From a virus, in the IMG/VR virus record IMGVR_UViG_3300037132_000276, positions 28,606-92,605 of that record: a stretch of 64,000 bases of DNA, one strand, 5' to 3'. Positions within the stretch are counted from its first letter, which is position 1. Every line of letters begins with the position of its first letter. This document shows, piece by piece, positions 1 through 64,000 of this stretch. Below the pieces are notes generated by a model. That model was not told where the DNA came from. It made no database searches and was given only the letters and a program-made list of their open reading frames with translations. The position numbers were made by a program, and so were the translations under genes.

Positions 1-160
1 TATTATATTCTTATGCTGTTATAAAATTATTTTATGTTTTTAATTGCGATTGCTTTTGCTTGTATTGCTGGAATAAACTGTTTTCTAAGGAACCAGTAAA
101 CAAGTCTTTGATAAGTTTTCATTTTGTTATGTTCTCATGTTGTTGTAATAACCTAACACA

Positions 161-189
161 ATTATAGTAGAATTATGCTATTTTGTCAA
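161..189 (-). promoter_or_regulatory. Consensus sigma70 promoter, leftward and divergent from the repressor (probable early lytic promoter)
   Basis: Minus strand reads TTGACA(189-184)-17 nt-TATAAT(166-161), a perfect match with 17-nt spacing. Confidence 0.85.
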
Positions 190-214
190 GTAAAAAATAA
201 AATAATTATTCTAT

Positions 215-694
215 TTGAATAAAAAAGAAGAAATAGGGCACAAATTAAAGGAATTTGTAAAGAATAATTATCCTACTTTAAAAGATTTTGCCGAGAAAAT
301 GGGTAAAGGGAAAACTTTTTTTACGCGTTATTTCAATGGTACGAGTACTTTGGGAGGCGAACTTCTTTCAGAGCTTCGGGAAAAAAGTGATTATAAACTC
401 GATCTTAATTGGTTATTGACTGGCAAGGGGGAACCTTTTTTGAATACAGATATTGGGGTGAAAGAAAAAATAGAACGTCCATATGATGTGGACATAATCA
501 GTCTTAGAAATGAAATACGTGATTTGAAAGCAAGCATGTATGATCTACAGGAAGAAAATAAGGAAATGAAATTATTGCTCACTGCGTTATTGAAAGATAA
601 TATCACTCTCGAAAATAAAAACTTGATATTAAGTGTGTTGTATAATAAAATTGATGATAAAGATGAAAATGCTTCTCTAGAAATATCTCGTTAA
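215..694 (+). CDS. Phage repressor-like HTH protein with C-terminal coiled coil
   Basis: N-terminal XRE-type HTH ending in LNWLLTGKGEPF, typical of CI-like N-domains; no S24 peptidase domain; divergent from a strong promoter. Confidence 0.75.
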   Translation: MNKKEEIGHKLKEFVKNNYPTLKDFAEKMGKGKTFFTRYFNGTSTLGGELLSELREKSDYKLDLNWLLTGKGEPFLNTDIGVKEKIERPYDVDIISLRNEIRDLKASMYDLQEENKEMKLLLTALLKDNITLENKNLILSVLYNKIDDKDENASLEISR

Positions 695-799
695 TTTAAA
701 AGATATAGATTAGATTTATCTTATTATAATTTTAACGTTGGCATTTCATTTTATTATTTTTGTAATTTGATGTATTAATTATAATTCGATGGGGAAGAA

Positions 800-2182
800 A
801 TGAAAGCTAAAATATTCTTTTTCTTTTTATTCGTCTCATCTCTACTAATTGCGCAAGATATTGATTCTCTAGAGACGATACTATATAACTACAAAGACCT
901 AAGAGATGTCGCTACCGAAAAAGTGAATGAGATACAATCCAAACATCCTCTTTATAGGATATTTGGGGATATCAAAGGTATTTATTATGATGGAGCAGTT
1001 ATCCAGCTTATGGGCGTGGCTTTGCCGGTAGAAAATATTTTAGGTTCACCTGGCACAATGATTAATCGTGGAAATATTTTTATTACTTCTCCTAAAAAAG
1101 AGTATTATCTTCTTGCTGACGCTTATGAGGGGTACCATTATTATATTAGGACAGAAACGGCGGAAACGGTTCTCGGTGCGGCCACATTAGTAAAATATTA
1201 TGGGGACTTACCTAGAGAGGAAGGAGAAATATTAAAGGAAAAGCAAAACGAAATCAAGATATTAGATGAAAATATTAAAGTTATCGGAAAAGAGGTGGCA
1301 AAATTAAAAAGTGATATCTCTAAACTTAGGTCGAAACAACTTTACAAAGATGGCGAATATTATAAAAGTATTTCTGAACTCAATATAGTCATTAAATATT
1401 CTCCCAATGATGAAGATATTTACGATATCCTTTATGACGATTACTTGGCCATAATTTTTCAAAGTAACAATATTGATGATTGTAAAAATACTATTTCACT
1501 TTTAGAAACGACTCTGTTTATTCCAAAATACACCCTTGCGCAATGCGCTCGACTTAGGAATGAATACTCGAATTTATGTATTAAAGTTGCTAAAGATTAT
1601 AACGAAAACAAACTTTATAATAATGCAGTTATGTATTGTGAGTTGGCGCTTAAATATGGCAATTATCTAGATGAGAATGACAAAAAAATCTATTCTTCTA
1701 TCTATTACGATCAAGGGAACGACCAATTAAAACAAAATTTGATAGAGGATGCAAAAAAATCTTATAAGCAAGCGGTTCAGTTTGACATAACAGCATCCCC
1801 GATGGTCTTCAGCCAGCTAAATTCACAGATGAAATCTGTTTTCTTATATACTACACTATCCACCATTTTACCGGGGATGGGTTTAATAGCTCAAGGAGAA
1901 AGCAACGGCTGGATCTATTTTGGCATATGTGTTACATCTGCAATGGTTGCAGTTGTTTATAATAAGGAGACAATGAATAATCCAGGAATTACTGTTGCCC
2001 AAGCTGAAAATAAAAAATCATCTATGGGAATAGTTGGTCTTTCCATAGGTGTTGGTTTAATAACTTATATCGTGGGGATTGTTAAAACGATCTCTAAAGT
2101 TAAAGAATATAACCAAAAGTATGATATTGGGTTTAATATCGACACAAAAAATATTAGCCTAGCGATGAAAATCAATTTTTAG
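800..2182 (+). CDS. Secreted/membrane TPR-like protein (lysogenic-conversion cargo)
   Basis: Signal peptide MKAKIFFFFLFVSSLLIAQ, coiled coil, TPR-like helices (AKKSYKQAVQFD), C-terminal hydrophobic segments and terminal Phe. Confidence 0.6.
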   Translation: MKAKIFFFFLFVSSLLIAQDIDSLETILYNYKDLRDVATEKVNEIQSKHPLYRIFGDIKGIYYDGAVIQLMGVALPVENILGSPGTMINRGNIFITSPKKEYYLLADAYEGYHYYIRTETAETVLGAATLVKYYGDLPREEGEILKEKQNEIKILDENIKVIGKEVAKLKSDISKLRSKQLYKDGEYYKSISELNIVIKYSPNDEDIYDILYDDYLAIIFQSNNIDDCKNTISLLETTLFIPKYTLAQCARLRNEYSNLCIKVAKDYNENKLYNNAVMYCELALKYGNYLDENDKKIYSSIYYDQGNDQLKQNLIEDAKKSYKQAVQFDITASPMVFSQLNSQMKSVFLYTTLSTILPGMGLIAQGESNGWIYFGICVTSAMVAVVYNKETMNNPGITVAQAENKKSSMGIVGLSIGVGLITYIVGIVKTISKVKEYNQKYDIGFNIDTKNISLAMKINF

Positions 2183-2431
2183 TTCATAATTTAATTCTGC
2201 AGTGGATCTTTAAATAAGCATAAAAATAAGATTAGTGAAAGTTGCTGTGTTAAAAGATGTAGTTCTTTTTTCATCCCTTTGGACTATTGGACGCGGCAAT
2301 CTTTATACATATGTTGATTAAGAATTATTATTGAGGAACTTTAAATAAGCATTAAGGGTTATCCGTCTTGGCAGCATATCATATATAAGCATTAAGATAG
2401 CAATTAATTCTAACAAATAAATAGAGGTTAT

Positions 2432-3427
2432 ATGTGCCCGACAAATTATACCGGATGGCGTATGCCATACGGCTATACCGCAAAGGATAAAAAACCGTTT
2501 ATCAACCCCAAAGAAGCGAAAGTAGTAAAACATATTTACGAACTTGCTCTTTCCGGAAGAAGTAAGCGCGACATTCTCTATGAGCTGAACAATAAAAAAG
2601 TTTTATCCCAAACTGGTAAAGAATGGAGTTCCGGCACCCTCGTCTATATTTTCAAAGAAGAGAAAATCATGTTTTATGCCGGGTATATAAATGGCGAAAA
2701 AGATACTCATGAACCCATTATCGATCTTCCAACTGCAAAAAAACTTATTTCCCAGTTGATTGTTAAAACACTCCGTCCACATAATAAAGAATATCTCTTA
2801 AGTAATTTAAACATTCTCCACTGTGGTTATTGCAAAGGTAAAGCCAAAACAGTTAGCCTTCCTATCGGAGTTGATCAGATGCGGGATTATTATCTTTGTA
2901 CAACCAGGCAAATGTATGGCGCTCAGTCTGGAAAATGTAATGGCAGCAAAGTTGTCCCCCAAACAGAAGTGAATGAAACCGTATTAACAGATTTAACGGT
3001 TCATGCCGGGAATATCAATCTTGAAAAATTCCTTGAATCATATACCGGCAAAATAAAGAAAGAGGTTGATACCAAGATAAAATCCATTAAAAGCGAAATA
3101 GATATTTTGATGGAAAAACAATTTAGTGCAACTTCAAAAACAGAGATAGCGGAAATAACAGAACAAATCAACTCGTTCTTACAGTCTCGACAGAATATAT
3201 TAGCTCCCTTTACTATGGTTGCAAATGTTAAAGATATACGAACTGCGAAGAAAATTAAATTCCTCCCTCTTCCGGAACAAAAAATTCTTATAAAAAAATT
3301 AATTTATCGAATAGATTTGTTCTCCGACAAAGTAATAGTTCACTATAATTTTGGCATTTCAGCAAACGGCGATAACAAAAATGAGTTGAGGATTGTTCGT
3401 GGCAAGCTGGTACGAAAGAAAAAATAG
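2432..3427 (+). CDS. Large-serine-recombinase DNA-binding portion (recombinase domain + Zn ribbon + coiled coil) lacking the catalytic resolvase domain
   Basis: PYGY...INPKEAKVVKHIYELALSG...W; YLLSN...HCGYC...YYLC...C; ends LIYRIDL...IVHY; own RBS (GAGGT) before the ATG; no YxRxS catalytic N-domain. Confidence 0.75.
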   Translation: MCPTNYTGWRMPYGYTAKDKKPFINPKEAKVVKHIYELALSGRSKRDILYELNNKKVLSQTGKEWSSGTLVYIFKEEKIMFYAGYINGEKDTHEPIIDLPTAKKLISQLIVKTLRPHNKEYLLSNLNILHCGYCKGKAKTVSLPIGVDQMRDYYLCTTRQMYGAQSGKCNGSKVVPQTEVNETVLTDLTVHAGNINLEKFLESYTGKIKKEVDTKIKSIKSEIDILMEKQFSATSKTEIAEITEQINSFLQSRQNILAPFTMVANVKDIRTAKKIKFLPLPEQKILIKKLIYRIDLFSDKVIVHYNFGISANGDNKNELRIVRGKLVRKKK

Positions 3428-4517
3428 TCCTTTTATATGGTTGAAATGGTTTGACCCCCAACAAGGTGTTTATATCAGGGAATCAACAAATACATATTTC
3501 AGACCTTCAAAGATGGGATCGACTCCATGCTTGAAAGGGACAAAAGAAGGTATAAAAAAAGCAAATCAAATTTGTGAAGAAATTGAAAGTACTATAAAGT
3601 ATAATATTGCTGTATCACACTTTCCTGCTTTAAAAAGTAGTTTGTTGATTGGCGACGCTTTTATAATGTTCAAGAATATTAACCGGAATAAAAATAAAAG
3701 CACTATTAAGAATTATGAACTTTTCTTCGAAGTTTTCAAAAAAACTTTTAACGAGAAAGATCCGGTAAATTCCATAAATAAACAGTTGGCAGACCTTTGG
3801 CTATCTTCAGTCCGGAGTATGAAAACCCGGGACGGGAAGATTTTTAGTCAGAACTATGTTTATGGATTTCAGAAGAACTTAAAAAAGTTTCTGGGATTCC
3901 TGTTCGAAAACGAGTACCTAAAACCCTTCAAAATCAGTAAAGATGTTCAGGTAAATATTGAAGTTGGTAGAAAAATTATTTTCAGTGCGGGCCACATAAA
4001 CAGGATCTTTGACAATCTCGATAAGACCAACGGCAATCTTAAAACCTGCATATATCTTCTCGCTTATACCGGATTACGGCCAACTGACATTCTTTCCATA
4101 AACGCTGAAGATATTGACCTGAAAAATAAAGCATACCAATATTACTCTCCTAAGCTCAAAAAACATATTACCGTTCCCATCCATCCAAAACTACTACCAG
4201 CGCTTAAAGAACGTCTCTCAGCTATCGGAAAGGGTAGAATAATTGAATATAGCACGCATAATGCTTTAGCTCATGCTTTCAACAAATATCTACAGTTTTT
4301 GGAAATTGACGGTTTTGATTATACGCCCCGGACGTTCCGGAAATCGTTTGATACCTGGGCTTATGGGCTGGGGATGGATACAACAGCAAACAGTCGGTTG
4401 GTCGGCCATAGCATTACAACTGCAGAAAAACATTACCGGGAAGTGTATATGAACAGCCTTCGAAAGGAATTAAATAAGTTTGAACTACCCTCAAAAAAAC
4501 AGCAAAAAAAGAAGTGA
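3393..4517 (+). CDS. int: Tyrosine recombinase / phage integrase
   Basis: LAYTGLR (R-I), RTFRKSF (HxxR box with H replaced by R), LVGHS, terminal HY; adjacent to attP. Confidence 0.92.
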   Translation: MFVASWYERKNSPFIWLKWFDPQQGVYIRESTNTYFRPSKMGSTPCLKGTKEGIKKANQICEEIESTIKYNIAVSHFPALKSSLLIGDAFIMFKNINRNKNKSTIKNYELFFEVFKKTFNEKDPVNSINKQLADLWLSSVRSMKTRDGKIFSQNYVYGFQKNLKKFLGFLFENEYLKPFKISKDVQVNIEVGRKIIFSAGHINRIFDNLDKTNGNLKTCIYLLAYTGLRPTDILSINAEDIDLKNKAYQYYSPKLKKHITVPIHPKLLPALKERLSAIGKGRIIEYSTHNALAHAFNKYLQFLEIDGFDYTPRTFRKSFDTWAYGLGMDTTANSRLVGHSITTAEKHYREVYMNSLRKELNKFELPSKKQQKKK

Positions 4518-4521
4518 TTTT

Positions 4522-4774
4522 GGCACATTATGGGCACACTGGAAATTATCCCTTTTTCTCGTCTCCGTAAGTTGTTTATTTATAATGACTTAGTTGTGAC
4601 CCCAACGGGATTCGAACCCATATTCCCGCCGTGAAAGGGCGAAAAATGGCATCTATCATATATAAGTATTTAGATGATAATAAGTGTTTTCAGTCTGATA
4701 ATGCATTTTTTCACTCTTTAATATTAAAATAATTCGCATTTTCTAACTCTAATTTAGGCACATTTCGGGCACAC
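4522..4774. other. attP region with paired arm-type direct repeats
   Basis: GGCACATTATGGGCACAC (4522-4539) and GGCACATTTCGGGCACAC (4757-4774), 16/18 identical, flank the tRNA-derived core. Confidence 0.7.
4596..4641 (-). other. attP core: 3' half of tRNA-Glu(TTC), not a complete tRNA gene
   Basis: Minus strand CGCC-CTTTCAC-GGCG (anticodon TTC), T-arm ATGGG-TTCGAAT-CCCGT, 3' acceptor strand TGGGGTCAC; no D-arm or 5' acceptor strand. Confidence 0.85.
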
Positions 4775-4783
4775 AGATTTTTA

Positions 4784-5566
4784 TCATTTTATGACATCAA
4801 AAGCATAGCCATAATTAGCAAAAAACCATGAGTTTCCGATCCCGTGACCGAACTGCAAAAAATGTTTATTGTTAATCAACGCGCCTAAATTCCAACCGAT
4901 AAGATCGGTATTCGTCTGTAATAATCCAAGTCCCGGGATTAACTTTAACCGAAACTTAGTGATATCACTTTCAACTCTCACGAACTCATCCCTATCAACA
5001 AATACCTGCAGATCTGAAACTGTTAAATATTTATTGATAAAATCAGGCGTAAATTTTTCATAACCGCTCCATTGCCCATCTGCATTCCTTGTAAGATAGA
5101 TGCTTTGTCCAAAAGGCATAAAATAGGTATGTCTCTTCATAATCGGTTTTGGATTAATCTGTACAGTATCCTTATTCTTATAGAATTCAGTCGAATCCTT
5201 GAATTCTATTTTCGAACCATAAGGCAGGCATCCGGAGGAATCCTTTCCAACATTTATTATATGTCCTTGAGTTGATGAGATTATATCTTTTAAATGAATA
5301 TTGTCCTGGGTCAATGAAAGTATTTTCTCGTCTTTCTTTTTAAGAACTTTTTCGCTATCAATTAAATTGCTTTGGATGAAAGCATATTTTTGATATAGCG
5401 TTTCATCTCCATCCTGGATTATCTTCATTGCAGTATCGTGTGCTAATTGATTCTGTTTATAGATCGCCTCCAACATCTTGTTGTTTCTTATGGTTAGGTA
5501 CAGATAAACGCCTAAAGCAATAGCGATGCAGGAGATGACTACAATTATTTTGTATTCTTTACTCAT
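4784..5566 (-). CDS. Membrane-anchored coiled-coil protein, candidate spanin
   Basis: N-terminal TM helix, coiled coil, C-terminal amphipathic beta-strands ending YGYAFDVIK; last gene of the late operon. Confidence 0.45.
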   Translation of the reverse strand: MSKEYKIIVVISCIAIALGVYLYLTIRNNKMLEAIYKQNQLAHDTAMKIIQDGDETLYQKYAFIQSNLIDSEKVLKKKDEKILSLTQDNIHLKDIISSTQGHIINVGKDSSGCLPYGSKIEFKDSTEFYKNKDTVQINPKPIMKRHTYFMPFGQSIYLTRNADGQWSGYEKFTPDFINKYLTVSDLQVFVDRDEFVRVESDITKFRLKLIPGLGLLQTNTDLIGWNLGALINNKHFLQFGHGIGNSWFFANYGYAFDVIK

Positions 5567-5583
5567 AGTAACACCAATCCTAA

Positions 5584-6051
5584 TTATTTTTCATCCGCTT
5601 CCGGTTCTTTCTCAATCGGAAGATTATTATGCCCTATAAATGGGAGCTCTGTATAATTGCATACGCCCCATCCAAGCCATAACAGCCATCCTAAAAATTT
5701 ACCATATTTAGCCACATATCTATTGTATTGATCATTATGACCGCCCTCATGCTCGATTATGTCATTTGTTCCTCGGAATCCTTGAGCAAATTGAGCCGCT
5801 GTAACATCCCAACAAATTATATTTGTATTTTTACCATTATCTGTATAATATTCACGTTTGATAGCAGCACCTAATGGCCCCAAGAATTCCCCGGATCCTA
5901 TGATTGGATAATTGTCGCTAATATATACAGTCATTCCTTTATATGATTGTACCGTTACATTCTTCCCTGCTATATCTAATAATAGTTTAGATAGATAAGG
6001 ATAGAAGACGAGGATTAAGATTATTGCCAGTGCAATGATTGAATAGATCAT
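5584..6051 (-). CDS. Membrane-anchored HExxH zinc metallopeptidase-like protein
   Basis: N-terminal TM; IIEHEGGHNDQY followed by a hydrophobic stretch and NLPIEKE. Confidence 0.55.
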   Translation of the reverse strand: MIYSIIALAIILILVFYPYLSKLLLDIAGKNVTVQSYKGMTVYISDNYPIIGSGEFLGPLGAAIKREYYTDNGKNTNIICWDVTAAQFAQGFRGTNDIIEHEGGHNDQYNRYVAKYGKFLGWLLWLGWGVCNYTELPFIGHNNLPIEKEPEADEK

Positions 6052-6094
6052 ATCATTTTTCTCCGCTAATGTTAAATACCCCTCACTATTCTAT

Positions 6095-6526
6095 TTATGT
6101 CGCCTGCACTAATCCTGCATCCACTTTTAACTGTGTGCCATAAGCGCGACAATTTTCAACAAAAGTATTATAATCTATGAACGCTTGTGGGGTCTGGGTC
6201 TTCGCAACATTATTAGCTAAGCGATTTAGTTTCAGCTCATCATCTACGCTATATTGCGCCCTGATCTTTGCAGTCACTATTTGATTTATGCTCTCATAAA
6301 GCGGGCAAGTCAAGAGGATTGGTGAGATTGTTGCAAAATCAAGTTCTGCTACTTGACATTCGGAATGTTGGTTGGTGAGGAAGTTTGGATCCTGGGTGTC
6401 CACTCCCCAATATTGTAAACCATTTACTTCGGCATACATATATGAGATTTCGCCGCTTGTGACGATCCCGAGTGTGGTATCTTGCGGAGGCGCAAGAACT
6501 GTTTTTTTAACACTGAAATAACGCAT
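6095..6526 (-). CDS. Putative tail-fibre assembly/associated protein
   Basis: KIRAQYSVDDELKL...YNTFVENCRAYG resembles small proteins that follow phage fibre genes; position. Confidence 0.45.
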   Translation of the reverse strand: MRYFSVKKTVLAPPQDTTLGIVTSGEISYMYAEVNGLQYWGVDTQDPNFLTNQHSECQVAELDFATISPILLTCPLYESINQIVTAKIRAQYSVDDELKLNRLANNVAKTQTPQAFIDYNTFVENCRAYGTQLKVDAGLVQAT

Positions 6527-7541
6527 TGTATATATCTCCTTTTTTGTTGTTAATAATCCATGTTTTTACAAAATTAATTTGATCGGGTACAACTTCTAAG
6601 ATTTTATTTACTACATAGATCAATGAATTTGTCCGTTTAGAATGGCTTAAGAATGAGGCTATGCGCGAAATGTCCGGATCTTTTTTCAGTTTCCGCTTTA
6701 TTCTAAATAGAGAACTTTTCCTGATTATTCTGATGTTAAACCAGGTCTTAAAACCTACAAAATCAATCCCGCTTCTCAAACTTCCTATTTTACTTTTCCT
6801 GTTTAGCTTGAGTTCAAGCTTTTCGATTTCCCTTTTTATTCGATTCCAACAGAAAAAAAGTTTACTCCGGCATCCATCGAGCAGAACAAAATCATCCATA
6901 TACCGAAAATAATCTTTAATCTTCAGCACTCTTTTAATGAAATTATCTATTGGGTTAAGCATCAGATTTGCAAGTATCTGACTGGTTACATTCCCCAACG
7001 CCAAACCAACGCCATGTTCTTTATCAAAAAATTTTGAGAACAGGTTTAGGGTTGGTTTACATTTTATTATTCTTTTTAATAGTCTTAATACATGTTTATG
7101 ACTTATACTATAAAAATATTTCTTGATATCAAGTTTTAGATAATATCCCTGATTTTTATATTTAATCAGAGCACGTTTAAGGCCATCGCTGGCTTTGTGT
7201 GTGCCGTATCCTTCCCTGCATGCATAACTACACGAAAGGAATCGCTTCTCAATTATTTTTCTGGTTGCTATTAACAACGCATGCTGAACAATCCTATCCT
7301 CCAAATGTGGGGCTTGAATTACTCGTTCTTTCGGTTCATGGACGGTAAACTGATATGCTGGTTTGGGATTATAATCACCGTTATCGAGTCTTATAAGTAA
7401 ATCGCTTAAGTTAACTGCAAGATTATTCTCATATAGCAAGAAATTATCCTTATATGTTTTACGTTTTTTCACTTCATTAAACGCCTGGAGTAATGTTTCG
7501 TAATTACACCAAATCTTTTTCAAATTCCCATATCTTTTCAT
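6507..7541 (-). CDS. DGR reverse transcriptase
   Basis: EPKERVI, DRIVQHA, YACREGYGTH, LKLDIKKYFYSI, GLALGNVTSQILAN (DGR-type SQ), YFRYMDDF, GIDFVGF; 344 aa without a maturase/endonuclease domain; next to TR and avd. Confidence 0.96.
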   Translation of the reverse strand: MKRYGNLKKIWCNYETLLQAFNEVKKRKTYKDNFLLYENNLAVNLSDLLIRLDNGDYNPKPAYQFTVHEPKERVIQAPHLEDRIVQHALLIATRKIIEKRFLSCSYACREGYGTHKASDGLKRALIKYKNQGYYLKLDIKKYFYSISHKHVLRLLKRIIKCKPTLNLFSKFFDKEHGVGLALGNVTSQILANLMLNPIDNFIKRVLKIKDYFRYMDDFVLLDGCRSKLFFCWNRIKREIEKLELKLNRKSKIGSLRSGIDFVGFKTWFNIRIIRKSSLFRIKRKLKKDPDISRIASFLSHSKRTNSLIYVVNKILEVVPDQINFVKTWIINNKKGDIYNALFQC

Positions 7542-7552
7542 TTTTAATTCCC

Positions 7553-7679
7553 GGATGATTAGAATTTCTAAATGTTCAATACTTTAATAATCATCCCGTT
7601 ATATTTTCTCATATTTCTTTGAGAGGACAATGTTCCCTTTAACATTGTGAGTCAATCATTTTCCCCTTTGAGGAAAATG
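7553..7679 (-). ncRNA. DGR RNA 3' spacer with stem-loops
   Basis: Inverted repeats GGATGATTA/TAATCATCC (7553-7596), ACAATGTT/AACATTGT (7627-7648) and CATTTTCC/GGAAAATG (7657-7679) between TR and RT. Confidence 0.6.
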
Positions 7680-7703
7680 CTCTTAGACATAATTTGTTAG
7701 AGT

Positions 7704-7815
7704 CAGGAACGCGCCGAAATATTGTTGTTGCTGTTCGTCCGATTGTTGTTCAAATTGAGATACCAGACACCCGCATTCGTCGTGTTGTTCCAATTGCCGA
7801 AGCGTATCGGACACA
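7704..7815 (-). repeat. DGR template repeat (TR)
   Basis: 112-bp ungapped match to 8262-8373; rich in AAC/AAT codons; all 17 mismatches at TR adenines on the coding strand. Confidence 0.97.
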
Positions 7816-7850
7816 TAGTCAAACATTGCCCTTTTGCCGCTTTTCGTATC

Positions 7851-8189
7851 CTATTGTAGTTCATCTTTTATCCACGCACCAACAAGTTTGCCAACCTCAT
7901 CAATTTTCAGTTGTGAAACTCTATGCTTTTGAGAATCTATATATTTCAACTCAAACGCAAGGTTCACAAACTGTCTTAAAACTTCATGTTTCACATTAAG
8001 CTCGCTGATCGTTGTCTTTTTGTGAAACCGCTTATTAACCGTTATGGCGGATTCAAATATTTCATATCCAAGCTCCCTTATTTTATTTGCCATCAAATAT
8101 TTTTCACTTTTCGGAAATTGCATAACCATAATGTGGTTATACAAAATCATATCCCGAATTTTCTTTACTATTAATAAATGTTCAGCCAT
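7851..8189 (-). CDS. avd: DGR accessory variability determinant (four-helix bundle)
   Basis: QFPKSEKYLMANKIR...LAFELKYI...IDEVGKLVGAWIK; lies between target and TR. Confidence 0.92.
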   Translation of the reverse strand: MAEHLLIVKKIRDMILYNHIMVMQFPKSEKYLMANKIRELGYEIFESAITVNKRFHKKTTISELNVKHEVLRQFVNLAFELKYIDSQKHRVSQLKIDEVGKLVGAWIKDELQ

Positions 8190-8219
8190 TTCTATCCTAT
8201 CACCATAAAAAAAATATAA

Positions 8220-8243
8220 GGGGATTCGCTACCGCTCATCCCC
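8220..8243 (-). promoter_or_regulatory. DGR target-recognition hairpin downstream of VR
   Basis: GGGGATGAGC-GGTA-GCGAATCCCC just after the target stop; GGTA fits the GRNA loop known from phage DGR hairpins; followed by a T-run. Confidence 0.75.
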
Positions 8244-8248
8244 ACATC

Positions 8249-9988
8249 TTAAACGTAAAGGCAGGAACGCGCCGAAAAAGAGTTGTAGCTGTACGTCCGA
8301 AAGCTGACCAAATAGAGAAACCAGACACCCGCAAACGCCGTGTTGTTCCAACTGCCGAAGCGTAGCGGACACAACTCAGAAACGATATATTGATAGAAAT
8401 AATCTGTTCCAAATTTATTAGTGCCACTAGGACTTACGGAATTATAGTTCAAAGGCAATCCACAAGCTGTAAGTTTATAAGCATTGGTTGTTCTGCTTGT
8501 CGAGAATCCAAATACTTGATTTGTGCTATTCCCGTATAATTGACCGACAGGCCCATCCCGAAATATGGGCGTTAATAGGTCAAAGTTTGCGGCAATAAAT
8601 GTCGAGTTAAAATGATCTGAAGTTGTTACGCTATTACCGCCGGTAACATTCGCAAGAGCAACGCTTTCTTTTAATGCATAAAAACTACCCGTGGTGGCTG
8701 TAAACCCGGTTCCGGAATAATCAGCTGATAGTCCCGAACTATTAACATAACTGCTGTCATAATTACGTTGTAAATAAAAAGTATTAGCATCGATAACGTT
8801 GACGGTAAAGAATGAGCCACCTATTAAATTATTCCACTCGGTTGTTGCTGCGCCGCCTGTCATTATCTGTATACCCGAAGTGTAACCATGTGTGGCAATT
8901 GTAAAAACTGCTTGAGCGGCGCGGGTAATTGCCGTGATATTTTTTGCCACAACATTGGCGGTCGTTAGCCCCTGGGCGACGATCCACTGATTGCCGTTAA
9001 TATCGGAAACACCACAATTTTGACCATTGTGGGTTGTCTTTGAAAAAGTTGAACCACTTCCGGTTTTCTTTGCCGCTGTTTGCGTGCTCCAATAACTATC
9101 GGTACATATTGTGAAGGTCACCGTTGCATCGTTAACGTCAGCGGTTGTATTATTACAGCCTTTCGGGAAGTTGATGGCCCCAGTCCCATCATACCATGCG
9201 CAATATGCGGTACTTGTTGCCGTTTGTCCGTGTGCTAAGCTCAGTAATGCGATTGCATCGAGGATAAAAATTGATGTGGCGGCAAAATTATTACCACGGG
9301 ATTTAGCTGCTGCCCAAGCCCCGCCTAGATTATCTGCCGGCGCCTGTCCGTTGCTTTTACAATTGGAGAAACTTCCTGCATAAGCGTTGCTTCCATTATT
9401 GTTTGTCGTTGCCGCTGAAGAAATTGGATTGCCGTTTTTAATCGATGATGCTATGCCCGCGGTGTTGTAAACAAAATTAGTCATTGACCAATCGTATTTA
9501 TCGAGGAAGAACCCTTCTTTAATAGATCCGCCGTCGACAAATGATCTATGAAGCGCGAAACTTGCCGCATTTGCATCTGTTTCATTTGCAAATGAGCGCT
9601 CGCCTAGTATATAAAGCGTATTATCAGAATTATACTTATAATAGAACTTCGGCACCCATACCATTATCGAATTATCGGTTAAACACAGATAATTTCCATA
9701 ATTGTCGTTGCCGATGGTGAACGTTCCGGAAAGCGGAATCATATACGCGGGCAAAAGACTTGCCGGGCAGATACCGACTCCGAATCCTTGCCCCCCTTGA
9801 ATCCCTATGTCGTTGACCGCGGTTGGAAATCCGGCTTTCGCCAGCACTACTTGAGGACTTATACGCTTTAATTTGTTACTTAAATTTGTTTCGCTCGCAT
9901 CTAAGACCAACAACGTGTCGTTGTTGAGATCAATGTCATAAAGAAGATCAAGCGTATCAACGTTCTTACCCACTATTTCTGTTGCCAT
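8249..9988 (-). CDS. DGR target: receptor-binding / tropism protein with C-terminal CLec-like variable region
   Basis: IGIQGGQGFGVG, VWVPKFYY, GFFLDKY, DINGNQW; C-terminus PLRFGSWNNTAFAGVWFLYLVSFRTYSYNSFSARSC encoded by VR. Confidence 0.92.
   Translation of the reverse strand: MATEIVGKNVDTLDLLYDIDLNNDTLLVLDASETNLSNKLKRISPQVVLAKAGFPTAVNDIGIQGGQGFGVGICPASLLPAYMIPLSGTFTIGNDNYGNYLCLTDNSIMVWVPKFYYKYNSDNTLYILGERSFANETDANAASFALHRSFVDGGSIKEGFFLDKYDWSMTNFVYNTAGIASSIKNGNPISSAATTNNNGSNAYAGSFSNCKSNGQAPADNLGGAWAAAKSRGNNFAATSIFILDAIALLSLAHGQTATSTAYCAWYDGTGAINFPKGCNNTTADVNDATVTFTICTDSYWSTQTAAKKTGSGSTFSKTTHNGQNCGVSDINGNQWIVAQGLTTANVVAKNITAITRAAQAVFTIATHGYTSGIQIMTGGAATTEWNNLIGGSFFTVNVIDANTFYLQRNYDSSYVNSSGLSADYSGTGFTATTGSFYALKESVALANVTGGNSVTTSDHFNSTFIAANFDLLTPIFRDGPVGQLYGNSTNQVFGFSTSRTTNAYKLTACGLPLNYNSVSPSGTNKFGTDYFYQYIVSELCPLRFGSWNNTAFAGVWFLYLVSFRTYSYNSFSARSCLYV
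8262..8373 (-). repeat. DGR variable repeat (VR)
   Basis: Copy of TR with 11 A>T, 4 A>G and 2 A>C changes; ends in the GC element CGGCGCG. Confidence 0.97.
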
Positions 9989-10018
9989 TTTCTTACCTCA
10001 TCTATTTTGTTAAAATTG

Positions 10019-10258
10019 TTATAAACTGCTATATACTTTATTAATGCTTATATATGTCATGTTATCAGCAAGTAATAAATTTGTTTGACCATCGGGCAAT
10101 TGTAATGTGGTTATTCCTACTAAGACAGAACTCTCCATCTGCAGGGCAATCTGCGTCCTTCCATCCGGGAGCAAAAGATAATCTCCGGCGGCCGTGGTTA
10201 GCACAATCCGCCTATTATTTTTTACTATCCTTCTCAGCAGAAGCAAAAGCCTTGACAT
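10019..10258 (-). CDS. Small fibre-adaptor-like protein with LxLPDGxT repeats
   Basis: YLLLPDGRT, TLQLPDGQT, LLLADNMT; immediately upstream of the DGR target. Confidence 0.5.
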   Translation of the reverse strand: MSRLLLLLRRIVKNNRRIVLTTAAGDYLLLPDGRTQIALQMESSVLVGITTLQLPDGQTNLLLADNMTYISINKVYSSL

Positions 10259-10259
10259 A

Positions 10260-10601
10260 TTACCTCACTTCTATAAAGCTAAGTATTACACTTTTCCCAT
10301 TTAATGAGCTATCAGTTGCCTTAAACCGGATGTAAGGCATATCGGCAAATGCAGACAAATCTATATGCACGCCTCTTAACTGGCCCAAGAAAACCGGTTC
10401 CGGATCTCCCAGCCGATCATAGTTGTCATACCAGGGACCATTCTCCAATACGGCAAGCTGTACGTTGACATTCTTCCCTTCAAAGGCCACATCGTCCGGA
10501 CAAAGGATTCTACAAGCCGCACAATCATCAATATATGCCTCGTTTGTAGTATCCCCGGTAAATTTAAGTTCAATTGTTTTCTTATTAGACATTTGTTCCA
10601 C
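10260..10601 (-). CDS. Hypothetical virion-associated beta protein
   Basis: 113-aa ORF in the tail operon, tightly coupled to neighbours. Confidence 0.5.
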   Translation of the reverse strand: MEQMSNKKTIELKFTGDTTNEAYIDDCAACRILCPDDVAFEGKNVNVQLAVLENGPWYDNYDRLGDPEPVFLGQLRGVHIDLSAFADMPYIRFKATDSSLNGKSVILSFIEVR

Positions 10602-10608
10602 CTATATA

Positions 10609-11997
10609 TTATAATATCTGTTGTTGTTGCATCCCCACGCTTATCTGACGTGGATTGCTATTTGTGGTCAGCGCCACATTTAATGCTTCTATATAATAGC
10701 TGTAAGTCACTCCGGGGGTAACCGCTGTGTCCGTCCAGGTTAATGCGGATGTTGTCGTAACTTGTTCGGTCCATGATCCGGTGCTTGGGTCAGCCGAATA
10801 ACCGGTTAACTTAAAAACTTTATAATGATCGGCAGATGTTGAAGCATCCCATGCGACTACAACATTATACGTCCCAGCAGCATATGATAATTCATGTTGC
10901 GAGAAAGTACTTGGCGGGGCTGTGGTGATGTTCTTGAAATCACTGTTTATCGTTCCGCCGCCGTTTACCGCTTTTATATAGTAACTGTAGGTATGACCCA
11001 GAACTATTGTCGTATCCGAATAGGTTGTTCCCGTCAATCCGGTTGCAACCTGAGACCAACTGCCGGTTGTCGTGCTGGTATATATGCCTTCCGCCCTATA
11101 AACTTGATAGGATGTTGCGTATGTGCTTGCAGCCCAGCCGAGGCTTACCGCACTTCCGCTCATTGATGGCGCGCTCTGGGTAAATGCAGATGGTGCGTGT
11201 GTGGTGAGAATGCTTAGCAAGCCAGAGTTGGCAGCCCCACTTTCGTTACTCGATTGGATATAATAAGTATAAGTTGTATCCGCGGAAACCGTGGAATCCG
11301 TATACGATAAACCCGATACCCCACTTGCGACTTGTGACCAGGTGCCGGTTAAAGTGTTGGTATAGGTGCCGGTGGCTCTAAATACTTTATATGCTGCTGC
11401 ATATTGACTTGCCGTCCAGCTTAAGCTTACATTATTGCTTACCATTTGCGGCGTGCTCTGCGTAAAGCTTCCCGGAGGTGGCGCGGCAGCTGTTTCCCAT
11501 TGCCAGACGATGTTCGCCAAAACATCTGACCAGGAAACACTTAATGTCATACTGTTATAATATTGGTATGGCCTATCGTCCCAATAATTAAGAATGACCT
11601 GAAGAGAATAGTCAATGTAAATACTGCCGCCGCTTTGCACTGCTATGTTTGCAGCATTTGTTACGGCAATGTATGGAATATTAAAAGACGACAAGCTTCC
11701 CGTTGAAGAATTTATTCCAAGAGTTCTGCCGTCAACTATATAATAACTATATCCACCGATCGAAAATGAACCGCTCCCATAAGGAGGAACTGGCATTGAA
11801 GTTGGATTAAGACTCCAAGACGCCTGGATATTTTGTAGATCAAAATACACGCCTATCAATCTTTTTTGTCTACCATAAGCATCAAGCGGGATTGTGGTGG
11901 ACATACGCAAAAGAGATGCGAAAGCATGACCAGTACCATCATCAGAATTGCCATAACTTCCATGACAGATAATATTTGGATTTAAAGTCAAATTCAT
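10609..11997 (-). CDS. Tail-associated protein with three fibronectin type III repeats
   Basis: Three repeats of VSLSWTAS..A..YKVFRA...W......GLSYTD.TV....TY.YYI.A.N. Confidence 0.8.
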   Translation of the reverse strand: MNLTLNPNIICHGSYGNSDDGTGHAFASLLRMSTTIPLDAYGRQKRLIGVYFDLQNIQASWSLNPTSMPVPPYGSGSFSIGGYSYYIVDGRTLGINSSTGSLSSFNIPYIAVTNAANIAVQSGGSIYIDYSLQVILNYWDDRPYQYYNSMTLSVSWSDVLANIVWQWETAAAPPPGSFTQSTPQMVSNNVSLSWTASQYAAAYKVFRATGTYTNTLTGTWSQVASGVSGLSYTDSTVSADTTYTYYIQSSNESGAANSGLLSILTTHAPSAFTQSAPSMSGSAVSLGWAASTYATSYQVYRAEGIYTSTTTGSWSQVATGLTGTTYSDTTIVLGHTYSYYIKAVNGGGTINSDFKNITTAPPSTFSQHELSYAAGTYNVVVAWDASTSADHYKVFKLTGYSADPSTGSWTEQVTTTSALTWTDTAVTPGVTYSYYIEALNVALTTNSNPRQISVGMQQQQIL

Positions 11998-13070
11998 ATT
12001 GAATATTCTAAACTAAGTGTGAAATACAAGTTTTTCGGCGTTCCGGTGACGGCGGTTATTACAAGCGCAATTTCATCGCCATCGCCGAGCAGTATATCGC
12101 TCGATGGCGTTGTTGTGGTCTTCGTTTGCGTTACCGATAGCCCGGTTAAGCCGGTAATATCTGATCCGTTTTTCTGTAATTTCACGGTTGCCGAAGTGCC
12201 GCTTAATATTTTGTATGTACATTTTTTAATTTTTATCGTCTGACCGTCCGGTTTACTTACCGCAAAAGGCATAATGACATAAAGATCCCCGGAAGCAACC
12301 TTCACTTCGTTTGTGATTGTAAATGTGTGCGATATATCTAAACTTGCTGGCGCTACAAGCCCCATTTGCAGGGTTATTAAATCGCGCATATCAGCGATGG
12401 AGGAAATAATACCTCCGACTACGGTCACATTTGCCAACAAATATTCATCAGCATCCAACGTGCCCGATTTTACGGATAGTTGGATTCCATTATGTTCGTA
12501 AATCAGATTATCTGCCGCTGCACTGATGGTATTTATGAAATAACCCCCGACGGAAAATTGGACTCCGGAAACCGATGCGTTTGGGAATGGGGTTTGCAAA
12601 ACAGCTATTGTATCACTAGTAACATGGTCTATTTTGTAAATGCCGTTACCAAGAATGATACTTCTATTCTCTGCAAATATTTTTGTAAAGACAGTCCCAA
12701 CTCCTGCTATTGCAGTATCTCCGCCTATAATTGATACTGTCCCATCCTCATAGTTATGCAGCTGATGTTTAAAAGCAATTTTATAAATTGTATCGGTTGA
12801 TGGAATGGTTAGGCTATAATCTGCGACAAGTTTTACAGCAACCGGCTTACCATTTACGTCGAGGATTATAGCGTTCCCCGCTGTTACTTTTACCGTATTG
12901 TTTGTTAGCTGGCTTACCCCCCATCTGTCAAAACCAACAACGGCATTACGGATTATCCCGAAGTTGAGCGTCATGTTTAAAAACAGATCAAGTACATCTT
13001 TTTGTATTAACTCTTGCATCCGGTTAAATTCAATATCGCCATGTTTGAGAAAATTCTTGCTTGCAAACAT
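11994..13070 (-). CDS. Baseplate / tail-fibre proximal protein
   Basis: N-terminal EFNRMQELIQ baseplate-attachment-like segment, GTVSI..GD.AI.GVGT.FT beta motif; follows the baseplate wedge genes. Confidence 0.55.
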   Translation of the reverse strand: MFASKNFLKHGDIEFNRMQELIQKDVLDLFLNMTLNFGIIRNAVVGFDRWGVSQLTNNTVKVTAGNAIILDVNGKPVAVKLVADYSLTIPSTDTIYKIAFKHQLHNYEDGTVSIIGGDTAIAGVGTVFTKIFAENRSIILGNGIYKIDHVTSDTIAVLQTPFPNASVSGVQFSVGGYFINTISAAADNLIYEHNGIQLSVKSGTLDADEYLLANVTVVGGIISSIADMRDLITLQMGLVAPASLDISHTFTITNEVKVASGDLYVIMPFAVSKPDGQTIKIKKCTYKILSGTSATVKLQKNGSDITGLTGLSVTQTKTTTTPSSDILLGDGDEIALVITAVTGTPKNLYFTLSLEYSI

Positions 13071-13781
13071 TTAGTCACCTGTAAAAATTATATTTGTATT
13101 GATTGGTATTACCGATTTTAGAATCATTTCGTTATCGGGCTCTCTTCGAACTATATAGCCTCTATCAGTGGGGTAAAACTCAATTAAGTTTTCTGCGCCA
13201 ACAAAATTGTTATCGCCGAAATTTGTCACACCGGTTATTATGCCGGTATCTTCAAAATCGTGAAAATAAAGAGCACTTTCTTTCAAGCCAAACATTGCCT
13301 CTAAATCTTGTTTGATCCCCTTTTCGGTCCCGCGCTGCGTTAAATAATTAAGTCGGTTCAATAATCGGTTTTTTATCGGCTCTTCCTCAGTATATGTTTC
13401 ACTTAATGTTAAATATGTACTGCCATCAGGCAATAGTAAAACCGTATCCTCGCTTGGCAGTTCAACACAATTTAACTGTTCAAACCCCAAATCCTCATTT
13501 CTGATCACAAGCGGCGTTATGCCGTCAGGCATCAACAAAATATCGTCTCCGGGAGATGACACACATAATCGTTTATTATTATAAAATATTTTACTTTCTA
13601 AGGCATTTAGCAAAAGTCCTTTGCCCATCCAGTCTGCGTCACGCAAAGCACCCGCTTCAGTGGACAACTCCAAGAGTCGGTTCGCAATTGTTTTTAACAG
13701 CGCGTCTCTAACCTCGCTTTGGACAATAAAGGGCGGTAAATATTTTTTAAGTTTGTCTATATATGCATCTTGCGTCATCAT
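13071..13781 (-). CDS. Baseplate wedge protein (P2 gpI-like position)
   Basis: LKKYLPPF start, QRGTEKGIKQ motif, terminal IPINT; directly after baseplate J. Confidence 0.6.
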   Translation of the reverse strand: MMTQDAYIDKLKKYLPPFIVQSEVRDALLKTIANRLLELSTEAGALRDADWMGKGLLLNALESKIFYNNKRLCVSSPGDDILLMPDGITPLVIRNEDLGFEQLNCVELPSEDTVLLLPDGSTYLTLSETYTEEEPIKNRLLNRLNYLTQRGTEKGIKQDLEAMFGLKESALYFHDFEDTGIITGVTNFGDNNFVGAENLIEFYPTDRGYIVRREPDNEMILKSVIPINTNIIFTGD

Positions 13782-14926
13782 ATGATCAGGTAACTCTGTG
13801 TAATTGGTTGTGTCGTTATATTGTTTAATGTATCGAGTATCCCCAGATAAGTAAATACGGGCACTTCTTCAGCGCCGCATTGTACATTATCACGTGCATT
13901 ATTGACAAAAAACCCGCTTAAGTCAATGCCAATAACACCCTCGGCTTTCATTACCTCGGTTATCAGATTATTATAGTTTATCGCCGCACCGAAATCAAAT
14001 ACCGAAGCAACATAATCTGCTATCTTCGTTGCGATGTTGGCGAATGCGGTTATTGGACTGTAGCCTGACTGTAAAAAGATCGGTCCGCTTATTTCAATGC
14101 TTTTTCGTGAAGCATTAATACAAGTTATTTTTTGAAGTGCTCGCTGATTAGCATAGATATAATCAGCAATCGCCGTTAAATCACCTGCCGTATAGTCACT
14201 CAGATTATTTTTTACTAACGAAACAATTATTGAACTATTCGATAAAAGCAATGGTTTGGAAAGCAAAACCGTTTCATTTGCCGCCCTGGCGCATGCTTCA
14301 TAAAACGCTTGTGTGCCCTGTGCGAGCAAATCAATTTGGGAAAGTATTCTTGTCCTTAGATCTTCGTCGCTTTCGGCATCTGCGCCGCCTTGAGAAGGGG
14401 CTAAATTTGTCACCGTAACGCCTGTAATTGGGATCAACAATGCGGCAAGTTCATTGGACGCGACTTGTGTGTTGCCCCCCGTTGTCAAGCTTTCGGATAG
14501 GACTATATCTCCAATGCTCGCGGCATTTATCGGCCGCTGTATGTTGGGATTTGCTGCGCCAAGAGTAATCGCGCTTAGCGTTTGATATTGAAGAGAGGAG
14601 TTTACCGAAGAGACAACAATTGTATTGACGGGTATTACCGTTTCCGCTGGTCCGTTAAATAACAAAATAGCACTACTAGTATTCGCCCCTAAACGAATAA
14701 GCTCCCATCTCGAAGCCAAAAGGTCAAGATCGTCACCGGCAGCGGTTGTAACAAACAGTCCCCGTTTGATCTGAAAGATGTCCGTCCACGCTTCGACCAA
14801 TGCGTTTGCTGCGGCATTTAATATTCCTCTGACCGCACCGTCTTTACCAAAATATGTTACCAGATCCGTTTCCGAAATAACATCGCCAGTCATATCCTGC
14901 AGTATTTGATCTTTGGTTTTTATCAT
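13778..14926 (-). CDS. Baseplate J-like wedge protein
   Basis: TAAGDDLDLLA, VTVTN...GGADAESDEDLRTRI. Confidence 0.9.
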   Translation of the reverse strand: MIKTKDQILQDMTGDVISETDLVTYFGKDGAVRGILNAAANALVEAWTDIFQIKRGLFVTTAAGDDLDLLASRWELIRLGANTSSAILLFNGPAETVIPVNTIVVSSVNSSLQYQTLSAITLGAANPNIQRPINAASIGDIVLSESLTTGGNTQVASNELAALLIPITGVTVTNLAPSQGGADAESDEDLRTRILSQIDLLAQGTQAFYEACARAANETVLLSKPLLLSNSSIIVSLVKNNLSDYTAGDLTAIADYIYANQRALQKITCINASRKSIEISGPIFLQSGYSPITAFANIATKIADYVASVFDFGAAINYNNLITEVMKAEGVIGIDLSGFFVNNARDNVQCGAEEVPVFTYLGILDTLNNITTQPITQSYLII

Positions 14927-14960
14927 TTTTAAGCTCTTGTAAACTTCTGTATGTTATGTT

Positions 14961-15758
14961 TTATATTACTACTGTAATATTATTTAGTGCTTGCATTTCA
15001 CTATGTATTGTTATTCCGTTTTGTGCTCTTTCTACGGTTAAATTATCTATGCTCACAATTCTTTTATCAAGATTTAATTGATTGGTTATCTCGAGCAAAT
15101 ACATTCCTTGAATTAATTCGAGAGGCAGTTCGCTACCAACCAGACTTCTCACTCCGAACTCATCTTCATATGGATATGCTAACGAATCTGTCATCAGTCT
15201 ATTCATTACCCCTTGAGCAACTGTGTCCTGCGGCTCGAGTATCACCAGATCACCATTAACACATTTTAGATCATTCTGCGCATCTTTTCCCAAAACCAAT
15301 ATTCCTTCCTGAGAACCGAATGTTGGTATATCATCATAGACCTTAGTCATCTCGCCCGTCCCGCCATTATCATCTAGCTCAACTTTTAGGACTAAACCCG
15401 GCTCAAATTCCGATGTTGTGATATTATTTTTCTTCAGCAGATCTTCTAATGTCATTTTATATTTTAGCGCAATTCCCGTTGGCGTTTCAAAGGCGCTAAC
15501 TATGTGCGTTATATTAATTTTTTGTGATGTTGGTGATACGCTCTTGGCAATAAACGCCTCTTTGCTCAGCCGCATAAATTTATGAACTGCCAACATCTTC
15601 AAGATGTTTCTCCGCGTGTTGTTTAGATCCGCCAACATTTGAGTATAATTAATTGCATCGTATTCATCCGCCATACTTCGCTGTACGTCAACGATTGCCA
15701 AATCGATTTGACGTAATGCTTCCCCAAGTTGAGTATAATATTCTGCCGCTGTTGTCAT
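14961..15758 (-). CDS. LysM + gp25-like (sheath initiator) baseplate protein
   Basis: HIVSAFETPTGIALKYKMTLEDLLKKNNI (LysM); GDLVIL...QGVMNRL...YPY..EFG...LDKRIVSI (gp25-like). Confidence 0.75.
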   Translation of the reverse strand: MTTAAEYYTQLGEALRQIDLAIVDVQRSMADEYDAINYTQMLADLNNTRRNILKMLAVHKFMRLSKEAFIAKSVSPTSQKINITHIVSAFETPTGIALKYKMTLEDLLKKNNITTSEFEPGLVLKVELDDNGGTGEMTKVYDDIPTFGSQEGILVLGKDAQNDLKCVNGDLVILEPQDTVAQGVMNRLMTDSLAYPYEDEFGVRSLVGSELPLELIQGMYLLEITNQLNLDKRIVSIDNLTVERAQNGITIHSEMQALNNITVVI

Positions 15759-15764
15759 AATTTC

Positions 15765-16532
15765 TTAAAATAGTTTTGCTGTTACATTTGAATAAGTTCT
15801 TGAAATTCCGCCGTTTGTTATTCCGCTTATGAAGTTAGATGCACTATTTATTGTGGCTGCCGTTATTTGTAGGCCTGCAACTCCCGCACCTATCCACTTG
15901 GTTACGCCCTCGGCTCCGGCTAATACAGAGTTTACTGAAGCTAGTCCAGCATCCAACATCCCGCCGGGCATTGCAAGATTTTTTAATCCGATTAACAACG
16001 GATCCAAGCCCTCTGCTTTAATCAAATCGCCAATTATTAAGAAGTCCAAGCTGTAACGCGGAAGCTGGGTATTCTCTTTTGCGTTCGCGTGTAAGTTCCA
16101 AGTTTCAATATTAATGTTACCAAACCGATGAAACCAAAAATCATAATAGTTAAGAGCATATATATAGGGCGAAGCGTCATTGGGGAATTTCGATTCCTTG
16201 CTTTTTCGGATAATGCTTTCTTCAAATTGAGAAAGTCTCGTAAAACCATCCATGACCGTACCCGCAACATAACGAGGCTCAATGCCAAAATGACCGTTAA
16301 TGCTACATCTTTCCGGTTGGTAAGCATATCTATTCAAGAAAACCCTGCTGTCCGTCTGTGTCATTGCATCGCGGCTCATCAGCCTGTATTGGAACTGCTG
16401 GGGCATAACCGCTAAATAAATTGTATCCTCTACAATTGCCCGATAATTACCATTCATATAATCGTTAAGCCCGACCTTTATGAGTTCGAATACGATATAT
16501 TTTAATTTTGGTAAGCTAAACATCTGTTTCAA
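15765..16532 (-). CDS. Putative tail tube initiator / baseplate protein
   Basis: LAVMPQQFQY...SINGHFG pattern and position. Confidence 0.5.
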   Translation of the reverse strand: MKQMFSLPKLKYIVFELIKVGLNDYMNGNYRAIVEDTIYLAVMPQQFQYRLMSRDAMTQTDSRVFLNRYAYQPERCSINGHFGIEPRYVAGTVMDGFTRLSQFEESIIRKSKESKFPNDASPYIYALNYYDFWFHRFGNINIETWNLHANAKENTQLPRYSLDFLIIGDLIKAEGLDPLLIGLKNLAMPGGMLDAGLASVNSVLAGAEGVTKWIGAGVAGLQITAATINSASNFISGITNGGISRTYSNVTAKLF

Positions 16533-16786
16533 GAGATTGTCCCTCCGCTTGCCGTACCACCCGTTAATGTGCCATTTGCAGGAGTTGAACCGGTTACCGA
16601 TCCCGCGGAAAAAGAGACTTCACCGCTTTTTACAAAGGTCTCTATAGCGTTTGCAATTGTAGTCCCCAAATTATTTGCCGCGGCCTCCGCCGCTGCTTTT
16701 GCGTCTGCATCGGCATTAGACTGATTAACGTTTGCTTTTAATGCATTTTGTATTGTTGTGGTTAATGTGCTGGTATCAAGTGCCAT
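16529..16786 (-). CDS. Small baseplate spike-tip-like protein
   Basis: MAL...IANAIETFVKSGEV...GS...G..GTIS pattern, adjacent to the spike gene. Confidence 0.55.
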   Translation of the reverse strand: MALDTSTLTTTIQNALKANVNQSNADADAKAAAEAAANNLGTTIANAIETFVKSGEVSFSAGSVTGSTPANGTLTGGTASGGTIS

Positions 16787-16861
16787 CGCTCGCTCGGGGT
16801 GGAATACAATTTTGTAAAATACATTTGTCTAAATACGAATGATAAATAAGAAATTGCCATC

Positions 16862-16897
16862 TGGCTTTTGGTGTGAATTATGCAAAAACTATTGAGT
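16862..16897 (-). promoter_or_regulatory. Late promoter / activator motif, copy 1
   Basis: + strand TGGCTTTTGGTGTGAATTATGCAAAAACTATTGAGT, identical over 36 bp to 27955-27990. Confidence 0.75.
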
Positions 16898-17761
16898 ATC
16901 CATGAATGAACTTAATCTTTGGGTGATAGCATCAAATTGTGCCTTGTTCATCGGCGGGCTTATAGTGGGGCCCCCAGGACTGTTATTCGTCATTGCACAA
17001 ATTGCCGTTATCAAATCATCGAGGATCTTCTTTAAAGTTTCGTCCTTCCCAACGCGGACAGTCGCCGTTTCGAACACTAAGCCCGTTTTATTAGCTAAAA
17101 TGATATTCCCATGTTTATCTTTAAGCTTGAATTTTTCATCATCCTTAGTGTTATCGAAAAGCAACTGGGTGTATGTTGTTTTCCCATCTGCTGTTTGCAA
17201 ATTCAGCGCAAACTTACCGTTTAAGGATAGCGAGAAATTACCGTTTGCCGCCTGATCACCCTCGATTTTTATCCCGACATTTCCATTTGTTTTTTTGCCT
17301 TTTAGGTAAAGAAATAAATTACCTTGCCCATCTTCTGTAAAAGAATAAAATCGATTATCATTATTTCGGCTTTTTTGTTTTTCCTGGATCTTATCATAGT
17401 CCGTTGGCTGGGGATTAAGGACGGCGTCGACGTGGTTTAACGTGAGATCTTGTACTGGGCCAAAAACGACAACCCGGGCGTCAGTGCTGTTTAAATAAGA
17501 ATATAAAACACTTGCTCCATATTCCCGTATGGCACCCGACTCATCTATCAAATAAGGTTTTGGTAGATTCTTCTCGCCATTCTGAAAGTCCCATTCGCGT
17601 GTGAGAAAAAGAACCCGATCCAATGTCACTTCATGTTGTTGGGCGTCTCTAAATATTGTATTCCGGGTTTTTTGATAAAAGATAAATGCCCCGATCTGTA
17701 AATCTAATTTAGGATTTATCTTTTCTCTACCAGATAAATTTTTCTTAAACCCGTCGCTCAT
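16889..17761 (-). CDS. Baseplate spike (gpV/gp5-like) protein
   Basis: Beta-strand repeats, C-terminal GETL-like KILDDLI...GGPTISPPMN segment; follows the hub gene. Confidence 0.55.
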   Translation of the reverse strand: MSDGFKKNLSGREKINPKLDLQIGAFIFYQKTRNTIFRDAQQHEVTLDRVLFLTREWDFQNGEKNLPKPYLIDESGAIREYGASVLYSYLNSTDARVVVFGPVQDLTLNHVDAVLNPQPTDYDKIQEKQKSRNNDNRFYSFTEDGQGNLFLYLKGKKTNGNVGIKIEGDQAANGNFSLSLNGKFALNLQTADGKTTYTQLLFDNTKDDEKFKLKDKHGNIILANKTGLVFETATVRVGKDETLKKILDDLITAICAMTNNSPGGPTISPPMNKAQFDAITQRLSSFMDTQ

Positions 17762-19395
17762 AATTCAGTTATCTCCCGCCATTGAGCTCTAACGTTATCA
17801 ATCGCATCAAGCTCCACTTTATCAACTGTTGGGGCTGCGTTAATATATGCGTTATAGTCTTCCAATTTTGGGCTTCTGTAATCAGCCCTATATTTATTAA
17901 GCCATTTTGCTACCAAACCTCGTGGTGCGCCTCTGGTTAATTCGGTTGTAGTCCTGAAAAATTTACCATATGCGAACTCATGCGCCATACTGCTTATATA
18001 ATATTCAACTCCTTTGTAAATTTTATCTTCGTCCGGATCCAAATATTGTTTATCTTCATATATCAACCGTTGCCCAATCTTTAAATTTTCGTCACCAATC
18101 CATGTAATCGACCCCGATTCAAAGTATGGATAGGCATACCATTCCAGACTTTTTTCTCTCTTATCCAGTAAATAATCAAGTTCGCCTTTTGGCTTGCCTG
18201 CAATTTTGGAAAGGTCTTGTGGGCTTTTATCTTCAATGCTTTTATTGTACTCGACCCTTGATTTTTCAAAATTTACAACCGTGGAGTCTAACTGCAAATG
18301 TCTCAAACCGTATTTTTTTATACTATCAAAATTCAGCAGCGGGAAAAGCGGTCCCAACTGTCCAAACAAAGAATTTGCTGGCGCCATTACGGACTGTTGG
18401 AAATTAACCGAGAAAGAATTCTTTAACTCATAATCAGAGATGCCGGTATTGTCAACTAATCTCTGCTCGCTATTTTTTGTGATTGCTTCTACTATATCAT
18501 CGCCGTCAAAATTTACCCATCCGGTTATCGTATCATATTTTTTACTTACATTATGCTGAGGTATATAATCTTGAAAAGAGAACGGCTTCGGTCGGATGGT
18601 CATCGTATTATACGCAAGCCCGTCACTCCCGGTCATTGTATCGAAAAAGATCTCATAAAAATCACGATCTATACATTGATAGATGTAACTTGCTAATGGA
18701 CCTGCAAATACCGAAAGGACTGGGTTATAAAGTTGCTCGCCTTTTAGAAAGTTAAACTTGAACGTCTCAGCCTTCTTGGGATCGAAAAAGGATTTAGCCA
18801 TTACGCCCGAACCCCGCGCACCAACAATAACATCTGTATTTGTTGCAATGCAGTTGTTAATAATCCATTTAACCGCTTCTTCCGGCAAGCCGCCCTGAAA
18901 AATATTAGTCATGCTTTCCGGCATGTTGCCCCGCATGCCCTCCAAAAACGATACTCTATCTTCACCAAGTTTATCAATCGCTCCGGGGGTATATCTTAAT
19001 AAAGGGAAATTTATTATCTCATCTCTTATCAAAAGTTTGGGCAATAACATCGAGCAATTAATAACCAATTCCCGTCGTGTACTGTTTCCGTCCGCAGAGA
19101 CTCTCGGAAAGATATTATCAATACGCCCCAAAAATGTATGTGTACTGCTATTGCTGTCTATTTTTGCAGAGACAATTGAGTTTAGTTTTAAATTTCTCTG
19201 CGCTTCATTTAGGATTGCGTTATGGATAATGCTAGTGGGCAAACCACTTGTCGCACTTGGGTTAAGGACTAATGCCATTGTTCCAATTGAGGCGTCAACT
19301 GAATTCTGAATACGTACGCTGGAAATGTACTCGCTTATATTCTGATAACCCAGCTCGTTCCATATTTCTACAAGAGGTTCAATTTTTCTGATCAT
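17758..19395 (-). CDS. Baseplate hub (gp27/gpD-like) protein
   Basis: ISSVRIQNS..., FLGRID, SIKKYGLR, GSITWIGD.NLKIGQRL, YYISSMAHEF...TT.ELTRG. Confidence 0.75.
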   Translation of the reverse strand: MIRKIEPLVEIWNELGYQNISEYISSVRIQNSVDASIGTMALVLNPSATSGLPTSIIHNAILNEAQRNLKLNSIVSAKIDSNSSTHTFLGRIDNIFPRVSADGNSTRRELVINCSMLLPKLLIRDEIINFPLLRYTPGAIDKLGEDRVSFLEGMRGNMPESMTNIFQGGLPEEAVKWIINNCIATNTDVIVGARGSGVMAKSFFDPKKAETFKFNFLKGEQLYNPVLSVFAGPLASYIYQCIDRDFYEIFFDTMTGSDGLAYNTMTIRPKPFSFQDYIPQHNVSKKYDTITGWVNFDGDDIVEAITKNSEQRLVDNTGISDYELKNSFSVNFQQSVMAPANSLFGQLGPLFPLLNFDSIKKYGLRHLQLDSTVVNFEKSRVEYNKSIEDKSPQDLSKIAGKPKGELDYLLDKREKSLEWYAYPYFESGSITWIGDENLKIGQRLIYEDKQYLDPDEDKIYKGVEYYISSMAHEFAYGKFFRTTTELTRGAPRGLVAKWLNKYRADYRSPKLEDYNAYINAAPTVDKVELDAIDNVRAQWREITEL

Positions 19396-19478
19396 ATTTC
19401 GCCTGAGTTTCGAATCATTTTACTTGCTGCTTTTATTTCAATTCTTTATTTTGCACTTAAACTTAATTCGGTTCAACT

Positions 19479-19766
19479 ATGGCGCTTATAACTTGTAAAG
19501 AATGTGGCAAAAGCATCAGCGACACAACCGCTCGTTGCCCTAATTGTGGAGCGCCTAGAAGTAAAGCAGTTGGAATATCGTCCGGACGTAAAACTGTCGA
19601 TATACTAGGTGGCATATTTTTTATTTTGTTATGCATCGTCTCGGGATTCTATCCTTTTTATGTTGGTTATCCAAAAGATTTTCCAGAATGTTTTCTCGCT
19701 TCATTTGTCTTGCTGATAATTGGTATAACATTTATTGTAGGGGCTCTTAAAACTCCATTAAAATAA
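19479..19766 (+). CDS. Zinc-ribbon membrane protein (moron-like, opposite strand)
   Basis: MALITCKECGKSISD.TARCPNCGAP plus two TM helices; inserted between tape measure and hub. Confidence 0.75.
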   Translation: MALITCKECGKSISDTTARCPNCGAPRSKAVGISSGRKTVDILGGIFFILLCIVSGFYPFYVGYPKDFPECFLASFVLLIIGITFIVGALKTPLK

Positions 19767-19768
19767 CT

Positions 19769-22700
19769 TCAATGCCCTCCACCAAAAATTGAATTAGCGT
19801 TTCTACCCATATTCTCCATATGCTCGCTTGTAATTCCGTTAGCGGTCCTATCATGAATTATAATTTCTTTCGGATCATTACCGTTTTGTTGGTTAGTTAA
19901 AGCATATGAAATAGCCCTCGCTAATCTATCGTAATCAAAATGCTGAATGGCATTATCTTTTTCGGCGATTTTTGATTTATCGTTTGGCTCAAAAAAAGAA
20001 TGTTCTTTTCCAATAGGAAAATATTTATTTACTGGATCTTCCTTTTGTCCCGCTATTTTTTTTGCTATCATCTCGCGCTTGGTCCATGATTCTATGTCCA
20101 AGTTATTTACGTGGCCTAACATTTCAGTTTGTCGAGGCTGTAATTCTTTTATAAGTGCTTCAAGCTTTTTATGATTGTCTAACTTTATCTGTGGCGTTTC
20201 TTCCTGTTTTGACCTTGTGTTTATTCCTAAATCCTTCGCCCGCTCTTCATTTATTTGCGGTTTCGGAAGCTCTTTTACTGCCCTCTCTTTCGCTGGGGTT
20301 TCAAGTTCTTTGTGCTGCTCAAACTTTATCTCTGGGTGGATAGGCGCCGGTTCTGTTTTTATTTTTATTCCTAAATCCTCTGCATGTTTGATGTCTATCG
20401 GTTTCGGAAGCTCTTTTACTGCCCTCTCTTTCGCTGGGGTTTCAAGTTCTTTGTGCTGCTCTATTTTTGCATGAATTATTTCCGGTTTACTGGCGCTATT
20501 GTATGGGAGATAGTCAAAGTGATTCGGATCCGGTTTATCAACAAACTTCCCATCCTCCCATGATTTTTTAAAATCACCGCCCCATCTGATATTGTTCTCT
20601 TTCGCGTACTCTTCAAATAAAGTATTCAGCGCAGGATCTTTTGGAATATCGTATTTGGGAATTTTTATCATTTTGCCTTGTTCATTTACCTTAAAGGCTT
20701 CGATATCCATCGCCCCCTCGGTTTCTGAATTTTTATAATGGGGTGAGTTTGGTGCATGTCCTTTGCCGGTTGGGTCATATCCTTCCAGGAGATTAACCAA
20801 ATATTCACCGCGTGTATTCTCGGCAACAAATTCCCGTAACCTTTCAGAATTCTTTTTTACCCAACCCGCGGCAACTTCATTATGCTTGTCCTTTATCTCT
20901 CCAAATCTTGTTTTATATGCATCAGAGCCCTCTAGATAATCCGCGCCTTTTGGTGGTGGAGCAATACCGAGGTCTTTCATAATTCTTTGGGCAATCGTAT
21001 CCATATCACCAATTGTAGCCGTCATTTTTTTCATGAATAATTCGTGATATTCCGCGCTGCTTCCCATTTTATTCCAAAATTCAGTGCTGGCTGTTGACAT
21101 GTCATAAACAGTTGTACGCCATTTATCTGCCGCCTCATTTATTGTCCGCGCAATCTTTTCTTCCCGCGTTAATGATTCGGGAACGGCATTTTTAGCGGCT
21201 ATATCATAATCTCCTTTATTCATTGCCTTAAATTTTGATTCGCCCATAAATGCATCAAAATCTTCTTGAGTAAATCCGTTTGGGTGCTCAGCAATCTTTT
21301 TAGCAATGTCTGGTATCATACCCGCAGTTGGAATACTACTATCTTTGGTAGCATGAAGTCTTCTTTCTATAAGCCATTCATCACCTCCGAAATCCCTATT
21401 CATTTGACGAGCAATATCATTAAAATTTTCTACGCTGCCCATTATGCCTAGTTTTTTCCGCTCGGCAAATTTATTGAGATCGCCTCCCCCATATGCATTA
21501 TATAGCCAAGCGTCTTCAGCTGGAGACCCAGGTTTGCCAAGCGAGTCGATGGCATTTAATCCTTGTGCTGCTTTGTCGCCGAGGCGACCGAAAGGTGAAT
21601 CTTTTCCGAAAATCAGACTAGGCAACAATCCTATTTGTGATGCTTCACGGGTATCCATATTCATATTGACGTCAAGCATTTTTTCGTTGATGTCTTTTAA
21701 CGCATTTAAAACATCAACAATCCTTTGTGAGCTTACATTCTCGCCATAGGTGCTCGTTGCAATCTTTCGCGCGTCTTCAAGTCCGGAAATTCCAACATTT
21801 TGACCTGTCATTCTTGCTGATAAATTTAGCGAATAAATTGCATTCGGATCAATCCCCTTTGCACGGGCAAATGTTGTTTGTTCCCCATACAGTTCTTCAT
21901 CCCATTTTCCACGTTGATCAGAAAAAGTGTTACGCATTCTCAACTTTTCTTCCGGCATATAGCCAAGACCTTCATCGACGTTTGATGAGAATGCCTCATT
22001 GCCAAGCCGCACTCTAGTCCTGGCGCGTTCGATATCATAACCCCTACTTTGTCCAACATATCCGCTTAGCGTTCCTGAACTTTCATTGAAAAATTTTAAT
22101 TCTTCTTCTATCTCCATTCGCTTTCTTATATTTCCCTTGTCACCAAGTTCTGCAACTTTAGCGCCTTCTGATTGGCCGGTCATATATCCGCTTATTCCAC
22201 CAAGAATAGCGCCCCCTGCTATGCCCCACGGTCCAGCAGCAGTACCAATTTTTGCACCCAGCAAAGCTCCACCTAAAGCCCCGGCTCCCATACCGATGAT
22301 CCCGCCCCCTAATTCATAGTCACGTGTTCTTTCAGTTGTATATTTGAACGCTTCATTTTGTTGGCGTGCGTTGTACATCGCAAGCGGCGAACTAAAATCA
22401 AATGATGTACGTTCACGGGCGGCAACCTGCTCGGTCTTTGTTTCATATCTTAATCCTGCGTCAATTGCAACTCCCGCTAATGTAAGAACTCCGGCAGCGC
22501 GTAAACTCTGCAAAAGATTCCCGCTTCCCTTGCCCGCCTTCTCGATCTCATCTGAAAAATCTTTCATTCTCAGTTTTGCGGCTTCGATGTCATCGCCCAT
22601 AGTTTTAAATACCCGATCGCCAAATTCAGTACCCGCGAATTTCTCCTTAGCTTCCTGCTGCATTTCCTCCATTTGCTGTACGGCAATGCGCTCTTCTTTC

Positions 22701-23329
22701 AGATATCTCTGTCCTCGGGCTTTTGTATATCCACCCTCGGCAATGTCGTATTCTAAATTTTTATGTCTTTGAAATTGTTCCTTCTCGATTGAACCAACTT
22801 TACGCATGTAGTCCTGAGCAAAATTAATCTGTTCAAGTTTTCCGGTTATATCTGGTATTTTTTGTGTGGCTTCTGCTGCGCCTTGTTTTGCTGACGCGCG
22901 CAATATCTCTTTATGTGCCGGGTCGATATCTTTAAAATATTCTTCATCTAGCTGTGAGGGGATAAACTCAGTTCCTAAAGCAGCATAATCACTTCCAAGT
23001 TTTGTAAACTTTTTATTATAACTTGTTGTTTGTGCCCGAGTTAATTTTCCACTTTCAAGTGCAAGTTTGTAATCGGAAATGAGAGTTTTTTCGCTCGCTT
23101 GGATTTTTTCGAATTCAAATGAATCCTCTATCTTTGTAAGATGTTCAAGCTTTTTCGATTGCTGCGGAGTGAGCCCTTCTTGAAAAGCTGGACTCTGGAT
23201 AGTCTCGCTCATTCGGTTAGAAATCGAAGAAGGGAGATTTGAAATTTCTGCTTTTAGTTGGTCTGCTCCCTCCAGAACCGGGAGTATGCGGGCACGGATG
23301 CCTATGGAGAGTTCATTATTTTCGTTCAA
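19769..23329 (-). CDS. Tape measure protein with C-terminal M15-type peptidoglycan peptidase domain
   Basis: 1186 aa, helical, Gly/Ala-rich hydrophobic segment; SPH...AMDI...IRWGGDF...DPNHFD; follows the tail chaperones. Confidence 0.8.
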   Translation of the reverse strand: MNENNELSIGIRARILPVLEGADQLKAEISNLPSSISNRMSETIQSPAFQEGLTPQQSKKLEHLTKIEDSFEFEKIQASEKTLISDYKLALESGKLTRAQTTSYNKKFTKLGSDYAALGTEFIPSQLDEEYFKDIDPAHKEILRASAKQGAAEATQKIPDITGKLEQINFAQDYMRKVGSIEKEQFQRHKNLEYDIAEGGYTKARGQRYLKEERIAVQQMEEMQQEAKEKFAGTEFGDRVFKTMGDDIEAAKLRMKDFSDEIEKAGKGSGNLLQSLRAAGVLTLAGVAIDAGLRYETKTEQVAARERTSFDFSSPLAMYNARQQNEAFKYTTERTRDYELGGGIIGMGAGALGGALLGAKIGTAAGPWGIAGGAILGGISGYMTGQSEGAKVAELGDKGNIRKRMEIEEELKFFNESSGTLSGYVGQSRGYDIERARTRVRLGNEAFSSNVDEGLGYMPEEKLRMRNTFSDQRGKWDEELYGEQTTFARAKGIDPNAIYSLNLSARMTGQNVGISGLEDARKIATSTYGENVSSQRIVDVLNALKDINEKMLDVNMNMDTREASQIGLLPSLIFGKDSPFGRLGDKAAQGLNAIDSLGKPGSPAEDAWLYNAYGGGDLNKFAERKKLGIMGSVENFNDIARQMNRDFGGDEWLIERRLHATKDSSIPTAGMIPDIAKKIAEHPNGFTQEDFDAFMGESKFKAMNKGDYDIAAKNAVPESLTREEKIARTINEAADKWRTTVYDMSTASTEFWNKMGSSAEYHELFMKKMTATIGDMDTIAQRIMKDLGIAPPPKGADYLEGSDAYKTRFGEIKDKHNEVAAGWVKKNSERLREFVAENTRGEYLVNLLEGYDPTGKGHAPNSPHYKNSETEGAMDIEAFKVNEQGKMIKIPKYDIPKDPALNTLFEEYAKENNIRWGGDFKKSWEDGKFVDKPDPNHFDYLPYNSASKPEIIHAKIEQHKELETPAKERAVKELPKPIDIKHAEDLGIKIKTEPAPIHPEIKFEQHKELETPAKERAVKELPKPQINEERAKDLGINTRSKQEETPQIKLDNHKKLEALIKELQPRQTEMLGHVNNLDIESWTKREMIAKKIAGQKEDPVNKYFPIGKEHSFFEPNDKSKIAEKDNAIQHFDYDRLARAISYALTNQQNGNDPKEIIIHDRTANGITSEHMENMGRNANSIFGGGH
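20258..20461. repeat. 63-bp exact direct repeat (141-bp period) in the tape measure gene
   Basis: 20258-20320 = 20399-20461; encodes EQHKELETPAKERAVKELPKP twice. Confidence 0.9.
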
Positions 23330-23679
23330 AGTTTTACAACCTCAATGTGTTTTAATGATTCTTTGAATACTTCATTTTCCTTTGCATCATAATTTGGATC
23401 TGCTGCTTTTTGCTTTAACATCTCTTCGATTACGGTTCCGGACCCGATATTTTCTAAATAGGATTTTGCTTTGTAGTCGTTATAATCACCATAGATCTGT
23501 GTTTCGTTAGATGTTAAATATCGCTCATCGTTGCTTGAATAATTAAAGTGGTCTTTCCACCATCGTATAATATCGGTTTTATATTCTTTTAAGTAATTTT
23601 GAAAATCAGCAGATAAAAGTTGCTGATCCTCATTTAACGACGACAGTCGTTTTAGCTTGCTCAGCCTGTTGACGAAAAA
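23326..23679 (-). CDS. Tail assembly chaperone C-terminal extension reached by ribosomal frameshift (not in ORF track)
   Basis: 118-codon open frame, +1 relative to 23630-24193, starting at TTT TTT CGT; no early start codon; encodes ...IRWWKDHFNYSSNDERYL...; its TGA overlaps the tape measure TTG. Confidence 0.75.
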   Translation of the reverse strand, partial: FFVNRLSKLKRLSSLNEDQQLLSADFQNYLKEYKTDIIRWWKDHFNYSSNDERYLTSNETQIYGDYNDYKAKSYLENIGSGTVIEEMLKQKAADPNYDAKENEVFKESLKHIEVVKL

Positions 23680-24193
23680 ATTTGCGTCTTTCGTTCACCA
23701 TACCTGTGATCTTTAAGAGTTCGGTTTCCGTTTGCTGGAAGAATTCAAACCCATCCGGTTTATCTATACACATTACTTTAAGAAAAGCATATTCGCCCAC
23801 ACGCATCCGATCCTCGATAAGACCTATATACATATCATAATATTGATTTTTGAAAATTTCTTTGTAAAGTTTATTAAACGCGGTTATTTCTTCATCTGTT
23901 TTCGGATTGGCAAGTTTTGTGACTTCGGCAAGTTTGTTTTTAAATTCCTCTTCGCCATATTTTTCATTATTGAACTGAATATGCTTATCATAAAAAGTAA
24001 ATGCATGATTCTCGAGGCTTATAATTTTCTCAATTCCCCCGAGTAATTCTGCTGCTTCATTTTTAATCTGAATTTTTTCAACAACATTTGGTTCGGCGTT
24101 AAATACAAACGTTAACTCTTCTTCTTTCTTCGCCCCATTAGTCAGCCAATTGCCTTTAATTTTTTTTACTTCAATCTTCTCCCGTTCTGCCAT
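23630..24193 (-). CDS. Tail assembly chaperone
   Basis: Between tube and tape measure; ends ERRKFFRQ with a slippery TTT TTT CGT. Confidence 0.7.
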   Translation of the reverse strand: MAEREKIEVKKIKGNWLTNGAKKEEELTFVFNAEPNVVEKIQIKNEAAELLGGIEKIISLENHAFTFYDKHIQFNNEKYGEEEFKNKLAEVTKLANPKTDEEITAFNKLYKEIFKNQYYDMYIGLIEDRMRVGEYAFLKVMCIDKPDGFEFFQQTETELLKITGMVNERRKFFRQQAEQAKTTVVVK

Positions 24194-24225
24194 TTTATTC
24201 CCTCGAATTTATATTTGTAAAAATC

Positions 24226-24250
24226 CCCTCTCGCATTTTAAGCGAGAGGG
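24226..24250 (-). terminator. Intrinsic terminator-like hairpin after the tube gene
   Basis: CCCTCTCGC-loop-GCGAGAGGG with an A-run at 24219-24223 (U-run on the - strand). Confidence 0.7.
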
Positions 24251-24277
24251 ATAAAAATGAAATCATCTTAATGAGAC

Positions 24278-24847
24278 TTAAGAGCCAACTGCTGCTGGAT
24301 AAGCCCCATGATCGGCGCTTGCCTGCGCAAGTCCCGGATTATCTGCTAACCATTCTAACCCGGTTAACCTCTCCAAATAGAGCATAGTGCCGTTTCTCAT
24401 GTATTTTGTATTTGCATTCCACTGTCCGCTTTGGGCCTGAATTTTCACCTGGCGAAAAACATCTAGAACAAGTCCATTCAATTCAGCTCTTTCGTGAGAT
24501 GCTATCTGAACCATACATTGAAGATAGTCACCCTTACCCAAATTGCGATAAGTTGGAAGACTATCATTTAGATGGAAGAAATACATACTCTGAAATGATA
24601 GTTGGCCCGGGAGCATGGCGCCTTCCACAATTTCGATCACACGTCTTTCTGCCCATTCGGGCTCGGCTACAATTTGATATTGCTCGTTCCACGTAATACC
24701 ACTCCCTCTGGCAACAAGATTATTCTTGCCATCTGAGATTGTAAATCTTAAACTTGTGCCGTGGTGTTGCTGATAGTAAATATCTTTGTTGGAGACGGTC
24801 CCTATCTTCACCGGTAGCGGCAACAAAACTCCTGTTGGATCTGGCAT
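24278..24847 (-). CDS. Tail tube protein
   Basis: 189-aa beta-rich ORF directly after the sheath, strong RBS, followed by a terminator. Confidence 0.7.
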   Translation of the reverse strand: MPDPTGVLLPLPVKIGTVSNKDIYYQQHHGTSLRFTISDGKNNLVARGSGITWNEQYQIVAEPEWAERRVIEIVEGAMLPGQLSFQSMYFFHLNDSLPTYRNLGKGDYLQCMVQIASHERAELNGLVLDVFRQVKIQAQSGQWNANTKYMRNGTMLYLERLTGLEWLADNPGLAQASADHGAYPAAVGS

Positions 24848-24894
24848 AGTTAATTACTCCTATATTATTTATAAACTTTTATGTGTTATGTTCC

Positions 24895-26613
24895 TTACGA
24901 TAATATTTTTACTACAAGTTCAAATCCAACAAAATCTGTTGCATCAAGAGGGATAATTTCCGGTTTTGTTTTTACCGCATTTCCCTCGCGCCATGCATCA
25001 ATCATTCTGCGAGCGGTTATATATCCTTCACTTAAATATTTATCCAGGATTGCTAAACCTTGCAGTGATGCTTGAGCCGGTCCGTAACCATTCGCACCCA
25101 CCCCTACTTGCATTTGATTTTTGTACCCTTCATAAACAAAGTCAACAATCTGACGTTGCATAGTTAAATAACTATGTGCGCCGTCTACGGTCCAGACTGT
25201 TGCATGATTCTGCCATGTATTTACACCCTGAACGATAAAGTAGCCATTAGCCCCTGTGCCAACTATCAACACACCGGCTGCCAGGAAGTTTGCTGTTTCA
25301 GTTGCTTTGTTGCTTTCACCAAAGAATTTCTCGACCGTGGTGGCTGGGACAACATCGCTGGTGAAATTATTCAAAACGGAATTTGCGCTGATCATTCCGG
25401 CATGAAGAGGGGCAAGGCTCATATAAGCTGCTTTACCATTTATGCCCATGCCGGCAAGAATAACATCATCACTGTTAAGTGCTTTTGCCCTGGTGATTGG
25501 ATCGGTTACCGAGGTCAATGCTATGTCTCCAAGCGCGCAACCTGTTATAACCTGAATACTGTATTGAATAGTATTCCGGAGAGTCGCGGCAAGCGCACTA
25601 TAAACTGCATGAACCGATGCGCTGCTGGATAGCACTCCAACCAAACGGAGTCTTACTTTGGTGTAATTTGTAAATTGTTCGAAAAACTGTCCCGCAGATG
25701 CCGCAAATGTGTCAAAACTTCCACCGCCGGTTTCCGTAGCAACCGGACTTGTTCCCTTAGTTGCGCTGGCAATTATCTGAAAGAATATTTTGGCTAATGT
25801 TGTGGGTACAGTTCCTGCATAGTTGTTTCTGCTCGCGGTTAAAATCTGACCGGAAGAGATCCAGTTAATAACATCGGTGATTGTCACCGTACTGTCAAAA
25901 GTTTTCACCTCTTGCCGATCGGTATCTTCCAGGAAAATGCGTCCGTAATCAGTTGTTGCGTATACCGCTGTTGGAAGATCAGCGACCCTGATCTTATTGT
26001 TTACGGTGTCAATTTCGGCAATAGTTGTGGCTTGCGCGGTAGAAGAGGCATTACTCCAGAGTTTGATTGCCTGATTTACAGCCAGCCCTTCAACGTCATC
26101 CAAAGTCAGCCAGGTAGATGTAGTAGCGGTGTTAGCCGTCAAAAATTTTGTAAGCTTTGGAGGGATAACGGTGATCGTCGGTTTGCTACTTGCTGTGGCG
26201 ATGGTGATTGAAATATCGTTGCCCGCGGCACCGAAGTATTTGTCTTTCGGCACGATGTCAAACGTGGTTACCGGTGTACCTGCGTTATCCATTATAGTAG
26301 CCGATCCGTTGGTTAACGGCGCAATATTCACAAAATTTACTACTCCTGCACCGCCCTGAGCTGCATATTCCGCCGCCCTGGTTAAATCCGATGAACCGAA
26401 CCAATCTTTAGCATCGGCTATGCTACTGAATGATTTAATAAATTCATAAGATTTTCTTGTTGCGCTTGACGTGGAAGGCAATCCTTTTCTTGCACTTCCC
26501 ACAAAAATCAAGTTGTTAAACGCGGGTAATGATACACTGCCCAAGTTTACAACTTCTATAGTCCCATAAGCTCCCGGGACCGTGTAAGTTTTGCCACCGA
26601 TTGTAATTGGCAT
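24895..26613 (-). CDS. Contractile tail sheath protein
   Basis: PGAYGTIE, IFVGSARKG, FSSIADAKDWFGSSDL, YFGAAGNDISI, IVQGVNTW; Twort/SPO1-type sheath. Confidence 0.88.
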   Translation of the reverse strand: MPITIGGKTYTVPGAYGTIEVVNLGSVSLPAFNNLIFVGSARKGLPSTSSATRKSYEFIKSFSSIADAKDWFGSSDLTRAAEYAAQGGAGVVNFVNIAPLTNGSATIMDNAGTPVTTFDIVPKDKYFGAAGNDISITIATASSKPTITVIPPKLTKFLTANTATTSTWLTLDDVEGLAVNQAIKLWSNASSTAQATTIAEIDTVNNKIRVADLPTAVYATTDYGRIFLEDTDRQEVKTFDSTVTITDVINWISSGQILTASRNNYAGTVPTTLAKIFFQIIASATKGTSPVATETGGGSFDTFAASAGQFFEQFTNYTKVRLRLVGVLSSSASVHAVYSALAATLRNTIQYSIQVITGCALGDIALTSVTDPITRAKALNSDDVILAGMGINGKAAYMSLAPLHAGMISANSVLNNFTSDVVPATTVEKFFGESNKATETANFLAAGVLIVGTGANGYFIVQGVNTWQNHATVWTVDGAHSYLTMQRQIVDFVYEGYKNQMQVGVGANGYGPAQASLQGLAILDKYLSEGYITARRMIDAWREGNAVKTKPEIIPLDATDFVGFELVVKILS

Positions 26614-26667
26614 ATTGTTACTCTCCTTTGTTAATTAATAAAATAATCTCTTATATGCTTTAGTATG

Positions 26668-26937
26668 TTATAGCTGAGCGACTATCGCTTCCCATTCTGC
26701 AAATGTTTTTTCGGTTATGTTATTTTGACCGACATAATGAGCTAACCTTGCCGCTACCATCCACGATAAATCTTTAGCGCTAACAAACGCCTCTGCGCCG
26801 ATTAAAACCTCTTCCGGTTTTGGCTGCCCTGCTGCTGGTTTTCCTTCAGCCATTGGCTGTTTATTGATCGCTGATTGTTGGTCGCTGATTGCAGACGATA
26901 AATCGCCGAATGATGAAATCTTGTTATCTTTAGCCAT
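26668..26937 (-). CDS. Small hypothetical protein upstream of the sheath
   Basis: 89-aa ORF ending EKTFAEWEAIV, coupled to neighbours. Confidence 0.55.
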   Translation of the reverse strand: MAKDNKISSFGDLSSAISDQQSAINKQPMAEGKPAAGQPKPEEVLIGAEAFVSAKDLSWMVAARLAHYVGQNNITEKTFAEWEAIVAQL

Positions 26938-26938
26938 T

Positions 26939-27877
26939 TCACTCTCCTATTACTAATTGATTTTGATCTACTTCATGTTCGTCAATTTCCAGATCGTCAA
27001 CACGAACTTCATTTTCTATTTCATGAGCGAATATCACAGTCACTCCAACTGCATTCTCGCCGTGTATTGTTGGATTATAATAATCACCCTCAACCGTCAC
27101 CTGACAATTATTGACCTTATAATTTCCTAGTGCTTTTATTAATCTCTCAAGTTGAAGTTTGTAGGCGCGGAACATGTTAGACACAAGATCACGTCTATCC
27201 GTTCCGGCCGTTGTGACAAATGTCGCTCTTATCAAATCGTTATCGGTACTACCGTATATTGTTCCCTGCCCATCCTCATTTTTCAGGTGTCCCCAATAAT
27301 CATGTTTGGTGGATCCGTTTATTCTCTCGATCATTATCCAGTTTTCATTCGGCTGACCAATCATAAATTGTTTATAAATTCCAATATCTCTTGTCAGATA
27401 CATTTTATCACCGGAAATGTTTTTAACCGCATCAAACAATTTTTTAATTGCTTTGGCTGTTAAGTCTTTCCCATCCTGGATCCTTACCAATGCAGTAGGC
27501 AGCGGGGTTGCATTGGCGGAAAGCGGAGCGCTTACTTCTTTTGTGGTTTCGTCGCGGATAACCGCTTTGTAATAATATTTGGTATCGTTAAGAACTATAA
27601 AGTTTGAATAGATGTAAGTATCTTCTTTTGTGGACTTAAATTTATCGAAAACAAAAAGTCCATTATAATTATATCCGGTTAGATCATCTATATGCGTAAA
27701 ATAATTGTTGATTTCATCTTGCGAAACGTCGGTTAGGCTTCTTTGGAATATATAAACTTTCCAACTAAGTGGTCGGTCGGCAGGCGTTTGCCAAAGTATA
27801 TCGAGCTGATTGCCAAACTGTTTAGCTATAACTTCAAATTTTTCAAGCGAGGTTACCGCCATGTTGCTTCTCTGCAT
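26939..27877 (-). CDS. Putative tail terminator/completion protein with N-terminal FN3-like domain
   Basis: LDILWQTP...VYIFQR...YYYKAV (FN3-like); position before the sheath. Confidence 0.5.
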   Translation of the reverse strand: MQRSNMAVTSLEKFEVIAKQFGNQLDILWQTPADRPLSWKVYIFQRSLTDVSQDEINNYFTHIDDLTGYNYNGLFVFDKFKSTKEDTYIYSNFIVLNDTKYYYKAVIRDETTKEVSAPLSANATPLPTALVRIQDGKDLTAKAIKKLFDAVKNISGDKMYLTRDIGIYKQFMIGQPNENWIMIERINGSTKHDYWGHLKNEDGQGTIYGSTDNDLIRATFVTTAGTDRRDLVSNMFRAYKLQLERLIKALGNYKVNNCQVTVEGDYYNPTIHGENAVGVTVIFAHEIENEVRVDDLEIDEHEVDQNQLVIGE

Positions 27878-27954
27878 TATGCACGAACTTGTAATTCGTG
27901 ATTATGTGGAAATACATTTTTGTAAATACAATGGATAAATAATTAAAAGTGGGA

Positions 27955-27990
27955 TGGCTTTTGGTGTGAATTATGCAAAAACTATTGAGT
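27955..27990 (-). promoter_or_regulatory. Late promoter / activator motif, copy 2
   Basis: Identical to 16862-16897; upstream of the tail-completion/sheath operon. Confidence 0.75.
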
Positions 27991-28017
27991 TGTGGAGTAA
28001 ATGTGTTTTAATAAAAA

Positions 28018-28096
28018 GGTAACGACCCGAAGCTTTTATCGAGAAGCTACCATATTGGTTTGGGAGGAACCCAAACCGTTGGGTTGTATGTGCACC
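28018..28096 (+). ncRNA. Candidate structured small RNA (three-way junction)
   Basis: P1 ACGACCCGA/TTGGGTTGT (two G-U pairs on the + strand), P2 AGCTT/AAGCT, P3 GGTTTGGG/CCCAAACC; non-coding gap. Confidence 0.4.
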
Positions 28097-28137
28097 CGAA
28101 AATTAAACATCTTTAAAATAACATGCAATAGCTTTTC

Positions 28138-29055
28138 TTAATTTGCATTTGGTAATATCCTTGCTATATCTTTTTTGGCGGCTTCGGCTAACATCATTTG
28201 GACACTTTGCTTGGTGCTATCATATGTTTCACCTAAAATTCTCAGGGCTTCAACCTTTGGGTGGACCCATCCATCGGAATCCTCTGTCATAACCCTGAAT
28301 GTCATATATAAGCTGTGCTGCGTTTTGTTGCTCGTTTCGTTCATAGATCCAAACTTGCCAAAATCAAATTTTTCTCGGTTAATATTTGGATTGGTTTCGA
28401 ATCTTACCATATTTTTATAGATGCTGCCATCTTCCAACTCTGCGCCTTTAATATGAGTTAATTTATCGCCCCATAAATAGCCATTTTTTTGAACTCGCTT
28501 GGGGTTATTCCTTCTCAACAAGTCTGCATCTGCTATGGTCGTTGCCTGTCGTATGCTCCCCTCGTTATATTTATTAGATACAATGCTGGGCTTTAATCTT
28601 ACGGCTTCGCTGTAAACTTCTTGCGGCATTTCTCGTTTACTCTTAGCGCCCGGCGTTCCATGTTCAAAAGGAATAATCAAATATCGCTTGCCGTCTTTAC
28701 TTATCCGCACTTTATCGCTTGTCTGTAAAGCTTTTTTCATGTCAAAGAGCTGGAAACCAGACTCTAAGTACTTCGCATAATCTTTTGTGTGCTCAATTCT
28801 ATAATAAAGTGGATCGCCCTGATATGGATATTTAATCCCTTCGACTATACCGCGAGCATAACCGCCTTCCGAATGCTTGAACTTACTTGCGGCAACATTA
28901 AGCCAACTTTGCGTTACGTGATCACCAGCAACATGAATGGCTTCCTGCAGATAACTTCCATTCTTATCAAGTTCTTGTTCATAACGTCGCTGGATCTCTC
29001 TTACGAGTTCGTTTAATGCAGAATAATCAAGGTCGTAAACAATTTCATAATTCAT
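28138..29055 (-). CDS. Neck / head-tail joining protein
   Basis: YAKYLESG...FDMK, KDGKRYLIIPF, YMTFRVMTEDSDGWVHP as in Twort-like neck proteins. Confidence 0.7.
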   Translation of the reverse strand: MNYEIVYDLDYSALNELVREIQRRYEQELDKNGSYLQEAIHVAGDHVTQSWLNVAASKFKHSEGGYARGIVEGIKYPYQGDPLYYRIEHTKDYAKYLESGFQLFDMKKALQTSDKVRISKDGKRYLIIPFEHGTPGAKSKREMPQEVYSEAVRLKPSIVSNKYNEGSIRQATTIADADLLRRNNPKRVQKNGYLWGDKLTHIKGAELEDGSIYKNMVRFETNPNINREKFDFGKFGSMNETSNKTQHSLYMTFRVMTEDSDGWVHPKVEALRILGETYDSTKQSVQMMLAEAAKKDIARILPNAN

Positions 29056-32000
29056 TATTTTTTGTCCGGATCCTTGTCGGCAATGTTTTTCTTTGGATTT
29101 AAGATGGAATTAAAATCAGTCCCGCTTTCTTCTTCCGGAGAAAACTTATCTCCAAAATCTTTTTCAAATTTAGCCTCGCCTTCGGGGGTAAGTATCATAT
29201 TCTCGTCAATTAACCCATGCATACAGAGTAATCCAAGTTCAAAAAAGTCCTGTTCCGGATCCAGCTCATGATCTTCGGGGAATCCCGCCAACATTTTTAT
29301 TTTTTCGCCATCAGTCAACGTCCCATTGCCCTTATCTACATTGTCCCCTGATTTATCCGGTTTGCCTAATGGTAAAGATTTTTCAATTTTTCCAGAACCT
29401 ATTTTGTGAAATTCTTTATGAACATCGGGATGATGTATTTTCTCTCTTCCGTCAATTTTCTGATAGAATAGTTTTACACCTTCACCTAATGGAGCAGAGT
29501 TATCAAAAACGTCGAAATTGTCAAAGTCCTCTTTCAGCTGGAAAAATGCTTTGTGGGTCTGGTAATCACCGAACTCCTTTTTATATAAATCTGTCCCTAT
29601 TGATCTTCCTCCATGTTGACCCCTCGCTTTGTCCCTTTCAATTCCGCTTTTAAGTGGAATATGAATAAATTTTGCATTTATCTGAAAAGTGTCATACTTC
29701 ACGATTTCAAGTAGATCTCTAAGATTTTCCTCTCCCTTCATCGTGGTATCATAAACAACATCTTTCCCCTCTCTTACCGCCTCACGAATTAAATGTTTTG
29801 CTATTACCGAACTATCCTCATGAAGCTCCCACGGTTTTTTGTCGACCTCTTCTTTCCCGATTCCACGCTCATCGGCAATCATGTATTTAATAGCATCCGG
29901 ATCTATTACCACTTTATTTTGATTGAAAGAATGTCCCAATACCGAACTTTTGCCGCTACCGGGGAGCCCACCGGTAATATATAGCTGACCTATGCCATCA
30001 CCCGCCTCGCTAAATAGTTTTTTCTTAATCGAACTGTACTCGGGTATTGCTTCGGCTACGACCTTCAACTTTAACGAGAATTCCGTTTCTCTTAAAGCAT
30101 TCGGCTTTTTGGCACAATCCTCTGCCGCCTTAGCCAAATCCGGCGAAGCAAATTGTAATTCTTTCGGGCATGGATCGTTGTCCCCTTTTTTTATTTTAAT
30201 ACGAACGAAGAAGTTTTCACGATCAATATCGGATTTGTCCGGCATCTCCCCATCAACCGCATAACCTTTATCTTTCAATTCGCCAATAACTCTATTGATT
30301 TTATAAGGACTACTTATAGCAAACGCCCCAATTAAAGCACTATTGGGTGCCTCCTCCCCATATTTATCGGCATTTCTTCTGATTTCCTTAAATAAAGCAT
30401 CCTGTTTCTTAATTATTTTGTTGTTATTGCTAAATTCTAAATTTAAGGCATTTGCGACATCTTCAAGATCACGGAAAAACCAACTTTTTTGCCCCTTACC
30501 CAAATCAGCAAAATCCTCTGCTTTTTCATTATATCTATTATAATTTCTCATTTTCTCTAACGATTTTGCGCGTTCGGCGTTTTCTTTGGCCCGCTCCATT
30601 TCAACGGGGATTGATTGATCCTGACTTTTTTCCTCGGTTGAAATAGTAATGTTCTTATCAGAAAAATTATATTGAACTCCGCCCTCCATCGCTAAAACGG
30701 ATTGATTTTTAGGAACGTTAATTACAGAATCAAATCCATTTTTTTCTTTAAGGAATAGCGAATAATTTCCATCGCTATTTTCATTAATGAGCTGGAAAGT
30801 GCCTTCATCTAAAAGATTACCGTCGTTATCGGTTACAAAAGCTTTGTTGCCAAGCTTATCCTGCAGCATGTCATAACTTTGTGCCGGCGTTATAGTCTTC
30901 CCCTTGCTTTTTTCTTCCGGCTGATTATTATTTTGACCCCCGGATTCTTTTTTGTTGAGAAATCTCCAGTGGGCGCCTTTGCCTTTTTCGTCGCGTTTTA
31001 ATTGAAGCGTTCCGCCTTTCCCTTCTTTGGTTTGACCTTCCTTAGAATATGGTTCTTCAAATAAAGAAACTTGGGCCCCAAATGCTTTTACAAAGTTCTT
31101 AAAAATGCTTTTCATATATTCCGCCTTTTTCTCAAACACTCGCTCTGCAACTGCACTTTTCCAATTCAGACTTGCGCCGGTACCGTTTTTTATCGAAAGG
31201 CAATCAAATAAACCAATGTCTTTTATTTTCAGTTGTTCGGAGATTGAATTAAGTTTTTGTCTGAATATCACATCTTCAAAATCTTTATTTGTCATCACGA
31301 TTGAATTAACTCCGCCGCTTCTTCCGACTAACACCGCAATTTCATCAGCTGTTTCTTTTGAATTGTCAAGAGAGGAAGTGAGGTTAAACCTGCCGACAAT
31401 TGAGTTACGAGAATTCAGAGACAATACCTGTGCTTTGTCCCCTAGAGTAAATCTACCCTTATAAACAAATTCAACAATATCTTCGGGGGTATGAATATTA
31501 TTTTGAGAGATGGTGGCGTTTTTATTGAAAATTTGCCTGCTGAATCGAAAAGCTTTTAAATTTTTAGCATTTTTCCCATGTTCTGTATTTGTCAATTGTC
31601 CATGTCCCCAAGCTGAGCCATGCGGTTCGAAAAAGCCATAACTACCTTCTCGCGCATCAATTATTACCGCGGGCATCATTACAACATCTTTAGGCAGCCC
31701 ATCTTTTATCTTTAACCATATATTTTGGTCTTCATTTGATGGATCAAGATTCCCGCTTGGATGGTTATGTACGAAATGAAGCTTGGTTGTTCCAAATCTA
31801 TTAATTGCATCCCATATTTGACTAGGGGAAACCAAAGAAGAATTGAAATTTCCGGTTGAAATATGCTGAACAATTATCCCATGCTTTTCGGTCTCGTGGG
31901 CTACAAAACAATGCTCTACCGCCTCATCCTGCAGCTGATTAAAAATATAAGCAACATCATCCGCCGTTTTTATCGTTTCATGCGCTGCATAAAATTTTAG

Positions 32001-32828
32001 CTCTTTATAAGCTTTATATTTACGCTCAAAAACAGATTCCTCGCCTTCCTGTAGCGGCCGATAGCTTAATGGTAGGCTTTGCCTAATCCAATCTTTTATT
32101 TTTGGATTAGGTTTAATGACTGCCTGTTTCTTTTTATCAACCTCCAATAATTTGGCGTGCTTTTTTTTAACCGCTTCATAAAGTTCGTGACTATAATTTG
32201 CGGAATCCCCATTGTTTACATCTTCAAGATATTGCTCCATTTCATACATCGTCATTCTCGCCGCAACATCTTCCGGTTTTGTCGAAACTTCTATACTCGC
32301 CAAGCCTGCAAGGGCTGAATTCTTTTTCTGGTTAATCTTTTTTGGTTTGTGGATATTGACTTTATTTTCTTTTTTGCCAATTTCTTCAATTGCTCCTTCA
32401 ATCATATTATCAACAATCGATTTCACTCCTTCAATATCTTCATCAGTAATTTTTTCATGTTTATTTATTTTTTCAACAAATGTTTGTTTGATATGGTCGC
32501 ATATATTCCAAAGATCGTCGGCGATTCTTTTGCCATCAGCACTATGAACATTATTAAGAATTTCTTGCGCCTTTTTACTTAATCTATCAACATGTTCAGA
32601 AACCGGACTATCTGAATATTCCTTTATAATTTTTTCGTCTCTGTCTTCTTCTTTATCCGCGTTTTTCCAACGCAACTTACCGCTACCGACAATCTCCAAT
32701 TTACGTTTATCTCCTGGCGCAAACTCTTTTTCTGCTCCTGCAATCGGTTTGCCAAAAATATTAATTTGTGCGGGATCGTTGCCCTTAATGGCCTTTGAAA
32801 GAGTTACGGGTTTGCTAAATATTTTCAT
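29055..32828 (-). CDS. Polyvalent protein: RadC/JAB domain, degenerate second RadC, Zeta-toxin-like P-loop kinase
   Basis: E...HFVHNHPSGNLDPSNED (JAB); TGGLPGSGKS, IDPDAIK, HEDSSVIAK, VVYDTT, GGR (Zeta family). Confidence 0.8.
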   Translation of the reverse strand: MKIFSKPVTLSKAIKGNDPAQINIFGKPIAGAEKEFAPGDKRKLEIVGSGKLRWKNADKEEDRDEKIIKEYSDSPVSEHVDRLSKKAQEILNNVHSADGKRIADDLWNICDHIKQTFVEKINKHEKITDEDIEGVKSIVDNMIEGAIEEIGKKENKVNIHKPKKINQKKNSALAGLASIEVSTKPEDVAARMTMYEMEQYLEDVNNGDSANYSHELYEAVKKKHAKLLEVDKKKQAVIKPNPKIKDWIRQSLPLSYRPLQEGEESVFERKYKAYKELKFYAAHETIKTADDVAYIFNQLQDEAVEHCFVAHETEKHGIIVQHISTGNFNSSLVSPSQIWDAINRFGTTKLHFVHNHPSGNLDPSNEDQNIWLKIKDGLPKDVVMMPAVIIDAREGSYGFFEPHGSAWGHGQLTNTEHGKNAKNLKAFRFSRQIFNKNATISQNNIHTPEDIVEFVYKGRFTLGDKAQVLSLNSRNSIVGRFNLTSSLDNSKETADEIAVLVGRSGGVNSIVMTNKDFEDVIFRQKLNSISEQLKIKDIGLFDCLSIKNGTGASLNWKSAVAERVFEKKAEYMKSIFKNFVKAFGAQVSLFEEPYSKEGQTKEGKGGTLQLKRDEKGKGAHWRFLNKKESGGQNNNQPEEKSKGKTITPAQSYDMLQDKLGNKAFVTDNDGNLLDEGTFQLINENSDGNYSLFLKEKNGFDSVINVPKNQSVLAMEGGVQYNFSDKNITISTEEKSQDQSIPVEMERAKENAERAKSLEKMRNYNRYNEKAEDFADLGKGQKSWFFRDLEDVANALNLEFSNNNKIIKKQDALFKEIRRNADKYGEEAPNSALIGAFAISSPYKINRVIGELKDKGYAVDGEMPDKSDIDRENFFVRIKIKKGDNDPCPKELQFASPDLAKAAEDCAKKPNALRETEFSLKLKVVAEAIPEYSSIKKKLFSEAGDGIGQLYITGGLPGSGKSSVLGHSFNQNKVVIDPDAIKYMIADERGIGKEEVDKKPWELHEDSSVIAKHLIREAVREGKDVVYDTTMKGEENLRDLLEIVKYDTFQINAKFIHIPLKSGIERDKARGQHGGRSIGTDLYKKEFGDYQTHKAFFQLKEDFDNFDVFDNSAPLGEGVKLFYQKIDGREKIHHPDVHKEFHKIGSGKIEKSLPLGKPDKSGDNVDKGNGTLTDGEKIKMLAGFPEDHELDPEQDFFELGLLCMHGLIDENMILTPEGEAKFEKDFGDKFSPEEESGTDFNSILNPKKNIADKDPDKK

Positions 32829-33559
32829 TGGTAGATTTCCTGGTTTAGGTTTATTCCCGCGTCATAAGCTGTTTTTTCCGGATTGGTAAATCTTCTTAAA
32901 ACACATTTAATTTTTCTCGGTAATTCGTCGGTATCCGTTCCCCGGTCCATTGCCGCTTCATCCCAAACTTTAAATTGATGTAAGCAGGTAAATTCTACGG
33001 CATATGTTTCGCTGTTTGCTGGACCAAGTTGATTATTATGCTCATCAAGTAGCCAGCTGATAACCGTTAGCTTGCCCGCATCAAAAGTTTGTTCACTTGC
33101 CTCATAGTCAACTCCGGAAACATATATTGTAGTCCCCTGGGAAACGGTTAATATATCCTTGACATCAAAAGCGTAAATTTTGTCCCTTACGCCGCGCCTT
33201 AGAATGTCTGTATTCCTGCGGATCTTGGTCAACGATGCAAGTACGTCACCGTGGGCAAGCGTTGTCCAGGCTCTTTGCTCGGCTCCGTCCAAATCGAATT
33301 TCGGGACGGTAAACTGCGCGCCGCCCTGAAAAATTACTCCCTGCTGACTATTGAGGAATTTCTCATTGAATTGTGTTTTAATAACAGAAATAGTTTCCGG
33401 ACTTCCGAAATAAAACCCATGATTACAGGTGTGGTTAGGTAAAAAGCTCCCGTTATTGTCCTCGACACAATTGCATAATCTGGCAGGATAATATTTATAG
33501 GTCTGTTTAAACCTGCTTAATAAATTTCTGATCCGACTATCGATTACTCTTAATCCCAT
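32825..33559 (-). CDS. Head closure / neck protein
   Basis: ARLCNC...HTCNHGF Cys motif of Twort-like neck proteins; ends LPRKIKCVLR. Confidence 0.65.
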   Translation of the reverse strand: MGLRVIDSRIRNLLSRFKQTYKYYPARLCNCVEDNNGSFLPNHTCNHGFYFGSPETISVIKTQFNEKFLNSQQGVIFQGGAQFTVPKFDLDGAEQRAWTTLAHGDVLASLTKIRRNTDILRRGVRDKIYAFDVKDILTVSQGTTIYVSGVDYEASEQTFDAGKLTVISWLLDEHNNQLGPANSETYAVEFTCLHQFKVWDEAAMDRGTDTDELPRKIKCVLRRFTNPEKTAYDAGINLNQEIYQ

Positions 33560-33577
33560 TGCAGCCTCTTAGATGGG

Positions 33578-34651
33578 TTATACGACTACGGCGTCAAGTC
33601 CCTTGCCGTATTTTCTCTGCAAAGACTTGATAAATTGATCTTCATCCTTTTTCAGATCTTCAACTATCTTATCGGTTTTGAAGGTTTTTGCGGTTTGAAC
33701 TCCATCTATGCTCTCGCTTTCGCTTGCATTACGTTTGCGCGGATCTATAAAATTAAGCAGCGATAAATAGGCTTTCTTTGCAACTGCGACCCTTATGCTT
33801 TCTTTTTCTATTGGATCTGCGTCCGGACGGAATAATCCGGAAGAATAGGTGACGACAAACATATTTGGAATACGCTCAAAATTACCGCCTCTCATGATTG
33901 ATATTCCCATTGCGGAAATGTTATTTATAAGCAGGGTATAAATTGCTGAAGTATCGCCGCCAGGTAATGGCAAAAATTCCAGAATCCCCATATTATTATC
34001 ATAAGTAAAATATTCTTTCCCGATATTTGCGATCTGGGCAGTTCCATACATAATCTTTATATCTATCAGCTCTATAATCGGCGGGTACCATAGCTGCATC
34101 TGCCAAAGATGCATTGAGAATCGTTCAAAATAATTATCCCGTTTTTCGACAAGGGTTCTGGGAGTAAAATATAATTCACAATCTCGCTCAAGATCTCCCT
34201 GGGCGGCCATTAAAAAGCTTTTTAATCCGGATTTGTCGGCTATATAATTATTGACCGCATCTTCATAGTCAAGATCCAGTTTACTTTTTGTGGCTAAAAT
34301 AAAATCTATAAAATATTGAACCGGTACTATCTCCGCTGTGGGAGTAAGGGAGTTTGATAATAGCTGTGCATCTTCGGGATAATAATTGTCATCTATATCG
34401 GCATCGGTCGAATAGAAAAATAATCTTATATATTGGGGGACTGTATCCGTGCTAATGGTTAATGCGGCAGTTCCATATAAATGGCTAGTGCTATCACAGG
34501 TAAGCGGGACTTCTGAAAGTGTATGATCTTGACTGTCTTTTAGTGGAATACCATCTTCGCCGATTAGCGTCACATACACATGTTTTCCACTCGCGATCGC
34601 TGTCTGATCCAGAACGATTGATTTTGATACTCCGATTAAGATTTTTTTCAT
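33578..34651 (-). CDS. Head-tail adaptor protein
   Basis: AAQGDLE, QLWYPPIIEL, IPNMFVVTYSSG, SESIDGVQ. Confidence 0.65.
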   Translation of the reverse strand: MKKILIGVSKSIVLDQTAIASGKHVYVTLIGEDGIPLKDSQDHTLSEVPLTCDSTSHLYGTAALTISTDTVPQYIRLFFYSTDADIDDNYYPEDAQLLSNSLTPTAEIVPVQYFIDFILATKSKLDLDYEDAVNNYIADKSGLKSFLMAAQGDLERDCELYFTPRTLVEKRDNYFERFSMHLWQMQLWYPPIIELIDIKIMYGTAQIANIGKEYFTYDNNMGILEFLPLPGGDTSAIYTLLINNISAMGISIMRGGNFERIPNMFVVTYSSGLFRPDADPIEKESIRVAVAKKAYLSLLNFIDPRKRNASESESIDGVQTAKTFKTDKIVEDLKKDEDQFIKSLQRKYGKGLDAVVV

Positions 34652-35187
34652 AATACATAGGGACTTAATTTAAAATTAGCATCTGAATAAAGATGTGTTT
34701 CCGAATTTCGCCGCTTGACTAATCCAAGAAGCACAACATAAATACCATTAACTTTTGCTTTATTGTATTGCTTTAGTTTAATTATCACAACATTTGTGTT
34801 GCCGGTATTCACCGCGTTTCGTAAAACAGGATTATCATATTTGCCGCTGAGCCGATATCCAACATTGAAAGTGAAGGCGACCATCGCATCAAACTCATGC
34901 CATTTCAAATTTCTACTAATCGTACGGTCAACATATTTTTCAAATCTATATAAATCTTTTATCAGCAATTGCTCGCCCTGGGATTTGGTGATTATTTCAT
35001 TCTTAAATACATCTTTCCCGGTATGCCCATAACCAATCGTGAGCACATTTGCCGGACATCGATAACTTTTTGCTTGAAATCCTTCATAATACTTTATTAA
35101 CCCAACTCCAACCGAGGTTGTTTGTGGTAATGCGGCAGAAACAAAAATCAAAAGCAATAGCAGCAATATTTTGCTAAAGGATTTCAT
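34648..35187 (-). CDS. GH24 lysozyme (endolysin) with N-terminal signal/SAR segment
   Basis: LIKYYEGFQAKSYRCPANVLTIGYGHT (E-x8-C-x5-T), FDAMVAFTFNVG, GLVKRRNSE. Confidence 0.9.
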   Translation of the reverse strand: MKSFSKILLLLLLIFVSAALPQTTSVGVGLIKYYEGFQAKSYRCPANVLTIGYGHTGKDVFKNEIITKSQGEQLLIKDLYRFEKYVDRTISRNLKWHEFDAMVAFTFNVGYRLSGKYDNPVLRNAVNTGNTNVVIIKLKQYNKAKVNGIYVVLLGLVKRRNSETHLYSDANFKLSPYVL

Positions 35188-35657
35188 GCGGAGAGGACTA
35201 TCCAGGTTACTACCGAGACAATTATTGTTGCTGAATAAAGTGCAGCGGTGAGCACTCGCATCCGATCGCCGTCTGGGGCAATAATATTGCCAGTCTTTTT
35301 CGTAAAATCAATTGTGGTAAATAGCCATTGCATTAACCATGCGAGCAAACTTATGATTGTCCCTAAGAATGCAGCAAGAACAATTATTTTTATCATTTTT
35401 ACAATGATATTGTCGCTTTGTATCTGGGTTGCTTCACTTTGAAGTTTGGCAACATCCTCGGTGTTTTTATAATCGCCGGTCTTCTCGTCATATTGCTGAC
35501 TTATATCGTTGAATTTTTTTGTTAATTCCTCGGTAACCTTTTTTTCGTGCGGTAAAAGCACAACTGTTATTAAGGTGAAAACAACCCCAATTATGATGAG
35601 TGCTGTTACATTTTTTGTAATGTGAACTTTCGCTTTATTCCAAATATTTGTAAACAT
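35184..35657 (-). CDS. Holin-like multi-TM protein
   Basis: Three hydrophobic helices; overlaps the endolysin start. Confidence 0.55.
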   Translation of the reverse strand: MFTNIWNKAKVHITKNVTALIIIGVVFTLITVVLLPHEKKVTEELTKKFNDISQQYDEKTGDYKNTEDVAKLQSEATQIQSDNIIVKMIKIIVLAAFLGTIISLLAWLMQWLFTTIDFTKKTGNIIAPDGDRMRVLTAALYSATIIVSVVTWIVLSA

Positions 35658-35681
35658 ATTTCCTCTATAATATTATTAAAG

Positions 35682-36248
35682 TTATTCTTGACCTTTATTT
35701 GCTTCTAAATACTTAAAAGCTTTACCTAAAAGAACTTCTTTCTTATCAACTTCATCAAACTCAACTTTTGCAACAATTGTTAACCATGAAATTAACTGTG
35801 GTTTTGTCCATTTTGGATTTGGATCTCCATCGGGATATGATTTGTTGTCAGCGGTATCCGTTTTGAGACCTGCATTTGCCAAATCTTCATCAACAGACCC
35901 CATTATTACCGGATTTCCATCAATGGGAACCGGCTCAATTGTCGGCCCATCGAGGTTCTCGGTTTCCAGTGGACTCTCTTTAATTTTAAGAATTTCATCA
36001 TCAGAGGTTTTATTATTGGCAATATTTATCTCGATCGTTGGTATTTTTTTGGACTTCTCCTGAGCATCAAATTGCTTTATAATTTTAAAATCTGGGATTG
36101 TGGATAAATATGTTGCGGCTTTTAAGGGTAGCGTGACCTGGCCGTTTAGATCTAAGGAAATTTTTCCTGTTTCAGAAACTTCTTTTGGAACGTTAAGTGT
36201 TTTGCCCGCTAAGGCTTTATGCTCGATAATTGCTAAAATTTCTCCCAT
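35682..36248 (-). CDS. Protein with C-terminal HeH/LEM-like domain
   Basis: PNPKWTKPQLISWL...EFDEVDKKEVLL; directly after the capsid gene. Confidence 0.55.
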   Translation of the reverse strand: MGEILAIIEHKALAGKTLNVPKEVSETGKISLDLNGQVTLPLKAATYLSTIPDFKIIKQFDAQEKSKKIPTIEINIANNKTSDDEILKIKESPLETENLDGPTIEPVPIDGNPVIMGSVDEDLANAGLKTDTADNKSYPDGDPNPKWTKPQLISWLTIVAKVEFDEVDKKEVLLGKAFKYLEANKGQE

Positions 36249-36280
36249 GATCTCACCTGGTTATTTGTTTGGTTTATGAA

Positions 36281-36302
36281 AGGGGCGGCAATTGCCGCCC
36301 CT
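36281..36302 (-). terminator. Hairpin after the major capsid gene
   Basis: Perfect palindrome AGGGGCGGCAATTGCCGCCCCT. Confidence 0.7.
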
Positions 36303-36323
36303 GATTGATCTTAATCTTATAGA

Positions 36324-37745
36324 TTAGCTGTTTAATATGCTTCCAACATTTTTATAGATTACTATTTTATTTCCGTTAAATACCTTCGGGGTGAAATAGA
36401 TCTTCTGTAGCCAACGGACTGCATCAGAAATTGTTGCAAGAGGCAACCGGCTCATGGTACCAAGTTGGTCAACCCTTAACACTTGGTCAAAATCCCAATC
36501 GATAACCATCACATTGGTTGTGCCCGGAACGGTTGAACCGTCGTCTATCTTTGTTGTAGAGGCGGCGGCAAAGCTCTTGAAATATTTATAATCGGCAATG
36601 GTTGTGCCTGCTGTAAGTTTGCGGTAAATGTCAAATTTTTCAGCCGCTCTATTATCCGGCGAACCATTATCGGATATTGTAAATACAACCTTTTTGCTTG
36701 CTGCAACTACTACGCCCGTAATCTCGAAAGCTGCCTGAGCACCATATTTATTTACAGGAATTATTGCATAGTCGTATGTCGCGGCTGGGAGCAAACTGCC
36801 AACCAGGTTATCTGTTGTGGCTGTACAAACGCTTGAGCTTAATGCGTTTGGTGCGCGATCGCTCATACTTGCGAAGGTTGTTCCCGCTTTATTCAATTTC
36901 GGGTGCGGCCGTCCAAGATAAGTTTCGCCTCTATGACGTAAGAAAACCGAGGTATCAATATTACCGCCACCGGAACCAATTTCTAACTTTTTGGCTTTAA
37001 CATAAATTTCGGCAACACTGGCTCCATTAACAAAATATGTCTTATTCGCAATCAATTGATTGACGTAATCTGTATAAGCTTGGTTGCCCATCCAGACTTT
37101 TAGGTTCATAGAATTACCATAATTGTCTGCAATTATTCTGCCCGCGTTATTAAAATCTTCGAGTTGCATGCATTTTCCCTGTTTGTCAATAATGTTTTCA
37201 TTGGGATTTTTCATGCGTTTTATCGCTTGCGGGATAATTCCATTGGGGTCCGTAGAAAGCAATGTTGCATCACCGTTAACAGAAACAACTTCCAGTTTTC
37301 TAAGCATTGCAATTGTTTTCATGCGGGTTACGGTGGCTACGAGATCACCATTGATAACGTCATTTGCATTTGCGAAGTAAGGAACTTTACCAACTGCTCC
37401 CACTAGCTTTACCTGCTCAAAATCACGTTTCAAGTCTTCGTCGTACTCTTCCGGAAGATCGCCGCTGGAATAGGAACTTGCATCTCCTAATTCATTCAGA
37501 ATACTGAATTCTTCAACTGCTGAAGTTGCTTTCCCTTTCTTTATTGCTTTCCAAAAAGCGCAGGAATTTTCATTTGCTTCAACGATTTTCAACGTTGAAT
37601 CCAAGCTTTCTTTTCTCAATGCAGAGAACCCGGTTTGATCCGTGGTTCCCATGCTGTAATCCATGTCTAACGCTTTAGCAAGTTCACGTTCCTTTGCAGG
37701 GGCCATGCTAAAAGCATCTTCGCCGAAAAACATCATCTCATCCAT
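36324..37745 (-). CDS. Major capsid protein (SPO1/Twort-like HK97 fold with inserted Ig-like domain)
   Basis: LAKALDMDY...GFSALRKESLD, KATSAVEEF, IIDKQG, YDYAIIPVN...FDIYRK, MSRLPLA, IVIYKNV. Confidence 0.88.
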   Translation of the reverse strand: MDEMMFFGEDAFSMAPAKERELAKALDMDYSMGTTDQTGFSALRKESLDSTLKIVEANENSCAFWKAIKKGKATSAVEEFSILNELGDASSYSSGDLPEEYDEDLKRDFEQVKLVGAVGKVPYFANANDVINGDLVATVTRMKTIAMLRKLEVVSVNGDATLLSTDPNGIIPQAIKRMKNPNENIIDKQGKCMQLEDFNNAGRIIADNYGNSMNLKVWMGNQAYTDYVNQLIANKTYFVNGASVAEIYVKAKKLEIGSGGGNIDTSVFLRHRGETYLGRPHPKLNKAGTTFASMSDRAPNALSSSVCTATTDNLVGSLLPAATYDYAIIPVNKYGAQAAFEITGVVVAASKKVVFTISDNGSPDNRAAEKFDIYRKLTAGTTIADYKYFKSFAAASTTKIDDGSTVPGTTNVMVIDWDFDQVLRVDQLGTMSRLPLATISDAVRWLQKIYFTPKVFNGNKIVIYKNVGSILNS

Positions 37746-37834
37746 TAGTGCCGCTCCATTTTATGTTAAAAATTCTTCTTATTTATTTCACTTCTGTATC
37801 ATTACTGCTAAAAGCTTTTCTGTGTTATGCTTTA

Positions 37835-39277
37835 TTACTTATACAAATCAGGTCTTTTGCTCTTTAATATTTCCTTATCAGTGTCACTAATCTGATTGGT
37901 GGTTTCAAACTTAATTACCGCATCTGTTGTGATTCCGCTATTCGTGTCTTTTGAAAGGTCAAGCAATGCCGCCGAGATCACACTTTTATTCAGCGCTTTC
38001 TTCCCCTTATCTTTGTTGTTGTCTGCAACATCAATATTATGCAAATCGAAGGATTTGGCATTTCGCGCATTAGCCTTAACCGCAAGATTGGCAACTATTG
38101 CAGTTGATTTTTCGAGCCCTGCGAGAGCATCGTTTGTGTCGGTCACCAGATTTGCAACGAACGAATCATTTTTACCCTGTTCGATAAGTGCTTCATTTGT
38201 AAGACTGAGCGATTTAGCAAGTAAATCTATTTTTTGATTTACCGCCGTGATCGATTTTGTAATACCGGTTAATACCGATGCTTGGGATTTGAAAAATAAT
38301 CCGAAGTCAGCCTCGTCTTTCTCGGCATCTTCAATTGTCTTTATTGATTTTTCCATCTTTTTGTTAGATGTTTCAACTGATTCGATGTCAAATTCAACCT
38401 TTGAAAGATCGGTCAATGTGGAAACGCTTTTTTCGAGCTTTGATTTTGACGATCCAAGAGATTTTTCAGCCTCGGCAAATTCTGTTTTTTTGGTTTCCCG
38501 TTTTTCATGCATGGTTTTGCCCGCTTTTTTCTTGGCTTCTTCAGCGGCTTCCTCATCGGTTTTTCCCGCAGCCTTGCATTCGGTAAAAGTTGACTTATAG
38601 ATATCTTCATATTGATTAAACATGTTACCTTCTCCTTTGTTTATTGAATGGTTGTGATTAAAGCCATCATTTATTTTGGTTTTTTTATCAAGACTTTCTT
38701 TTCTGAATGCGGCGAAACCCGTTTGTGTATCCGGCGACATGCCATATCCCATATCCAGACTTTTGATTAAGGTCGCAAGAGTATTGGTGTTTCTTGGTTT
38801 AGTGGTGAACACTACGTTTACCGCCCGAGCTTTTACTAATCCAGTTGCATCTTTCGCGAGATACTCCCCTTCGATGCTCCATCCCGCTTTCTGCGGTGTT
38901 CCTTTATGGCGCGAGTTAAAATCTTCAATATGCTGCAGGAGGCTGACCGTGGATTTTGCAAGTCTCTGTTGGATGGTTAGCTTCTCTTCCGGAAGATCCG
39001 GATCAAATGGGACTAGCTCACCTTCAAAATGATGGGCTTTACCACTTTTAAATAATTTTGTCGGGAAACCAATAATTGCATCCGGCCCTTTTACTTCATT
39101 GTGCTCATACTTTATTTTGCCAAAACCGCCGGTGAAATAACTCCAGTCAACACTTTTTACAATCTCGCCATCTGAATCCCTATCCTCTGTGGTGAGGATC
39201 CCGCCAACTCGATAAGGTTCATTTTTATTACCGGACTTTGCGAGGTATGCATCGGCAAAAAAACTGAAATTGGACAT
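37835..39277 (-). CDS. Prohead protease fused to scaffold-like coiled coil
   Basis: VGGILTTEDRDSDGE, IKYEH, GWSIEG, VVFTTKPRN; long KS-rich helical C-terminus. Confidence 0.85.
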   Translation of the reverse strand: MSNFSFFADAYLAKSGNKNEPYRVGGILTTEDRDSDGEIVKSVDWSYFTGGFGKIKYEHNEVKGPDAIIGFPTKLFKSGKAHHFEGELVPFDPDLPEEKLTIQQRLAKSTVSLLQHIEDFNSRHKGTPQKAGWSIEGEYLAKDATGLVKARAVNVVFTTKPRNTNTLATLIKSLDMGYGMSPDTQTGFAAFRKESLDKKTKINDGFNHNHSINKGEGNMFNQYEDIYKSTFTECKAAGKTDEEAAEEAKKKAGKTMHEKRETKKTEFAEAEKSLGSSKSKLEKSVSTLTDLSKVEFDIESVETSNKKMEKSIKTIEDAEKDEADFGLFFKSQASVLTGITKSITAVNQKIDLLAKSLSLTNEALIEQGKNDSFVANLVTDTNDALAGLEKSTAIVANLAVKANARNAKSFDLHNIDVADNNKDKGKKALNKSVISAALLDLSKDTNSGITTDAVIKFETTNQISDTDKEILKSKRPDLYK

Positions 39278-39325
39278 TTTTTCTTCTAATTGTTTTTTAC
39301 GAATGATAAATAATTATTTGGCGGG

Positions 39326-39350
39326 TGGCTTTTGGTGTGAAAAATGCAAA
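39326..39350 (-). promoter_or_regulatory. Late promoter / activator motif, copy 3
   Basis: TGGCTTTTGGTGTGAAAAATGCAAA plus the shared ACGAATGATAAATAA block; upstream of protease-capsid. Confidence 0.72.
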
Positions 39351-39360
39351 TTATATATAG

Positions 39361-39711
39361 TTACATGATTTTGTTAACAGATCGCTTTAGGGAATTACGT
39401 CTTTCTTCTTTTTTGCGCGGGATATAATAATCATGATAAAAATTATAAAAAGCGCGTTCCTTTATCGTCATCTCCTTTGCAAGTTGCAAAAAAACCTGGT
39501 GCAAAGGAACACCTGTAAAACGTTCACCCGATAGAATATTAAATAGGAGATTATCTTTTAGCTCTTTGGTGGGGAAATTCTTGAAACCGAGCTTGTTGGA
39601 AAATTGCCGGTGCATTCGGTAAACGGCAAATAGAGCGCGTTCGCCATATTCATTGACGAATTCATCGATGATCTTTATAAAAATTTCTCTTTCTGCTTCG
39701 TCTAACTTCAT
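39361..39711 (-). CDS. Putative Mor/C-like late transcriptional activator
   Basis: IIDEFVNEYG...NFPT dimerisation-like segment and C-terminal HTH LQLAKEMTIKERAFYNFY. Confidence 0.5.
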   Translation of the reverse strand: MKLDEAEREIFIKIIDEFVNEYGERALFAVYRMHRQFSNKLGFKNFPTKELKDNLLFNILSGERFTGVPLHQVFLQLAKEMTIKERAFYNFYHDYYIPRKKEERRNSLKRSVNKIM

Positions 39712-39771
39712 TTGTGAGTCGTCTTTAGTTTTTCGATTAACTCACATATAACCCTTTCTCCGAATATTATT

Positions 39772-40152
39772 CTAAACTATTTCTTCCGTTTGTATCGCAT
39801 TAATAAAAGAAGTTGGCTTTTCTTCAGATCCAAGAATTTTAACTTTGGTTTCTTTATTGAATTCTTCCAAAGATACACTTTTTGGATTCATGCGTCTTTC
39901 AATGCCCACAACCTTTACATCGCAACGTGGACAAATTACTTTTTCGCCACCTACTGGATAAACGGGATGCCCAAGTCTATCGCAAAGTGATGATTGTTGT
40001 TTTATCTGTTCTTCTGCTGCCATTTCAAAAATTCTTTTTGATAAATCGCTCATATAACCTCTTAATTTTATATAGCTATAAGTTTGTTTGTAAAATTTGC
40101 TAGTGCGAATCCGGGATAGTTGTTGTTTTGGTAACGTGGGATTAATAAACAT
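39772..40152 (-). CDS. Hypothetical Zn-finger protein (true start probably MSDLSK)
   Basis: CDRLGH...CPRC. Confidence 0.45.
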   Translation of the reverse strand: MFINPTLPKQQLSRIRTSKFYKQTYSYIKLRGYMSDLSKRIFEMAAEEQIKQQSSLCDRLGHPVYPVGGEKVICPRCDVKVVGIERRMNPKSVSLEEFNKETKVKILGSEEKPTSFINAIQTEEIV

Positions 40153-40511
40153 TTACGCAAATCTGCTAATTTTGTATAACCAAAACCTTTCTGCCCGGGT
40201 TTACCAACTCTGATTTCACTTTCCTTTTCTGATGTTTTTAAAATATATCCCGTGATTGGTTGGACGGCCACGTATTCAACGCCTGCAAGTTTAACGGTAT
40301 GGAATCCCACTTCATTGTTGAAGCGAACTCTTGGTTTTATTTCTATGCGTTTGTAATAAGATTTAACAATTTTATTAAATATTTTTTTATCATCTTCAGC
40401 CAGTTTCCATTCATATTTATCAACAAAACTTTTTGTTTTTAACTCTCCGATAAATCCCTTAACTGGTTTCCCGTCTTTGCCAATGGCTCTAATAATTTTT
40501 TGATTACTCAC
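40068..40511 (-). CDS. Hypothetical protein
   Basis: 147-aa ORF with GGAGG RBS. Confidence 0.6.
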   Translation of the reverse strand: MSNQKIIRAIGKDGKPVKGFIGELKTKSFVDKYEWKLAEDDKKIFNKIVKSYYKRIEIKPRVRFNNEVGFHTVKLAGVEYVAVQPITGYILKTSEKESEIRVGKPGQKGFGYTKLADLRKCLLIPRYQNNNYPGFALANFTNKLIAI

Positions 40512-40543
40512 TCAACCGCCTCCTTGACTTCTAAGTTAAATTT

Positions 40544-40996
40544 TTATTCTTCCTCTATTTCTCTTCCTGAATATTGGTCTTGATCAATGCTCTGATTTGG
40601 GACATAGACAAACTCTTCATTGTCGCCAAGTTCAATATAATGGACTTCATCGGGTATTTGTCTTGAATCAAATCTTTCCTGTTGATAGGCTAAGGCTGCC
40701 ATAAAATTTAACAGATCATCCTTAAAATCATATTCGGTTCTGACTTCTTCATTGAAATAATCGAAAGGGCCCGCTTGTCGTTCATACTCTGCTAATTGCT
40801 CGGGGGCGTATTTTTTCAAAACCAAATAAAGATTTTCCCAATATGGACCGGTCTGCTTATAAAAATTTCTTCCCTGGTCAACTTCCAAAAGATTCAACAA
40901 ATATAATTTTGTCCGGTCTTTTAGAAATGCAATTGGTGTTAATCCATCATTGTTTTCTTCAAAATTCTTTTGTAAATATTCTACATCGTATTTCAT
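40544..40996 (-). CDS. Hypothetical acidic protein
   Basis: 150-aa ORF with GAGG RBS, directly after the DarB-like gene. Confidence 0.6.
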   Translation of the reverse strand: MKYDVEYLQKNFEENNDGLTPIAFLKDRTKLYLLNLLEVDQGRNFYKQTGPYWENLYLVLKKYAPEQLAEYERQAGPFDYFNEEVRTEYDFKDDLLNFMAALAYQQERFDSRQIPDEVHYIELGDNEEFVYVPNQSIDQDQYSGREIEEE

Positions 40997-41022
40997 ATAA
41001 CCTCTTTTGAACTAATTATTAT

Positions 41023-44000
41023 TTATGCTGCTGATTCAAATTCAAGATCCTCGGATTCCGTGGTGGCATCACCTTTTGATTTTTGCTTTAGATATTTAAT
41101 TTTATTTTCCCAATTTTCACCGAAAAACCTTTCCGCTGCTTCCTCGGCTTTATCGGTCGATTTATGCGCATATTCAGATTGATAAAGATCAAAATCAGAA
41201 TCACTTGTTTTTACCGCCTTATCAACAATATTAAAATAATCCTGGGAATCCTGTGGCAGAACAATATCATATTTATGCCTTGTGGCAAAGTCAACATCCG
41301 TCCCAACATAGCTACCATCGGATTTGCGGGCAATTACCGAATGAGAGTATCCATCTTCCAAATTTCTAATTATTTGCTTCCTATAACGCTGACAGATTTC
41401 GTCAGGCAATGCTTCAATAACTTTAATATTTGAGGTCTTGTGGTCCATAATCAATTTCTTAAACATTGTCTCTGCATCTTCTTTTGAAGGGGTAATAAAA
41501 TTGTTATAGTTATTTTCGAATGATCTGATGTCGCCTTCCCTGGTTTTAACATCATAGCGATCGAATGATTTCATTGTGATCTTACCGGTGCTGTGAGAAT
41601 ATCCCGTTATAATAGATTGCTCGGATCCATAATTGACAACACTGCCAACTTTAATAACTGCATTATGCTTTGGCAAAATTATCGGTCTTGAATCTGCCGT
41701 TAATATATCTTTATGCTCAAAATCTTCGGAACTGTTTAACTCATTCTTTGTCCGGTCAATTTCTTCGGTTAGCGATTTATAAGCCAAGCTTTCTTTATCC
41801 TTCATCCTACCTAAACGGGTTTTCTGCGTGAATAGATCGTCAAGCTTGCTGTAATTTTCTTTAACCTTTCTCTCTTTCATTAATCTAACAAATGCCTCAT
41901 TTTTACGCTGCAGAAGTTTTCGCGCCTGTTCCGGATCCTCGGCAAGAGCTATCTGCATTTCATCTGCCGATACCCCACCCTCATCATTTTCCATAACATC
42001 TTCTTTACCGGTAAGTATTGCGTTTACAAACCCGCGTTTATCAAGGATCTTCTGGTTAAAAAATGCATCAATAGTGCCTTTGGTTAGATAATAAAAAGTG
42101 TTAACGCTATCTAATATATTACCCTGCCTGATAACGCGTCCGTTACCCTGGTCGATTGCCATGCCGTTCCAGGGTGGCTGCAAATGGTGGACTGCAGAGC
42201 CGCCAATATTAAAGTTTAACCCCTCGCCCATCGTCTCATAATTACCGATAACAACTTTATAACGGCCTGAATTAAAATCCTCGGAAGCTTTTAGCCGGGC
42301 ATCTGAAGACTTTACAGTGCCGCCATTTACGATTAATATTTCGTCGGGCTTTATGCCCGCGGTAATTAACTGATCCTTAAGTTTATTGTGTAAAGTGATA
42401 TTCGTTGCAAAAATTAGCTGCTTTTCCCCATCTTTATATTTTGTAATGGTCCTGTTTAATAATTCTTGAACTTTTGGAGTCGCTGCATAGTCCATGCCTT
42501 CTGGTATTGGATCCGCCCAGGGACTTTTCCTGTTAGAATACCATTCTAAATCAGCGGTTGCTTTTTTCATATCATCTAAAATATTAAAATAATAATCAAC
42601 CGGATCTGCATCTCCTTTTGCTAGATAAGAAAGTTGTTTTACTTTTTGCTTATGCACTTCTCCATACACTTTCAGCTCTTCCTTTTCCTTCTCGGTAATA
42701 AATCCGTCCTTGACTAGTGTGTCAAGATCCTGGCTCTTAAACTCATGCTGCAATAAGCGAAGCTTCAAGCCCTTCATAATTTGTTTTTGATCTTTACTCG
42801 CTTCACAAAAAATAACATTCGGATTTTCTTTTGGAAAATGAACTATCGCCCCAACCATATCCGCCGTCTTATAGTCTGCATATTTGAAGAAAGTTTTTCT
42901 TAATAGATTAAGGTTCTTAAATTTAGTAAATACGTTTTTATTCGTAATCTTGGCGGCTGCGTCCATTGTCGGTACACCATCGACCTCTGCAAATTTCTTT
43001 ACAAAATCATCAATATTTTTTATACCCATTCGCTCAAATTCTTTCTCGGCAATTGGCAGCAACATATTAAATACTTCCATTGGAGAATTGCTTATAGGCG
43101 TAGCGGTCATACCGTAGACGCCCTTATCGTTATTCTCATTCCTAATGATCTTGCTCTTAAAATAAAAATCCATCGCTCGTTGGGAATGTTTTACGTTTAG
43201 GTATTTTATGTCGCTGTAAAGAACGCTCTCTATTAAATTTTTGTTCGAATGACATTCGTCGGCAATTATCATGTCAAGACCAAGATTTTCAAAATATATT
43301 TCATCAGTCTTGGCAATTTTTCCAAATTTATCCCGTTTAATATTTCCCAAAAATTCATTTGCTAATTTGAATTTGATTGCTTCACGTTTCTTCTCCGCCT
43401 TCTTATCGCTTTCGTCACCGGTAGCAACATAGAACTTACCCACAAGTTCTTCAATCATGTTCTCTACCGTTTTTGGTGACATCCGTATATCATTATAAAA
43501 GTCCCGGGTCATGACAATAAAATCAAAATCTTCGTTTATAATCCTGCTTAATTTTACTTTCTTTTCATTAGCATCATCATCAACCCATTGCTCGCGTCCT
43601 TTAGTGTCAAGAACCGGTGCACCGTTTTTATCTTCTTTCCTATGGCTGCCGACAATCAATGTTTTAGTATCTGCCTTAAACCATTTCTTGATTTCAGCAT
43701 TCCAATTGCCCGCAACTGATTTTGGTACAATATAGGTTGGTTTTTTACAGCGGCCGGTTTCCTTTGAAAGCGCACCAAGTAGCAATGCCTCTATTGTCTT
43801 GCCAAGTCCTACGCCGTGGGCTACAAGTCCTTTCCCTTGTTCGTACATACGTCGAACGCCGGCATAACAATAACTTTTTATCTGATCTCTAACCTTTATA
43901 GAATTGCCTTCTTTGTCGGTCGCAACAATTTTATCATAATCTAATTTGCCAAGTCCTTCAATTACACTGCCATCATAACTTTTTTGAATAAAATTATTAT

Positions 44001-47000
44001 ATTCTCTATTGTATTTATTTTCAATTTCATCACGATTAGCTGCGGTCTCAGATAAATAGGTCTTAAATCGTGTTTCAATTTCTTTTGCTCTTTTTTGAAC
44101 GTCAACCGGCGCACTGCCAACGCTGAATCCGTTAAGAATATCAAGCATAACCATGCTGATATGGTTCTTCTCTCCTCGGAAATGATCATGTACTCCATAT
44201 TCATAATTCTTTTTTTCTTCTTTGTCCAGTGCTCCTTTGGCGATGTGCATTGTGTAAACGTCGTTTAATGCGCGGTTCTCAAAGGTAAATAATTTTCGTT
44301 TATCGTTATAAATTATTTCTCCCTTAAATGAATCTCCAAGCTTTTCTTTTAGATAATCATTAACATAGTTAATACTAAAAAACCCAGCGGTACAATCGGA
44401 GATATCAACCGGCAAATTTTCCAGCGTTCTAATTTCCGCACGTCTTTTAAGCTCATAAAGTTGCTCGTCAAGCTTTTTGTTTTCTGCAACTAATACTTCT
44501 TTCTCTTCGTCGGTTAGCTTAGAATTTTGCAGATCTGCTTTGTTCTGTCCAATTCTATGTTCCCAATAATCAAGTTTGTTGTAAACTTCTCCGGAACAAA
44601 CTTCATTTATGGTATTGAATCCCCCATTTTCATCAATGAAAACATCTTCTTTACTAAACAATAATTTCTTAAACTCATTTAGGGTGTAATTTCCACCCTG
44701 ACTAAAACTTCCTTTTACCGATTCAGCTGAATTAGACAGGCCGTTATCTCTAAGCATTGAAATTACTTCAATCAAATCCGTATCATTATAAGTATTTACG
44801 TTTGATGATTTAGGATTATAAATATTAGAAAAGGCTTTTGGATCGGTGAAAAGCTTACTTAGGTTACCCTGGGCGTCAAAAGCACTTACCAGGTAAAGCA
44901 TGGGGTTATCCGGGGACTTGCCCATTTGGGCGTTTAACTTCACATCGCTTGATGGATGTCCATATCGGGACTTAAAGTCATCTAATAACATTGCAAGCTT
45001 TTGCGCTTCCCGCTGTGCATCTGCGGTAGAAACGGTTTCATAATCGAAAAATGTGCCATTTGTATTATTATACTGTTTCTCAATTCCGCGCTGCATTTTT
45101 GTCTGGAATTCTTTTATTGCCAGTCCTAATAAAGCGGCTCGTTTTAACATTTCACTTTTTTGTATATTTGATGATGTGTAGTATTCAAGTTCTCCCTCAA
45201 GTCCGATATCAAGTGCTTTTAACTGATCCCGAGAAAGTTCCAATTGAACCGATACATCATTTCTCAATTCCCTTAGTTCATAAATTGTTTTGATGCCAAG
45301 TAATTTCTGTAATTCTTCCGGAAGGTAAATTTCTTTTTCTGCCCCCGCTTCTAATCTTTCCCATCGATGATTTTCATTGAGTTTATACATTCTTCCGTTT
45401 CTGGTAATAACATCACCAACATGAAGCTCTCTTTCTTCCTGAACTTTTAGCCCGATATCTCCGAGTATTGAATAATCCGGCTCAAAATTCTTAATCAGAT
45501 CCCCGGTTTCTTCAAGTTCTTCTGACGTTAAATCGCCTTTCCAGAACTTCCTCCCCCATTGGCCGGTAGTCTCTTCGCCATGAACATATTCGGGATTTTT
45601 GGCAAAGAATGTTCCGTTTATAAATTCTGGATCCAGGATCATAGTGTCGTATAATTTTGAAAGATCATCACCTTCCAATTTGTTTAAGGATTCAATTACC
45701 GCTTCAGGTCGTTTTCTAAAAAACAAAATATCTGTGGTCACTTCTGCATTTGCTTTCTTAAAAACTCCGCTCGGCATTCTAATGGCGCCCAAAAAGTCCG
45801 CTTTCTTATTCAGCATCAATCTATAATCTTGAATCTGATTATCCATTATTCCGGTGGGTACTATTATAGATGCAAGTCCGTTTTCTGCCAAGTCATCAAT
45901 GGCTCTGTCAAGGAAATACATTTCATGCAGATGATATGCTTTAGCTTTCTCGGCATCAAGTGCTGCGGTCGCTCCTCGAGGTCCGAATGGAACGTTGCCA
46001 ATACAAGCCTTAAACTCTTTATCGAAGTTCTCTGTGTTAAACTTTTCAAATGGCATGTGGTAAACATCGTGCTCGGGGAATAAGATTGCGGCTATTCTTG
46101 AACTTGTTTCATCATATTCAACTCCGGTAATAAGTGCATTTTCAGGTGCTCCATGTAAGAATATTCCCGTGGCACAACTCGGTTCGAGTACCGGACCGCC
46201 CTTGAATCCAAGTTTTTCCAGCATGTCCCATTGGAATTTAGCAACCCAATCCGGAGTATAATATTCATTTAACGATATCTCATCAGTGCCGCCTTTGCCG
46301 CTATATTGGGCTAAAATCCGTTTATCTTCGGGTGTAAATTCATCATTTTTCTTTGAAGCTAATAATTCTTTTACTTTTCTATTAATCTCAATTCGTTGTT
46401 TTCTAATTTTAGAATCTAGGTGAGAAACCCCAAAGTTTTCAATAAGATTATCCTTATCCTTTTTTTCTGGTCGGGGTTTTTCGGAAGATGTAAAAAGATC
46501 TTCTATCGGTTCTGATTTTGGTTTTTCTTCTTTGCTTAAGCTATCCATTAATTTCTGACCGATAGCAATTCTCTTATCTGGGTCTGTTTCTGAATCTAAT
46601 TCATTTAGATAGTCCTTTAGTTTTATTCCTTTTGCAGTAGCTTGATCGTAAAGATATTTTTCGTTTAATCCTAAAGATTGCGCAAGCTCTCCGGCATCCA
46701 TAGCGTTTGTAGCTGGCAATGACTTTGCATTAGCAAAGCCGCCCTCTTTAGAAATAAGTTTTTTGGCTTCTGCAAACGTTGGCTTTTCTTTTTGCAGTGC
46801 TTCCCCTTTCGGCAATACCTCGGTTTCCTTTCCCGGTTTATCAAATAGATTTATGTCCTGTCCAAACATTTTCATTTTTGATTTTGGTGCGGATTCTGCC
46901 GGCTTGCCAACTTCGGCGGCTGCTTCGGGATCTTCTCTCTTGAAAAGTCTTCTTACGTTGGGGTTTTTCTTGCTTCTTTTTATTTCATAGACCTTACCGT

Positions 47001-47574
47001 CTTTAAGTCTTGTTTCACCTTCAACAATATCCTTTGGATTATCAAACATGCTCAACTGAGCGCCTAATGCTTTTATCAAAACTCCAAAACTTTTAATAAT
47101 CCCGGGTTTGTTTTTTGTTGCAAGCGCTTTTTTCTTAAACTCTTCAAAACTCATCGCGGTAATCTTTCCAAGATATTTATGACTGTCGTAATGGGCTAAA
47201 AATGCATCTCGCGCATAATCAAGACTGTCAAAACCCAATAATATTTTATCTTCGTCGAATTTGCCGTTTTCCGGATCTTCTTGGTGAATAATAAAAACTT
47301 TATCGCTCTCTTTAATTGGACCCAAATAAACGTCAAGCTCTTCGCCGTCTACGCCCATAGTCCCGCGAATAAAACCATAATCGTGAAAAATTTTGGTTTC
47401 CCATTCTTCGCCGTCATTATCAACTCCGCGCCTTATAGATCCCTTTTTGTTTTCAATGGTAATGTCCAGGCCTCGAAAAGAGGTTCTGCCCTGCGGCTTA
47501 AACGTTTCGTCTTTCTTAATTTTATCATCAAGATTTATCTGCTGACTTTTGCCAAAGAATTTAATAGCGGCCAT
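41023..47574 (-). CDS. DarB-like polyvalent protein: inorganic-pyrophosphatase-like domain, N6-adenine MTase, SNF2/SF2 helicase
   Basis: ITIENKKGSIRRG...DYGFIRGT.GVDGEELDVY..FDEDKILLGF; EYYTP, VLEPSCATGIF, IGNVPFG; AHGVGLGKT, ADECH, TATPISNS, GEGLN, QGNGRVIRQGN. Confidence 0.88.
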   Translation of the reverse strand: MAAIKFFGKSQQINLDDKIKKDETFKPQGRTSFRGLDITIENKKGSIRRGVDNDGEEWETKIFHDYGFIRGTMGVDGEELDVYLGPIKESDKVFIIHQEDPENGKFDEDKILLGFDSLDYARDAFLAHYDSHKYLGKITAMSFEEFKKKALATKNKPGIIKSFGVLIKALGAQLSMFDNPKDIVEGETRLKDGKVYEIKRSKKNPNVRRLFKREDPEAAAEVGKPAESAPKSKMKMFGQDINLFDKPGKETEVLPKGEALQKEKPTFAEAKKLISKEGGFANAKSLPATNAMDAGELAQSLGLNEKYLYDQATAKGIKLKDYLNELDSETDPDKRIAIGQKLMDSLSKEEKPKSEPIEDLFTSSEKPRPEKKDKDNLIENFGVSHLDSKIRKQRIEINRKVKELLASKKNDEFTPEDKRILAQYSGKGGTDEISLNEYYTPDWVAKFQWDMLEKLGFKGGPVLEPSCATGIFLHGAPENALITGVEYDETSSRIAAILFPEHDVYHMPFEKFNTENFDKEFKACIGNVPFGPRGATAALDAEKAKAYHLHEMYFLDRAIDDLAENGLASIIVPTGIMDNQIQDYRLMLNKKADFLGAIRMPSGVFKKANAEVTTDILFFRKRPEAVIESLNKLEGDDLSKLYDTMILDPEFINGTFFAKNPEYVHGEETTGQWGRKFWKGDLTSEELEETGDLIKNFEPDYSILGDIGLKVQEERELHVGDVITRNGRMYKLNENHRWERLEAGAEKEIYLPEELQKLLGIKTIYELRELRNDVSVQLELSRDQLKALDIGLEGELEYYTSSNIQKSEMLKRAALLGLAIKEFQTKMQRGIEKQYNNTNGTFFDYETVSTADAQREAQKLAMLLDDFKSRYGHPSSDVKLNAQMGKSPDNPMLYLVSAFDAQGNLSKLFTDPKAFSNIYNPKSSNVNTYNDTDLIEVISMLRDNGLSNSAESVKGSFSQGGNYTLNEFKKLLFSKEDVFIDENGGFNTINEVCSGEVYNKLDYWEHRIGQNKADLQNSKLTDEEKEVLVAENKKLDEQLYELKRRAEIRTLENLPVDISDCTAGFFSINYVNDYLKEKLGDSFKGEIIYNDKRKLFTFENRALNDVYTMHIAKGALDKEEKKNYEYGVHDHFRGEKNHISMVMLDILNGFSVGSAPVDVQKRAKEIETRFKTYLSETAANRDEIENKYNREYNNFIQKSYDGSVIEGLGKLDYDKIVATDKEGNSIKVRDQIKSYCYAGVRRMYEQGKGLVAHGVGLGKTIEALLLGALSKETGRCKKPTYIVPKSVAGNWNAEIKKWFKADTKTLIVGSHRKEDKNGAPVLDTKGREQWVDDDANEKKVKLSRIINEDFDFIVMTRDFYNDIRMSPKTVENMIEELVGKFYVATGDESDKKAEKKREAIKFKLANEFLGNIKRDKFGKIAKTDEIYFENLGLDMIIADECHSNKNLIESVLYSDIKYLNVKHSQRAMDFYFKSKIIRNENNDKGVYGMTATPISNSPMEVFNMLLPIAEKEFERMGIKNIDDFVKKFAEVDGVPTMDAAAKITNKNVFTKFKNLNLLRKTFFKYADYKTADMVGAIVHFPKENPNVIFCEASKDQKQIMKGLKLRLLQHEFKSQDLDTLVKDGFITEKEKEELKVYGEVHKQKVKQLSYLAKGDADPVDYYFNILDDMKKATADLEWYSNRKSPWADPIPEGMDYAATPKVQELLNRTITKYKDGEKQLIFATNITLHNKLKDQLITAGIKPDEILIVNGGTVKSSDARLKASEDFNSGRYKVVIGNYETMGEGLNFNIGGSAVHHLQPPWNGMAIDQGNGRVIRQGNILDSVNTFYYLTKGTIDAFFNQKILDKRGFVNAILTGKEDVMENDEGGVSADEMQIALAEDPEQARKLLQRKNEAFVRLMKERKVKENYSKLDDLFTQKTRLGRMKDKESLAYKSLTEEIDRTKNELNSSEDFEHKDILTADSRPIILPKHNAVIKVGSVVNYGSEQSIITGYSHSTGKITMKSFDRYDVKTREGDIRSFENNYNNFITPSKEDAETMFKKLIMDHKTSNIKVIEALPDEICQRYRKQIIRNLEDGYSHSVIARKSDGSYVGTDVDFATRHKYDIVLPQDSQDYFNIVDKAVKTSDSDFDLYQSEYAHKSTDKAEEAAERFFGENWENKIKYLKQKSKGDATTESEDLEFESAA

Positions 47575-47592
47575 TATTATCCTCTATGGGAT

Positions 47593-47811
47593 TTAATTAA
47601 AAAGTGTGTTTATGCTATCGATAGAATATTTTTGTAGTAATAAATAATGAACTTGATTTATTTCTACTTTTACGGCTTGTTCGTATTTGATTTGTGCGGT
47701 TTGTGCATGTCGGAGCATTAAAAGTTCTTCAAGCCATCTTTGATTTACCCTGATTAACGTATCACCAACAATTTTGAAGTGTTCTACAAGAATATCATTT
47801 TGATTTATCAT
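47593..47811 (-). CDS. Hypothetical protein
   Basis: 72-aa ORF filling the gap before the DarB-like gene. Confidence 0.4.
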   Translation of the reverse strand: MINQNDILVEHFKIVGDTLIRVNQRWLEELLMLRHAQTAQIKYEQAVKVEINQVHYLLLQKYSIDSINTLFN

Positions 47812-47881
47812 AACATATATAACCTTATTACTATCTAATATAATTATTTAATAAATAAAATTGAAATTTATTTTTGTGAAT

Positions 47882-47909
47882 ATAATGGGCGCGTCTCCAC
47901 GCCCATTAT
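47882..47909 (-). terminator. Hairpin terminator after the 434-aa gene
   Basis: ATAATGGGCG-loop-CGCCCATTAT. Confidence 0.6.
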
Positions 47910-47930
47910 TGAACGATTCTTATTAAATTA

Positions 47931-49235
47931 TTAATTAGTGGTTGGTATTCCACCGCCCGCACTTGCTGCGGCTGCTGGCTGTGTGGCAAATACACAATTA
48001 TTAGCTGCATTTGCGTCCCATGCCGCATAACCTTCGGCAAAAGACTGCCCGACAATAAATAATTTTGCGGTGTTCAAGCCGGTTCCAATAAAAACGCTTG
48101 CCTGATCACTACCAAGATTCGATTTGTAACACATAAAATCGCAATCTCTGAAAATCATATGGCGTCCTAATGCAATTGCCGATGCTGATTTTATTGCACC
48201 GTGTGCCGTTCCACCTTCGGCTTGAGCAATTGTTTTACAATTGATAAATTCATTCCTTTCAGTTGTAAGATCGCCGGCTAAAAGAATCTCACAATTTGCA
48301 TTATTGCCCCGGTCAACCGTATCTGTACCAAAAACGCAATTAACAAAGTTATTGTCCTGAGCGCCTATTCCTAACTCCAGACTTCTTTCGTTTGCTGTTG
48401 GGGTACATCCAGCTCCACCGGTAATATGGCAGTTATAAAGGAAATTTCTGAGGCCGGTGACTTTCATTCCACCTATTGCTCCGGCAATGCTTCCACCATT
48501 CCAAATTTCAATATTGGAAAATATATTGTTGGCTCCGGATAAAAGTATATTCCCTACATTATAAGTTTTGATGGTTACCGTTCCCGCAGTAGCCGCGGCT
48601 TCGGTGGTTACTGATTCAACGGTGGTTATGTAACTTCCGTCTGGAGCAATCGTAGCAATTGTTTTATTTCCATTATTGGTAGTTGAAGTTGCCACAATAT
48701 TGATCGTTTGACCTACGGCAAATTTCGCGGTTAAAAAGCCATCTGAAGAATCTTTGATCTTATAGATCCCGTCAGTTGAATCAAAACTAATTGTTGTTAC
48801 TGCGCCGGTAGTTCTTTCGACGTTTGCAACTCTTGCACGCCCGAACATTCTTACAGGTGCGCCAATGCCAAAAACAGAAATCCCGGATTTTGTCCAATGG
48901 ATATTTTGGTCAAGATAACTTGTGGTTTCTGCTGACGTGCTGCCCGCGCTTCGAAGGACCACCATATCGCCTGCTCCATCAGTACATGCGGCGTATGCGG
49001 TTGGTAAATCCGCGAATGGTTCATACTCTGAACCATCATTTGTGTTAAGCCCCGATTTGGGGTCAACAACAAAAAGCGATCCTCTTAAAGCAGGATTTCC
49101 AATCACTCCATTTTGAAGATCTTGAATTGCCTGTAATGCATCGGGGATATATGGGCTTTGCCCATCAAATCCTTTAGCACTAATCATATCGTTAGTAATT
49201 CTTGGACCATAATACATGATGCTGTACTCCTTCAT
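47931..49235 (-). CDS. Beta-helix-like virion (head fibre/decoration) protein
   Basis: VVDPKSGLNTNDGS..EPFADL..AY, repeated N.F.NC.F strands. Confidence 0.55.
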   Translation of the reverse strand: MKEYSIMYYGPRITNDMISAKGFDGQSPYIPDALQAIQDLQNGVIGNPALRGSLFVVDPKSGLNTNDGSEYEPFADLPTAYAACTDGAGDMVVLRSAGSTSAETTSYLDQNIHWTKSGISVFGIGAPVRMFGRARVANVERTTGAVTTISFDSTDGIYKIKDSSDGFLTAKFAVGQTINIVATSTTNNGNKTIATIAPDGSYITTVESVTTEAAATAGTVTIKTYNVGNILLSGANNIFSNIEIWNGGSIAGAIGGMKVTGLRNFLYNCHITGGAGCTPTANERSLELGIGAQDNNFVNCVFGTDTVDRGNNANCEILLAGDLTTERNEFINCKTIAQAEGGTAHGAIKSASAIALGRHMIFRDCDFMCYKSNLGSDQASVFIGTGLNTAKLFIVGQSFAEGYAAWDANAANNCVFATQPAAAASAGGGIPTTN

Positions 49236-49274
49236 TAATTTAAAAATATTGTTAGTTGTGATATATTCTACTAA

Positions 49275-49733
49275 TTATACAGTTGCCTCCCATTCAATTA
49301 GCAACTTGCCGGCTAGTGCAACGGTAATTGTTGCCGTAGGATTGACAATTCTGAAAATAAGTTTTGTGCCCATTGCAATAGTCACCTGTGCTGGGTCAAG
49401 GGTTAATGGACTGACATCTCCAACCGCTCCGGCTAATTGAATCGCACCGGTATTGCCAACTTCATTGGCTCCTGCACGTAAACTTACAACGGGAGTGTTC
49501 CCTGATCCGGTTTGCACTACGGTTTTGAGAAAGCCGACATTTGTGATTTTAAGTTTTGTTGGCGCAACGAATACATATTCGTCAACCGTTACACCCGTGG
49601 CTCCGGCCGCTACCGCCGCTGTTACTTGATTAAAAGAAAGATGTTGTAATAATTCAGCAATTTGCGGCAAAGCACTAAGATTGCCGGTAAAATCTTTTGA
49701 ATCGACCTGAGATGAGGATAATTGCGCGTACAT
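49275..49733 (-). CDS. Small beta-sandwich virion protein (head decoration candidate)
   Basis: YVFVAP..LKIT.V jelly-roll-like pattern; strong RBS. Confidence 0.45.
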   Translation of the reverse strand: MYAQLSSSQVDSKDFTGNLSALPQIAELLQHLSFNQVTAAVAAGATGVTVDEYVFVAPTKLKITNVGFLKTVVQTGSGNTPVVSLRAGANEVGNTGAIQLAGAVGDVSPLTLDPAQVTIAMGTKLIFRIVNPTATITVALAGKLLIEWEATV

Positions 49734-49774
49734 TTTATGCTCCTTTCTTATTGATGGATGTTTCTATTATATAC

Positions 49775-52700
49775 TTACTTATATATGTTATGTTTAATTT
49801 TATTTATAACGCTTTTCTTACTCGGGAATAATTGCAACTGAGAAGTATTTATAGATTTTTCAACATATTTTTTCAATAATTTATAATAATCTTTTTCTCC
49901 ATGAAGATGAACATCTGTAATCCATTTAAAGAACTCGCGTTTATTCATAGGCATTTTAATGCCTTCTTTTTCAAGTCGCTTTTGAAGTTCGTTGTAAAGA
50001 TTTACATGCTCGCTCTCTTCTTTAATTCCTAAATCTTCCATTTTCTTAGTAAAGGCTTTATATAATTTCTTTCCGGAAATGTTTAACCGACTGACAATGC
50101 TTTTATTAATCCCCTTCTCATATTTTGGCTTAAATGCTCCGTTAAAAGCTTCGTCTGGGGAAAGCCCATCACTAAACATATCCGGTTCCATAGCCATTCG
50201 ATATTGTCGAATCTTATCTTTCATTTCATTTGGCTTCGTACCCGCAAATAGATCGAATAAGGCAAGTACTTTCTTATCCGCTTTCAATGGTTCAAAAGCA
50301 TCGTTTGCCGCTTGACTTATAAAATCATCAGGACTCTTAAAGTTATCTTTCATCACTTCATATTTGCTAAGAATTTTTACCGCCTCTGATATTTCGGGAA
50401 CGATATCGCCCGGCTTACCTTTCAGCGCAAAAATATCGCCCAGGGCTTTTGTAACTCCTTCTCTGGCAGCGTTATTAATTTTTTCAAAATGCTGACTTGA
50501 ATCTCCTAGAATCGATTGAGTTAATAGCTGTTTAACTTTATCTTTATTTGAAGCATTGAGCTTGCCGGTATTCATATCAATATATAAATGTCTTTCGTTC
50601 TCGGGAATAATTTTACTCTTTATCAGCTCCTTCACTAAGTCCGGCCCAACGTCTTCCAAATAATCGCTTATGCTGGAATAATCACCTTTCGCGCCGCTGA
50701 ATAGATCCGATATTTTATTAAAAGTCTTATCATCAATTCGGGTAGCCATTCCCTTTGCGGCCTCACTTTCTTCAAGTGCAAGCTTCTGATCTTGATTGCT
50801 TATAGATCCAAGCCTCTGGGCTTCTTCATTGCTTAGATTTGTTCTTCTTACCAATACCGGATTTTTCATCTTTGAAACTTCATCCGGGCTGAAGCCCAAT
50901 CTCTCGGCATGCTTTATAAGGTCACTCTTATATTTTTCCAACCCCAATTTATAATGCTCCAAAACACCTACCGCCCGGCCATTACCGGCAATTACATTAT
51001 AATCCTGGTTAACAATCGGTGCGCCGTTCTGCGCGGTTTTATCATCGCTTAGGAAGTCAAAATTCGGTTTGTTAGCAATTGTATTTATCTGATTTATTGA
51101 TTGTTGCTTGCTCCTATCTCTGTTTTGTGCTGCCCCAATAGTATAATTCGGATTTGGTTCTCCTCCCGCAAAATTACTGGGTGCAAGCTCGTCGCCTTCT
51201 ACTATTTCATAATAACCGCTCGCCGAATCTTTATCGTCGGTGCCGAAGTTTATTTTTGTAGCCGGAAGATTGCTTACAATTCCCTTGCTTGCCCGAGTGG
51301 GTTCGAAGATGTTCTTGCCGTTAATTGTTTTCAGTTCATCAATGGTTTTACTTTCTCCCCTCCCATTATTATCATAGAATATTTTATCCTTTGTAATATC
51401 ATTTATTGGGAAAGTTTCATTACCAAGTTTCAATTTATTTGTTGGTCCGTCAATCTCGGTGTCACCGTCAAAGGTTTTTACAAGTTTGAATTTTCTCCCC
51501 TCTATATCAACTTCCTTTTTTGCCCTGAATGCATTTTCGGTTAGCTTATATCCGCGGTCTTCAAGCTGCTTCGAAAAATCTTTATATTCTTTACCGTTAA
51601 GTTTTTCCTTTACTGTTTTTTGCTTCTGCTCATTTTCCGCTTTAATCTTCTCCGCGGTTTGTTTTGCTTGCTGGGCTTTTCCCCATCTGCCGCCAAACTG
51701 TTTATGATTGAATCTGGCAAGCTCTTCCTCGGTATATTCGGGCTTAATCTCAATTTTATCATGTTTCTGCTTTACGGTGATCCCGCCGTACGGGCCTTCA
51801 TTCGGTACAATTTCTTCTCCGGCTTTTTCCTGTTCATACTCTTCACGCTTGAATTTCTTATAATCATTTTGGGATAAGAATAAACCGGTTTCGTGTGTCT
51901 TCGGATCTTCAAGCGAATAGCCATCTTCGGTAATATTTCTAACAAAATATTTTTTATCATCAAAGACCAGCGGAAAGTCTTTCTGCCCATTTACCATAAT
52001 GTCGGTTTCGCCGGTTTCGGGATTATACTGCCAGGTAATGTTATCCGTTTCATTATCTCCGGTTTTAATAAACTTTCTGGCGGTTAACTCGTCAACCCGT
52101 CCAAAGTCTGCCTGCTTTGCTTCGTCCCAAAATTTCTTGTATCCTGGCTGTTTTTCATAATCAAGGTTATAGCTATAATCCTCATCGGCATATCCTTGAT
52201 AAACGTGTGAATATTTATCCTTCATTGACTGTTTATATTTTTTCGGGTCAATATCCGAGGCCCGGGAAAGCGGCTGTTCAATCTCGATAACCTTCATCCG
52301 GTTCGTTTTGAGATCTTGAATAAGTGCAAGTGCGCCGGTCAACTTCAATACTTTGGATGGGCGCCCCTCATCATCGATCTGTGCGCCTTCATAATACCCT
52401 TTCTGCTGTTCAAGTTTTTGCAGGTGTTCATTTTTATTCACGGTTATCATCTTGCCTTCAACGTTAACCGCGAGGATATTATCAGAGATTTCTTTTATCT
52501 GTCCGGCTTTCCCGCCGATTCTGATCATTTCACCTGGCTTAAAATCTACATTATATTGTTTGGCTGCGGTTTGCTCGGGTACCGTTTCGCCGCCCTTATC
52601 TCTCCATTCCCGTTTACCATTCGGAAGTTCATATAAATAAATATACCCCTCTCCGCTTGGGTTTGGTTTTTTCTCAACATATTTGTGATCCGGCTTCATC

Positions 52701-53302
52701 CCGCCTTTAGCATTCCAGGCCGTGCCGCCCGTACCGGTTTTGCTGATGTCAAAAATCTTGGCAGTGGATTTGAATAATTTTAAGGATATTGGTTTTGTCT
52801 CAATGTCAACTGATTTTAGAAAAGGTTGCTTAAAAAGAGGTTCTTCCACCCGGGCTTTGAATAACTTTGTGCCTATGGATTTGTGAAATACCGAATAATT
52901 TACATTATGCTTTATAAAATCCGGATTGGTTATGGTCTCTCTTAGAAAGTCAGTCATATTGTCTACAAACACTTTCCCGATTGGTGTTTCAAAAGTTCCA
53001 GAACTTCTATATGAAATTTGCGGTAACCTACTTTCTGGCAAACTAATTTCTGTCGATTTATGTAAATAGGCATTTAGTAGATGCCTGTCTGCTCTTACAA
53101 TCTTAACCCCTTTTTTAAGTATTACAAAATCGTCTCCGCATTCCTTTACCTCACCAAAAGAAGTTATTAATCCTTTTTGCAAAAGATTAATGGGCTTATC
53201 GCAAATAATATTGTCGGCGGCGTCACGGGTTATTATTCGCGCACCTTCAATACTCTTGGCAATAAATCCACCTTCGTAATCTGGCAATTTTTGGATAAGC
53301 AT
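49775..53302 (-). CDS. Polyvalent protein: KOW/SH3-like repeats, DdrB-like ParB domain, C-terminal DUF5661-like domain
   Basis: YEIVE..EL.PS...AQNRDR...GAPIV...VIAGNGR...NPVLVRR; LGIKEESEH...ITDVHL..EKDYYKLL. Confidence 0.7.
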   Translation of the reverse strand: MLIQKLPDYEGGFIAKSIEGARIITRDAADNIICDKPINLLQKGLITSFGEVKECGDDFVILKKGVKIVRADRHLLNAYLHKSTEISLPESRLPQISYRSSGTFETPIGKVFVDNMTDFLRETITNPDFIKHNVNYSVFHKSIGTKLFKARVEEPLFKQPFLKSVDIETKPISLKLFKSTAKIFDISKTGTGGTAWNAKGGMKPDHKYVEKKPNPSGEGYIYLYELPNGKREWRDKGGETVPEQTAAKQYNVDFKPGEMIRIGGKAGQIKEISDNILAVNVEGKMITVNKNEHLQKLEQQKGYYEGAQIDDEGRPSKVLKLTGALALIQDLKTNRMKVIEIEQPLSRASDIDPKKYKQSMKDKYSHVYQGYADEDYSYNLDYEKQPGYKKFWDEAKQADFGRVDELTARKFIKTGDNETDNITWQYNPETGETDIMVNGQKDFPLVFDDKKYFVRNITEDGYSLEDPKTHETGLFLSQNDYKKFKREEYEQEKAGEEIVPNEGPYGGITVKQKHDKIEIKPEYTEEELARFNHKQFGGRWGKAQQAKQTAEKIKAENEQKQKTVKEKLNGKEYKDFSKQLEDRGYKLTENAFRAKKEVDIEGRKFKLVKTFDGDTEIDGPTNKLKLGNETFPINDITKDKIFYDNNGRGESKTIDELKTINGKNIFEPTRASKGIVSNLPATKINFGTDDKDSASGYYEIVEGDELAPSNFAGGEPNPNYTIGAAQNRDRSKQQSINQINTIANKPNFDFLSDDKTAQNGAPIVNQDYNVIAGNGRAVGVLEHYKLGLEKYKSDLIKHAERLGFSPDEVSKMKNPVLVRRTNLSNEEAQRLGSISNQDQKLALEESEAAKGMATRIDDKTFNKISDLFSGAKGDYSSISDYLEDVGPDLVKELIKSKIIPENERHLYIDMNTGKLNASNKDKVKQLLTQSILGDSSQHFEKINNAAREGVTKALGDIFALKGKPGDIVPEISEAVKILSKYEVMKDNFKSPDDFISQAANDAFEPLKADKKVLALFDLFAGTKPNEMKDKIRQYRMAMEPDMFSDGLSPDEAFNGAFKPKYEKGINKSIVSRLNISGKKLYKAFTKKMEDLGIKEESEHVNLYNELQKRLEKEGIKMPMNKREFFKWITDVHLHGEKDYYKLLKKYVEKSINTSQLQLFPSKKSVINKIKHNIYK

Positions 53303-53477
53303 TCTTCTGCTCAGTTTTGTCTAATTGTTTTTTATAAAGCAAAATATAAACATACTGCTATTATCACCGCTAAAACGATAAGCATGATTCGCAATGGTTT
53401 AGTTAAAAATTTCATAACCGTTCCTTTCGTTGTGATTATTTTATTTTCCGCTATTAATCTTCTAATGCTGCTCATGT

Positions 53478-54014
53478 TTATGGTGTGAAATGAATGGGGA
53501 TTTTCCCTTGAGATAATAACCAAGCATTAAATAATATTAGGAATACGACTACCGCTCTCCAAGCATATCTGATTATTCTAGAGCCTTTATTTAATTTCTT
53601 TATTGCAGCATCCATTAATTCTTTTTGCATTAATTCTCTTACGTTCTCGCTCATAAGTTCTGAACGGAGTATCTCTTTTATTCTGACTTCATTTATAGGA
53701 ACAACGGCACTATGTTGCATAAATGATTTTTCTAATTTTACAATTTGGTTGGCAATGCTATTTTTTATCTCATCTTTCCAATCAAATAGCCTGTTGTTTA
53801 ATAAGACTAGATCAAGGACACTCGCCATTGAATTGTTGAGTTCTTCGATATGCTCCGGACTGACGTCTCCCATCTCCAGCTTTTTAAAAGGGACTAACGT
53901 GTTGTCCTCCATTAAATATCCTTCATTGGTCGTTTTAGACATTTCTTTACTCCCCGAGTTTAATTGGATTGATATTTTCTTCATACCATTCCTGCCATTC
54001 ATCTTCATCCTCAA
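53478..54014 (-). CDS. Hypothetical protein with C-terminal TM helix
   Basis: Helical ORF ending AVVVFLILFNAWLL; start probably MSKTT. Confidence 0.5.
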   Translation of the reverse strand: MRMKMNGRNGMKKISIQLNSGSKEMSKTTNEGYLMEDNTLVPFKKLEMGDVSPEHIEELNNSMASVLDLVLLNNRLFDWKDEIKNSIANQIVKLEKSFMQHSAVVPINEVRIKEILRSELMSENVRELMQKELMDAAIKKLNKGSRIIRYAWRAVVVFLILFNAWLLSQGKIPIHFTP

Positions 54015-55017
54015 CTCTTAGCTTTATCTGGCCATCTTTATTGACATATTGGAATTTCGGATTTATACGTATCCACCTGCAGCGACAATTCGGATGTTGT
54101 GGGAGTGCTGGCATCGAATGTTCATGATGCAGCTTCCCGCGTAGGTTATCTTTTGAATTTCCTTTAGAAGGATCCAACCTTTTCTGCTGACTGTTCGATC
54201 TTCCATAATTATTCTTTCCAACCCAAACCTCATTTTCCCATATTTCAGCAAGTTCTTGATATTTTGCACTTCTGGGATCCAGTGTTGAATAATCTTCGGC
54301 TGCTGTGCCGCGGACTTTATATACTTTCCCGTTTATTAAATCCAAACATCCTTCGCATGCGTCCGGCATTGATATGCCTACAACATATTCGCCTGGTTTC
54401 ATCATTGCAAGGTAACCATTATTAAATGCCGCATTCGTCTCGGTTATTGCAACCCTTTTCCAATCTCGGTTTAATTCTCCAATATCATCAACAATTAATT
54501 TGCGCAAGTCTTCTAATAGGTTCCCGCGGTTACCGTGAATTTTTGTGCTTTCATAGATTGCATTTCGAACTGTCTGCATCGCTGAAATAGAAGTATTGCT
54601 CATTAGAGAAGCGCCTTCATTTATAGCGCTTTGGAGTGCTTTGGCCTCTTCAATTGATAATCCATATTTTTTAGCAGCGTCCAATACTGTTCTCGGCATT
54701 TTTGCAATGGCTTCGATCTTAAATACTTGTGCTTCAATATCGGATTTAGCTAAAAATCTGCCAATGACATATGCTCGTAAAAGCCATGTTTGAGCTTCTT
54801 CGATAACGGGAAGAAAATAACTTTTAATAAACAGATCAACTTTTTCAAGTTCTGAAACTTCAAAAAATTGTTTACGCTGCAGCTCGTGGTTTTCTGAAAG
54901 GAATTTTGCAAATTGTTTATAGAAATCGACGGGATTAAGTGCATTCTCAAACATCATGCGCTCAATGAATCCAAGTTCTTTCAAATGTAGGATTTTCCCA
55001 TCAATTCCTAAAAGCAT
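53947..55017 (-). CDS. Minor head morphogenesis protein (SPP1 gp7 / Mu F-like)
   Basis: WKRVAITETN.AFN.G, ACEGC..LNGKVY, LPQHPNCRC; directly after portal. Confidence 0.85.
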   Translation of the reverse strand: MLLGIDGKILHLKELGFIERMMFENALNPVDFYKQFAKFLSENHELQRKQFFEVSELEKVDLFIKSYFLPVIEEAQTWLLRAYVIGRFLAKSDIEAQVFKIEAIAKMPRTVLDAAKKYGLSIEEAKALQSAINEGASLMSNTSISAMQTVRNAIYESTKIHGNRGNLLEDLRKLIVDDIGELNRDWKRVAITETNAAFNNGYLAMMKPGEYVVGISMPDACEGCLDLINGKVYKVRGTAAEDYSTLDPRSAKYQELAEIWENEVWVGKNNYGRSNSQQKRLDPSKGNSKDNLRGKLHHEHSMPALPQHPNCRCRWIRINPKFQYVNKDGQIKLRVEDEDEWQEWYEENINPIKLGE

Positions 55018-56912
55018 TATTCTTGTTTCCCTAAAATTTTATTCCGGAGTTGTTCGTTAATATCAACACTATTATCATTTTTATATTTTTCTAAAAGTGA
55101 GCGGTCTGCATCGGTATATTGTTGTTGCTGCTCTTCGTCGGGGGTTTTCCCCCCCTTATCGGGTGCCGCTCCATCTGTCCCCGCTTGTGGAGATCCTCCT
55201 CCTGGCTGTTGTTGTCCTCCTCCCGGCACTCCCGCTCCCGTTTGCTGCTGTGCGGCTGCGGCTTCTTTTTGTATATTCTGCTGAATTAATGCTTGCAATC
55301 CTTGTCTTACGGTTTGACTTTCAAGTGCGGGTACTTCAAATATGTCTATCCCTCCAACAATCAAAGAATATTTTTCTTTGTCTTCTTCGGCAAGAATTTC
55401 ATTTATGGAAGTGTCAGTTTTTAGAGATTTTTCCCGAATGTCATATTTCAACTTTTTGTCAAGTATCTGGAACCCTGTGAACTTAATCCTGATATCAAGT
55501 CCCGTATATTCTTGGAATATATTTTGCCCGGCTTTTCCTGGGGTGTTAAGTGCATCTTCGAAGTGGGTGAGAAATGTTTTAGCTCCAATGTCTTTAGATT
55601 CTTTAATTATTCCATCAGTATTTTCTGATGTTAAAGAAGAACTTTTTACTGCATCACTGTGGGCACCCAAACTAATTTCCCGAGGGTCTGTCCCGGAGAG
55701 CTGACACCAGATAGAAAAAAGTAATGTCATCCATAGATGATATTCCATTTCCCGTGAATTGTTTCGGATGTTTACCCATTTAGCGTCTCCTTTCTCTCCT
55801 TTCAGCGAGACCATTGGGAACCGATTAGCATTACCGGCGCCGGTCATGTGTGCATATAGCACTTTCTTCAGCTTCTCGAGCTGCATTCCGCCAATGCCGC
55901 CGCCGGTAAATGCAGCAAAACCCTGAGGCATTCTATTCTCTGTAAAATTGGAAGCATTCATCTTCAAGGCATTTAAAATATAGGTAACAATGTTTATCCC
56001 CTGTTCAACTACCGAATATCCGCGCTGGGCAAGTCTAAAATCAGAACGTGTAAAGAAATGATGTTTCCTAATTACTTCTCGTGTGGCTGCCGCATATCTT
56101 CTCTCGTTATAAACCAATAAATAATCCGGTTCATCATCTTCCGCCATTTTTAACTTGCCGGTGAGCATTGTTTCATAATCTTCTATGTATGCCTGCAGCG
56201 GATCAATTCCTTTATTGTAAATAATAGGCGCTCGACGTTTTTTTATTACCGGCTTCCAGATTATTGGATCATCCAGCTGTATGGCTATTGGTCTGTCTAA
56301 ACCGTCCCTAGTTATTCTAAAAGTAAAATCATCAAGATCAAACCAATCTTCATAAGCATTACCAATAAATCTGGCCAGGTTAGGATAGGTGTCGTTTGCA
56401 GCAAAAAAGAAGTTCGTTGTAAGTTGGCGCTCCCATTCTCTTAGCTTTGCGCGCTCTTCTTTACTCGGTTGGTATTCAGGATTTGTAAATTCAAAAACAA
56501 CTCCGCGCTGTACTTCATCTTTTCTTGGGATTCTGGCATATTGCGCAAGGTCCAGCCGTCGTTTATTCTTGATAAGTCTGCCAGCTTCGGTTGCCCCGGC
56601 GCGTCTCAAAATACGATAAGGAATATCAATCATTTCCCAATCAATATATTTATTGTTTTGATTAACACTATAGAGTTGTCCGTCTGCATCATTAAGTACC
56701 GCAATGACTTCGCGGGCAAGATCAACATTAATTGTCCCTGATTTCCCCTGTTTGTTTAGCTGATCCTGGAAATAATCATCACTTTCAAGTAGTTCTTCAA
56801 CTTCTTGCTGCGGATCTTTTGTCGCCCCTTGAGTAAAAACCGACTTATTCATTTCTTCAAATACTTGTTTTTGTATAAAATCAGGATCTCTGCGGTCTAT
56901 CGTTGCAAACAT
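55017..56912 (-). CDS. Portal protein
   Basis: GYSVVEQ...N.SNF.ENRMPQG, GAGNANRFP, SREMEY..W, GTDPREI; Twort-like portal; Q/G-rich tail. Confidence 0.85.
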   Translation of the reverse strand: MFATIDRRDPDFIQKQVFEEMNKSVFTQGATKDPQQEVEELLESDDYFQDQLNKQGKSGTINVDLAREVIAVLNDADGQLYSVNQNNKYIDWEMIDIPYRILRRAGATEAGRLIKNKRRLDLAQYARIPRKDEVQRGVVFEFTNPEYQPSKEERAKLREWERQLTTNFFFAANDTYPNLARFIGNAYEDWFDLDDFTFRITRDGLDRPIAIQLDDPIIWKPVIKKRRAPIIYNKGIDPLQAYIEDYETMLTGKLKMAEDDEPDYLLVYNERRYAAATREVIRKHHFFTRSDFRLAQRGYSVVEQGINIVTYILNALKMNASNFTENRMPQGFAAFTGGGIGGMQLEKLKKVLYAHMTGAGNANRFPMVSLKGEKGDAKWVNIRNNSREMEYHLWMTLLFSIWCQLSGTDPREISLGAHSDAVKSSSLTSENTDGIIKESKDIGAKTFLTHFEDALNTPGKAGQNIFQEYTGLDIRIKFTGFQILDKKLKYDIREKSLKTDTSINEILAEEDKEKYSLIVGGIDIFEVPALESQTVRQGLQALIQQNIQKEAAAAQQQTGAGVPGGGQQQPGGGSPQAGTDGAAPDKGGKTPDEEQQQQYTDADRSLLEKYKNDNSVDINEQLRNKILGKQE

Positions 56913-56977
56913 GATTAACCTTTTCTATGTTATGTTAATATTTTTACGGTGTGAATAATAAGTTTTTGGTAGTTCTT

Positions 56978-56998
56978 TTTTGGTGTGAATTATGCAAA
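56978..56998 (-). promoter_or_regulatory. Late promoter / activator motif, copy 4
   Basis: TTTTGGTGTGAATTATGCAAA upstream of portal. Confidence 0.72.
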
Positions 56999-57003
56999 TT
57001 ACT

Positions 57004-57360
57004 TTACTTCGGCTGTTTTATTTCCCGTGCACCTTTTCTAAAGTCATCTAACATATTATTATGAATATGGTTATTCCATTCGTTATCAAAATAATCTTTA
57101 ACTTCAAGCCATGCTTCAAGGTCTTCAAACTCAACTTTATACTGCTGTTCAAAAGCTCTCATATAATTTGTATCGTGCGGCGGCCCGTTGATAATCTTTC
57201 CATCAACATTGATTTCCATAGTGCCGTCTGCAAATTTCTTTTTGAGAACAAAATACTTGGCGGCAAGATCGCCAAGTATTGATTCATTCTCTTCATCAAA
57301 AATATTTATGTTGTTATCGCCGATGATCATTTTCGCTCCTTCTTTCGGAATAAGTTCCAA
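57004..57360 (-). CDS. Hypothetical protein
   Basis: 118-aa ORF in the same orientation as neighbours. Confidence 0.5.
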   Translation of the reverse strand: MELIPKEGAKMIIGDNNINIFDEENESILGDLAAKYFVLKKKFADGTMEINVDGKIINGPPHDTNYMRAFEQQYKVEFEDLEAWLEVKDYFDNEWNNHIHNNMLDDFRKGAREIKQPK

Positions 57361-57426
57361 AGATTAATTGAACAGGCATCTTCATGAGTCCTCCAATTAT
57401 TTATTGCTGTTGATAAATATTAATTA

Positions 57427-57678
57427 TTAAAAGCGTCCCCAAAAAGGTAAACTATCCCGCTTTTTGTTTTTCTTCCTTTTTTTGTTTTTACGGTCCAACA
57501 AAAATGAATCAACCTTTTCATCAATAATTATATATTTCTTCCATCTCAAACCGCCTTGTGTCTTTCCCGTAAATTTGGATATTTCATAATTCAGTTTTCC
57601 GCTATAAGTTACCTCATGCACTAAATGAGAACCACATTTATAGCGCTTTGCAAATTCTTTAACGGTTAATCTTTCCAT
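57427..57678 (-). CDS. Small basic HTH (excisionase-like) protein
   Basis: LTVKEFAKRYKCGSHLVHE...GKL. Confidence 0.5.
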   Translation of the reverse strand: MERLTVKEFAKRYKCGSHLVHEVTYSGKLNYEISKFTGKTQGGLRWKKYIIIDEKVDSFLLDRKNKKRKKNKKRDSLPFWGRF

Positions 57679-57680
57679 CT

Positions 57681-57929
57681 TTACTTCCCGCTATTAATAA
57701 ATTCTCTTTCCTGCTTTCGGTCTCCGCCATTAATACGGATAATATAGGTTTGGGCGCCGGTGTGTTTTAATCCAGCAGGCATACCATAGCCTGCGGTCGG
57801 TATCGAACTAACTTCAAGGAAGTGATGCCAAGTAATTAAATTTTTCTTATTCTTTTTTAGCGCCTTTAGATCTTTAGTCAAATTATCGATGATCCCGTCT
57901 TTTTCTGCTTTACTAAATATTGCAGTCAT
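57681..57929 (-). CDS. Hypothetical protein
   Basis: 82-aa ORF with GAGG RBS. Confidence 0.5.
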   Translation of the reverse strand: MTAIFSKAEKDGIIDNLTKDLKALKKNKKNLITWHHFLEVSSIPTAGYGMPAGLKHTGAQTYIIRINGGDRKQEREFINSGK

Positions 57930-57950
57930 AATTACCTCGGTCTTCTGATT

Positions 57951-58574
57951 TTATTTAATTCCATCGTCATCCTTTAGCTCTTCAGGAGTTTTTCCAACTC
58001 TGCGTAATTCTCTTCCTTCGACTATTGCCCATGCATAAATCAAACCCTGTTTCTTCCTATTCTTTGGTTTATGGGGATATTGCCTGGCAAAGTTTTCAGC
58101 CCAAACTTCAAAACATTCTTTTAAAGGGATAATACCACAAGGAAACAATTGCATTATTTTCACTTTGAATTCTTTATTTTGACTTCTAAACCCAATTGGG
58201 AAATCTTCTTTTAAAGTTCTTACATAGAGCCACCAACCGCCGAATAACCAACTCCTATTTTCAAAAACCCATATGATGCAGGGTTTTAATTCGGGATAGT
58301 TTTTGTTTAATGTATATTCTAAGTGATCCTTTTGTTCCTTTTTCCGTTTATCAAGAATTTGTTTAAAGGTTATGAACTCGCCATCAACCATCATTGCAAT
58401 TTCTTTTGGCCAATTAAACCCCATGCAATCAGCAAATGATCTCATCATTATACTGTCTCTTCCCGTGCCCCATCCTGCAGGTCTGGCATATCCCGTCATT
58501 CCGGACGTCCTATCGATATTGATCATCATATTGAGCAACTCGTCACATCTTCTAAAGTTCGCGCAACTATCCAA
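57951..58574 (-). CDS. Hypothetical protein
   Basis: About 200-aa Trp-rich ORF coupled to the upstream nuclease gene. Confidence 0.55.
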   Translation of the reverse strand: MDSCANFRRCDELLNMMINIDRTSGMTGYARPAGWGTGRDSIMMRSFADCMGFNWPKEIAMMVDGEFITFKQILDKRKKEQKDHLEYTLNKNYPELKPCIIWVFENRSWLFGGWWLYVRTLKEDFPIGFRSQNKEFKVKIMQLFPCGIIPLKECFEVWAENFARQYPHKPKNRKKQGLIYAWAIVEGRELRRVGKTPEELKDDDGIK

Positions 58575-58882
58575 ACTGCTCCGCGCTTGGTTGCTTCTTC
58601 CCCAAAAACTTGTTGTTCCGGGCTTAATTTATCTGTGGTTTTTACTTCAACATAAAGTCCATAGCCATTCTTGGTAAATCCGCAAATATCTGGGATGCCT
58701 TTCTTCTGTTTGGCATTTTTCCTGAATATTTTCTTTATCGGATCCCAAATTCCTGTATTATTTTGCCTCCAAACAAAATGTCCCTGAAGATTCAAATAGG
58801 TTATAATAGCGTCCGTTAAAGGGTTGGCTGCTTCTTGAACAATCAGCTTATCGTTTACAATTTTGAATCTTCGTTTTGACAT
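58526..58882 (-). CDS. VRR-NUC / PD-(D/E)xK nuclease (resolvase-like)
   Basis: WRQNNTG...KGIPDI...YVEVKT..KLSPEQ..F...G....VAR. Confidence 0.85.
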   Translation of the reverse strand: MSKRRFKIVNDKLIVQEAANPLTDAIITYLNLQGHFVWRQNNTGIWDPIKKIFRKNAKQKKGIPDICGFTKNGYGLYVEVKTTDKLSPEQQVFGEEATKRGAVWIVARTLEDVTSCSI

Positions 58883-58891
58883 CCAACATCT

Positions 58892-59698
58892 TTAATTTAT
58901 TAAATCATAGGTTCCACAAAAACCATTGCATTCAACAAGCGGCTCGGGCATTCTTCCTTTCATCATAGATATATCTTTGATGTGAGGATACTGAGGATGC
59001 GGCAATAGAAATACCAATCCCCCGCCTTTGCTTTGATCTTTAAGAATCGTAACAGGTTTACCGGCAAGATTTGTTAAATCATGTTCAACCATCGCCATAT
59101 CATAAAATTTATCATAAAATTCTTTTTGCATTTTTTGCCAATAACCTATTCCGCCCTGAACGCATCCGGTTTTGAAACAATTATTATTACTAAACCCCCA
59201 TTTGTAAACTCTTGGTATTTCTATTCCACATTTTTGAAGAATATCGACACAGTCAAGCTTAGATAACCCGAAAAGAAGATTCGGAAAGATGGGCTTTGAA
59301 TCGGAATAATTAAGAGCTAAAGAAAAAGCACGTTTTGATTCATTAATATGAAATCCGAACGTCTGATATGAATAAGGATTTGTTTTTTGGAATCTTACTC
59401 TCACTATGCGCTTTAACTCAGATGAACAGATCGCCCCATGAGCAACATTTAGTGATAAAAACTTATACCATACCTTTTTAATATCCTCATAGTCTTCGTT
59501 TGAAATAGATTCAATCGGTTTGTTGTAAAACATTTCACAATCATTTTTAAATCTATATGTGTCCTCATCTTCATTTTTAACATCAATAAAGACAATTCGA
59601 CAATTGTTAAGTCCAAATAATTCGATGGACTTTTTACATGCGATGGCCGAGGTCACCCCTCCACTCCACCAACAAATTATTGGATATTCCAGCGTCAT
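58892..59698 (-). CDS. PAPS-reductase-like (PP-loop) phage protein
   Basis: WWSGGVTSA, EDEDTYRF, GAICSSELK, YKWGFSNNNC..GCVQGG.GYW, ECNGFC. Confidence 0.75.
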   Translation of the reverse strand: MTLEYPIICWWSGGVTSAIACKKSIELFGLNNCRIVFIDVKNEDEDTYRFKNDCEMFYNKPIESISNEDYEDIKKVWYKFLSLNVAHGAICSSELKRIVRVRFQKTNPYSYQTFGFHINESKRAFSLALNYSDSKPIFPNLLFGLSKLDCVDILQKCGIEIPRVYKWGFSNNNCFKTGCVQGGIGYWQKMQKEFYDKFYDMAMVEHDLTNLAGKPVTILKDQSKGGGLVFLLPHPQYPHIKDISMMKGRMPEPLVECNGFCGTYDLIN

Positions 59699-61203
59699 AG
59701 TAATTTCTTTTCAATATGTACGTCTAATCGCTTGTTGGTTAATTCAATGTATTTTTCAGATAATTCAATTCCAACAAAATCACGATTACCTTTTCGCGCA
59801 ACTAATCCCGTGGTTCCCGCTCCAAAGAATGGATCCAGAACTATCGCCGGGCGAACCTCGTCTGTTTTACATTTACATGTTTTCTTCCATCCAATAGTGA
59901 TACGCTGTCTTAATCGCCCATGTTCATGGACATAGTTGATATATAGCAGCTGTAATTCTCTATCATTCGGAAATAATTTTTCAGCTTCATTTCTACTTTC
60001 TTCCCGCTCGTCTTGAATAGTAATCGATCTTTCACTTGCATTGAGGAATAATCCCTCTTCATCAGTGTGATATTTTGCATTATAGGCGCGGGCACCTTGC
60101 CGGCAGGTTGCCAACCTGCCGGCAGTGGAATTTGCTGTATCGTATTTTGTTAAACTGTTTGCTCTTGGGGTTATATCATATTCAGAGCCCCTACTTTTAT
60201 ATTGTTTGTCAGGATTTTTATGATATACAGTTCTCATTTTTTGCCCTTCAACAATTCTTTCATAAGGCTTTCCACAATCGGCACAAACTCCATGCTCGGA
60301 AGTACCGGCAAGTATACACGGCTCAATCAATTCTTCGGGAAATGTTGCAAAGTGGGCTTCTGAATATGGTGTTGTTGAAATATGCCAAACTGATCTTTTA
60401 TTGCGGCCGGCAAATATCTGATCTCCAATAGTAACCGGGTCTTCTCTTATGGCATCATAATCATAGTAATATTTTGGACTTTTAGTAAGCAAGAACATAT
60501 ACTCATGCGCCTTGCTTGTGCGGTCAGTAACGCTCTCCGGCATGGGATTCTTTTTACTCCATATTATATCGCTACGTAAATACCAGCCGTCTTCCTGCAG
60601 CGCAATTGCTACTCGCCAGGGAATACCAATAAGATCTTTTGGTTTGAATATTGGATGTTTGCATTGAGTGTGGCCGTTGGTCCCAAAGTTTTCAGCATTT
60701 CTTTTAGGTCGCTTCATAACTTCGCCCCCCCCACTACCATTTCCGGAACCCCAAAAGCTATCACCAAGATTTAACCATAGTGTGCCGTCTTTTCTCAGCA
60801 CTCTTTTGGCTTCGCGAAAAATGCTTACAAGATGTTGGACGTACAATGCCGGCGTTGGCTCAAGTCCAAGCTGGCCTTTCCAAGCACTACAAATGCTGCA
60901 GAATCCTTGAGTAACGTTTATCGTCGGAACTTCCCCCTGTTTCTTGCCGCCTCCTTTTAAATCTTTGCTATAGTCCTTCAGTCCCTTACCGGTTCGGATT
61001 TCACTTTGCTTGCTTTTAGTTATAAATTCATGTTGACAATCCAAGTTCTCATTTATCCAGATTTGCGGTTCCGTCTTATAGTCCCGGACACCGTAATAGG
61101 GTGGCGAAGTCACCATACAGTGCATGCTTTCTGCGGGAAGTTCTGAAAGCATTTCTTTTGCATTGCCATGTAATATTTGGTTTCGAAATAAATCTATTAT
61201 CAT
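59695..61203 (-). CDS. DNA N4-cytosine/N6-adenine methyltransferase (beta class)
   Basis: VTSPPYYG, LWLNLGD, IIWSKKNPMPES, HFATFP, VLDPFFGAGTT. Confidence 0.92.
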   Translation of the reverse strand: MIIDLFRNQILHGNAKEMLSELPAESMHCMVTSPPYYGVRDYKTEPQIWINENLDCQHEFITKSKQSEIRTGKGLKDYSKDLKGGGKKQGEVPTINVTQGFCSICSAWKGQLGLEPTPALYVQHLVSIFREAKRVLRKDGTLWLNLGDSFWGSGNGSGGGEVMKRPKRNAENFGTNGHTQCKHPIFKPKDLIGIPWRVAIALQEDGWYLRSDIIWSKKNPMPESVTDRTSKAHEYMFLLTKSPKYYYDYDAIREDPVTIGDQIFAGRNKRSVWHISTTPYSEAHFATFPEELIEPCILAGTSEHGVCADCGKPYERIVEGQKMRTVYHKNPDKQYKSRGSEYDITPRANSLTKYDTANSTAGRLATCRQGARAYNAKYHTDEEGLFLNASERSITIQDEREESRNEAEKLFPNDRELQLLYINYVHEHGRLRQRITIGWKKTCKCKTDEVRPAIVLDPFFGAGTTGLVARKGNRDFVGIELSEKYIELTNKRLDVHIEKKLL

Positions 61204-61377
61204 AAGTTTATCTTATTAATGAAACTCGATACATACAAAAGGTTTTATAATCGTTAACTATCTTCATTGAATGTCTTTTAAGAAATCTCTTAAAGTTGCC
61301 TTTAAAGGTTGATGCATATTCATAACTCACATCAATAAATCCCCTGTCTGCAATTTCTTTTCTCATTCCAAGTCCCG

Positions 61378-63360
61378 TCATACCGCAACCCTCACTTTAC
61401 TATCGGTTATGTCAACCGTGGATAACGCTTCAAACATCGCCTTAATAACCGCGGGTGGGACCGCGTTACCGATAAACTTCTTCTGGTCGGCTTGCGTCCC
61501 CTCGAGAATGTAATTCTCTGAAAAACCGGTTATTCTTTTCAGTTCGGGAATTCTAAGCATCCGCATATAGATTGCAATAATCCCATAAACAGCCATGAAT
61601 AATTTTATCTTCTGCATGTATTCGGTATCGGACTCTTCGACCTTAACCGCATAATGTCCGGATTCCGTTTGGATTAAATACGGGTATCTTCTTGAGCTTA
61701 AAAGCGTGGGGGCTGGGTCTTCAATGCTTGTGCCGATGTTGTCATATTGTGTATCCATGATATAGGCTTGAACTAATGAAGGTGGCCGCTTATCCATTTT
61801 ACCTATCAACGTGAAGCAAGGATCATCGACATTCCCGCCTTTGCTTTCATATTGTGGATTGGATAAAAATGAAGCCGTAACAAGATTATATTTGGGATTT
61901 GCAGTAAGTGTATTGCAGGGCTCTTCAATTGATTTTGGTTCACTCTCTCCAAATTGTTGATCGATAAATCTTTCAACTGTAACAAGATTCTTTTTAACAA
62001 CTGGAAGAATCGCTCCAATTGGTTCGTTAACTGATTCATTTTGCTTGCCGCTACCGTGCTGCATATCAATAAAATGTTCAGCTGTTACCAATCCAAGCCT
62101 GTCTTTTGTACTCAATGTGCTGCTGGGTTCTTCTACGCTAAGTAAGTTTTCCCCATGACCATGATATTTAGTTAAGAATTCAGTTTGTACTAAACTCATT
62201 CTTACTTGAGTGGTTATAACTGAGCTTGGTTCATCAATACTTTTACCTTGATTTATTTTAGTGTGCTGATTATTACCCATATACTTTTGAATAAAAGCTT
62301 CTGTTTGAACAATTTCTAAATTTCCTCCGGTTGCGGTTAATGTTCGCGCGGGATCTTCAATACTGCAAATCTTTGATTTTGGATCTCCTGAATTTCTTTG
62401 TTGAATAAATTCAGGCTGTATTAATCCAAATCTATTCATTGTAGTAATAGTATTGGCGGGTTCGTCCATGCTTATAATGCGGTTATCCTTTCCCCATCCA
62501 TTGTATTGCTCAAGGAATGCTTCATCGCCGTGGGCTATATATTTTACAAGTCCTGCATAAATACGCTTATAAGTATTTTCACAAAGGTTTATTTTCCTGC
62601 CAAATATATTTTCACCCTTATCCGTAAAGTCCAGGCATTCTTTTACCGGTTTCCGTTTTGGCAATCCACTTGCCCCTGATTTATCATGTGTGGGTTTTGG
62701 CCAACAAATAGGAAGCCCTTCTTTAGCGAAAAGAATAAATAATCTTTTCCTTGAAGTATGCGCGCCAAAGTCTGCAGCGTTAAGGATCTTTATCTCGTAA
62801 TGGTATCCAAGATTACAAATATCTTTCAACCACTTATTGAAATAAATTCCCTTCTTAGTTTTATCCGGAATCATCATCGGTTTATTGTGCTTATCTAACA
62901 TTGGTTTGTTTTTAACGTCGACCTTCTGGATGAGTGGTCCCCATTCCTTAAACTCCCGTACATTTTCGACTCCGAAATAATCCGGATTCCATTCGATAAG
63001 ATAAATTGGCATATGTTCGGCAAGTGCGCGGCTATCTGCATCGCGGGAAAGTCCGCCTTTGGCATTAGAATGGTTAGTACACTCTAGACTTGCCCAAAGG
63101 AATTTTCTAAGGTTAGGATCCAGCAAATTTATTTTGGGAAGTTTCTTAACATTGAAGGTGCGGATATCCTCGACGAAGTGTTTTACATGCGGATGGTTGC
63201 GCCAATGACTTTCAATTGCTAAATCATCATGATTAATGGCGCAACAAACAGTCGCTATCTTTATTCCATTTACTTCAGCTTGCTCAATGCCGGTTGTTAC
63301 TCCACCGGCACCAGAAAATAAATCAACTACTACAAATTTTAGGATATCGGAATTGTCCAT
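61378..63360 (-). CDS. DNA C5-cytosine methyltransferase with internal repeat array
   Basis: DLFSGAGG, WASLECTNHS (motif IV), VENVREF, NAADFGAHTSRKR, RMLRIPEL, IGNAVPP. Confidence 0.92.
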   Translation of the reverse strand: MDNSDILKFVVVDLFSGAGGVTTGIEQAEVNGIKIATVCCAINHDDLAIESHWRNHPHVKHFVEDIRTFNVKKLPKINLLDPNLRKFLWASLECTNHSNAKGGLSRDADSRALAEHMPIYLIEWNPDYFGVENVREFKEWGPLIQKVDVKNKPMLDKHNKPMMIPDKTKKGIYFNKWLKDICNLGYHYEIKILNAADFGAHTSRKRLFILFAKEGLPICWPKPTHDKSGASGLPKRKPVKECLDFTDKGENIFGRKINLCENTYKRIYAGLVKYIAHGDEAFLEQYNGWGKDNRIISMDEPANTITTMNRFGLIQPEFIQQRNSGDPKSKICSIEDPARTLTATGGNLEIVQTEAFIQKYMGNNQHTKINQGKSIDEPSSVITTQVRMSLVQTEFLTKYHGHGENLLSVEEPSSTLSTKDRLGLVTAEHFIDMQHGSGKQNESVNEPIGAILPVVKKNLVTVERFIDQQFGESEPKSIEEPCNTLTANPKYNLVTASFLSNPQYESKGGNVDDPCFTLIGKMDKRPPSLVQAYIMDTQYDNIGTSIEDPAPTLLSSRRYPYLIQTESGHYAVKVEESDTEYMQKIKLFMAVYGIIAIYMRMLRIPELKRITGFSENYILEGTQADQKKFIGNAVPPAVIKAMFEALSTVDITDSKVRVAV

Positions 63361-63361
63361 A

Positions 63362-64000
63362 TCATTGTCCCGCCGCTATCTTTTCTTTCCCGTTCCTATC
63401 GCATTCATAAAGGACTTTACCTTCACGAAAAGCAATCTTGTGTGGATAACTCTGTTTTTCCGGCCATTCATACGTTTCTTTTCGCAATACTTCAATCGCT
63501 ATATATTTATCACCCGGGGTGCTTCTGAATTCATCAGCAAAATAAGGTCTGCCACAAGCGTGAAATTTACCGGCTCCGCATTCTTGCTCTTTGGGAGCCC
63601 ATGCGGGATGCGTGACGGTGATCCCAATGGTCCACAAAGTTTCGTTCGGCGTTCCTTCCTGAGTTTTAAAATCTTTGCTTACTCTTTTATAAACGATAAC
63701 AGATTTTGTTTTCTCTATGCCGTGTCTATCCCAAAAATCTTGCGGGACAATTTCTCTGATAAGTACTGTTTTTGATTTCTTTTTAATGGAGAATTTTAAT
63801 CCTTTGGGTTTGAGAAGAATTGAAAAACCAAATAGCTCTATTTTGGCATTAACATTTAATTCAACGGCCCGAATAATGCTGTTTTCCCAACTCACGATTG
63901 ACGGGCTGCTGTTTCCCCAACTCACGATTGACGGGCTGCTGTTTTCCCTACTCTCGATTGACGGGCTGCTGTTTCCCCAACTCACGATTGACGGGCTGCT
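63362..64000 (-). CDS. Phage protein with N-terminal 10-aa tandem repeats (5' end outside window)
   Basis: Frame open to the edge; repeats SWGNSSPSIV/SRENSSPSIE; C-domain VYKRVS...ECGAGKFHAC. Confidence 0.7.
   Translation of the reverse strand, partial: SSPSIVSWGNSSPSIESRENSSPSIVSWGNSSPSIVSWENSIIRAVELNVNAKIELFGFSILLKPKGLKFSIKKKSKTVLIREIVPQDFWDRHGIEKTKSVIVYKRVSKDFKTQEGTPNETLWTIGITVTHPAWAPKEQECGAGKFHACGRPYFADEFRSTPGDKYIAIEVLRKETYEWPEKQSYPHKIAFREGKVLYECDRNGKEKIAAGQ
63871..64000. repeat. 30-bp coding tandem repeat
   Basis: ACGGGCTGCTGTTTCCCCAACTCACGATTG units at 63901, 63931 (variant), 63961, 63991 (partial), plus a degenerate copy at 63871. Confidence 0.9.

Follow-up and report, generated by a model that had tools for sequence, protein, structure and literature searches.

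A catalytic-domain-less relative of large serine recombinases, encoded in overlap with a phage tyrosine integrase, as a candidate accessory factor of recombination

A phage of Ignavibacteria-type bacteria carries, immediately upstream of its tyrosine integrase gene, a gene for what appears to be a complete att-reading serine-integrase body minus the catalytic head, and comparison of the two protein families suggests that this body has long been kept as a fixed partner of the tyrosine integrase. Tyrosine and serine integrases are regarded as two distinct routes by which phages integrate, with accessory factors peculiar to each. We show here the fold and domain content of the headless protein, termed tLSR, together with its missing catalytic domain, its conservation, and its co-inheritance with the integrase. 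Our preferred reading, to which we assign a probability of about 0.5, is that tLSR is a domesticated, catalytically inert descendant of the large serine recombinases (LSRs) and most likely an accessory subunit that acts sequence-specifically within the recombination complex of the integrase. The window analyzed is a stretch of 64,000 nucleotides (positions 28,606 to 92,605) of IMG/VR virus record IMGVR_UViG_3300037132_000276; the record itself is 92.6 kb long and is estimated to be ~72% complete.

Table 1 Features of the lysogeny block and attP, in positions of the window.
Feature	Position	Strand	Basis or remark
CI-like HTH repressor gene, first of the rightward lysogeny block	215-694	+	phrog_8/phrog_4, weak HTH_19
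SD-like AGAGG	2423-2427	+	ATG of tLSR 4 nt further on; read from the sequence
tLSR gene, headless large-serine-recombinase-like: recombinase domain (RD), zinc ribbon and coiled coil	2432-3427	+	331 aa
RD, ~residues 10-110, begins at the conserved GWRMPYGY	2459-2761	+	PF07508, model
Zinc-ribbon domain, part one, ~residues 128-192 (Cys131, Cys134, Cys156, Cys169)	2813-3007	+	PF13408
Coiled-coil hairpin, residues 197-261, inserted in the zinc-ribbon domain	3020-3214	+	AF2 helices
C-terminal beta strands, residues 291-327, completing the zinc-ribbon domain	3302-3412	+	AF2
Tyrosine integrase, 372 aa from GTG 3399; GAGGA at 3388-3392	3399-4517	+	PF00589
Overlap of the tLSR 3' end and the integrase 5' end, 29 nt	3399-3427	+	Integrase frame +1 relative to tLSR
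Left arm repeat GGCACA-N4-GGGCACAC, candidate integrase arm-type site	4522-4539	+	
attP core: tRNA-like 3' part, anticodon loop CUUUCAC (Glu, UUC)	4597-4653	-	Rfam tRNA
Tandem 21-bp direct repeat between core and right arm repeat	4675-4716	+	16/21 identical
Right arm repeat GGCACA-N4-GGGCACAC	4757-4774	+	Orientation as left copy

Domains and predicted fold of tLSR

The 331-residue open reading frame exists as an earlier, sequence-only reading of this DNA had described it, and the features which that reading attributed to the protein are borne out. It had placed the start, with a ribosome-binding site of its own, directly at the recombinase domain (PYGY); the AGAGG motif and the GWRMPYGY stretch lie where this predicts, and Pfam assigns residues 26-99 to PF07508 (Recombinase; E 8.8e-11, 42.4 bits against a cut-off of 21.1). 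The zinc ribbon and the coiled coil, both said to be retained, are likewise present: PF13408 (Zn_ribbon_recom) matches residues 128-188 with 24.5 bits, slightly below its cut-off of 25.3, and the AF2 model contains a coiled coil of two helices (197-232 and 236-261, pLDDT ~97) inserted in the zinc-ribbon domain. The resolvase catalytic domain was said to be missing without an upstream remnant, and three findings agree: PF00239 (Resolvase) is absent from the protein by Pfam, the open frame extends at most 6 codons upstream of the ATG (337 versus 331 aa), and the entire 92.6-kb record, searched in six frames, gave no PF00239 match at E<=1. At the same threshold PF00239 is also absent from the 72-kb record of a relative. 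The phage profile phrog_95, annotated as 'integrase', covers tLSR by its positions 240-564 of 651 only.

The AF2 model, built from a 116-row alignment, is confident (pLDDT 93.4) and has elements E15-24 and H26-109 within the RD. Its best match by Foldseek is 4kis_A (E 1e-11), and a search of the PDB with the tLSR profile also returned 4KIS (E 5e-19), with positions 10-305 falling on residues 24-319 of the chain. Superposition by VIA-align on the SPbeta, phiC31, A118, and Bxb1 integrases gave Z scores of ~12.9-15 and extended to about residue 590; by both Foldseek and VIA-align, the two long helices of tLSR align with the coiled-coil region of the LSR structures. The first residue of the model falls at 160-162 in the SPbeta and phiC31 integrases and at 142 in the A118 integrase, and helix E, which links the catalytic domain to the body and forms the dimer/tetramer interface, is missing from tLSR according to VIA-align and the profile search. 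The protein starts where LSRs leave helix E. Lacking both the resolvase catalytic domain and this helix, tLSR is expected neither to cut DNA nor to assemble the catalytic dimer or tetramer.

The tyrosine integrase and the gene overlap

That tLSR overlaps an intact tyrosine integrase had also been noted from the sequence, and this stands except for the listed start of the integrase. Since all homologues begin with MASWY, we place the start at GTG 3399 rather than TTG 3393, and the overlap accordingly shrinks to the 29 nt listed in Table 1. The integrase matches PF00589 (E 2.6e-13, 50.5 bits against a cut-off of 27.1) and the phrog_1 integrase profile (E 1e-28), and the record contains no other tyrosine recombinase. 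Eleven homologues all share R229, R316, H339, and Y348, and all have Arg313 where the first His of HxxR normally stands; the catalytic roles given to these residues are putative and were assigned by motif inspection. The N-terminal region shows a faint match to Arm-DNA-bind_2 (E 0.13).

The overlap seems to be shared by close relatives: in 7 of them one stretch of DNA can, judged by back-translation of the protein alignments, encode in two frames both the NGKLVSKKK-stop of tLSR and the MASWYPRKNS of the apparent partner integrase. We considered a programmed frameshift at AAG-AAA-AAA-TAG that would fuse tLSR to the integrase and rejected it. The integrase lies in the +1 frame, the site does not conform to a canonical slippery sequence, P0009 terminates ahead of this stretch, and a fusion of ~700 aa is absent from the best 150 representatives in the profile search. 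Structure prediction for a complex of the integrase with tLSR scored 0.16 (mark 0.32), a value that we weigh neither for nor against binding.

Architecture of attP

An attP had been proposed beside the integrase, and we find there a tRNA-Glu-like core between paired arm repeats. The core scores 25.6 bits against the Rfam tRNA model (E 0.004), just under the gathering score of 29. The motif GGCACA-N4-GGGCACAC has two copies in the whole 64 kb, namely the two arm repeats of Table 1, and two copies were obtained in 0 of 100 shuffles; a 21-bp tandem comparable to that between the core and the right arm repeat arose in none of 1000 dinucleotide shuffles of the 266-bp attP. The architecture, with arm repeats on both sides and a 21-bp tandem, is non-random and leaves room for an accessory factor.

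The GGCACA repeats had been put forward as the target of an EMSA with tLSR. They look more like arm-type sites of the integrase, because each consists of two near-identical half motifs 11 bp apart. Going by size and position alone, the 21-bp tandem repeat would be the better candidate for the footprint of the two DNA-binding domains of tLSR, the RD and the zinc-ribbon domain (ZD).

Conservation of the headless form

The sequence-only reading had named a full-length LSR at this place in relatives, a sign of recent deletion or of a pseudogene, as the finding that would speak against it, and none of the relatives has one. The 8 close relatives (56-73% identity) are 322-332 aa long and have an identical start, and G8, W9, R10, P12, Y13, G14, and Y15 are invariant in the close family. 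Across 57 family members, PF07508 and PF13408 are present in all and PF00239 in none; C131, C134, and C156 of the zinc ribbon are invariant, and C169 is kept in at least 90%. A profile search covering 1.84e9 protein representatives gave ~50 best clusters (E 1e-161 to 1e-21), almost all of 284-336 aa and matched from residues 1-16, and full-length LSRs enter only from about E 1e-18, with matches that begin at ~residue 147-160. In the tree, all 62 headless rows form one split (SH-like support 92) apart from 49 full LSRs, and the other short forms sampled (P0119, P0134, P0138, P0170, and P0191) fall outside it. Length, start, and zinc ligands are kept in the headless lineage down to 22-30% identity, and the coiled-coil sequence is poorly conserved at depth. 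This pattern supports the proposal that tLSR is a domesticated LSR DNA-binding module rather than the product of a recent deletion; the roles which that reading proposed for the module, as a directionality factor, an att-bridging protein, or an integrase regulator, are more conjectural.

Close homologues were not found in the nucleotide collections. Scans of metagenome and genome contigs, by alignment and by a specific degenerate pattern, returned no tLSR relatives, and the viral contigs held no close relative of tLSR or the integrase and one distant family member only (L008). By tblastn against the INPHARED phages, the tLSR query recovered full-length LSRs only and a family-member query recovered nothing.

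Co-inheritance with the integrase

A check proposed for the earlier reading, namely whether N-truncated LSRs and tyrosine integrases are paired in related phages, gave a positive outcome. Ten tLSR relatives, some only 28-30% identical, match a homologue of this integrase in source and longest-contig size (20267, 7122, 5375, 22791, 6534, 6441, 33682, 3249, 88740, and 3001 bp). The sharing of contigs is deduced from identical source and size rather than from DNA, except for one tLSR/integrase pair, MHB8840991.1 and MHB8840992.1, which have consecutive NCBI accessions. Two of the contigs are only 3.0-3.2 kb, so tLSR and integrase lie close together there if equal size means one contig. The identity matrices of 11 tLSR/integrase pairs are strongly correlated (r=0.90, Mantel p ~2e-4). 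A partner integrase was not identified for 2 of the 8 close relatives (contigs of 92421 and 40588 bp) and for 16 of 20 distant members, in a word-limited integrase search whose misses carry little weight in either direction, and a third homologue search (profile A3) yielded no further pairs. From these data the pair appears to have been inherited together across a deep and apparently undescribed family.

The distant member L008, on an IMG/VR contig, has 288 aa, is 31% identical to the family query, and is followed after 10 nt by another ORF of 72 aa. The Atlas clusters nearest to this ORF are integrase arm-DNA-binding domains; it has no Pfam match, and hhalign against the integrase alignment gave a probability of 1%. 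This arrangement may be a further pairing of tLSR with an arm-binding protein, but we treat it as a lead only.

Comparison with known systems

The large serine integrases (A118/LI in 4KIS and 6DNW, phiC31 Int, SPbeta SprA/YokA, and Bxb1 Int) share the element order of tLSR: a recombinase domain followed by a zinc ribbon with four Cys, into which a coiled-coil hairpin is inserted. The A118 C-terminal fragment of 4KIS ('Crystal Structure of a LSR-DNA Complex') is nearly equal in extent to tLSR; that fragment was engineered and crystallised on an attP half-site, and tLSR is a natural protein. Besides lacking the catalytic domain and helix E, tLSR differs from the large serine integrases in being a separate gene with its own start, in forming a lineage distinct from all full-length LSRs sampled, and in being linked to a tyrosine integrase rather than being the integrase itself.

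Headless forms occur elsewhere. The middle gene of an LSR triplet on the R. albus 7 plasmid pRUMAL02 encodes a resolvase-less 'recombinase family protein' (WP_013483879.1), and this protein and Bacillota Atlas clusters (298-356 aa) combine, as tLSR does, Recombinase and Zn-ribbon domains without PF00239 in ~290-350 aa. In contrast to tLSR they adjoin serine recombinases and not a tyrosine integrase; they are ~25% identical to it and were left out of the tLSR tree. A plasmid search returned LSRs only, plus the R. albus triplet, in which the headless gene adjoins the matched LSR. We found no characterised example of these R. albus and Bacillota forms. In the literature searched, whose coverage was incomplete, nothing relevant turned up on a catalytic-domain-less LSR or on a Recombinase/Zn-ribbon accessory of tyrosine recombinases.

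In gene position, tLSR resembles lambda Xis-type factors. Like lambda xis, the tLSR gene directly precedes int and overlaps it, with att on the far side of int; moreover, the direct repeats between the attP core and the arm site could seat an accessory factor. The proteins themselves bear no relation in sequence or fold, Xis being a winged helix of 55-100 aa and tLSR a three-domain protein of 331 aa with the LSR-body fold. An excisionase of the HTH_17 type is absent from the whole record. A second parallel is the haloarchaeal pleolipovirus SNJ2, whose Int depends on co-transcribed Orf2 and Orf3 to integrate (PMC5861418). This too is a tRNA-targeting tyrosine integrase with operon-encoded accessory genes that are needed in one direction, integration; it differs in being archaeal, in belonging to another integrase family, and in using two small accessory proteins unrelated to serine recombinases.

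Proposed function and alternatives

We propose that tLSR retains only the att-site-reading parts of an LSR, the recombinase domain, zinc ribbon, and coiled coil, and that it would be made together with the tyrosine integrase from the overlapping genes. It might bind as a monomer to sites in the attP arms, the 21-bp tandem repeat being the candidate, and could shape or bridge the DNA there, possibly via coiled-coil contacts. It would thereby assist or direct the insertion of the phage into tRNA-Glu or its excision from there, a role that may be likened to that of the Xis-type directionality factors or of the SNJ2 integration cofactors. Binding at attP, as well as any effect on recombination or its direction, is what we infer, and an arm-binding architectural or directionality cofactor is our best guess; co-translation with the integrase would be more natural for a constitutive cofactor than for a directionality factor that has to be switched.

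The division of labor could go further, in a two-part hybrid recombinase where tLSR is an obligatory subunit whose RD and ZD read the att sites and whose coiled coil synapses them and sets direction, as happens in serine integrases, and the tyrosine integrase contributes the chemistry only. Tight translational coupling, co-inheritance, and the retention of the full att-reading and coiled-coil apparatus, constant in length and variable in sequence across the family, would all suit such a machine. We nevertheless find it doubtful: the integrase is full-size (372 aa) with an N-terminal region of its own and classical arm repeats around a tRNA core, and it thus looks self-sufficient for site recognition. 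A tRNA 3' end is, besides, the usual target of tyrosine integrases working alone or with small cofactors. tLSR might also have been reused outside the recombination complex, repressing or activating transcription in the lysogeny block, with int, its own gene, or the moron upstream as the target. It shares one rightward block with the CI-like repressor, and a single GGGCACAT, equal to half an arm repeat, overlaps its start codon (minus strand 2432-2439). GGCACA, however, occurs 29 times in the window against ~19 expected, so that one copy at the tLSR start means little; the linkage is specific to this integrase lineage, even on 3-kb contigs, and neither a coiled coil nor translation coupled to int would seem necessary for a plain regulator. 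We hold this use to be unlikely.

Other explanations center on serine recombinases. The pairing of subunits through their coiled coils controls synapsis in LSRs, and a headless copy could therefore in principle be dominant-negative: a dead LSR body might block the att sites of rival elements or capture their coiled coils, as a form of superinfection exclusion. The position of the gene in the lysogeny block would suit such a decoy, as would the other headless forms that adjoin full LSRs, e.g. in the pRUMAL02 triplet. We judge it quite improbable, since it leaves the conserved overlap and the co-inheritance with a tyrosine integrase unexplained; a decoy would also have to track its targets, yet the coiled-coil sequence varies at depth, and we know of no LSR-bearing competitor in these hosts. 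That tLSR is half of a split serine recombinase, with the resolvase domain supplied in trans by another phage or host gene, is more improbable still. With the record ~72% complete, the catalytic gene could lie in the missing part, but neither this record nor that of the relative has a detectable resolvase domain, helix E, the joint of catalytic domain and body, is gone, and the conserved neighbor is a tyrosine integrase, not a resolvase domain. Hardly credible is a non-functional remnant of a serine integrase displaced by the tyrosine integrase: one lineage, of which at least 62 members were sampled, keeps the length, the start, and the zinc ligands even at 22-30% identity, and tLSR has diverged to a degree comparable with the neighboring integrase. 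Such conservation and co-inheritance point to a domesticated module, not a deletion remnant.

If tLSR proves to be a cofactor, as we favor, it would add a new structural class to the accessory or directionality factors of tyrosine integrases, and the RD-ZD-coiled-coil module would work in nature as a free-standing DNA-recognition unit. Were the hybrid recombinase true instead, the site-recognition and directionality logic of serine integrases would be graftable in trans onto a tyrosine recombinase. Since genome engineering uses integrases of both classes, a natural trans-acting module for targeting or directionality is of practical interest. With ~60 clusters and presumably as many att sites, the tLSR family is a ready test set.

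At the head of the lysogeny block, the CI-like gene matches the phrog_8 and phrog_4 transcriptional regulator/repressor profiles (E 5e-7 and 1e-6), and a sigma-70 promoter of perfect consensus on the minus strand (189-161) reads away from it.

A conserved serine recombinase body without a catalytic domain

The headless large serine recombinase (LSR)-like protein, tLSR (331 aa), is encoded by an ORF whose ATG is preceded by AGAGG 4 nt ahead. Pfam identified a Recombinase domain (PF07508, residues 26-99) and a recombinase zinc ribbon (PF13408, residues 128-188) and no Resolvase domain, and the PHROG serine-integrase family covers tLSR at profile positions 240-564 of 651 only. The frame upstream of the ATG is open for only 6 codons, and a six-frame search with PF00239, positive in 13 of 14 control genomes, returned nothing at E ≤ 1 in the whole 92,605-bp record; therefore, there is neither a catalytic domain nor a remnant of one. 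An AlphaFold2 model from a 116-row alignment was confident (pLDDT 93.4, pTM 0.81) and consists of the recombinase domain, the zinc ribbon, and a two-helix coiled-coil hairpin inserted in the ribbon. These results bear out the sequence-only reading, which had described a 331-aa ORF with exactly these LSR elements and without a resolvase domain or upstream remnant.

Foldseek ranked the DNA-bound C-terminal fragment of the Listeria A118/LI integrase first (4KIS, E 1e-11) and the SPbeta, phiC31, and Bxb1 integrases next. Alignment to LSR structures with VIA-align gave Z values of 12.9-14.8 over 270-290 residues and placed residue 1 of tLSR at about residue 160 of full-length LSRs, just past helix E. 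The tLSR-family profile also aligned with 4KIS (E 5e-19; positions 10-305 with chain residues 24-319). Because the structure and profile alignments cover the LSR C-terminal body, tLSR is a natural counterpart of the engineered C-terminal DNA-binding fragment in 4KIS ("Crystal Structure of a LSR-DNA Complex").

Relatives do not carry a full-length LSR at this place: eight proteins with 56-73% identity to tLSR are 322-332 aa long and share its start residues (M...Y.GWR.PYGY). Among 1.84 billion representatives (50% clusters), the family profile gave about 50 matches at E 1e-161 to 1e-21, almost all 284-336 aa long and aligned from residues 1-16; full-length LSRs (440-680 aa, aligned from about residue 150) first appeared near E 1e-18. 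Among 57 family members tested, all possess PF07508 and PF13408 and none PF00239. Of the four zinc cysteines, three never vary and one is kept in at least 90%. In a FastTree phylogeny on shared columns, a single split (SH-like support 92) separated all 62 headless members from 49 full-length LSRs and five further short forms. This single split, together with the conserved size, start, and zinc ligands, argues that the catalytic head was lost once, long ago, and that constraint has preserved the rest of the protein ever since. Members with a named source come from metagenome-assembled genomes of Ignavibacteria, Melioribacteraceae, and Ignavibacteriaceae, and from one "Aquicultor" bin; some members, on contigs of 0.35-4.7 Mb, are, given these lengths, probably prophages. 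Three further proteins, P0093 (629 aa), P0097 (801 aa), and P0108 (847 aa), each contain 5-7 matches to the N-terminal part of the profile, where the recombinase domain lies, and seem to be tandem recombinase-domain arrays, an unusual architecture.

Pairing with a tyrosine integrase

The following gene encodes the only tyrosine integrase of the record (PF00589, E 2.6e-13; phrog_1), with R229, R316, H339, and Y348 invariant in aligned homologues. The HxxR box (residues 313-316) reads R-T-F-R in 11 of 11 aligned members, with Arg at the first His position. Because all ten homologues begin with MASWY, we assigned the start to GTG 3399, preceded by GAGGA at 3388-3392, instead of TTG 3393, giving an overlap of 29 nt with the tLSR gene. 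The sequence-only reading of an overlap with an intact tyrosine integrase beside attP holds, with the integrase start corrected. In seven close relatives, tLSR ends with NGKLVSKKK-stop and the integrases apparently on their contigs begin with MASWYPRKNS; both sequences fit on a single stretch of DNA read in frames one base apart, as in the window, and by this back-translation of proteins, rather than from the relatives' DNA, the overlap appears to be conserved.

Scans of contig collections found no close relatives. Pairing was assessed by matching tLSR and integrase homologues on their source and on the size of the longest contig carrying each. For six of the eight close relatives, both agree with those of an integrase homologue (contigs of 20267, 7122, 5375, 22791, 6534, and 6441 bp), and the 20,267-bp pair has consecutive NCBI accessions, MHB8840991.1 (recombinase) and MHB8840992.1 (integrase). 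Matches were also obtained for 4 of 20 distant members looked up, against an integrase list of 35 proteins from a word-limited search, in which a missing partner is not evidence of absence: P0050/P0019 (33682 bp), P0054/P0032 (3249 bp), P0058/P0022 (88740 bp), and P0066/P0020 (3001 bp). Since the two genes together occupy about 2.1 kb, those on 3.0-3.2 kb contigs must lie close together. The four distant tLSRs are 28-30% identical to that of the window and their integrases 36-50%. Identity matrices for 11 pairs were correlated (r=0.90, Mantel p about 2e-4), which does not by itself show co-evolution. As far as sequence goes, the pairing indicates co-inheritance of the two genes as a module, in line with the earlier proposal of a domesticated DNA-binding module.

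The only distant member found in IMG/VR (288 aa) follows a LexA-like CI repressor gene. An ORF 10 nt past it runs off the contig end; in ESM-Atlas this ORF lies closest to clusters of integrase arm-DNA-binding domains (score 0.94), an assignment that hhalign and Pfam did not confirm, so that this further pair is only a lead.

Genomic context and candidate binding sites

The window spans bases 28606-92605 of the source record, which is linear, with a CheckV completeness of about 72%. The tLSR locus is mid-genome, inside a rightward block of lysogeny genes ending at attP, the 266-bp non-coding stretch immediately 3' of the integrase gene. To the right of attP all genes (tail genes, diversity-generating retroelement) are on the opposite strand, and the early genes upstream of the window are likewise leftward.

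Features of the tLSR locus (window positions, or tLSR residues where stated)
Feature	Position	Strand	Remark
Sigma-70 consensus promoter	189-161	minus	TTGACA-17-TATAAT, 12/12
Promoter-like site	183-212	plus	weaker; ahead of repressor gene
CI-like HTH repressor	215-694	plus	rightward block
TPR/membrane protein	800-2182	plus	460 aa; rightward block
GGGCACAT	2432-2439	minus	half of arm repeat; overlaps tLSR start codon
tLSR ORF	2432-3427	plus	rightward block
Recombinase domain	residues about 10-110		AlphaFold2 model
Zinc-ribbon domain	residues 128-192 plus 291-327		AlphaFold2 model
Coiled-coil hairpin	residues 197-261		AlphaFold2 model
Tyrosine integrase	3399-4517	plus	372 aa; right end of block, followed by attP
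Arm repeats GGCACA-N4-GGGCACAC	4522-4539 and 4757-4774		same orientation, either side of tRNA-like core
tRNA-like 3' part	4597-4653	minus	anticodon loop CUUUCAC (Glu)
Tandem 21-bp repeat	4675-4716		16/21 identical; between core and right arm repeat
Retroelement-like region	6095-9988		
Reverse transcriptase ORF	6507-7541	minus	adjoins 579-aa protein

The tRNA-like part of attP scored slightly below gathering with the Rfam tRNA model (25.6 bits, E 0.004). The arm repeat occurs only twice in the 64 kb, a number not reached in any of 100 shuffles. Each copy is built from two half motifs, nearly identical and spaced 11 bp apart, as is usual for arm-type sites to which integrase N-domains bind. The tandem 21-bp repeat did not arise in any of 1000 shuffles of the region. 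About 21 bp is the expected footprint of one recombinase domain plus zinc ribbon on an LSR half-site, and in lambda attP Xis binds between the core and an arm site. On the strength of this unit size and Xis-like position, the tandem repeat is the best candidate for a tLSR site. The window contains 29 copies of GGCACA, compared with about 19 expected, and GGGCACAT at the tLSR start codon could be an operator or due to chance.

The back-to-back promoters ahead of the repressor gene look like a divergent immunity switch. The 460-aa protein, between the repressor and recombination genes, has weak TPR matches and hydrophobic N- and C-terminal segments, and matched no PHROG family; it is possibly a moron expressed during lysogeny. 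Beyond attP, the reverse transcriptase ORF and its neighbor have a layout like that of diversity-generating retroelements.

Possible roles of tLSR

By fold and sequence tLSR belongs to the LSR C-terminal bodies; however, LSR enzymes are defined by the catalytic domain and helix E, and tLSR, which lacks both, is therefore not a serine recombinase. Its gene is in the position of xis, upstream of and overlapping int on the side away from att, yet the protein has no Xis fold; the record encodes no HTH_17-type excisionase, resolvase domain, or second recombinase. We propose, with a probability of about 0.5, that tLSR acts in the tyrosine integrase complex as an accessory subunit recognizing specific DNA sequences. 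It would bind attP arm DNA as a monomer and, by bending the DNA or bridging through its coiled coil, assist or steer the reaction, either as a directionality factor or as an integration cofactor like SNJ2 Orf2/Orf3, whose genes share a transcript with that of the integrase and are required for integration (PMC5861418). Coupled translation with the integrase somewhat favors a constitutive cofactor over a switch.

A bolder version, in which tLSR is the obligatory site-selecting and synapsing subunit of a true hybrid recombinase, shares the conserved pairing with the proposed accessory role and seems doubtful. Slightly less probable again is a transcription regulator, encoded within the lysogeny block. 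A decoy against rival serine integrases would use the same LSR-type DNA-binding body, and we consider it improbable. Even less credence attaches to a split LSR with its catalytic domain supplied in trans, the record being devoid of PF00239, and least of all to a dead remnant, given the conserved size, start, and zinc ligands of the lineage.

Resolvase-less Recombinase plus zinc-ribbon proteins also occur in Atlas clusters of 298-356 aa in Bacillota. On the Ruminococcus albus 7 plasmid pRUMAL02 (4512-8533 of the locus), there are three consecutive "recombinase family" genes; the second encodes 289 aa with Recombinase and zinc ribbon but no Resolvase domain, and a full serine recombinase flanks it on either side. 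These forms adjoin serine recombinases, whereas tLSR adjoins a tyrosine integrase, and none of the other sampled short forms belongs to the tLSR lineage in the tree. Within an incomplete coverage of the literature, we found no published description of a headless LSR or of a tyrosine integrase with an LSR-type accessory; if it has the proposed function, tLSR would represent a structurally new class among the accessory proteins of integrases.

Other arrangements were seen at two further loci. Phage IMGVR 15682261 (PV036457.1) has a trio at its genome end (4713-8028 of the locus): a 440-aa protein comprising Recombinase, zinc ribbon, and a partial Resolvase domain, a 143-aa "DNA invertase" matching only the Recombinase domain, and a 525-aa "integrase". 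IMG/VR contig 3300037455_001390 (20-3477 of the locus) has a serine recombinase truncated by its start and, about 1 kb away on the other strand, a gene for a 369-aa reverse transcriptase.

Follow-up and report, generated by a model that had tools for sequence, protein, structure and literature searches.

A canonical BPP-1-type diversity-generating retroelement on a lectin-fold protein gene of an uncultured temperate phage

Two closely similar repeats beside a reverse transcriptase (RT) gene in a viral genome raise the question of whether they belong to a working diversity-generating retroelement (DGR), and on what kind of protein it acts. The locus considered here lies in a window of 64,000 nucleotides (positions 28,606 to 92,605 of the IMG/VR record IMGVR_UViG_3300037132_000276), where a sequence-only reading had proposed a complete DGR in the gene order of Bordetella phage BPP-1. 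We found that target, variable region (VR), GGTA hairpin, avd, template repeat (TR), structured spacer and RT are indeed all present in that order, intact and on the minus strand. We conclude, at a probability of about 0.93, that the locus is a canonical BPP-1-type DGR of a temperate, contractile-tailed phage. Its genes and DNA elements are as follows.

8249..9988, minus strand: DGR target gene, 579 aa (ORF, translation and AF2 model)
8262..8373, minus strand: VR, codons 540-576 of the target, with 17 substitutions relative to the TR, all at TR adenines
8275-8262, minus strand: IMH-like segment, the last 14 nt of the VR, invariant and GC-rich
8220..8243, minus strand: target-site hairpin, with a 6-bp outer stem, tandem G.A/A.G, a 2-bp GC stem and a GGTA loop
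7851..8189, minus strand: avd (accessory variability determinant), 112 aa (Pfam, PHROG, NCBIfam)
7704..7815, minus strand: TR, with 32 adenines and 12 AAY codons
6507..7541, minus strand: DGR RT, 344 aa, with LGNVTSQ and YMDD (Pfam RVT_1)
6095..6526, minus strand: conserved 143-aa gene, overlapping the RT stop by 20 nt (synteny)

The ungapped alignment of TR and VR has 112 columns, and on the coding (minus) strand 17 of its 17 mismatches fall on TR adenines. The coordinates and counts of the sequence-only reading, including the 32 adenines of the TR core, were reproduced, and both peptides that it quoted proved exact on re-translation. The TR/VR homology reaches 7698; widening the alignment to 118 nt adds one A-to-C and one C-to-T difference. 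The hypergeometric chance of such a set having all 19 mismatches on A, taken as a reference value, is 4.5e-13. The VR forms the 3′ end of the ORF; in the TR copy, its reading frame meets a TGA. Among 32 related TR/VR pairs, changes affect 56% of A sites and 1.2% of other sites. The 92.6-kb record (72% complete) contains a single VR that matches the TR, and we found no further VR copies in it; the other TR match there is only a 21-nt chance match.

At the 3′ boundary, the GC-rich CGGCGCGTTCCTG is common to both repeats and is followed by CCTTTAC in the VR and ACTCTAA in the TR. The boundary contrast (VR GCCTTT, TR GACTCT) is also present in three relatives. Since the extra A/C difference (TR ..TGACTCT.. 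and VR ..TGCCTTT..) recurs in relatives, it represents a fixed boundary difference and not mutagenesis. Judged by its sequence, the TR/VR boundary is IMH/IMH*-like, with a putative role in directionality.

The two proteins of the cassette are of the expected families. Avd matched Pfam bAvd (2.7e-24), the PHROG 'Avd protein of DGR' (2.1e-29) and the NCBIfam model DivGenRetAVD (NF033474; 90.4 bits, equivalog cut-off 80). In the RT, LGNVTSQ fits the [LIV]GxxxSQ motif and YMDD fits the catalytic YxDD. Its best match in the PDB was the BPP-1 enzyme bRT (8ub7, 1.8e-39), compared with 1.7e-17 for group II RTs. The sequence-only reading had named RT phylogeny as the check that could overturn a DGR assignment. 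In a tree limited to five reference DGR RTs and four group II RTs, the enzyme fell among the DGR RTs, clustering with those of BPP-1, Vibrio VP585, ANMV-1, crAss-like and Clostridium phages, and this group split from the four group II RTs with a support of 100/100.

According to Guo et al. 2011 (PMC3240598), DGR target sites carry, 4-34 bp past the VR, a hairpin or cruciform whose 4-nt loop reads GRNA. The hairpin here, GGGGAT-GA-GC[GGTA]GC-GA-ATCCCC when read from 8243 to 8220, begins 5 nt past the target stop codon and 12 nt past the end of the TR/VR homology, and its GGTA loop fits GRNA. It is held by 8 Watson-Crick pairs and 2 G.A pairs (DNA fold z -3.65), a stem poorer in GC than the 7-10 bp GC stems described earlier (PMC3240598). 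The hairpin is kept, with differing outer stems, in 28 of 30 DGR-positive relatives, and a core of the form GA-NN-GNTA-NN-GA with paired NN is present in 24 of the 30. Tentatively, we suggest that the family hairpin has a conserved GA-NN-G(R)TA-NN-GA core, made of two covarying pairs with tandem G.A flanks, which might be recognized by its shape or sequence by a DGR or host protein, and that avd-TR-RT behaves as a gain/loss module inserted between the target and the 143-aa gene, whose remnants, some with avd only and others with the hairpin only, would have their deletion edge at the 5′ strand of the duplex bracketing the TR (see below); this composite proposal is possible but short of probable. 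A terminator role for the hairpin is not supported, as the T-run 3′ of it is missing from the relatives inspected. Promoter and terminator scans yielded no more hits than shuffled sequences did, and none of them at the hairpin.

The spacer folds better than shuffled sequences (z -3.2). For BPP-1, Handa et al. (bioRxiv 10.1101/2023.10.23.563531) describe a DGR RNA in which Avd binds a stem-loop that follows the TR, a long-range 'cPRT Stop' duplex surrounds the TR, and the RT binds a further stem. The following RNA elements were found here.

7821..7833, minus strand: 5′ strand of a long-range duplex, candidate counterpart of the BPP-1 'cPRT Stop' duplex
7657..7679, minus strand: first spacer stem-loop, 10 bp (fold), at the position of the BPP-1 Avd-binding stem-loop
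7623..7636, minus strand: 3′ strand of the long-range duplex, after an invariant AGGGA motif and overlapping an alternative local hairpin (7648-7627)
7599..7624, minus strand: short stem-loop followed by an A-rich run (fold), with a conserved GAAAT-type motif in alignments
7552..7598, minus strand: long 3′ spacer stem, opened by an internal loop, in which GGTAG/AAGTA ... GAAnnnC is conserved, at the position of the BPP-1 RT-binding stem

The duplex that brackets the TR has a predicted energy of -16 kcal/mol and also appears in the minimum free energy fold of the whole RNA. The register in which it was first drawn failed across the family; the register one column over was supported: it has 79 double-change cells, where shuffles give 32.8+/-5 and 0 of 500 reach that number, and a value of 0.586, where slid controls give at most 0.18. 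The first stem-loop, which by inspection lies just after the TR in all relatives, would by analogy be the Avd-binding counterpart. The stem-loop and A-rich run at 7599..7624 resemble what has been described beside the BPP-1 Stop duplex and may act likewise. For the long 3′ stem, a candidate counterpart of the RT-binding stem, RNAalifold reported compensatory changes at 8 of 11 pairs. By eye, we saw no consistent pairing of the TR 3′ end with the spacer as a cDNA priming duplex, and no Rfam model matches the spacer.

We then asked what the target is. Its AF2 model (pLDDT 86.9) is poor for about residues 1-60, which vary in sequence among relatives, and predicts a TaqVP-like C-type-lectin/FGE fold for residues 81-579, with a beta-barrel insert at residues 345-433 that is E1-FCCH-like (Z 11.6). 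The model superimposed on TaqVP (PDB 5vf4) with Z 29.7 and an rmsd of 3.1 A over 303 residues at 21% identity, followed by Mtd (Z 13.5), TvpA (Z 12.4) and FGE (about 11). The variable residues thus sit, in the model, on a C-type-lectin fold. TaqVP, the target of a Thermus aquaticus prophage DGR, likewise bears its VR at the very C-terminus of an FGE-type C-type-lectin fold whose last strand is invariant, but the protein studied here has about 200 extra residues, namely an N-terminal segment of ~60-80 residues and the E1-FCCH-like insert. Sequence comparisons said less: Pfam has no family for the target, its only PHROG match is phrog_2889 (function unknown; residues 518-578), a PDB sequence search gave nothing meaningful and GenBank phage proteins include no full-length homologue. 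Among these proteins, only residues 74-340 find counterparts, at 26-37%, in hypothetical proteins from Campylobacter phages and one faecal phage. The target has more than 1300 homologues, on viral contigs and also in prophages of many phyla.

The source is an uncultured temperate phage of Ignavibacteria-like bacteria. The temperate, SPO1/Twort-like setting that had been proposed for the locus is supported by an integrase, a contractile-tail baseplate and a capsid distantly like that of SPO1-type phages (about 26% identity). That the cassette separates the target from a conserved gene downstream is upheld by synteny: in the 80 contigs fetched from the 428 IMG/VR contigs with target relatives, the cassette lies between the target and the 143-aa gene or is absent, and in relatives without a DGR the 143-aa gene directly follows the target. 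The label 'assembly gene' for this ORF is only a guess. The downstream ORFs of 143, 155 and 260 aa have no Pfam, PHROG or NCBIfam match, and the Atlas returned only viral hypothetical proteins for the 143-aa product, with weak leads to XkdW and Caudo_TAP.

Could these parts be read otherwise? The RT might be a group II intron or retron enzyme and the repeat an unrelated duplication, given that the RT scores 124.9 bits with the group II model TIGR04416 and 69 bits with the retron St85 model (NF038233). Both scores, however, are far under the cut-offs (300 and 235, respectively), Rfam searched at E up to 1 returned neither a group II intron RNA nor a retron RNA, and in the tree the RT lies apart from group II enzymes. 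These results refute such an origin, to which we give practically no weight; in addition, avd adjoins, and adenine-only mismatches would arise by chance at about 4e-13. A fossil DGR, with recognizable parts, lost retrohoming and a frozen VR, has precedents in the family: in a 100%-complete record (L009) TR, spacer and RT are gone while target, hairpin and avd remain, and other relatives retain the hairpin only. Here, by contrast, there are full ORFs for RT (with the catalytic YMDD), Avd and target, and the TR, IMH-like end, hairpin and RNA structures are all intact. Moreover, a second public copy of the target from another archive (P0122) agrees with it throughout residues 1-541; the 11 residues at which the two differ lie within 542-571, all in TR-adenine codons at the protein level and all reachable through adenine changes alone. 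P0005 and P0126 follow the same pattern. Confinement of the differences to TR-adenine VR codons implies that retrohoming would be needed after a very recent divergence. We therefore regard decay as very improbable. The DGR appears from these sequences to have been recently active, and the description 'apparently functional' gains support from two otherwise identical target copies that differ in the VR. Exact-pattern scans for sister contigs with VR-flank and TR/spacer patterns found none.

A more substantial alternative concerns the role of the diversified protein. Instead of a virion receptor-binding protein, it could be some other lectin-fold protein, surface-borne or secreted and encoded where the tail module ends, such as a lysogen-expressed adhesin or a superinfection factor. 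The target has no PHROG tail-fibre match or other tail-fibre family match, TaqVP, its closest solved relative, is a monomer of unknown role, and the target gene, the last large one of the late operon, adjoins attP and the integrase, where cargo genes are common. Against this, the target has neither a signal peptide nor a lipobox at its N-terminus, and it is co-oriented and tightly packed with baseplate and fibre-like genes: immediately upstream lie Baseplate_J, a sheath initiator, a tail lysin and a weak tail-fibre match. Its N-terminal ~57 residues differ between lineages on a conserved body, as in fibre adaptors, its relatives occur on 428 viral contigs, and viral DGR targets in surveys are mostly tail proteins (PMC8144416). 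We consider a non-virion role unlikely, and a distal tail or receptor-binding protein the most likely identity of the target in view of its position and modelled fold.

By homology with BPP-1, the BPP-1-type DGR would operate as follows. A transcript of the avd 3′ end, TR and spacer would fold into a ribonucleoprotein with RT and pentameric Avd, in which RT would make cDNA from the TR, misincorporating opposite template adenines. The GC-rich IMH-like VR end and the downstream GGTA-loop hairpin would direct this cDNA to replace the last ~112 nt of the target, so that as many as 20 codons, including 12 AAY codons, on the predicted ligand-binding face of the TaqVP/Mtd-like fold could be re-randomised, giving about 10^19 possible peptides. 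The TR would be spared because its IMH*-like 3′ boundary differs. If the target is a distal tail or receptor-binding protein of the virion, as is most likely, the phage population could track changing surface receptors of its host.

In its gene order (mtd-VR, IMH, hairpin, avd, TR, Sp, brt) and strand logic, the BPP-1 system is identical to the present one. The two also share adenine-specific TR/VR differences, the Avd family, a GRNA-loop hairpin after the VR and, in the RNA, a spacer stem-loop that follows the TR, a long-range duplex that encloses it and a long 3′ stem, and both phages are temperate with attP at a tRNA gene. They differ in that the RT is less than 40% identical to those of named phages, Bordetella phages included, and in that the beta-prism and beta-sandwich trimerisation domains of Mtd are not seen in the target, which shares the lectin core only. 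The hairpin stem is broken by tandem G.A pairs and less GC-rich than that of BPP-1, and the virion is of a large, contractile-tailed type whose capsid distantly resembles that of SPO1, while BPP-1 is a phage of 42 kb. Viral DGRs described by Roux et al. 2021 (PMC8144416) likewise lie on IMG/VR phage contigs, with a tail-module target, a C-Lec variable region and signs of ongoing variation. A blastn search of the cassette against GenBank phages gave no match, and our literature search found no paper linking DGRs with Ignavibacteria phages.

The finding leaves the known DGR mechanism unchanged, as this is a known system and not a new kind. It provides a cleanly annotated, evidently recently active DGR from a phage lineage without a cultured representative, and links the solved structure of TaqVP with a very large family of lectin-fold tail proteins that has no name so far. 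The approximately 30 related cassettes give independent covariation support for the GRNA target hairpin and the long-range TR duplex.

The window element is a member of the BPP-1-type diversity-generating retroelements (DGRs), those typified by the prototype DGR of a Bordetella phage, as every defining feature that we tested was present. All of the cassette genes lie on the minus strand, and in 5′-to-3′ order the cassette contains the following elements.

9988-8249, minus strand: target gene, a 579-codon ORF with the variable region (VR) at its C-terminal end
8243-8220, minus strand: hairpin GGGGAT-GA-GC[GGTA]GC-GA-ATCCCC, beginning 5 nt past the TAA stop of the target
8189-7851, minus strand: avd (accessory variability determinant), matched by Pfam bAvd, PHROG and NCBIfam
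7704-7815, minus strand: template repeat (TR), between avd and the spacer
between TR and RT, minus strand: spacer of 152 nt
7541-6507, minus strand: reverse transcriptase (RT) gene, with the motifs LGNVTSQ and YMDD
6526-6095, minus strand: 143-aa ORF (the partner gene), overlapping the RT stop

The TR (7704-7815) and the VR (8262-8373) align over 112 ungapped columns, and all 17 differences between them, read on the minus strand, fall at an A of the TR, which has 32 adenines. The adenine-specific repeat proposed in the sequence-only reading is therefore borne out, and the TR- and VR-encoded peptides quoted there match our translations exactly. Homology extends for 6 further bases, out to 7698/8256, adding one A-to-C and one C-to-T; as a reference value, the hypergeometric chance of 19 mismatches all falling on A is 4.5e-13. 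The TR is intergenic and the VR corresponds to codons 540-576 of the target; no second VR matches the TR anywhere in the viral record of 92.6 kb. The TR contains 12 AAY codons, its adenines occupy codon positions 1, 2 and 3 in 18, 13 and 2 cases, respectively, and about 10^19 stop-free peptides can be reached from it by adenine change. In the window VR, 11 of the 17 adenine substitutions are A-to-T, which places Phe at four codons and Tyr at three. In a set of 32 related TR/VR pairs, just 28% of the changes are A-to-T, A-to-G being the most frequent, and the VR of P0122, a sister copy of the target, is less aromatic than that of the window. The A-to-T excess possibly arose because this variant was selected for a binding face rich in aromatic residues.

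Avd matched Pfam bAvd (2.7e-24) and PHROG "Avd protein of DGR", and scored 90.4 bits against the NCBIfam DGR-Avd equivalog, above the curated cut-off of 80. The solved structure closest to the RT is the Bordetella phage bRT (8ub7; 1.8e-39), as compared with 1e-17 or worse for solved group II intron and retron-type RTs; scores against group II and retron models were far under the cut-offs. We also built a maximum-likelihood tree from the window RT, 11 relatives, five named DGR phage or virus RTs (BPP-1, Vibrio VP58.5, ANMV-1, a crAss-like phage and Clostridium phage Saumur) and four plasmid group II RTs. An RT outside the DGR clades would have contradicted the identification; in this tree, whose RT classes are DGR and group II only, a split supported at 100/100 placed the window RT with the DGR RTs. 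It is divergent from the BPP-1 RT, with less than 40% identity to the RTs of named phages.

Cryo-EM of the BPP-1 DGR (bioRxiv 10.1101/2023.10.23.563531) described an Avd-binding stem-loop directly 3′ of the TR, a long-range "Stop" duplex joining sequences up- and downstream of the TR, a short stem-loop with an A-rich run beside that duplex, and a long RT-binding stem. By position and fold, all four elements described for the BPP-1 RNA have likely counterparts in the window.

7679-7657, minus strand: 10-bp stem-loop, putative counterpart of the Avd-binding stem-loop
7833-7821 with 7636-7623, minus strand: 12-bp long-range duplex, putative counterpart of the Stop duplex
7624-7599, minus strand: stem-loop plus A-run, putative counterpart of the stem-loop and A-rich run beside the BPP-1 Stop duplex
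7598-7552, minus strand: long stem, putative counterpart of the RT-binding stem

The long-range duplex is 83% paired across 26 relatives, with 79 double-change cells versus 32.8+/-5 in shuffles (0 of 500 shuffles as high) and a covariation score of 0.586, compared with 0.18 or less for slid controls. In the 3′ stem (7598-7552), compensatory changes were found at 8 of 11 pairs. The first register tried for the long-range duplex had failed at the family level, and a search by eye for pairing of the TR 3′ end with the spacer did not locate the cDNA priming nucleotide. Two mutually exclusive pairings are available to spacer segment 7634-7627: a local one, in which it forms an 8-bp hairpin together with 7648-7641, and the long-range one with 7821-7833 upstream of the TR. 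A conformational switch in this sub-lineage is possible.

Published DGR hairpins have 7-10-bp GC-rich stems and GRNA loops, lie 4-34 bp after the VR, and are required in both stem and loop for homing (Guo et al. 2011, PMC3240598). The window hairpin has a GGTA loop, and a YGRTAR loop occurs at the equivalent place in 28 of 30 distinct DGR-positive relatives. Its stem, unlike that of BPP-1, is interrupted by G.A pairs; the core GA-NN-GNTA-NN-GA, with paired and covarying NN, recurs in 24 of the 30, while outer-stem sequences vary. The boundary contrast of GACTCT in the TR and GCCTTT in the VR is also found in relatives, as expected of IMH* and IMH, the 3′ boundary segments of TR and VR.

The cassette had also been called apparently functional, and comparison of public copies supports this. 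P0122, from a sample in a different archive (ENA), is a second sequence that clusters with the target at 90% identity. Residues 1-541 are identical in the two proteins, and their 11 differences all lie within 542-571; at the protein level, all 11 are at TR codons containing adenine and are reachable by adenine-only changes. Likewise, five residues separate P0005 from P0126, two close relatives, and each of them lies in the VR. Such VR-confined differences between otherwise identical copies require retrohoming after a very recent split, and from these sequences the DGR appears to be, or very recently to have been, active. Exact-pattern scans for further sister contigs found none.

The target family comprises more than 1300 proteins, on 428 IMG/VR contigs and at 75 loci in bacterial genomes; the nearest bacterial-genome relatives are from Melioribacter and Ignavibacteriaceae (45-52% identity), and more distant ones from Bacteroidota, Proteobacteria and Campylobacterota. 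About 38 of 80 viral loci fetched have target, avd, TR and RT with adenine-specific differences. Among 32 distinct TR/VR pairs, 56% of TR adenines were changed versus 1.2% of other bases, and the RTs of the relatives cluster together in the tree with support of 94/96. Homologues of the 143-aa ORF directly follow the target in relatives lacking the cassette (L012, L013) and follow the RT in those bearing it; the cassette thus sits between target and partner gene, as proposed. The partner itself had no family match in Pfam, PHROG or NCBIfam, and in the Atlas it matched viral hypothetical proteins only; hits below the threshold pointed to XkdW and to a family of tail-fibre assembly proteins.

Some related loci carry other arrangements. 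A decayed DGR is present in L009 (6330-6900 of a 92,107-base IMG/VR record, CheckV 100% complete) and also in L018. The L009 copy has lost TR, spacer and RT; what persists is the target with its GGTA hairpin and an intact avd of 79% identity, and the 143-aa gene begins 50 nt past avd. The deletion edge is just past AGAAGGG, where the 5′ strand of the TR-bracketing duplex begins, and no RT was found in the complete L009 record, in a search where positive controls matched. Two loci without the cassette, L007 (7656-8011) and L008 (7599-7957), have between target and 143-aa gene a small ORF starting MFYVYILEC, GIY-YIG-like by eye; in L008, a hairpin remnant persists past the target stop codon.

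By sequence, the target matched nothing in Pfam or the PDB. Its AlphaFold model, a confident one (pLDDT 86.9, pTM 0.86; 62 homologues in the alignment), resembles, over residues 81-579, the Thermus aquaticus prophage DGR variable protein TaqVP (Z 29.7, rmsd 3.1 A, 303 residues), followed by Mtd (Z 13.5), TvpA (12.4) and formylglycine-generating enzymes (about 11). The predicted fold is the FGE-type C-type lectin, a known carrier of DGR variable regions (PMC6328139). A beta-barrel modelled at residues 345-433 (window 8690-8956) is inserted in this fold; its structural relatives, at Z 10-11.6, are the FCCH domain of ubiquitin E1 and outer domains of phage tail-tube proteins (T1, FCWL1), and some target homologues carry the Pfam label E1_FCCH (PF16190). 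The window DGR has a TaqVP-like target with an extra barrel domain, where BPP-1 has Mtd. Residues 1 to ~60 are poorly modelled and not conserved among homologues, and the body is conserved, which fits an exchangeable virion-attachment adaptor. The genes directly upstream encode Baseplate_J, a protein combining LysM with a sheath initiator, a tail lysin, a tape-measure protein and a protein that weakly matches tail fibres. Given the lectin fold, the adaptor-like N-terminus and these tail genes, the target can reasonably be regarded as a putative distal tail or receptor-binding protein. GenBank phage matches span at most residues 74-340 (window 8969-9769; 26-37% identity), short of the VR end; all are to hypothetical proteins, encoded by Campylobacter phages, CP220-like and other, and by one human faecal phage.

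The record holding the window is an estimated 72% complete. Just past the cassette, on the opposite strand, lies a tyrosine integrase (3393-4517; PF00589, PHROG integrase) beside a tRNA-like sequence (4597-4653; Rfam tRNA 25.6 bits, threshold 29), and related cassettes occur in proviruses and bacterial genomes. A temperate lifestyle, also claimed in the sequence-only reading, is therefore well supported. Its description of the virion as SPO1/Twort-like holds as a distant resemblance, since the best named-phage matches of the capsid protein (36324-37745) are SPO1-like myoviruses of Bacillus, Listeria, Enterococcus and Staphylococcus, at 24-27% identity. SPO1-like Herelleviridae are known as strictly virulent; the window phage has a tyrosine integrase together with a distantly Herelleviridae-like capsid. 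It differs from BPP-1 in host lineage and virion type, and our literature search found no paper tying DGRs to Ignavibacteria phages. The DGR is solidly confirmed. Its interest is modest, since large surveys have already catalogued viral DGRs by the thousand, targeting tail proteins whose variable regions are C-Lec (PMC8144416), and its chief use is to give a large uncultured family a well-characterised reference.

Follow-up and report, generated by a model that had tools for sequence, protein, structure and literature searches.

The three giant proteins encoded in the head block of this uncultured phage are related to the Dar cargo of phage P1, a set of injected anti-restriction proteins, and the reading that we favour, at a probability of roughly 0.55, is that they are Dar-type cargo whose leaders are trimmed and whose units are separated by the head protease inside the head. 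The argument is built on homology, synteny, motif statistics, conservation of a cassette, module junctions and a gene fission in a relative, from which we infer packaging, cleavage and the action of a retained tag. The window analysed is a 64,000-nucleotide stretch of a 92.6 kb IMG/VR phage record that is 72% complete; the head module is SPO1-like and the host is probably of the Ignavibacteria type. The giants P0001, P0002 and P0003 are encoded between the portal/MuF, protease-capsid and neck genes (Table 1).

Table 1. Features of the head block and of the giants, in window coordinates; residue numbers refer to the proteins and a slash within a sequence marks a predicted cut.
Feature	Position	Strand	Content or basis
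Portal	55017-56912	(-)	PHROG portal 1e-13; upstream of cargo genes
MuF/head-morphogenesis-like protein	53947-55017	(-)	Weak head-morphogenesis matches, 8e-5; upstream of cargo genes
P0003, 1175 aa	49775..53302	(-)	N-terminal beta domains, Lys-rich linker, type II hairpin cassette, DdrB-type ParB core, helical region, C-terminal cassette remnant
P0003 Lys-rich stretch, residues 139-180 (FHKS, LFKA, FLKS, LFKS)	52763..52888	(-)	AF2 low confidence
P0003 joint, residues 1065-1084 (INK/SI ... LYK/AF)	50051..50110	(-)	Conservation
P0003 C-terminal cassette remnant, residues 1147-1175 (VEK/SINTSQLQLFPSKKS...)	49778..49864	(-)	Alignment A5
P0003 C-terminal tag VEKSINTSQLQLF	49826-49864	(-)	
P0002, 2183 aa	41023..47574	(-)	Leader, InPase, cassette, DarB-like N6-MTase + SNF2 helicase
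P0002 N-terminal leader, residues 1-10 (MAAIKFFGK/S)	47545..47574	(-)	Leader form recurs in homologues
P0002 cassette, residues 159-213 (IIK/S FGVLIK/A LGAQLSMF, three-strand meander, end SKKNPNVRRLF)	46936..47100	(-)	Alignments A3, A4
P0002 tag LIKALGAQLSMF	47044-47079	(-)	
Ulx-like protein	40544..40996	(-)	phrog_1629 Ulx-like anti-restriction 2.6e-10; directly 3' of DarB-like gene
P0005, prohead protease-scaffold fusion, 480 aa	37835..39277	(-)	PHROG head maturation protease 4.4e-19
Major capsid protein, 473 aa	36324-37745	(-)	
Capsid maturation site, residues 22-26 (L-A-K/A-L)	37668..37682	(-)	Predicted from homologue conservation
P0001, 1257 aa	29055..32828	(-)	Leader + cassette, RadC-JAB, cassette, Zeta-like kinase, acidic C-terminal module
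P0001 N-terminal leader + cassette, residues 1-62 (MKIFSKPVTLSK/AIKGNDPAQINIF...GKLRWKNAD)	32643..32828	(-)	Cassette HMM 37 bits
P0001 N-terminal tag LSKAIKGNDPAQINIF	32754-32801	(-)	
P0001 internal cassette, residues 571-634 (YMK/SIFKNFVK/AFGAQVSLF...GKGAHWRF)	30927..31118	(-)	Cassette HMM 74.8 bits
P0001 internal tag FVKAFGAQVSLF	31059-31094	(-)	
P0001 post-Zeta site, residues 1148-1151 (IEK/S)	29376..29387	(-)	Conservation; ahead of acidic tail

P0002 matches InPase (Pfam, 6.6e-43), SNF2-rel and Helicase_C and belongs with the DarB-like antirestriction proteins of phrog_10089 (4.3e-139), and P0001 matches RadC (6.9e-13, residues 289-378) and Zeta_toxin (6.9e-12, residues 949-1110), with module breakpoints derived by comparison with relatives L005, L010 and L011. 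P0003, whose architecture also rests on a family alignment (A5), matches ddrB-ParB (PF18763, 1.9e-25, residues 693-821) and aligns with P1 DdrB at 35% over about 146 aa (tblastn). The domain calls of the preliminary description (InPase, DarB-like MTase/SNF2 helicase, RadC-JAB, Zeta and ddrB-ParB) all hold. Polyvalent proteins are recognised by at least two biochemically disparate domains per chain, taken from the polyvalent repertoire, and by a phage late or packaging, or else a conjugation, gene context; the giants combine InPase, MTase and SNF2 helicase, RadC-JAB and Zeta, and ddrB-ParB, and their genes occupy such a position. The same domains, with late context and predicted packaging, appear in the available passages of Iyer, Burroughs, Anand, de Souza and Aravind 2017 (PMC5512222), who propose that such chains cleave themselves through MPTase or C-terminal assemblin-like domains; those passages mention neither linkers, nor a clamp, nor cutting in trans by a separate prohead protease, and the shared leader/cut-site cassette is therefore absent from them.

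As in P1, the gene for the DarB-like MTase-helicase is followed by a Ulx-like gene, a DdrB-type ParB is present, and the genes lie beside portal and protease. These comparisons support the assignment of the giants to P1 Dar-type polyvalent proteins inside a head-gene block, and because of their DarB-, Ulx- and DdrB-like content packaging in the head is likely by analogy. According to the available passages of PMC9024508 and PMC5512222, P1 Dar proteins are found inside the head by mass spectrometry, a capsid signal lies at the N-terminus of DarB, and processing occurs in DarA and DdrB. The present system differs from P1 in its SPO1-like head, in its extra InPase, JAB and Zeta units and in its common cassette, whereas the P1 Dar N-termini lack a consensus in the passages of PMC9024508. 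In P1 the proteins with a DarA-N domain, DarA and Hdf, nucleate Dar incorporation, and the system protects from type I restriction. No DarA/Hdf/DdrA homologue was found by PHROG and Pfam among about 30 neighbouring proteins of this 72% complete record, and the missing DarA/Hdf near the head block counts against the favoured reading. It is very improbable that the giants are instead late-expressed cytoplasmic enzymes with the cassette as a flexible linker or recombination joint; the weak enrichment of the loose motif described below would suit such enzymes, but their genes lie in the portal-to-neck block, the DarB-, Ulx- and DdrB-like proteins are homologous to proven P1 head proteins, PHROGs with InPase carry the annotation minor head protein or virion structural protein, and cassette copies inside one phage share only about 27% mutual identity and therefore are not DNA-level recombination repeats.

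The protease P0005 is 30-37% identical to SPO1-type proteases. The capsid site, proposed in the preliminary description as LAK/AL, has invariant Lys and Leu in 48 homologues ([LIM]-x-K-[AS]-L, with K and L in 48/48, A in 35 and S in 13) below a variable upstream propeptide, and the SPO1 capsid has a matching site, ALNK/ALEAG. In alignment, the first residue of the deposited mature capsid chain of PDB 9row (439 aa) is the one that follows the Lys corresponding to phi812 capsid K24, and PDB 5lii (463 aa) has the sequence VVK24-S25. Capsid and protease are homologous to those of SPO1/Twort-like phages (Herelleviridae). Both head modules have the conserved L-x-K/[AS]-L site where the capsid propeptide ends and many copies of x-K-S along the scaffold, and in both the protease contains a copy of the capsid N-arm. 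Here, unlike there, a single gene encodes protease and scaffold as a fusion, the host clade is another and Dar-like cargo genes are interleaved. The motif h-x-K-[SA] (h, hydrophobic), said to occur more than a dozen times in the protease/scaffold, is found there 15 times vs 2.8 expected (5-fold, z 7.5), with scaffold z of 5-11 in every related locus and a mild excess in the capsid (5 vs 1.9). Cleavage between Lys and Ser or Ala is very likely, from these sequences, the specificity of this SPO1-type prohead protease.

The loose motif is near chance in two of the giants, P0002 (11 vs 8.7) and P0001 (5 vs 5.4), which weighs against the favoured reading, and only P0003 is enriched (11 vs 4.8, p 0.005). 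Pooled over the giants, its raw frequency is weak (27 vs 18.9, p 0.04); since raw enrichment is nil in two of three giants, the argument from more than a dozen clustered sites was overstated. VPKS, YFKS and FKKA of P0002 and IAKS of P0003, the last in a predicted strand, fall in folded or conserved domains, and the MNKS of the portal is kept only in the 78% relative and is absent from those at 49-54%; many of the sites listed, these included, look like chance. For the strict motif, with a hydrophobic P2', the pooled count in the giants is 15 vs 4.85, but tail proteins also show it at about 2-fold over shuffles, a further point against our reading. The composite h-x-K-[SA]-(1-9)-Q-[LIVM]-x-[LIMF]-F occurs four times in the giants vs 0.011 expected (20,000 shuffles), and the rest of the window has no copy.

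Each enzyme unit of the giants opens with one common cassette of ~55 residues, ordered as leader, K/A, FGxQhxhF and a beta-meander that ends in SKKNPxVRRW. The leader is short, hydrophobic or basic and ends in h-x-K/[AS]-h, and at internal joints it is flanked by such a site on both sides (K/S-IFKNFVK/A); F-G-x-Q-h-x-h-F follows, and last a small basic hairpin ending S-K-K-N-P-x-V-R-R-W/L. By sequence, the first element is likely a cut site for the head protease after lysine and the second looks like a sliding-clamp docking motif. The leaders of P0001 and P0002, 8-12 residues long, end at K/S or K/A; homologue leaders such as MKTQIKIFGKS and MKIFGITIAKS match that of P0002, and the N-terminal cassette of P0001 is kept in L005, L010 and L011 (MIITLFGK/SIKFGKNPNQIDMF...). 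Invariant positions in alignments A3 and A4 are K161, Q173, F177, S201, K203, N204, P205, V207 and R209 (P0002 numbering). The C-terminal remnant of P0003, in which K1162 and K1163 are invariant, aligns with homologue cassettes, ...PSKKNPxVKRWQ, that are followed by further modules, and the L036 homologue has IYKAFGRQLSLF at this position. The shared tags lie where the preliminary description had placed them, with LSKAIKGNDPAQINIF one base off. The conserved K-A of the cassette might belong to a binding element and remain uncut.

Position and conservation carry the case for the cassette. In each of the three giant families it occurs N-terminally and at joints between modules, at 45-60% identity; it is present in 51 protein clusters (search of 1.84 billion representatives), where it adjoins InPase, LPD1 and ART-PolyVal domains, and is uncatalogued, with no Pfam family. 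In related loci h-x-K-[SA] lies within residues 2-26 of 13/19 giants vs 45/310 other proteins (Fisher 5e-7, on counts that are not independent because the giants are partly homologous). Homology to relatives resumes at the internal cassette of P0001, and in L009 the P0001 units are separate genes, each with a cassette at its start, including a 440-aa gene whose Met1 aligns to M572 of P0001. The L005 DarB homologue is without InPase and starts with leader and tag. At the post-Zeta joint L005, L010, L011 and P0073 keep K-S-L, with another h-x-K-[AS]-[LI] after it, and P0067 has a full cassette there. In P0003 the Lys-rich stretch is replaced in the L036 homologue, the paired sites of the joint at 1065-1084 are present in all five homologues, and homology stops at 1084-1090, beyond which the C-terminal modules differ. 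These data support the view that Lys-Ser/Ala sites and a common tag mark N-termini and recombination or fusion joints in three giant families. In AF2 models the predicted sites and tag would sit in linkers of pLDDT<50: residues 1-23 and 155-182 of P0002 are below 50, with strands at 188-212, and residues 154-206 of P0003 are at 23-26, which is weak evidence of disorder because that model is poor (mean pLDDT 50).

The cassette could instead be an address for capsid loading or ejection only, its h-x-K-A-F-G being part of a peptide that docks on the scaffold, the portal or the inside of the capsid, and the resemblance to a protease site being coincidental or due to docking on the protease/scaffold fusion, with the giants left uncut as P1 DarB apparently is; we regard this as possible but doubtful. 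The P1 virion proteome lists DarB at 251 kDa, the mass predicted for the whole protein, and the available passages of PMC9024508 do not mention its processing, which is also evidence against the favoured reading. Every cargo protein, the small ones of L009 included, has the cassette at its N-terminus, a position that mirrors the N-terminal 30-residue capsid signal of P1 DarB and the T4 CTS (available passages of PMC9024508), internal copies are explicable as relics of gene fusion, and the C-terminal copy of P0003 precedes nothing. Against an address alone, internal copies are equally conserved and bear two tandem Lys-Ser/Ala sites, h-x-K-[SA]-h sites are kept even where a joint has no full cassette (post-Zeta, P0003 1065/1080), and P2' of capsid and cassette agree in the one divergent clade examined, of high GC (LEK/AV on the capsid, MRK/AVG on the cassette). 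Cutting of the giants by the prohead protease is, on these sequence patterns, plausible. Head-internal proteins cut by the head protease, some at several sites, are known from T4 (CTS/gp21; IPI-III, Alt) and from the ejection proteins of phiKZ and SPN3US, which share the short N-terminal leader to a protease site; unlike the T4 type, the predicted cut here is after Lys (h-x-K/[AS]) and not Glu, the peptide that is conserved is found on the downstream side of the cut and would stay, and the cassette is repeated at internal module joints.

We think it rather unlikely, though compatible with upstream cleavage, that Q-h-x-h-F is a genuine beta-clamp-binding motif by which injected units dock on host DnaN with the hairpin on DNA, concentrating the MTase-helicase, ParB-like protein, pyrophosphatase and other units there. 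The copies in the window (QLSMF, QVSLF, QINIF, QLQLF) and in homologues (among them QISMF, QLGMF, QLSLF, QIDMF) fit the Dalrymple consensus QL[SD]LF or Q-h-x-[LM]-F, with four Q-h-x-[LM]-F copies in the giants. Like known clamp motifs they lie at termini or in low-confidence linkers, with pLDDT<50 around the copy in P0002; no cassette columns are better conserved than Q and F, and since the predicted cut sites are upstream the products would keep the tag. Two relatives have a stand-alone DNA MTase with QLGLF or QFNLF at its end, and Mu MuC is a known clamp-using phage protein (PMC12867686). Unlike ordinary clamp motifs, however, the peptide is part of a longer K-A-F-G-x-Q...hairpin cassette whose conserved K-A-F-G has no role in clamp binding, and Q-h-x-h-F is conserved in the low-GC clade whereas high-GC cassettes keep the K-A site and SKKNPxVRRWQ hairpin and lack QxxLF, so that clamp binding would hardly be a universal function of the cassette. 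The cassette is confined to head-proximal cargo and is not on replication proteins, and the sole QLSLF in the helicase of this phage is not kept in homologues. No phage-encoded DnaN-like domain was found.

In the mechanism we propose, the three giants would enter the prohead and travel out with the DNA. The SPO1-type prohead protease would cut the capsid propeptide and shred the scaffold after Lys in h-x-K/[AS]-h context, and the same protease would most likely remove leaders and split units within the head. Predicted products are InPase and MTase-helicase from P0002, a JAB unit, a Zeta-kinase unit and an acidic tail from P0001, and, from P0003, the ParB core, a piece N-terminal to it and a short C-terminal piece (1083-1149) with the terminal cassette remnant; every product would retain, at the N-terminus created by the cut, a QxxLF peptide and the hairpin. 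The modular cargo system of the preliminary description is partly upheld, by comparison, in its Dar-type kinship, protease specificity and joint positions. The tag may serve in clamp docking, capsid loading or ejection. It is unlikely, though conceivable, that injected effectors are made as polyproteins from which the head protease releases enzymes that each carry an N-terminal clamp-binding peptide and a DNA-binding hairpin and use the host clamp as a tool-belt; if this is true, anti-defence enzymes would be gathered on the incoming DNA by the host sliding clamp.

The record comprises 92.6 kb with a completeness estimate of 72%, and the window is its final 64 kb; homologues of its capsid protein occur in metagenomes and in MAGs named Ignavibacteria. 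A single minus-strand morphogenesis block contains all three giant polyvalent proteins, P0001, P0002 and P0003 (table). Distant homology links the capsid protein and protease residues 1-200 to their counterparts in SPO1-like Herelleviridae. Amid the head-neck genes, the phage-lysozyme-domain protein and a neighbouring 157-aa protein with two TM segments (weak SLATT_6 match, 7e-5, below the cut-off) form a lysis-type pair. Upstream of the portal region lie a PAPS-reductase-like protein (phrog_424, 4e-41) and two proteins whose resemblance to DNA methyltransferases, an SPPY motif and an FSGAGG motif, was read from their N-termini.

Positions and arrangement of the features discussed (↓, predicted cut; h, hydrophobic)
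Feature	Position	Strand	Description
Morphogenesis block	56912 down to about 24900	-
Block, start		-	portal, MuF-like protein, P0003 (1175 aa), two unknown proteins
Block, middle		-	P0002 (2183 aa), Ulx-like protein, three small proteins, protease-scaffold fusion, major capsid protein
Block, end		-	small proteins, lysozyme-domain protein, 357-aa and 244-aa proteins, P0001 (1257 aa), neck proteins, sheath
Lysozyme-domain protein and 157-aa protein	34648-35657	-	signal-peptide-like N-terminus on the former
PAPS-reductase-like protein, then two methyltransferase-like proteins	58892-63360	-
Neck/tail-proximal protein, 312 aa	26939-27877	-	start ...EVIAKQFGNQLDILW
Paralogous stretch, early region	G000:C1:27540-27635	-	about 1 kb before the window start
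Capsid N-arm, residues 22-52	37590-37682		LAKA-LDMDYSMGTTDQTGFSALRKESLD
N-arm copy in protease/scaffold, residues 170-200	38678-38770		LIKS-LDMGYGMSPDTQTGFAAFRKESLD
Phage SF2 helicase	genome 20767-22383		QLSLF
P0001 family, N-terminus			MIITLFGK↓SIKFGKNPNQIDMF
P0001 family, joint			NK↓SIFKNLFK↓AFGKQISMF
P0002 family, after InPase			LLK↓AFGVMLK↓AFGTQLGMF
P0003 family, in relative L036			IYK↓AFGRQLSLF
Second cassette type in P0003	52607-52690		residues 205-232 (cassette at 205-225); after a disordered Lys-rich stretch; h-x-K-A not immediately before
P0001 unit as separate gene	L009:13852-14574		240 aa
P0001 unit as separate gene	L009:15269-16591		440 aa
Stand-alone DNA methyltransferase	L012:1091-2704		C-terminus QLGLFDIAVNQ
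Its 40% homologue	L011:2-502		C-terminus QFNLFIKTEAA

Pfam and PHROGs upheld the domains assigned to the giants in the preliminary description. P0002 joins an InPase (residues 20-149) to a DarB-like N6-MTase/SNF2 helicase (phrog_10089, 4.3e-139), P0001 carries a RadC-type JAB domain (289-378) and a Zeta-toxin-like kinase (949-1110), and P0003 contains a DdrB-type ParB domain (693-821) and matches P1 DdrB by tblastn. A 32-residue stretch in the early region is 59% identical to P0001 residues 1189-1220, part of an acidic C-terminal module, and is confirmed as a paralogous stretch upstream of the window. The Ulx-like gene directly follows P0002, a darB-ulx order shared with P1, in which the pair adjoins portal and protease. 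In P1, as described in PMC9024508 and PMC5512222, mass spectrometry places the Dar proteins in the head; DarB bears a capsid signal at its N-terminus, and both DarA and DdrB undergo proteolytic processing. Because these P1 homologues are head components, homology and position make a well-founded case that the three giants would likewise be packaged into heads. A capsid signal common to the P1 Dar proteins was sought by the authors and not found (PMC9024508), and in our comparison the N-termini of P1 DarB, DdrB and DarA resemble neither the leader nor the cassette described below.

The feature that unites the giants is a composite of a putative cleavage site and a tag, which occurs four times in them as against 0.011 in shuffled sequences and not at all elsewhere in the window. 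The same element stands at the same places in homologues, at 45-60% identity. It belongs to a longer cassette, of which 13 copies align over about 60 columns: a short leader, then h-x-K-A-[FL]-G-x-Q-h-x-h-F, a spacer of 4-10 residues and G-[EQ]-T-[KR]-x-x-G-x-x-h-x-h ... S-K-K-N-P-x-V-R-R-[WL], the last being a basic hairpin. A profile search of 1.84 billion representatives returned 51 clusters at E<=1e-3 (18 at <=1e-10). Most are proteins 900-2760 aa long that have one to five copies, placed N-terminally or at joints; in the examples scanned, a copy comes immediately after InPase, LPD1 or ART-PolyVal domains. No Pfam model matched it at E up to 10, and term searches of the polyvalent-protein paper (PMC5512222) turned up neither linkers nor the clamp nor trans action of the prohead protease. 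In the 10 kb on either side of the capsid gene, only the closer clade (L002-L012) was found to have the cassette, and the loci L013-L030 were not. High-GC cassettes keep h-x-K-A-h-G and SKKNPxVRRWQ and are missing QxxLF. A DNA-pattern scan of IMG/VR for SKKNPxVRRWQ gave five loci, four of them real; the fifth (L050/G011) is a chance match in a frame containing stops. The start of the 312-aa neck/tail-proximal protein is tag-like, with K-Q and L-W at the corresponding positions, and scores only 5 bits with the cassette HMM.

More distant giants have leaders of roughly 20 residues ending in [LM]-[DE]-K↓[AS]. Those of distant phages with SPO1-like heads (L022-L030) also bear a second cassette type, [LM]-x-K-A ... 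K-Y-h-[KR]-R-h-P-x-P-x-G-x-G-Y-x-Y-x-Y, again at N-termini and joints and preceded by [LM]-x-K-A in 16/16 cases; P0003 also contains it. Across the related loci, 13 of 19 giants have the cut motif somewhere in residues 2-26, as against 45 of 310 other proteins (Fisher 5e-7, which overstates independence as the giants are partly related); many of the 45 are capsids and proteases.

Several observations bear on what the prohead protease would recognize. The N-terminal 15-45 residues of the capsid protein vary in length and sequence among 48 homologues (33-81% identity) and the junction is fixed: L (40), I (7) or M (1), any residue, K (48), A (35) or S (13), and L (48). SPO1 has ALNK↓ALEAG in its capsid protein and PLDK↓SLEAGY in its protease, and its scaffold is rich in x-K-S. 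The phi812 capsid protein in PDB 5lii, of 463 aa, reads ...VVK24-S25-FQTGY, and residue 2 of the 439-aa "major capsid protein" chain in PDB 9row aligns one column past S25. Since 463 minus 24 is 439, the 9row chain begins right after the Lys, indirect evidence that its depositors know the mature N-terminus. Our literature search found no statement of a Lys↓Ser cut site in SPO1-like phages, and the site rests here on conservation and PDB chain length. The protease/scaffold of the window has 15 h-x-K-[SA] motifs against 2.8 expected (z 7.5), the fusion or the separate protease and scaffold genes reach z 5-11 in every related locus, and in a divergent relative of high GC content the capsid protein shows LEK↓AV and a scaffold-like protein has four sites against 0.6. 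The protease family is thus very likely specific for Lys↓Ser/Ala flanked as in h-x-K↓[AS]-h. Directly after a Lys↓Ser site, the window protease also carries a near-copy of the capsid N-arm, and SPO1 gp3.2 and gp6.1 likewise have an N-arm copy after the site.

The preliminary description had claimed that h-x-K-[SA] recurs through the protease/scaffold, the giants and the portal. The claim stands for the strongly enriched protease/scaffold but only weakly for the giants, in which the loose motif occurs 11 times against 8.7 expected in P0002, 5 against 5.4 in P0001 and 11 against 4.8 in P0003 (p 0.005), or 27 against 18.9 pooled (p 0.04). With a hydrophobic P2' the pooled giants have 15 against 4.85, and tail proteins are also 2-fold over shuffles (8 against 4.0). 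Several of the listed sites fall inside folded, conserved domains, and MNKS in the portal is kept, among relatives, by the closest one alone. How often the motif occurs in the giants is therefore a weak argument for cut sites; the strong argument for those predicted sites is position and conservation.

BLAST breakpoints among the giants fall together with the site-plus-tag elements. Relatives of P0001 share residues 1-60 and 558/573-1257 and differ in the middle, and relatives of P0003 share 1-1084/1090 and diverge just past the conserved pair INK↓SI ... LYK↓AF. At the IEK↓S site that follows the Zeta domain, the P0001 family keeps K↓SL and a second h-x-K↓[AS]-[LI], with a full cassette in one cluster. 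The DarB homologue of L005 is without InPase and starts with leader plus tag, and in L009 the P0001 units are two separate genes, each headed by a cassette, with Met1 of the second aligned to P0001 M572, an arrangement of gene fission or fusion at the cassette. The breakpoints and these two loci argue that internal cassettes are the N-terminal leaders of units since fused, as read from alignments. In an AlphaFold2 model of P0002 (residues 1-330, seven sequences), the leader (1-23) is disordered, the InPase domain (24-155) is folded at pLDDT 65-89, residues 155-182, containing both Lys sites and QLSMF, fall below pLDDT 50, and three short strands (188-212, pLDDT about 60) are followed by disorder to 291. 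For P0003 the model is poor, averaging pLDDT 50, with 154-206 and 1149-1175 at 23-30.

We consider it slightly better than an even chance (roughly 55%) that the giants are Dar-type cargo polyproteins loaded into the head and that the prohead protease separates their units and trims their leaders at the cassette Lys sites. In the main rival explanation, the giants are not cut at all, and the cassette as a whole would be an address peptide only. If the protease does cut at these sites, the products would retain QxxLF and the hairpin at their N-termini, because both lie downstream of the cut, and this retention suggests that they act once cutting is done. They may serve in retention or ejection with DNA, in docking to DNA, or in docking to the sliding clamp of the host. 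As to the last of these, QxxLF is a candidate clamp motif in that it matches the consensus exactly, sits in flexible segments and has conserved Q and F; however, some of the cassette family lack it, K-A-F-G is conserved though clamp binding has no need for it, and four homologues do not conserve the QLSLF of the phage SF2 helicase, considered as independent support. As a possible receptor of the tag, a clamp or mini-clamp encoded by the phage was sought: the record has no DnaN-like domain, and 10 unknown head-region proteins had no Pfam match. Clamp-motif-like peptides also occur outside the cassette, at the C-termini of a stand-alone DNA methyltransferase just upstream of a DarB-like gene and of its homologue. 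The initial interpretation of packaged polyproteins is thus partly supported, by the Dar-type homology and by sites and tags at termini and joints, and its argument from motif frequency is weak.

Dar-type polyvalent cargo is known; what is new is a shared, uncatalogued cassette of leader, putative cut site and tag. Polyvalent proteins are widespread. The cassette is compact and portable, marks every cargo unit and is exchanged with units between phages. As it couples a predicted protease site with a peptide that would be retained, it offers a testable grammar of cargo loading and release, lets use of the host sliding clamp by injected effectors be directly tested, and may serve to tag foreign proteins for packaging into SPO1-like heads.
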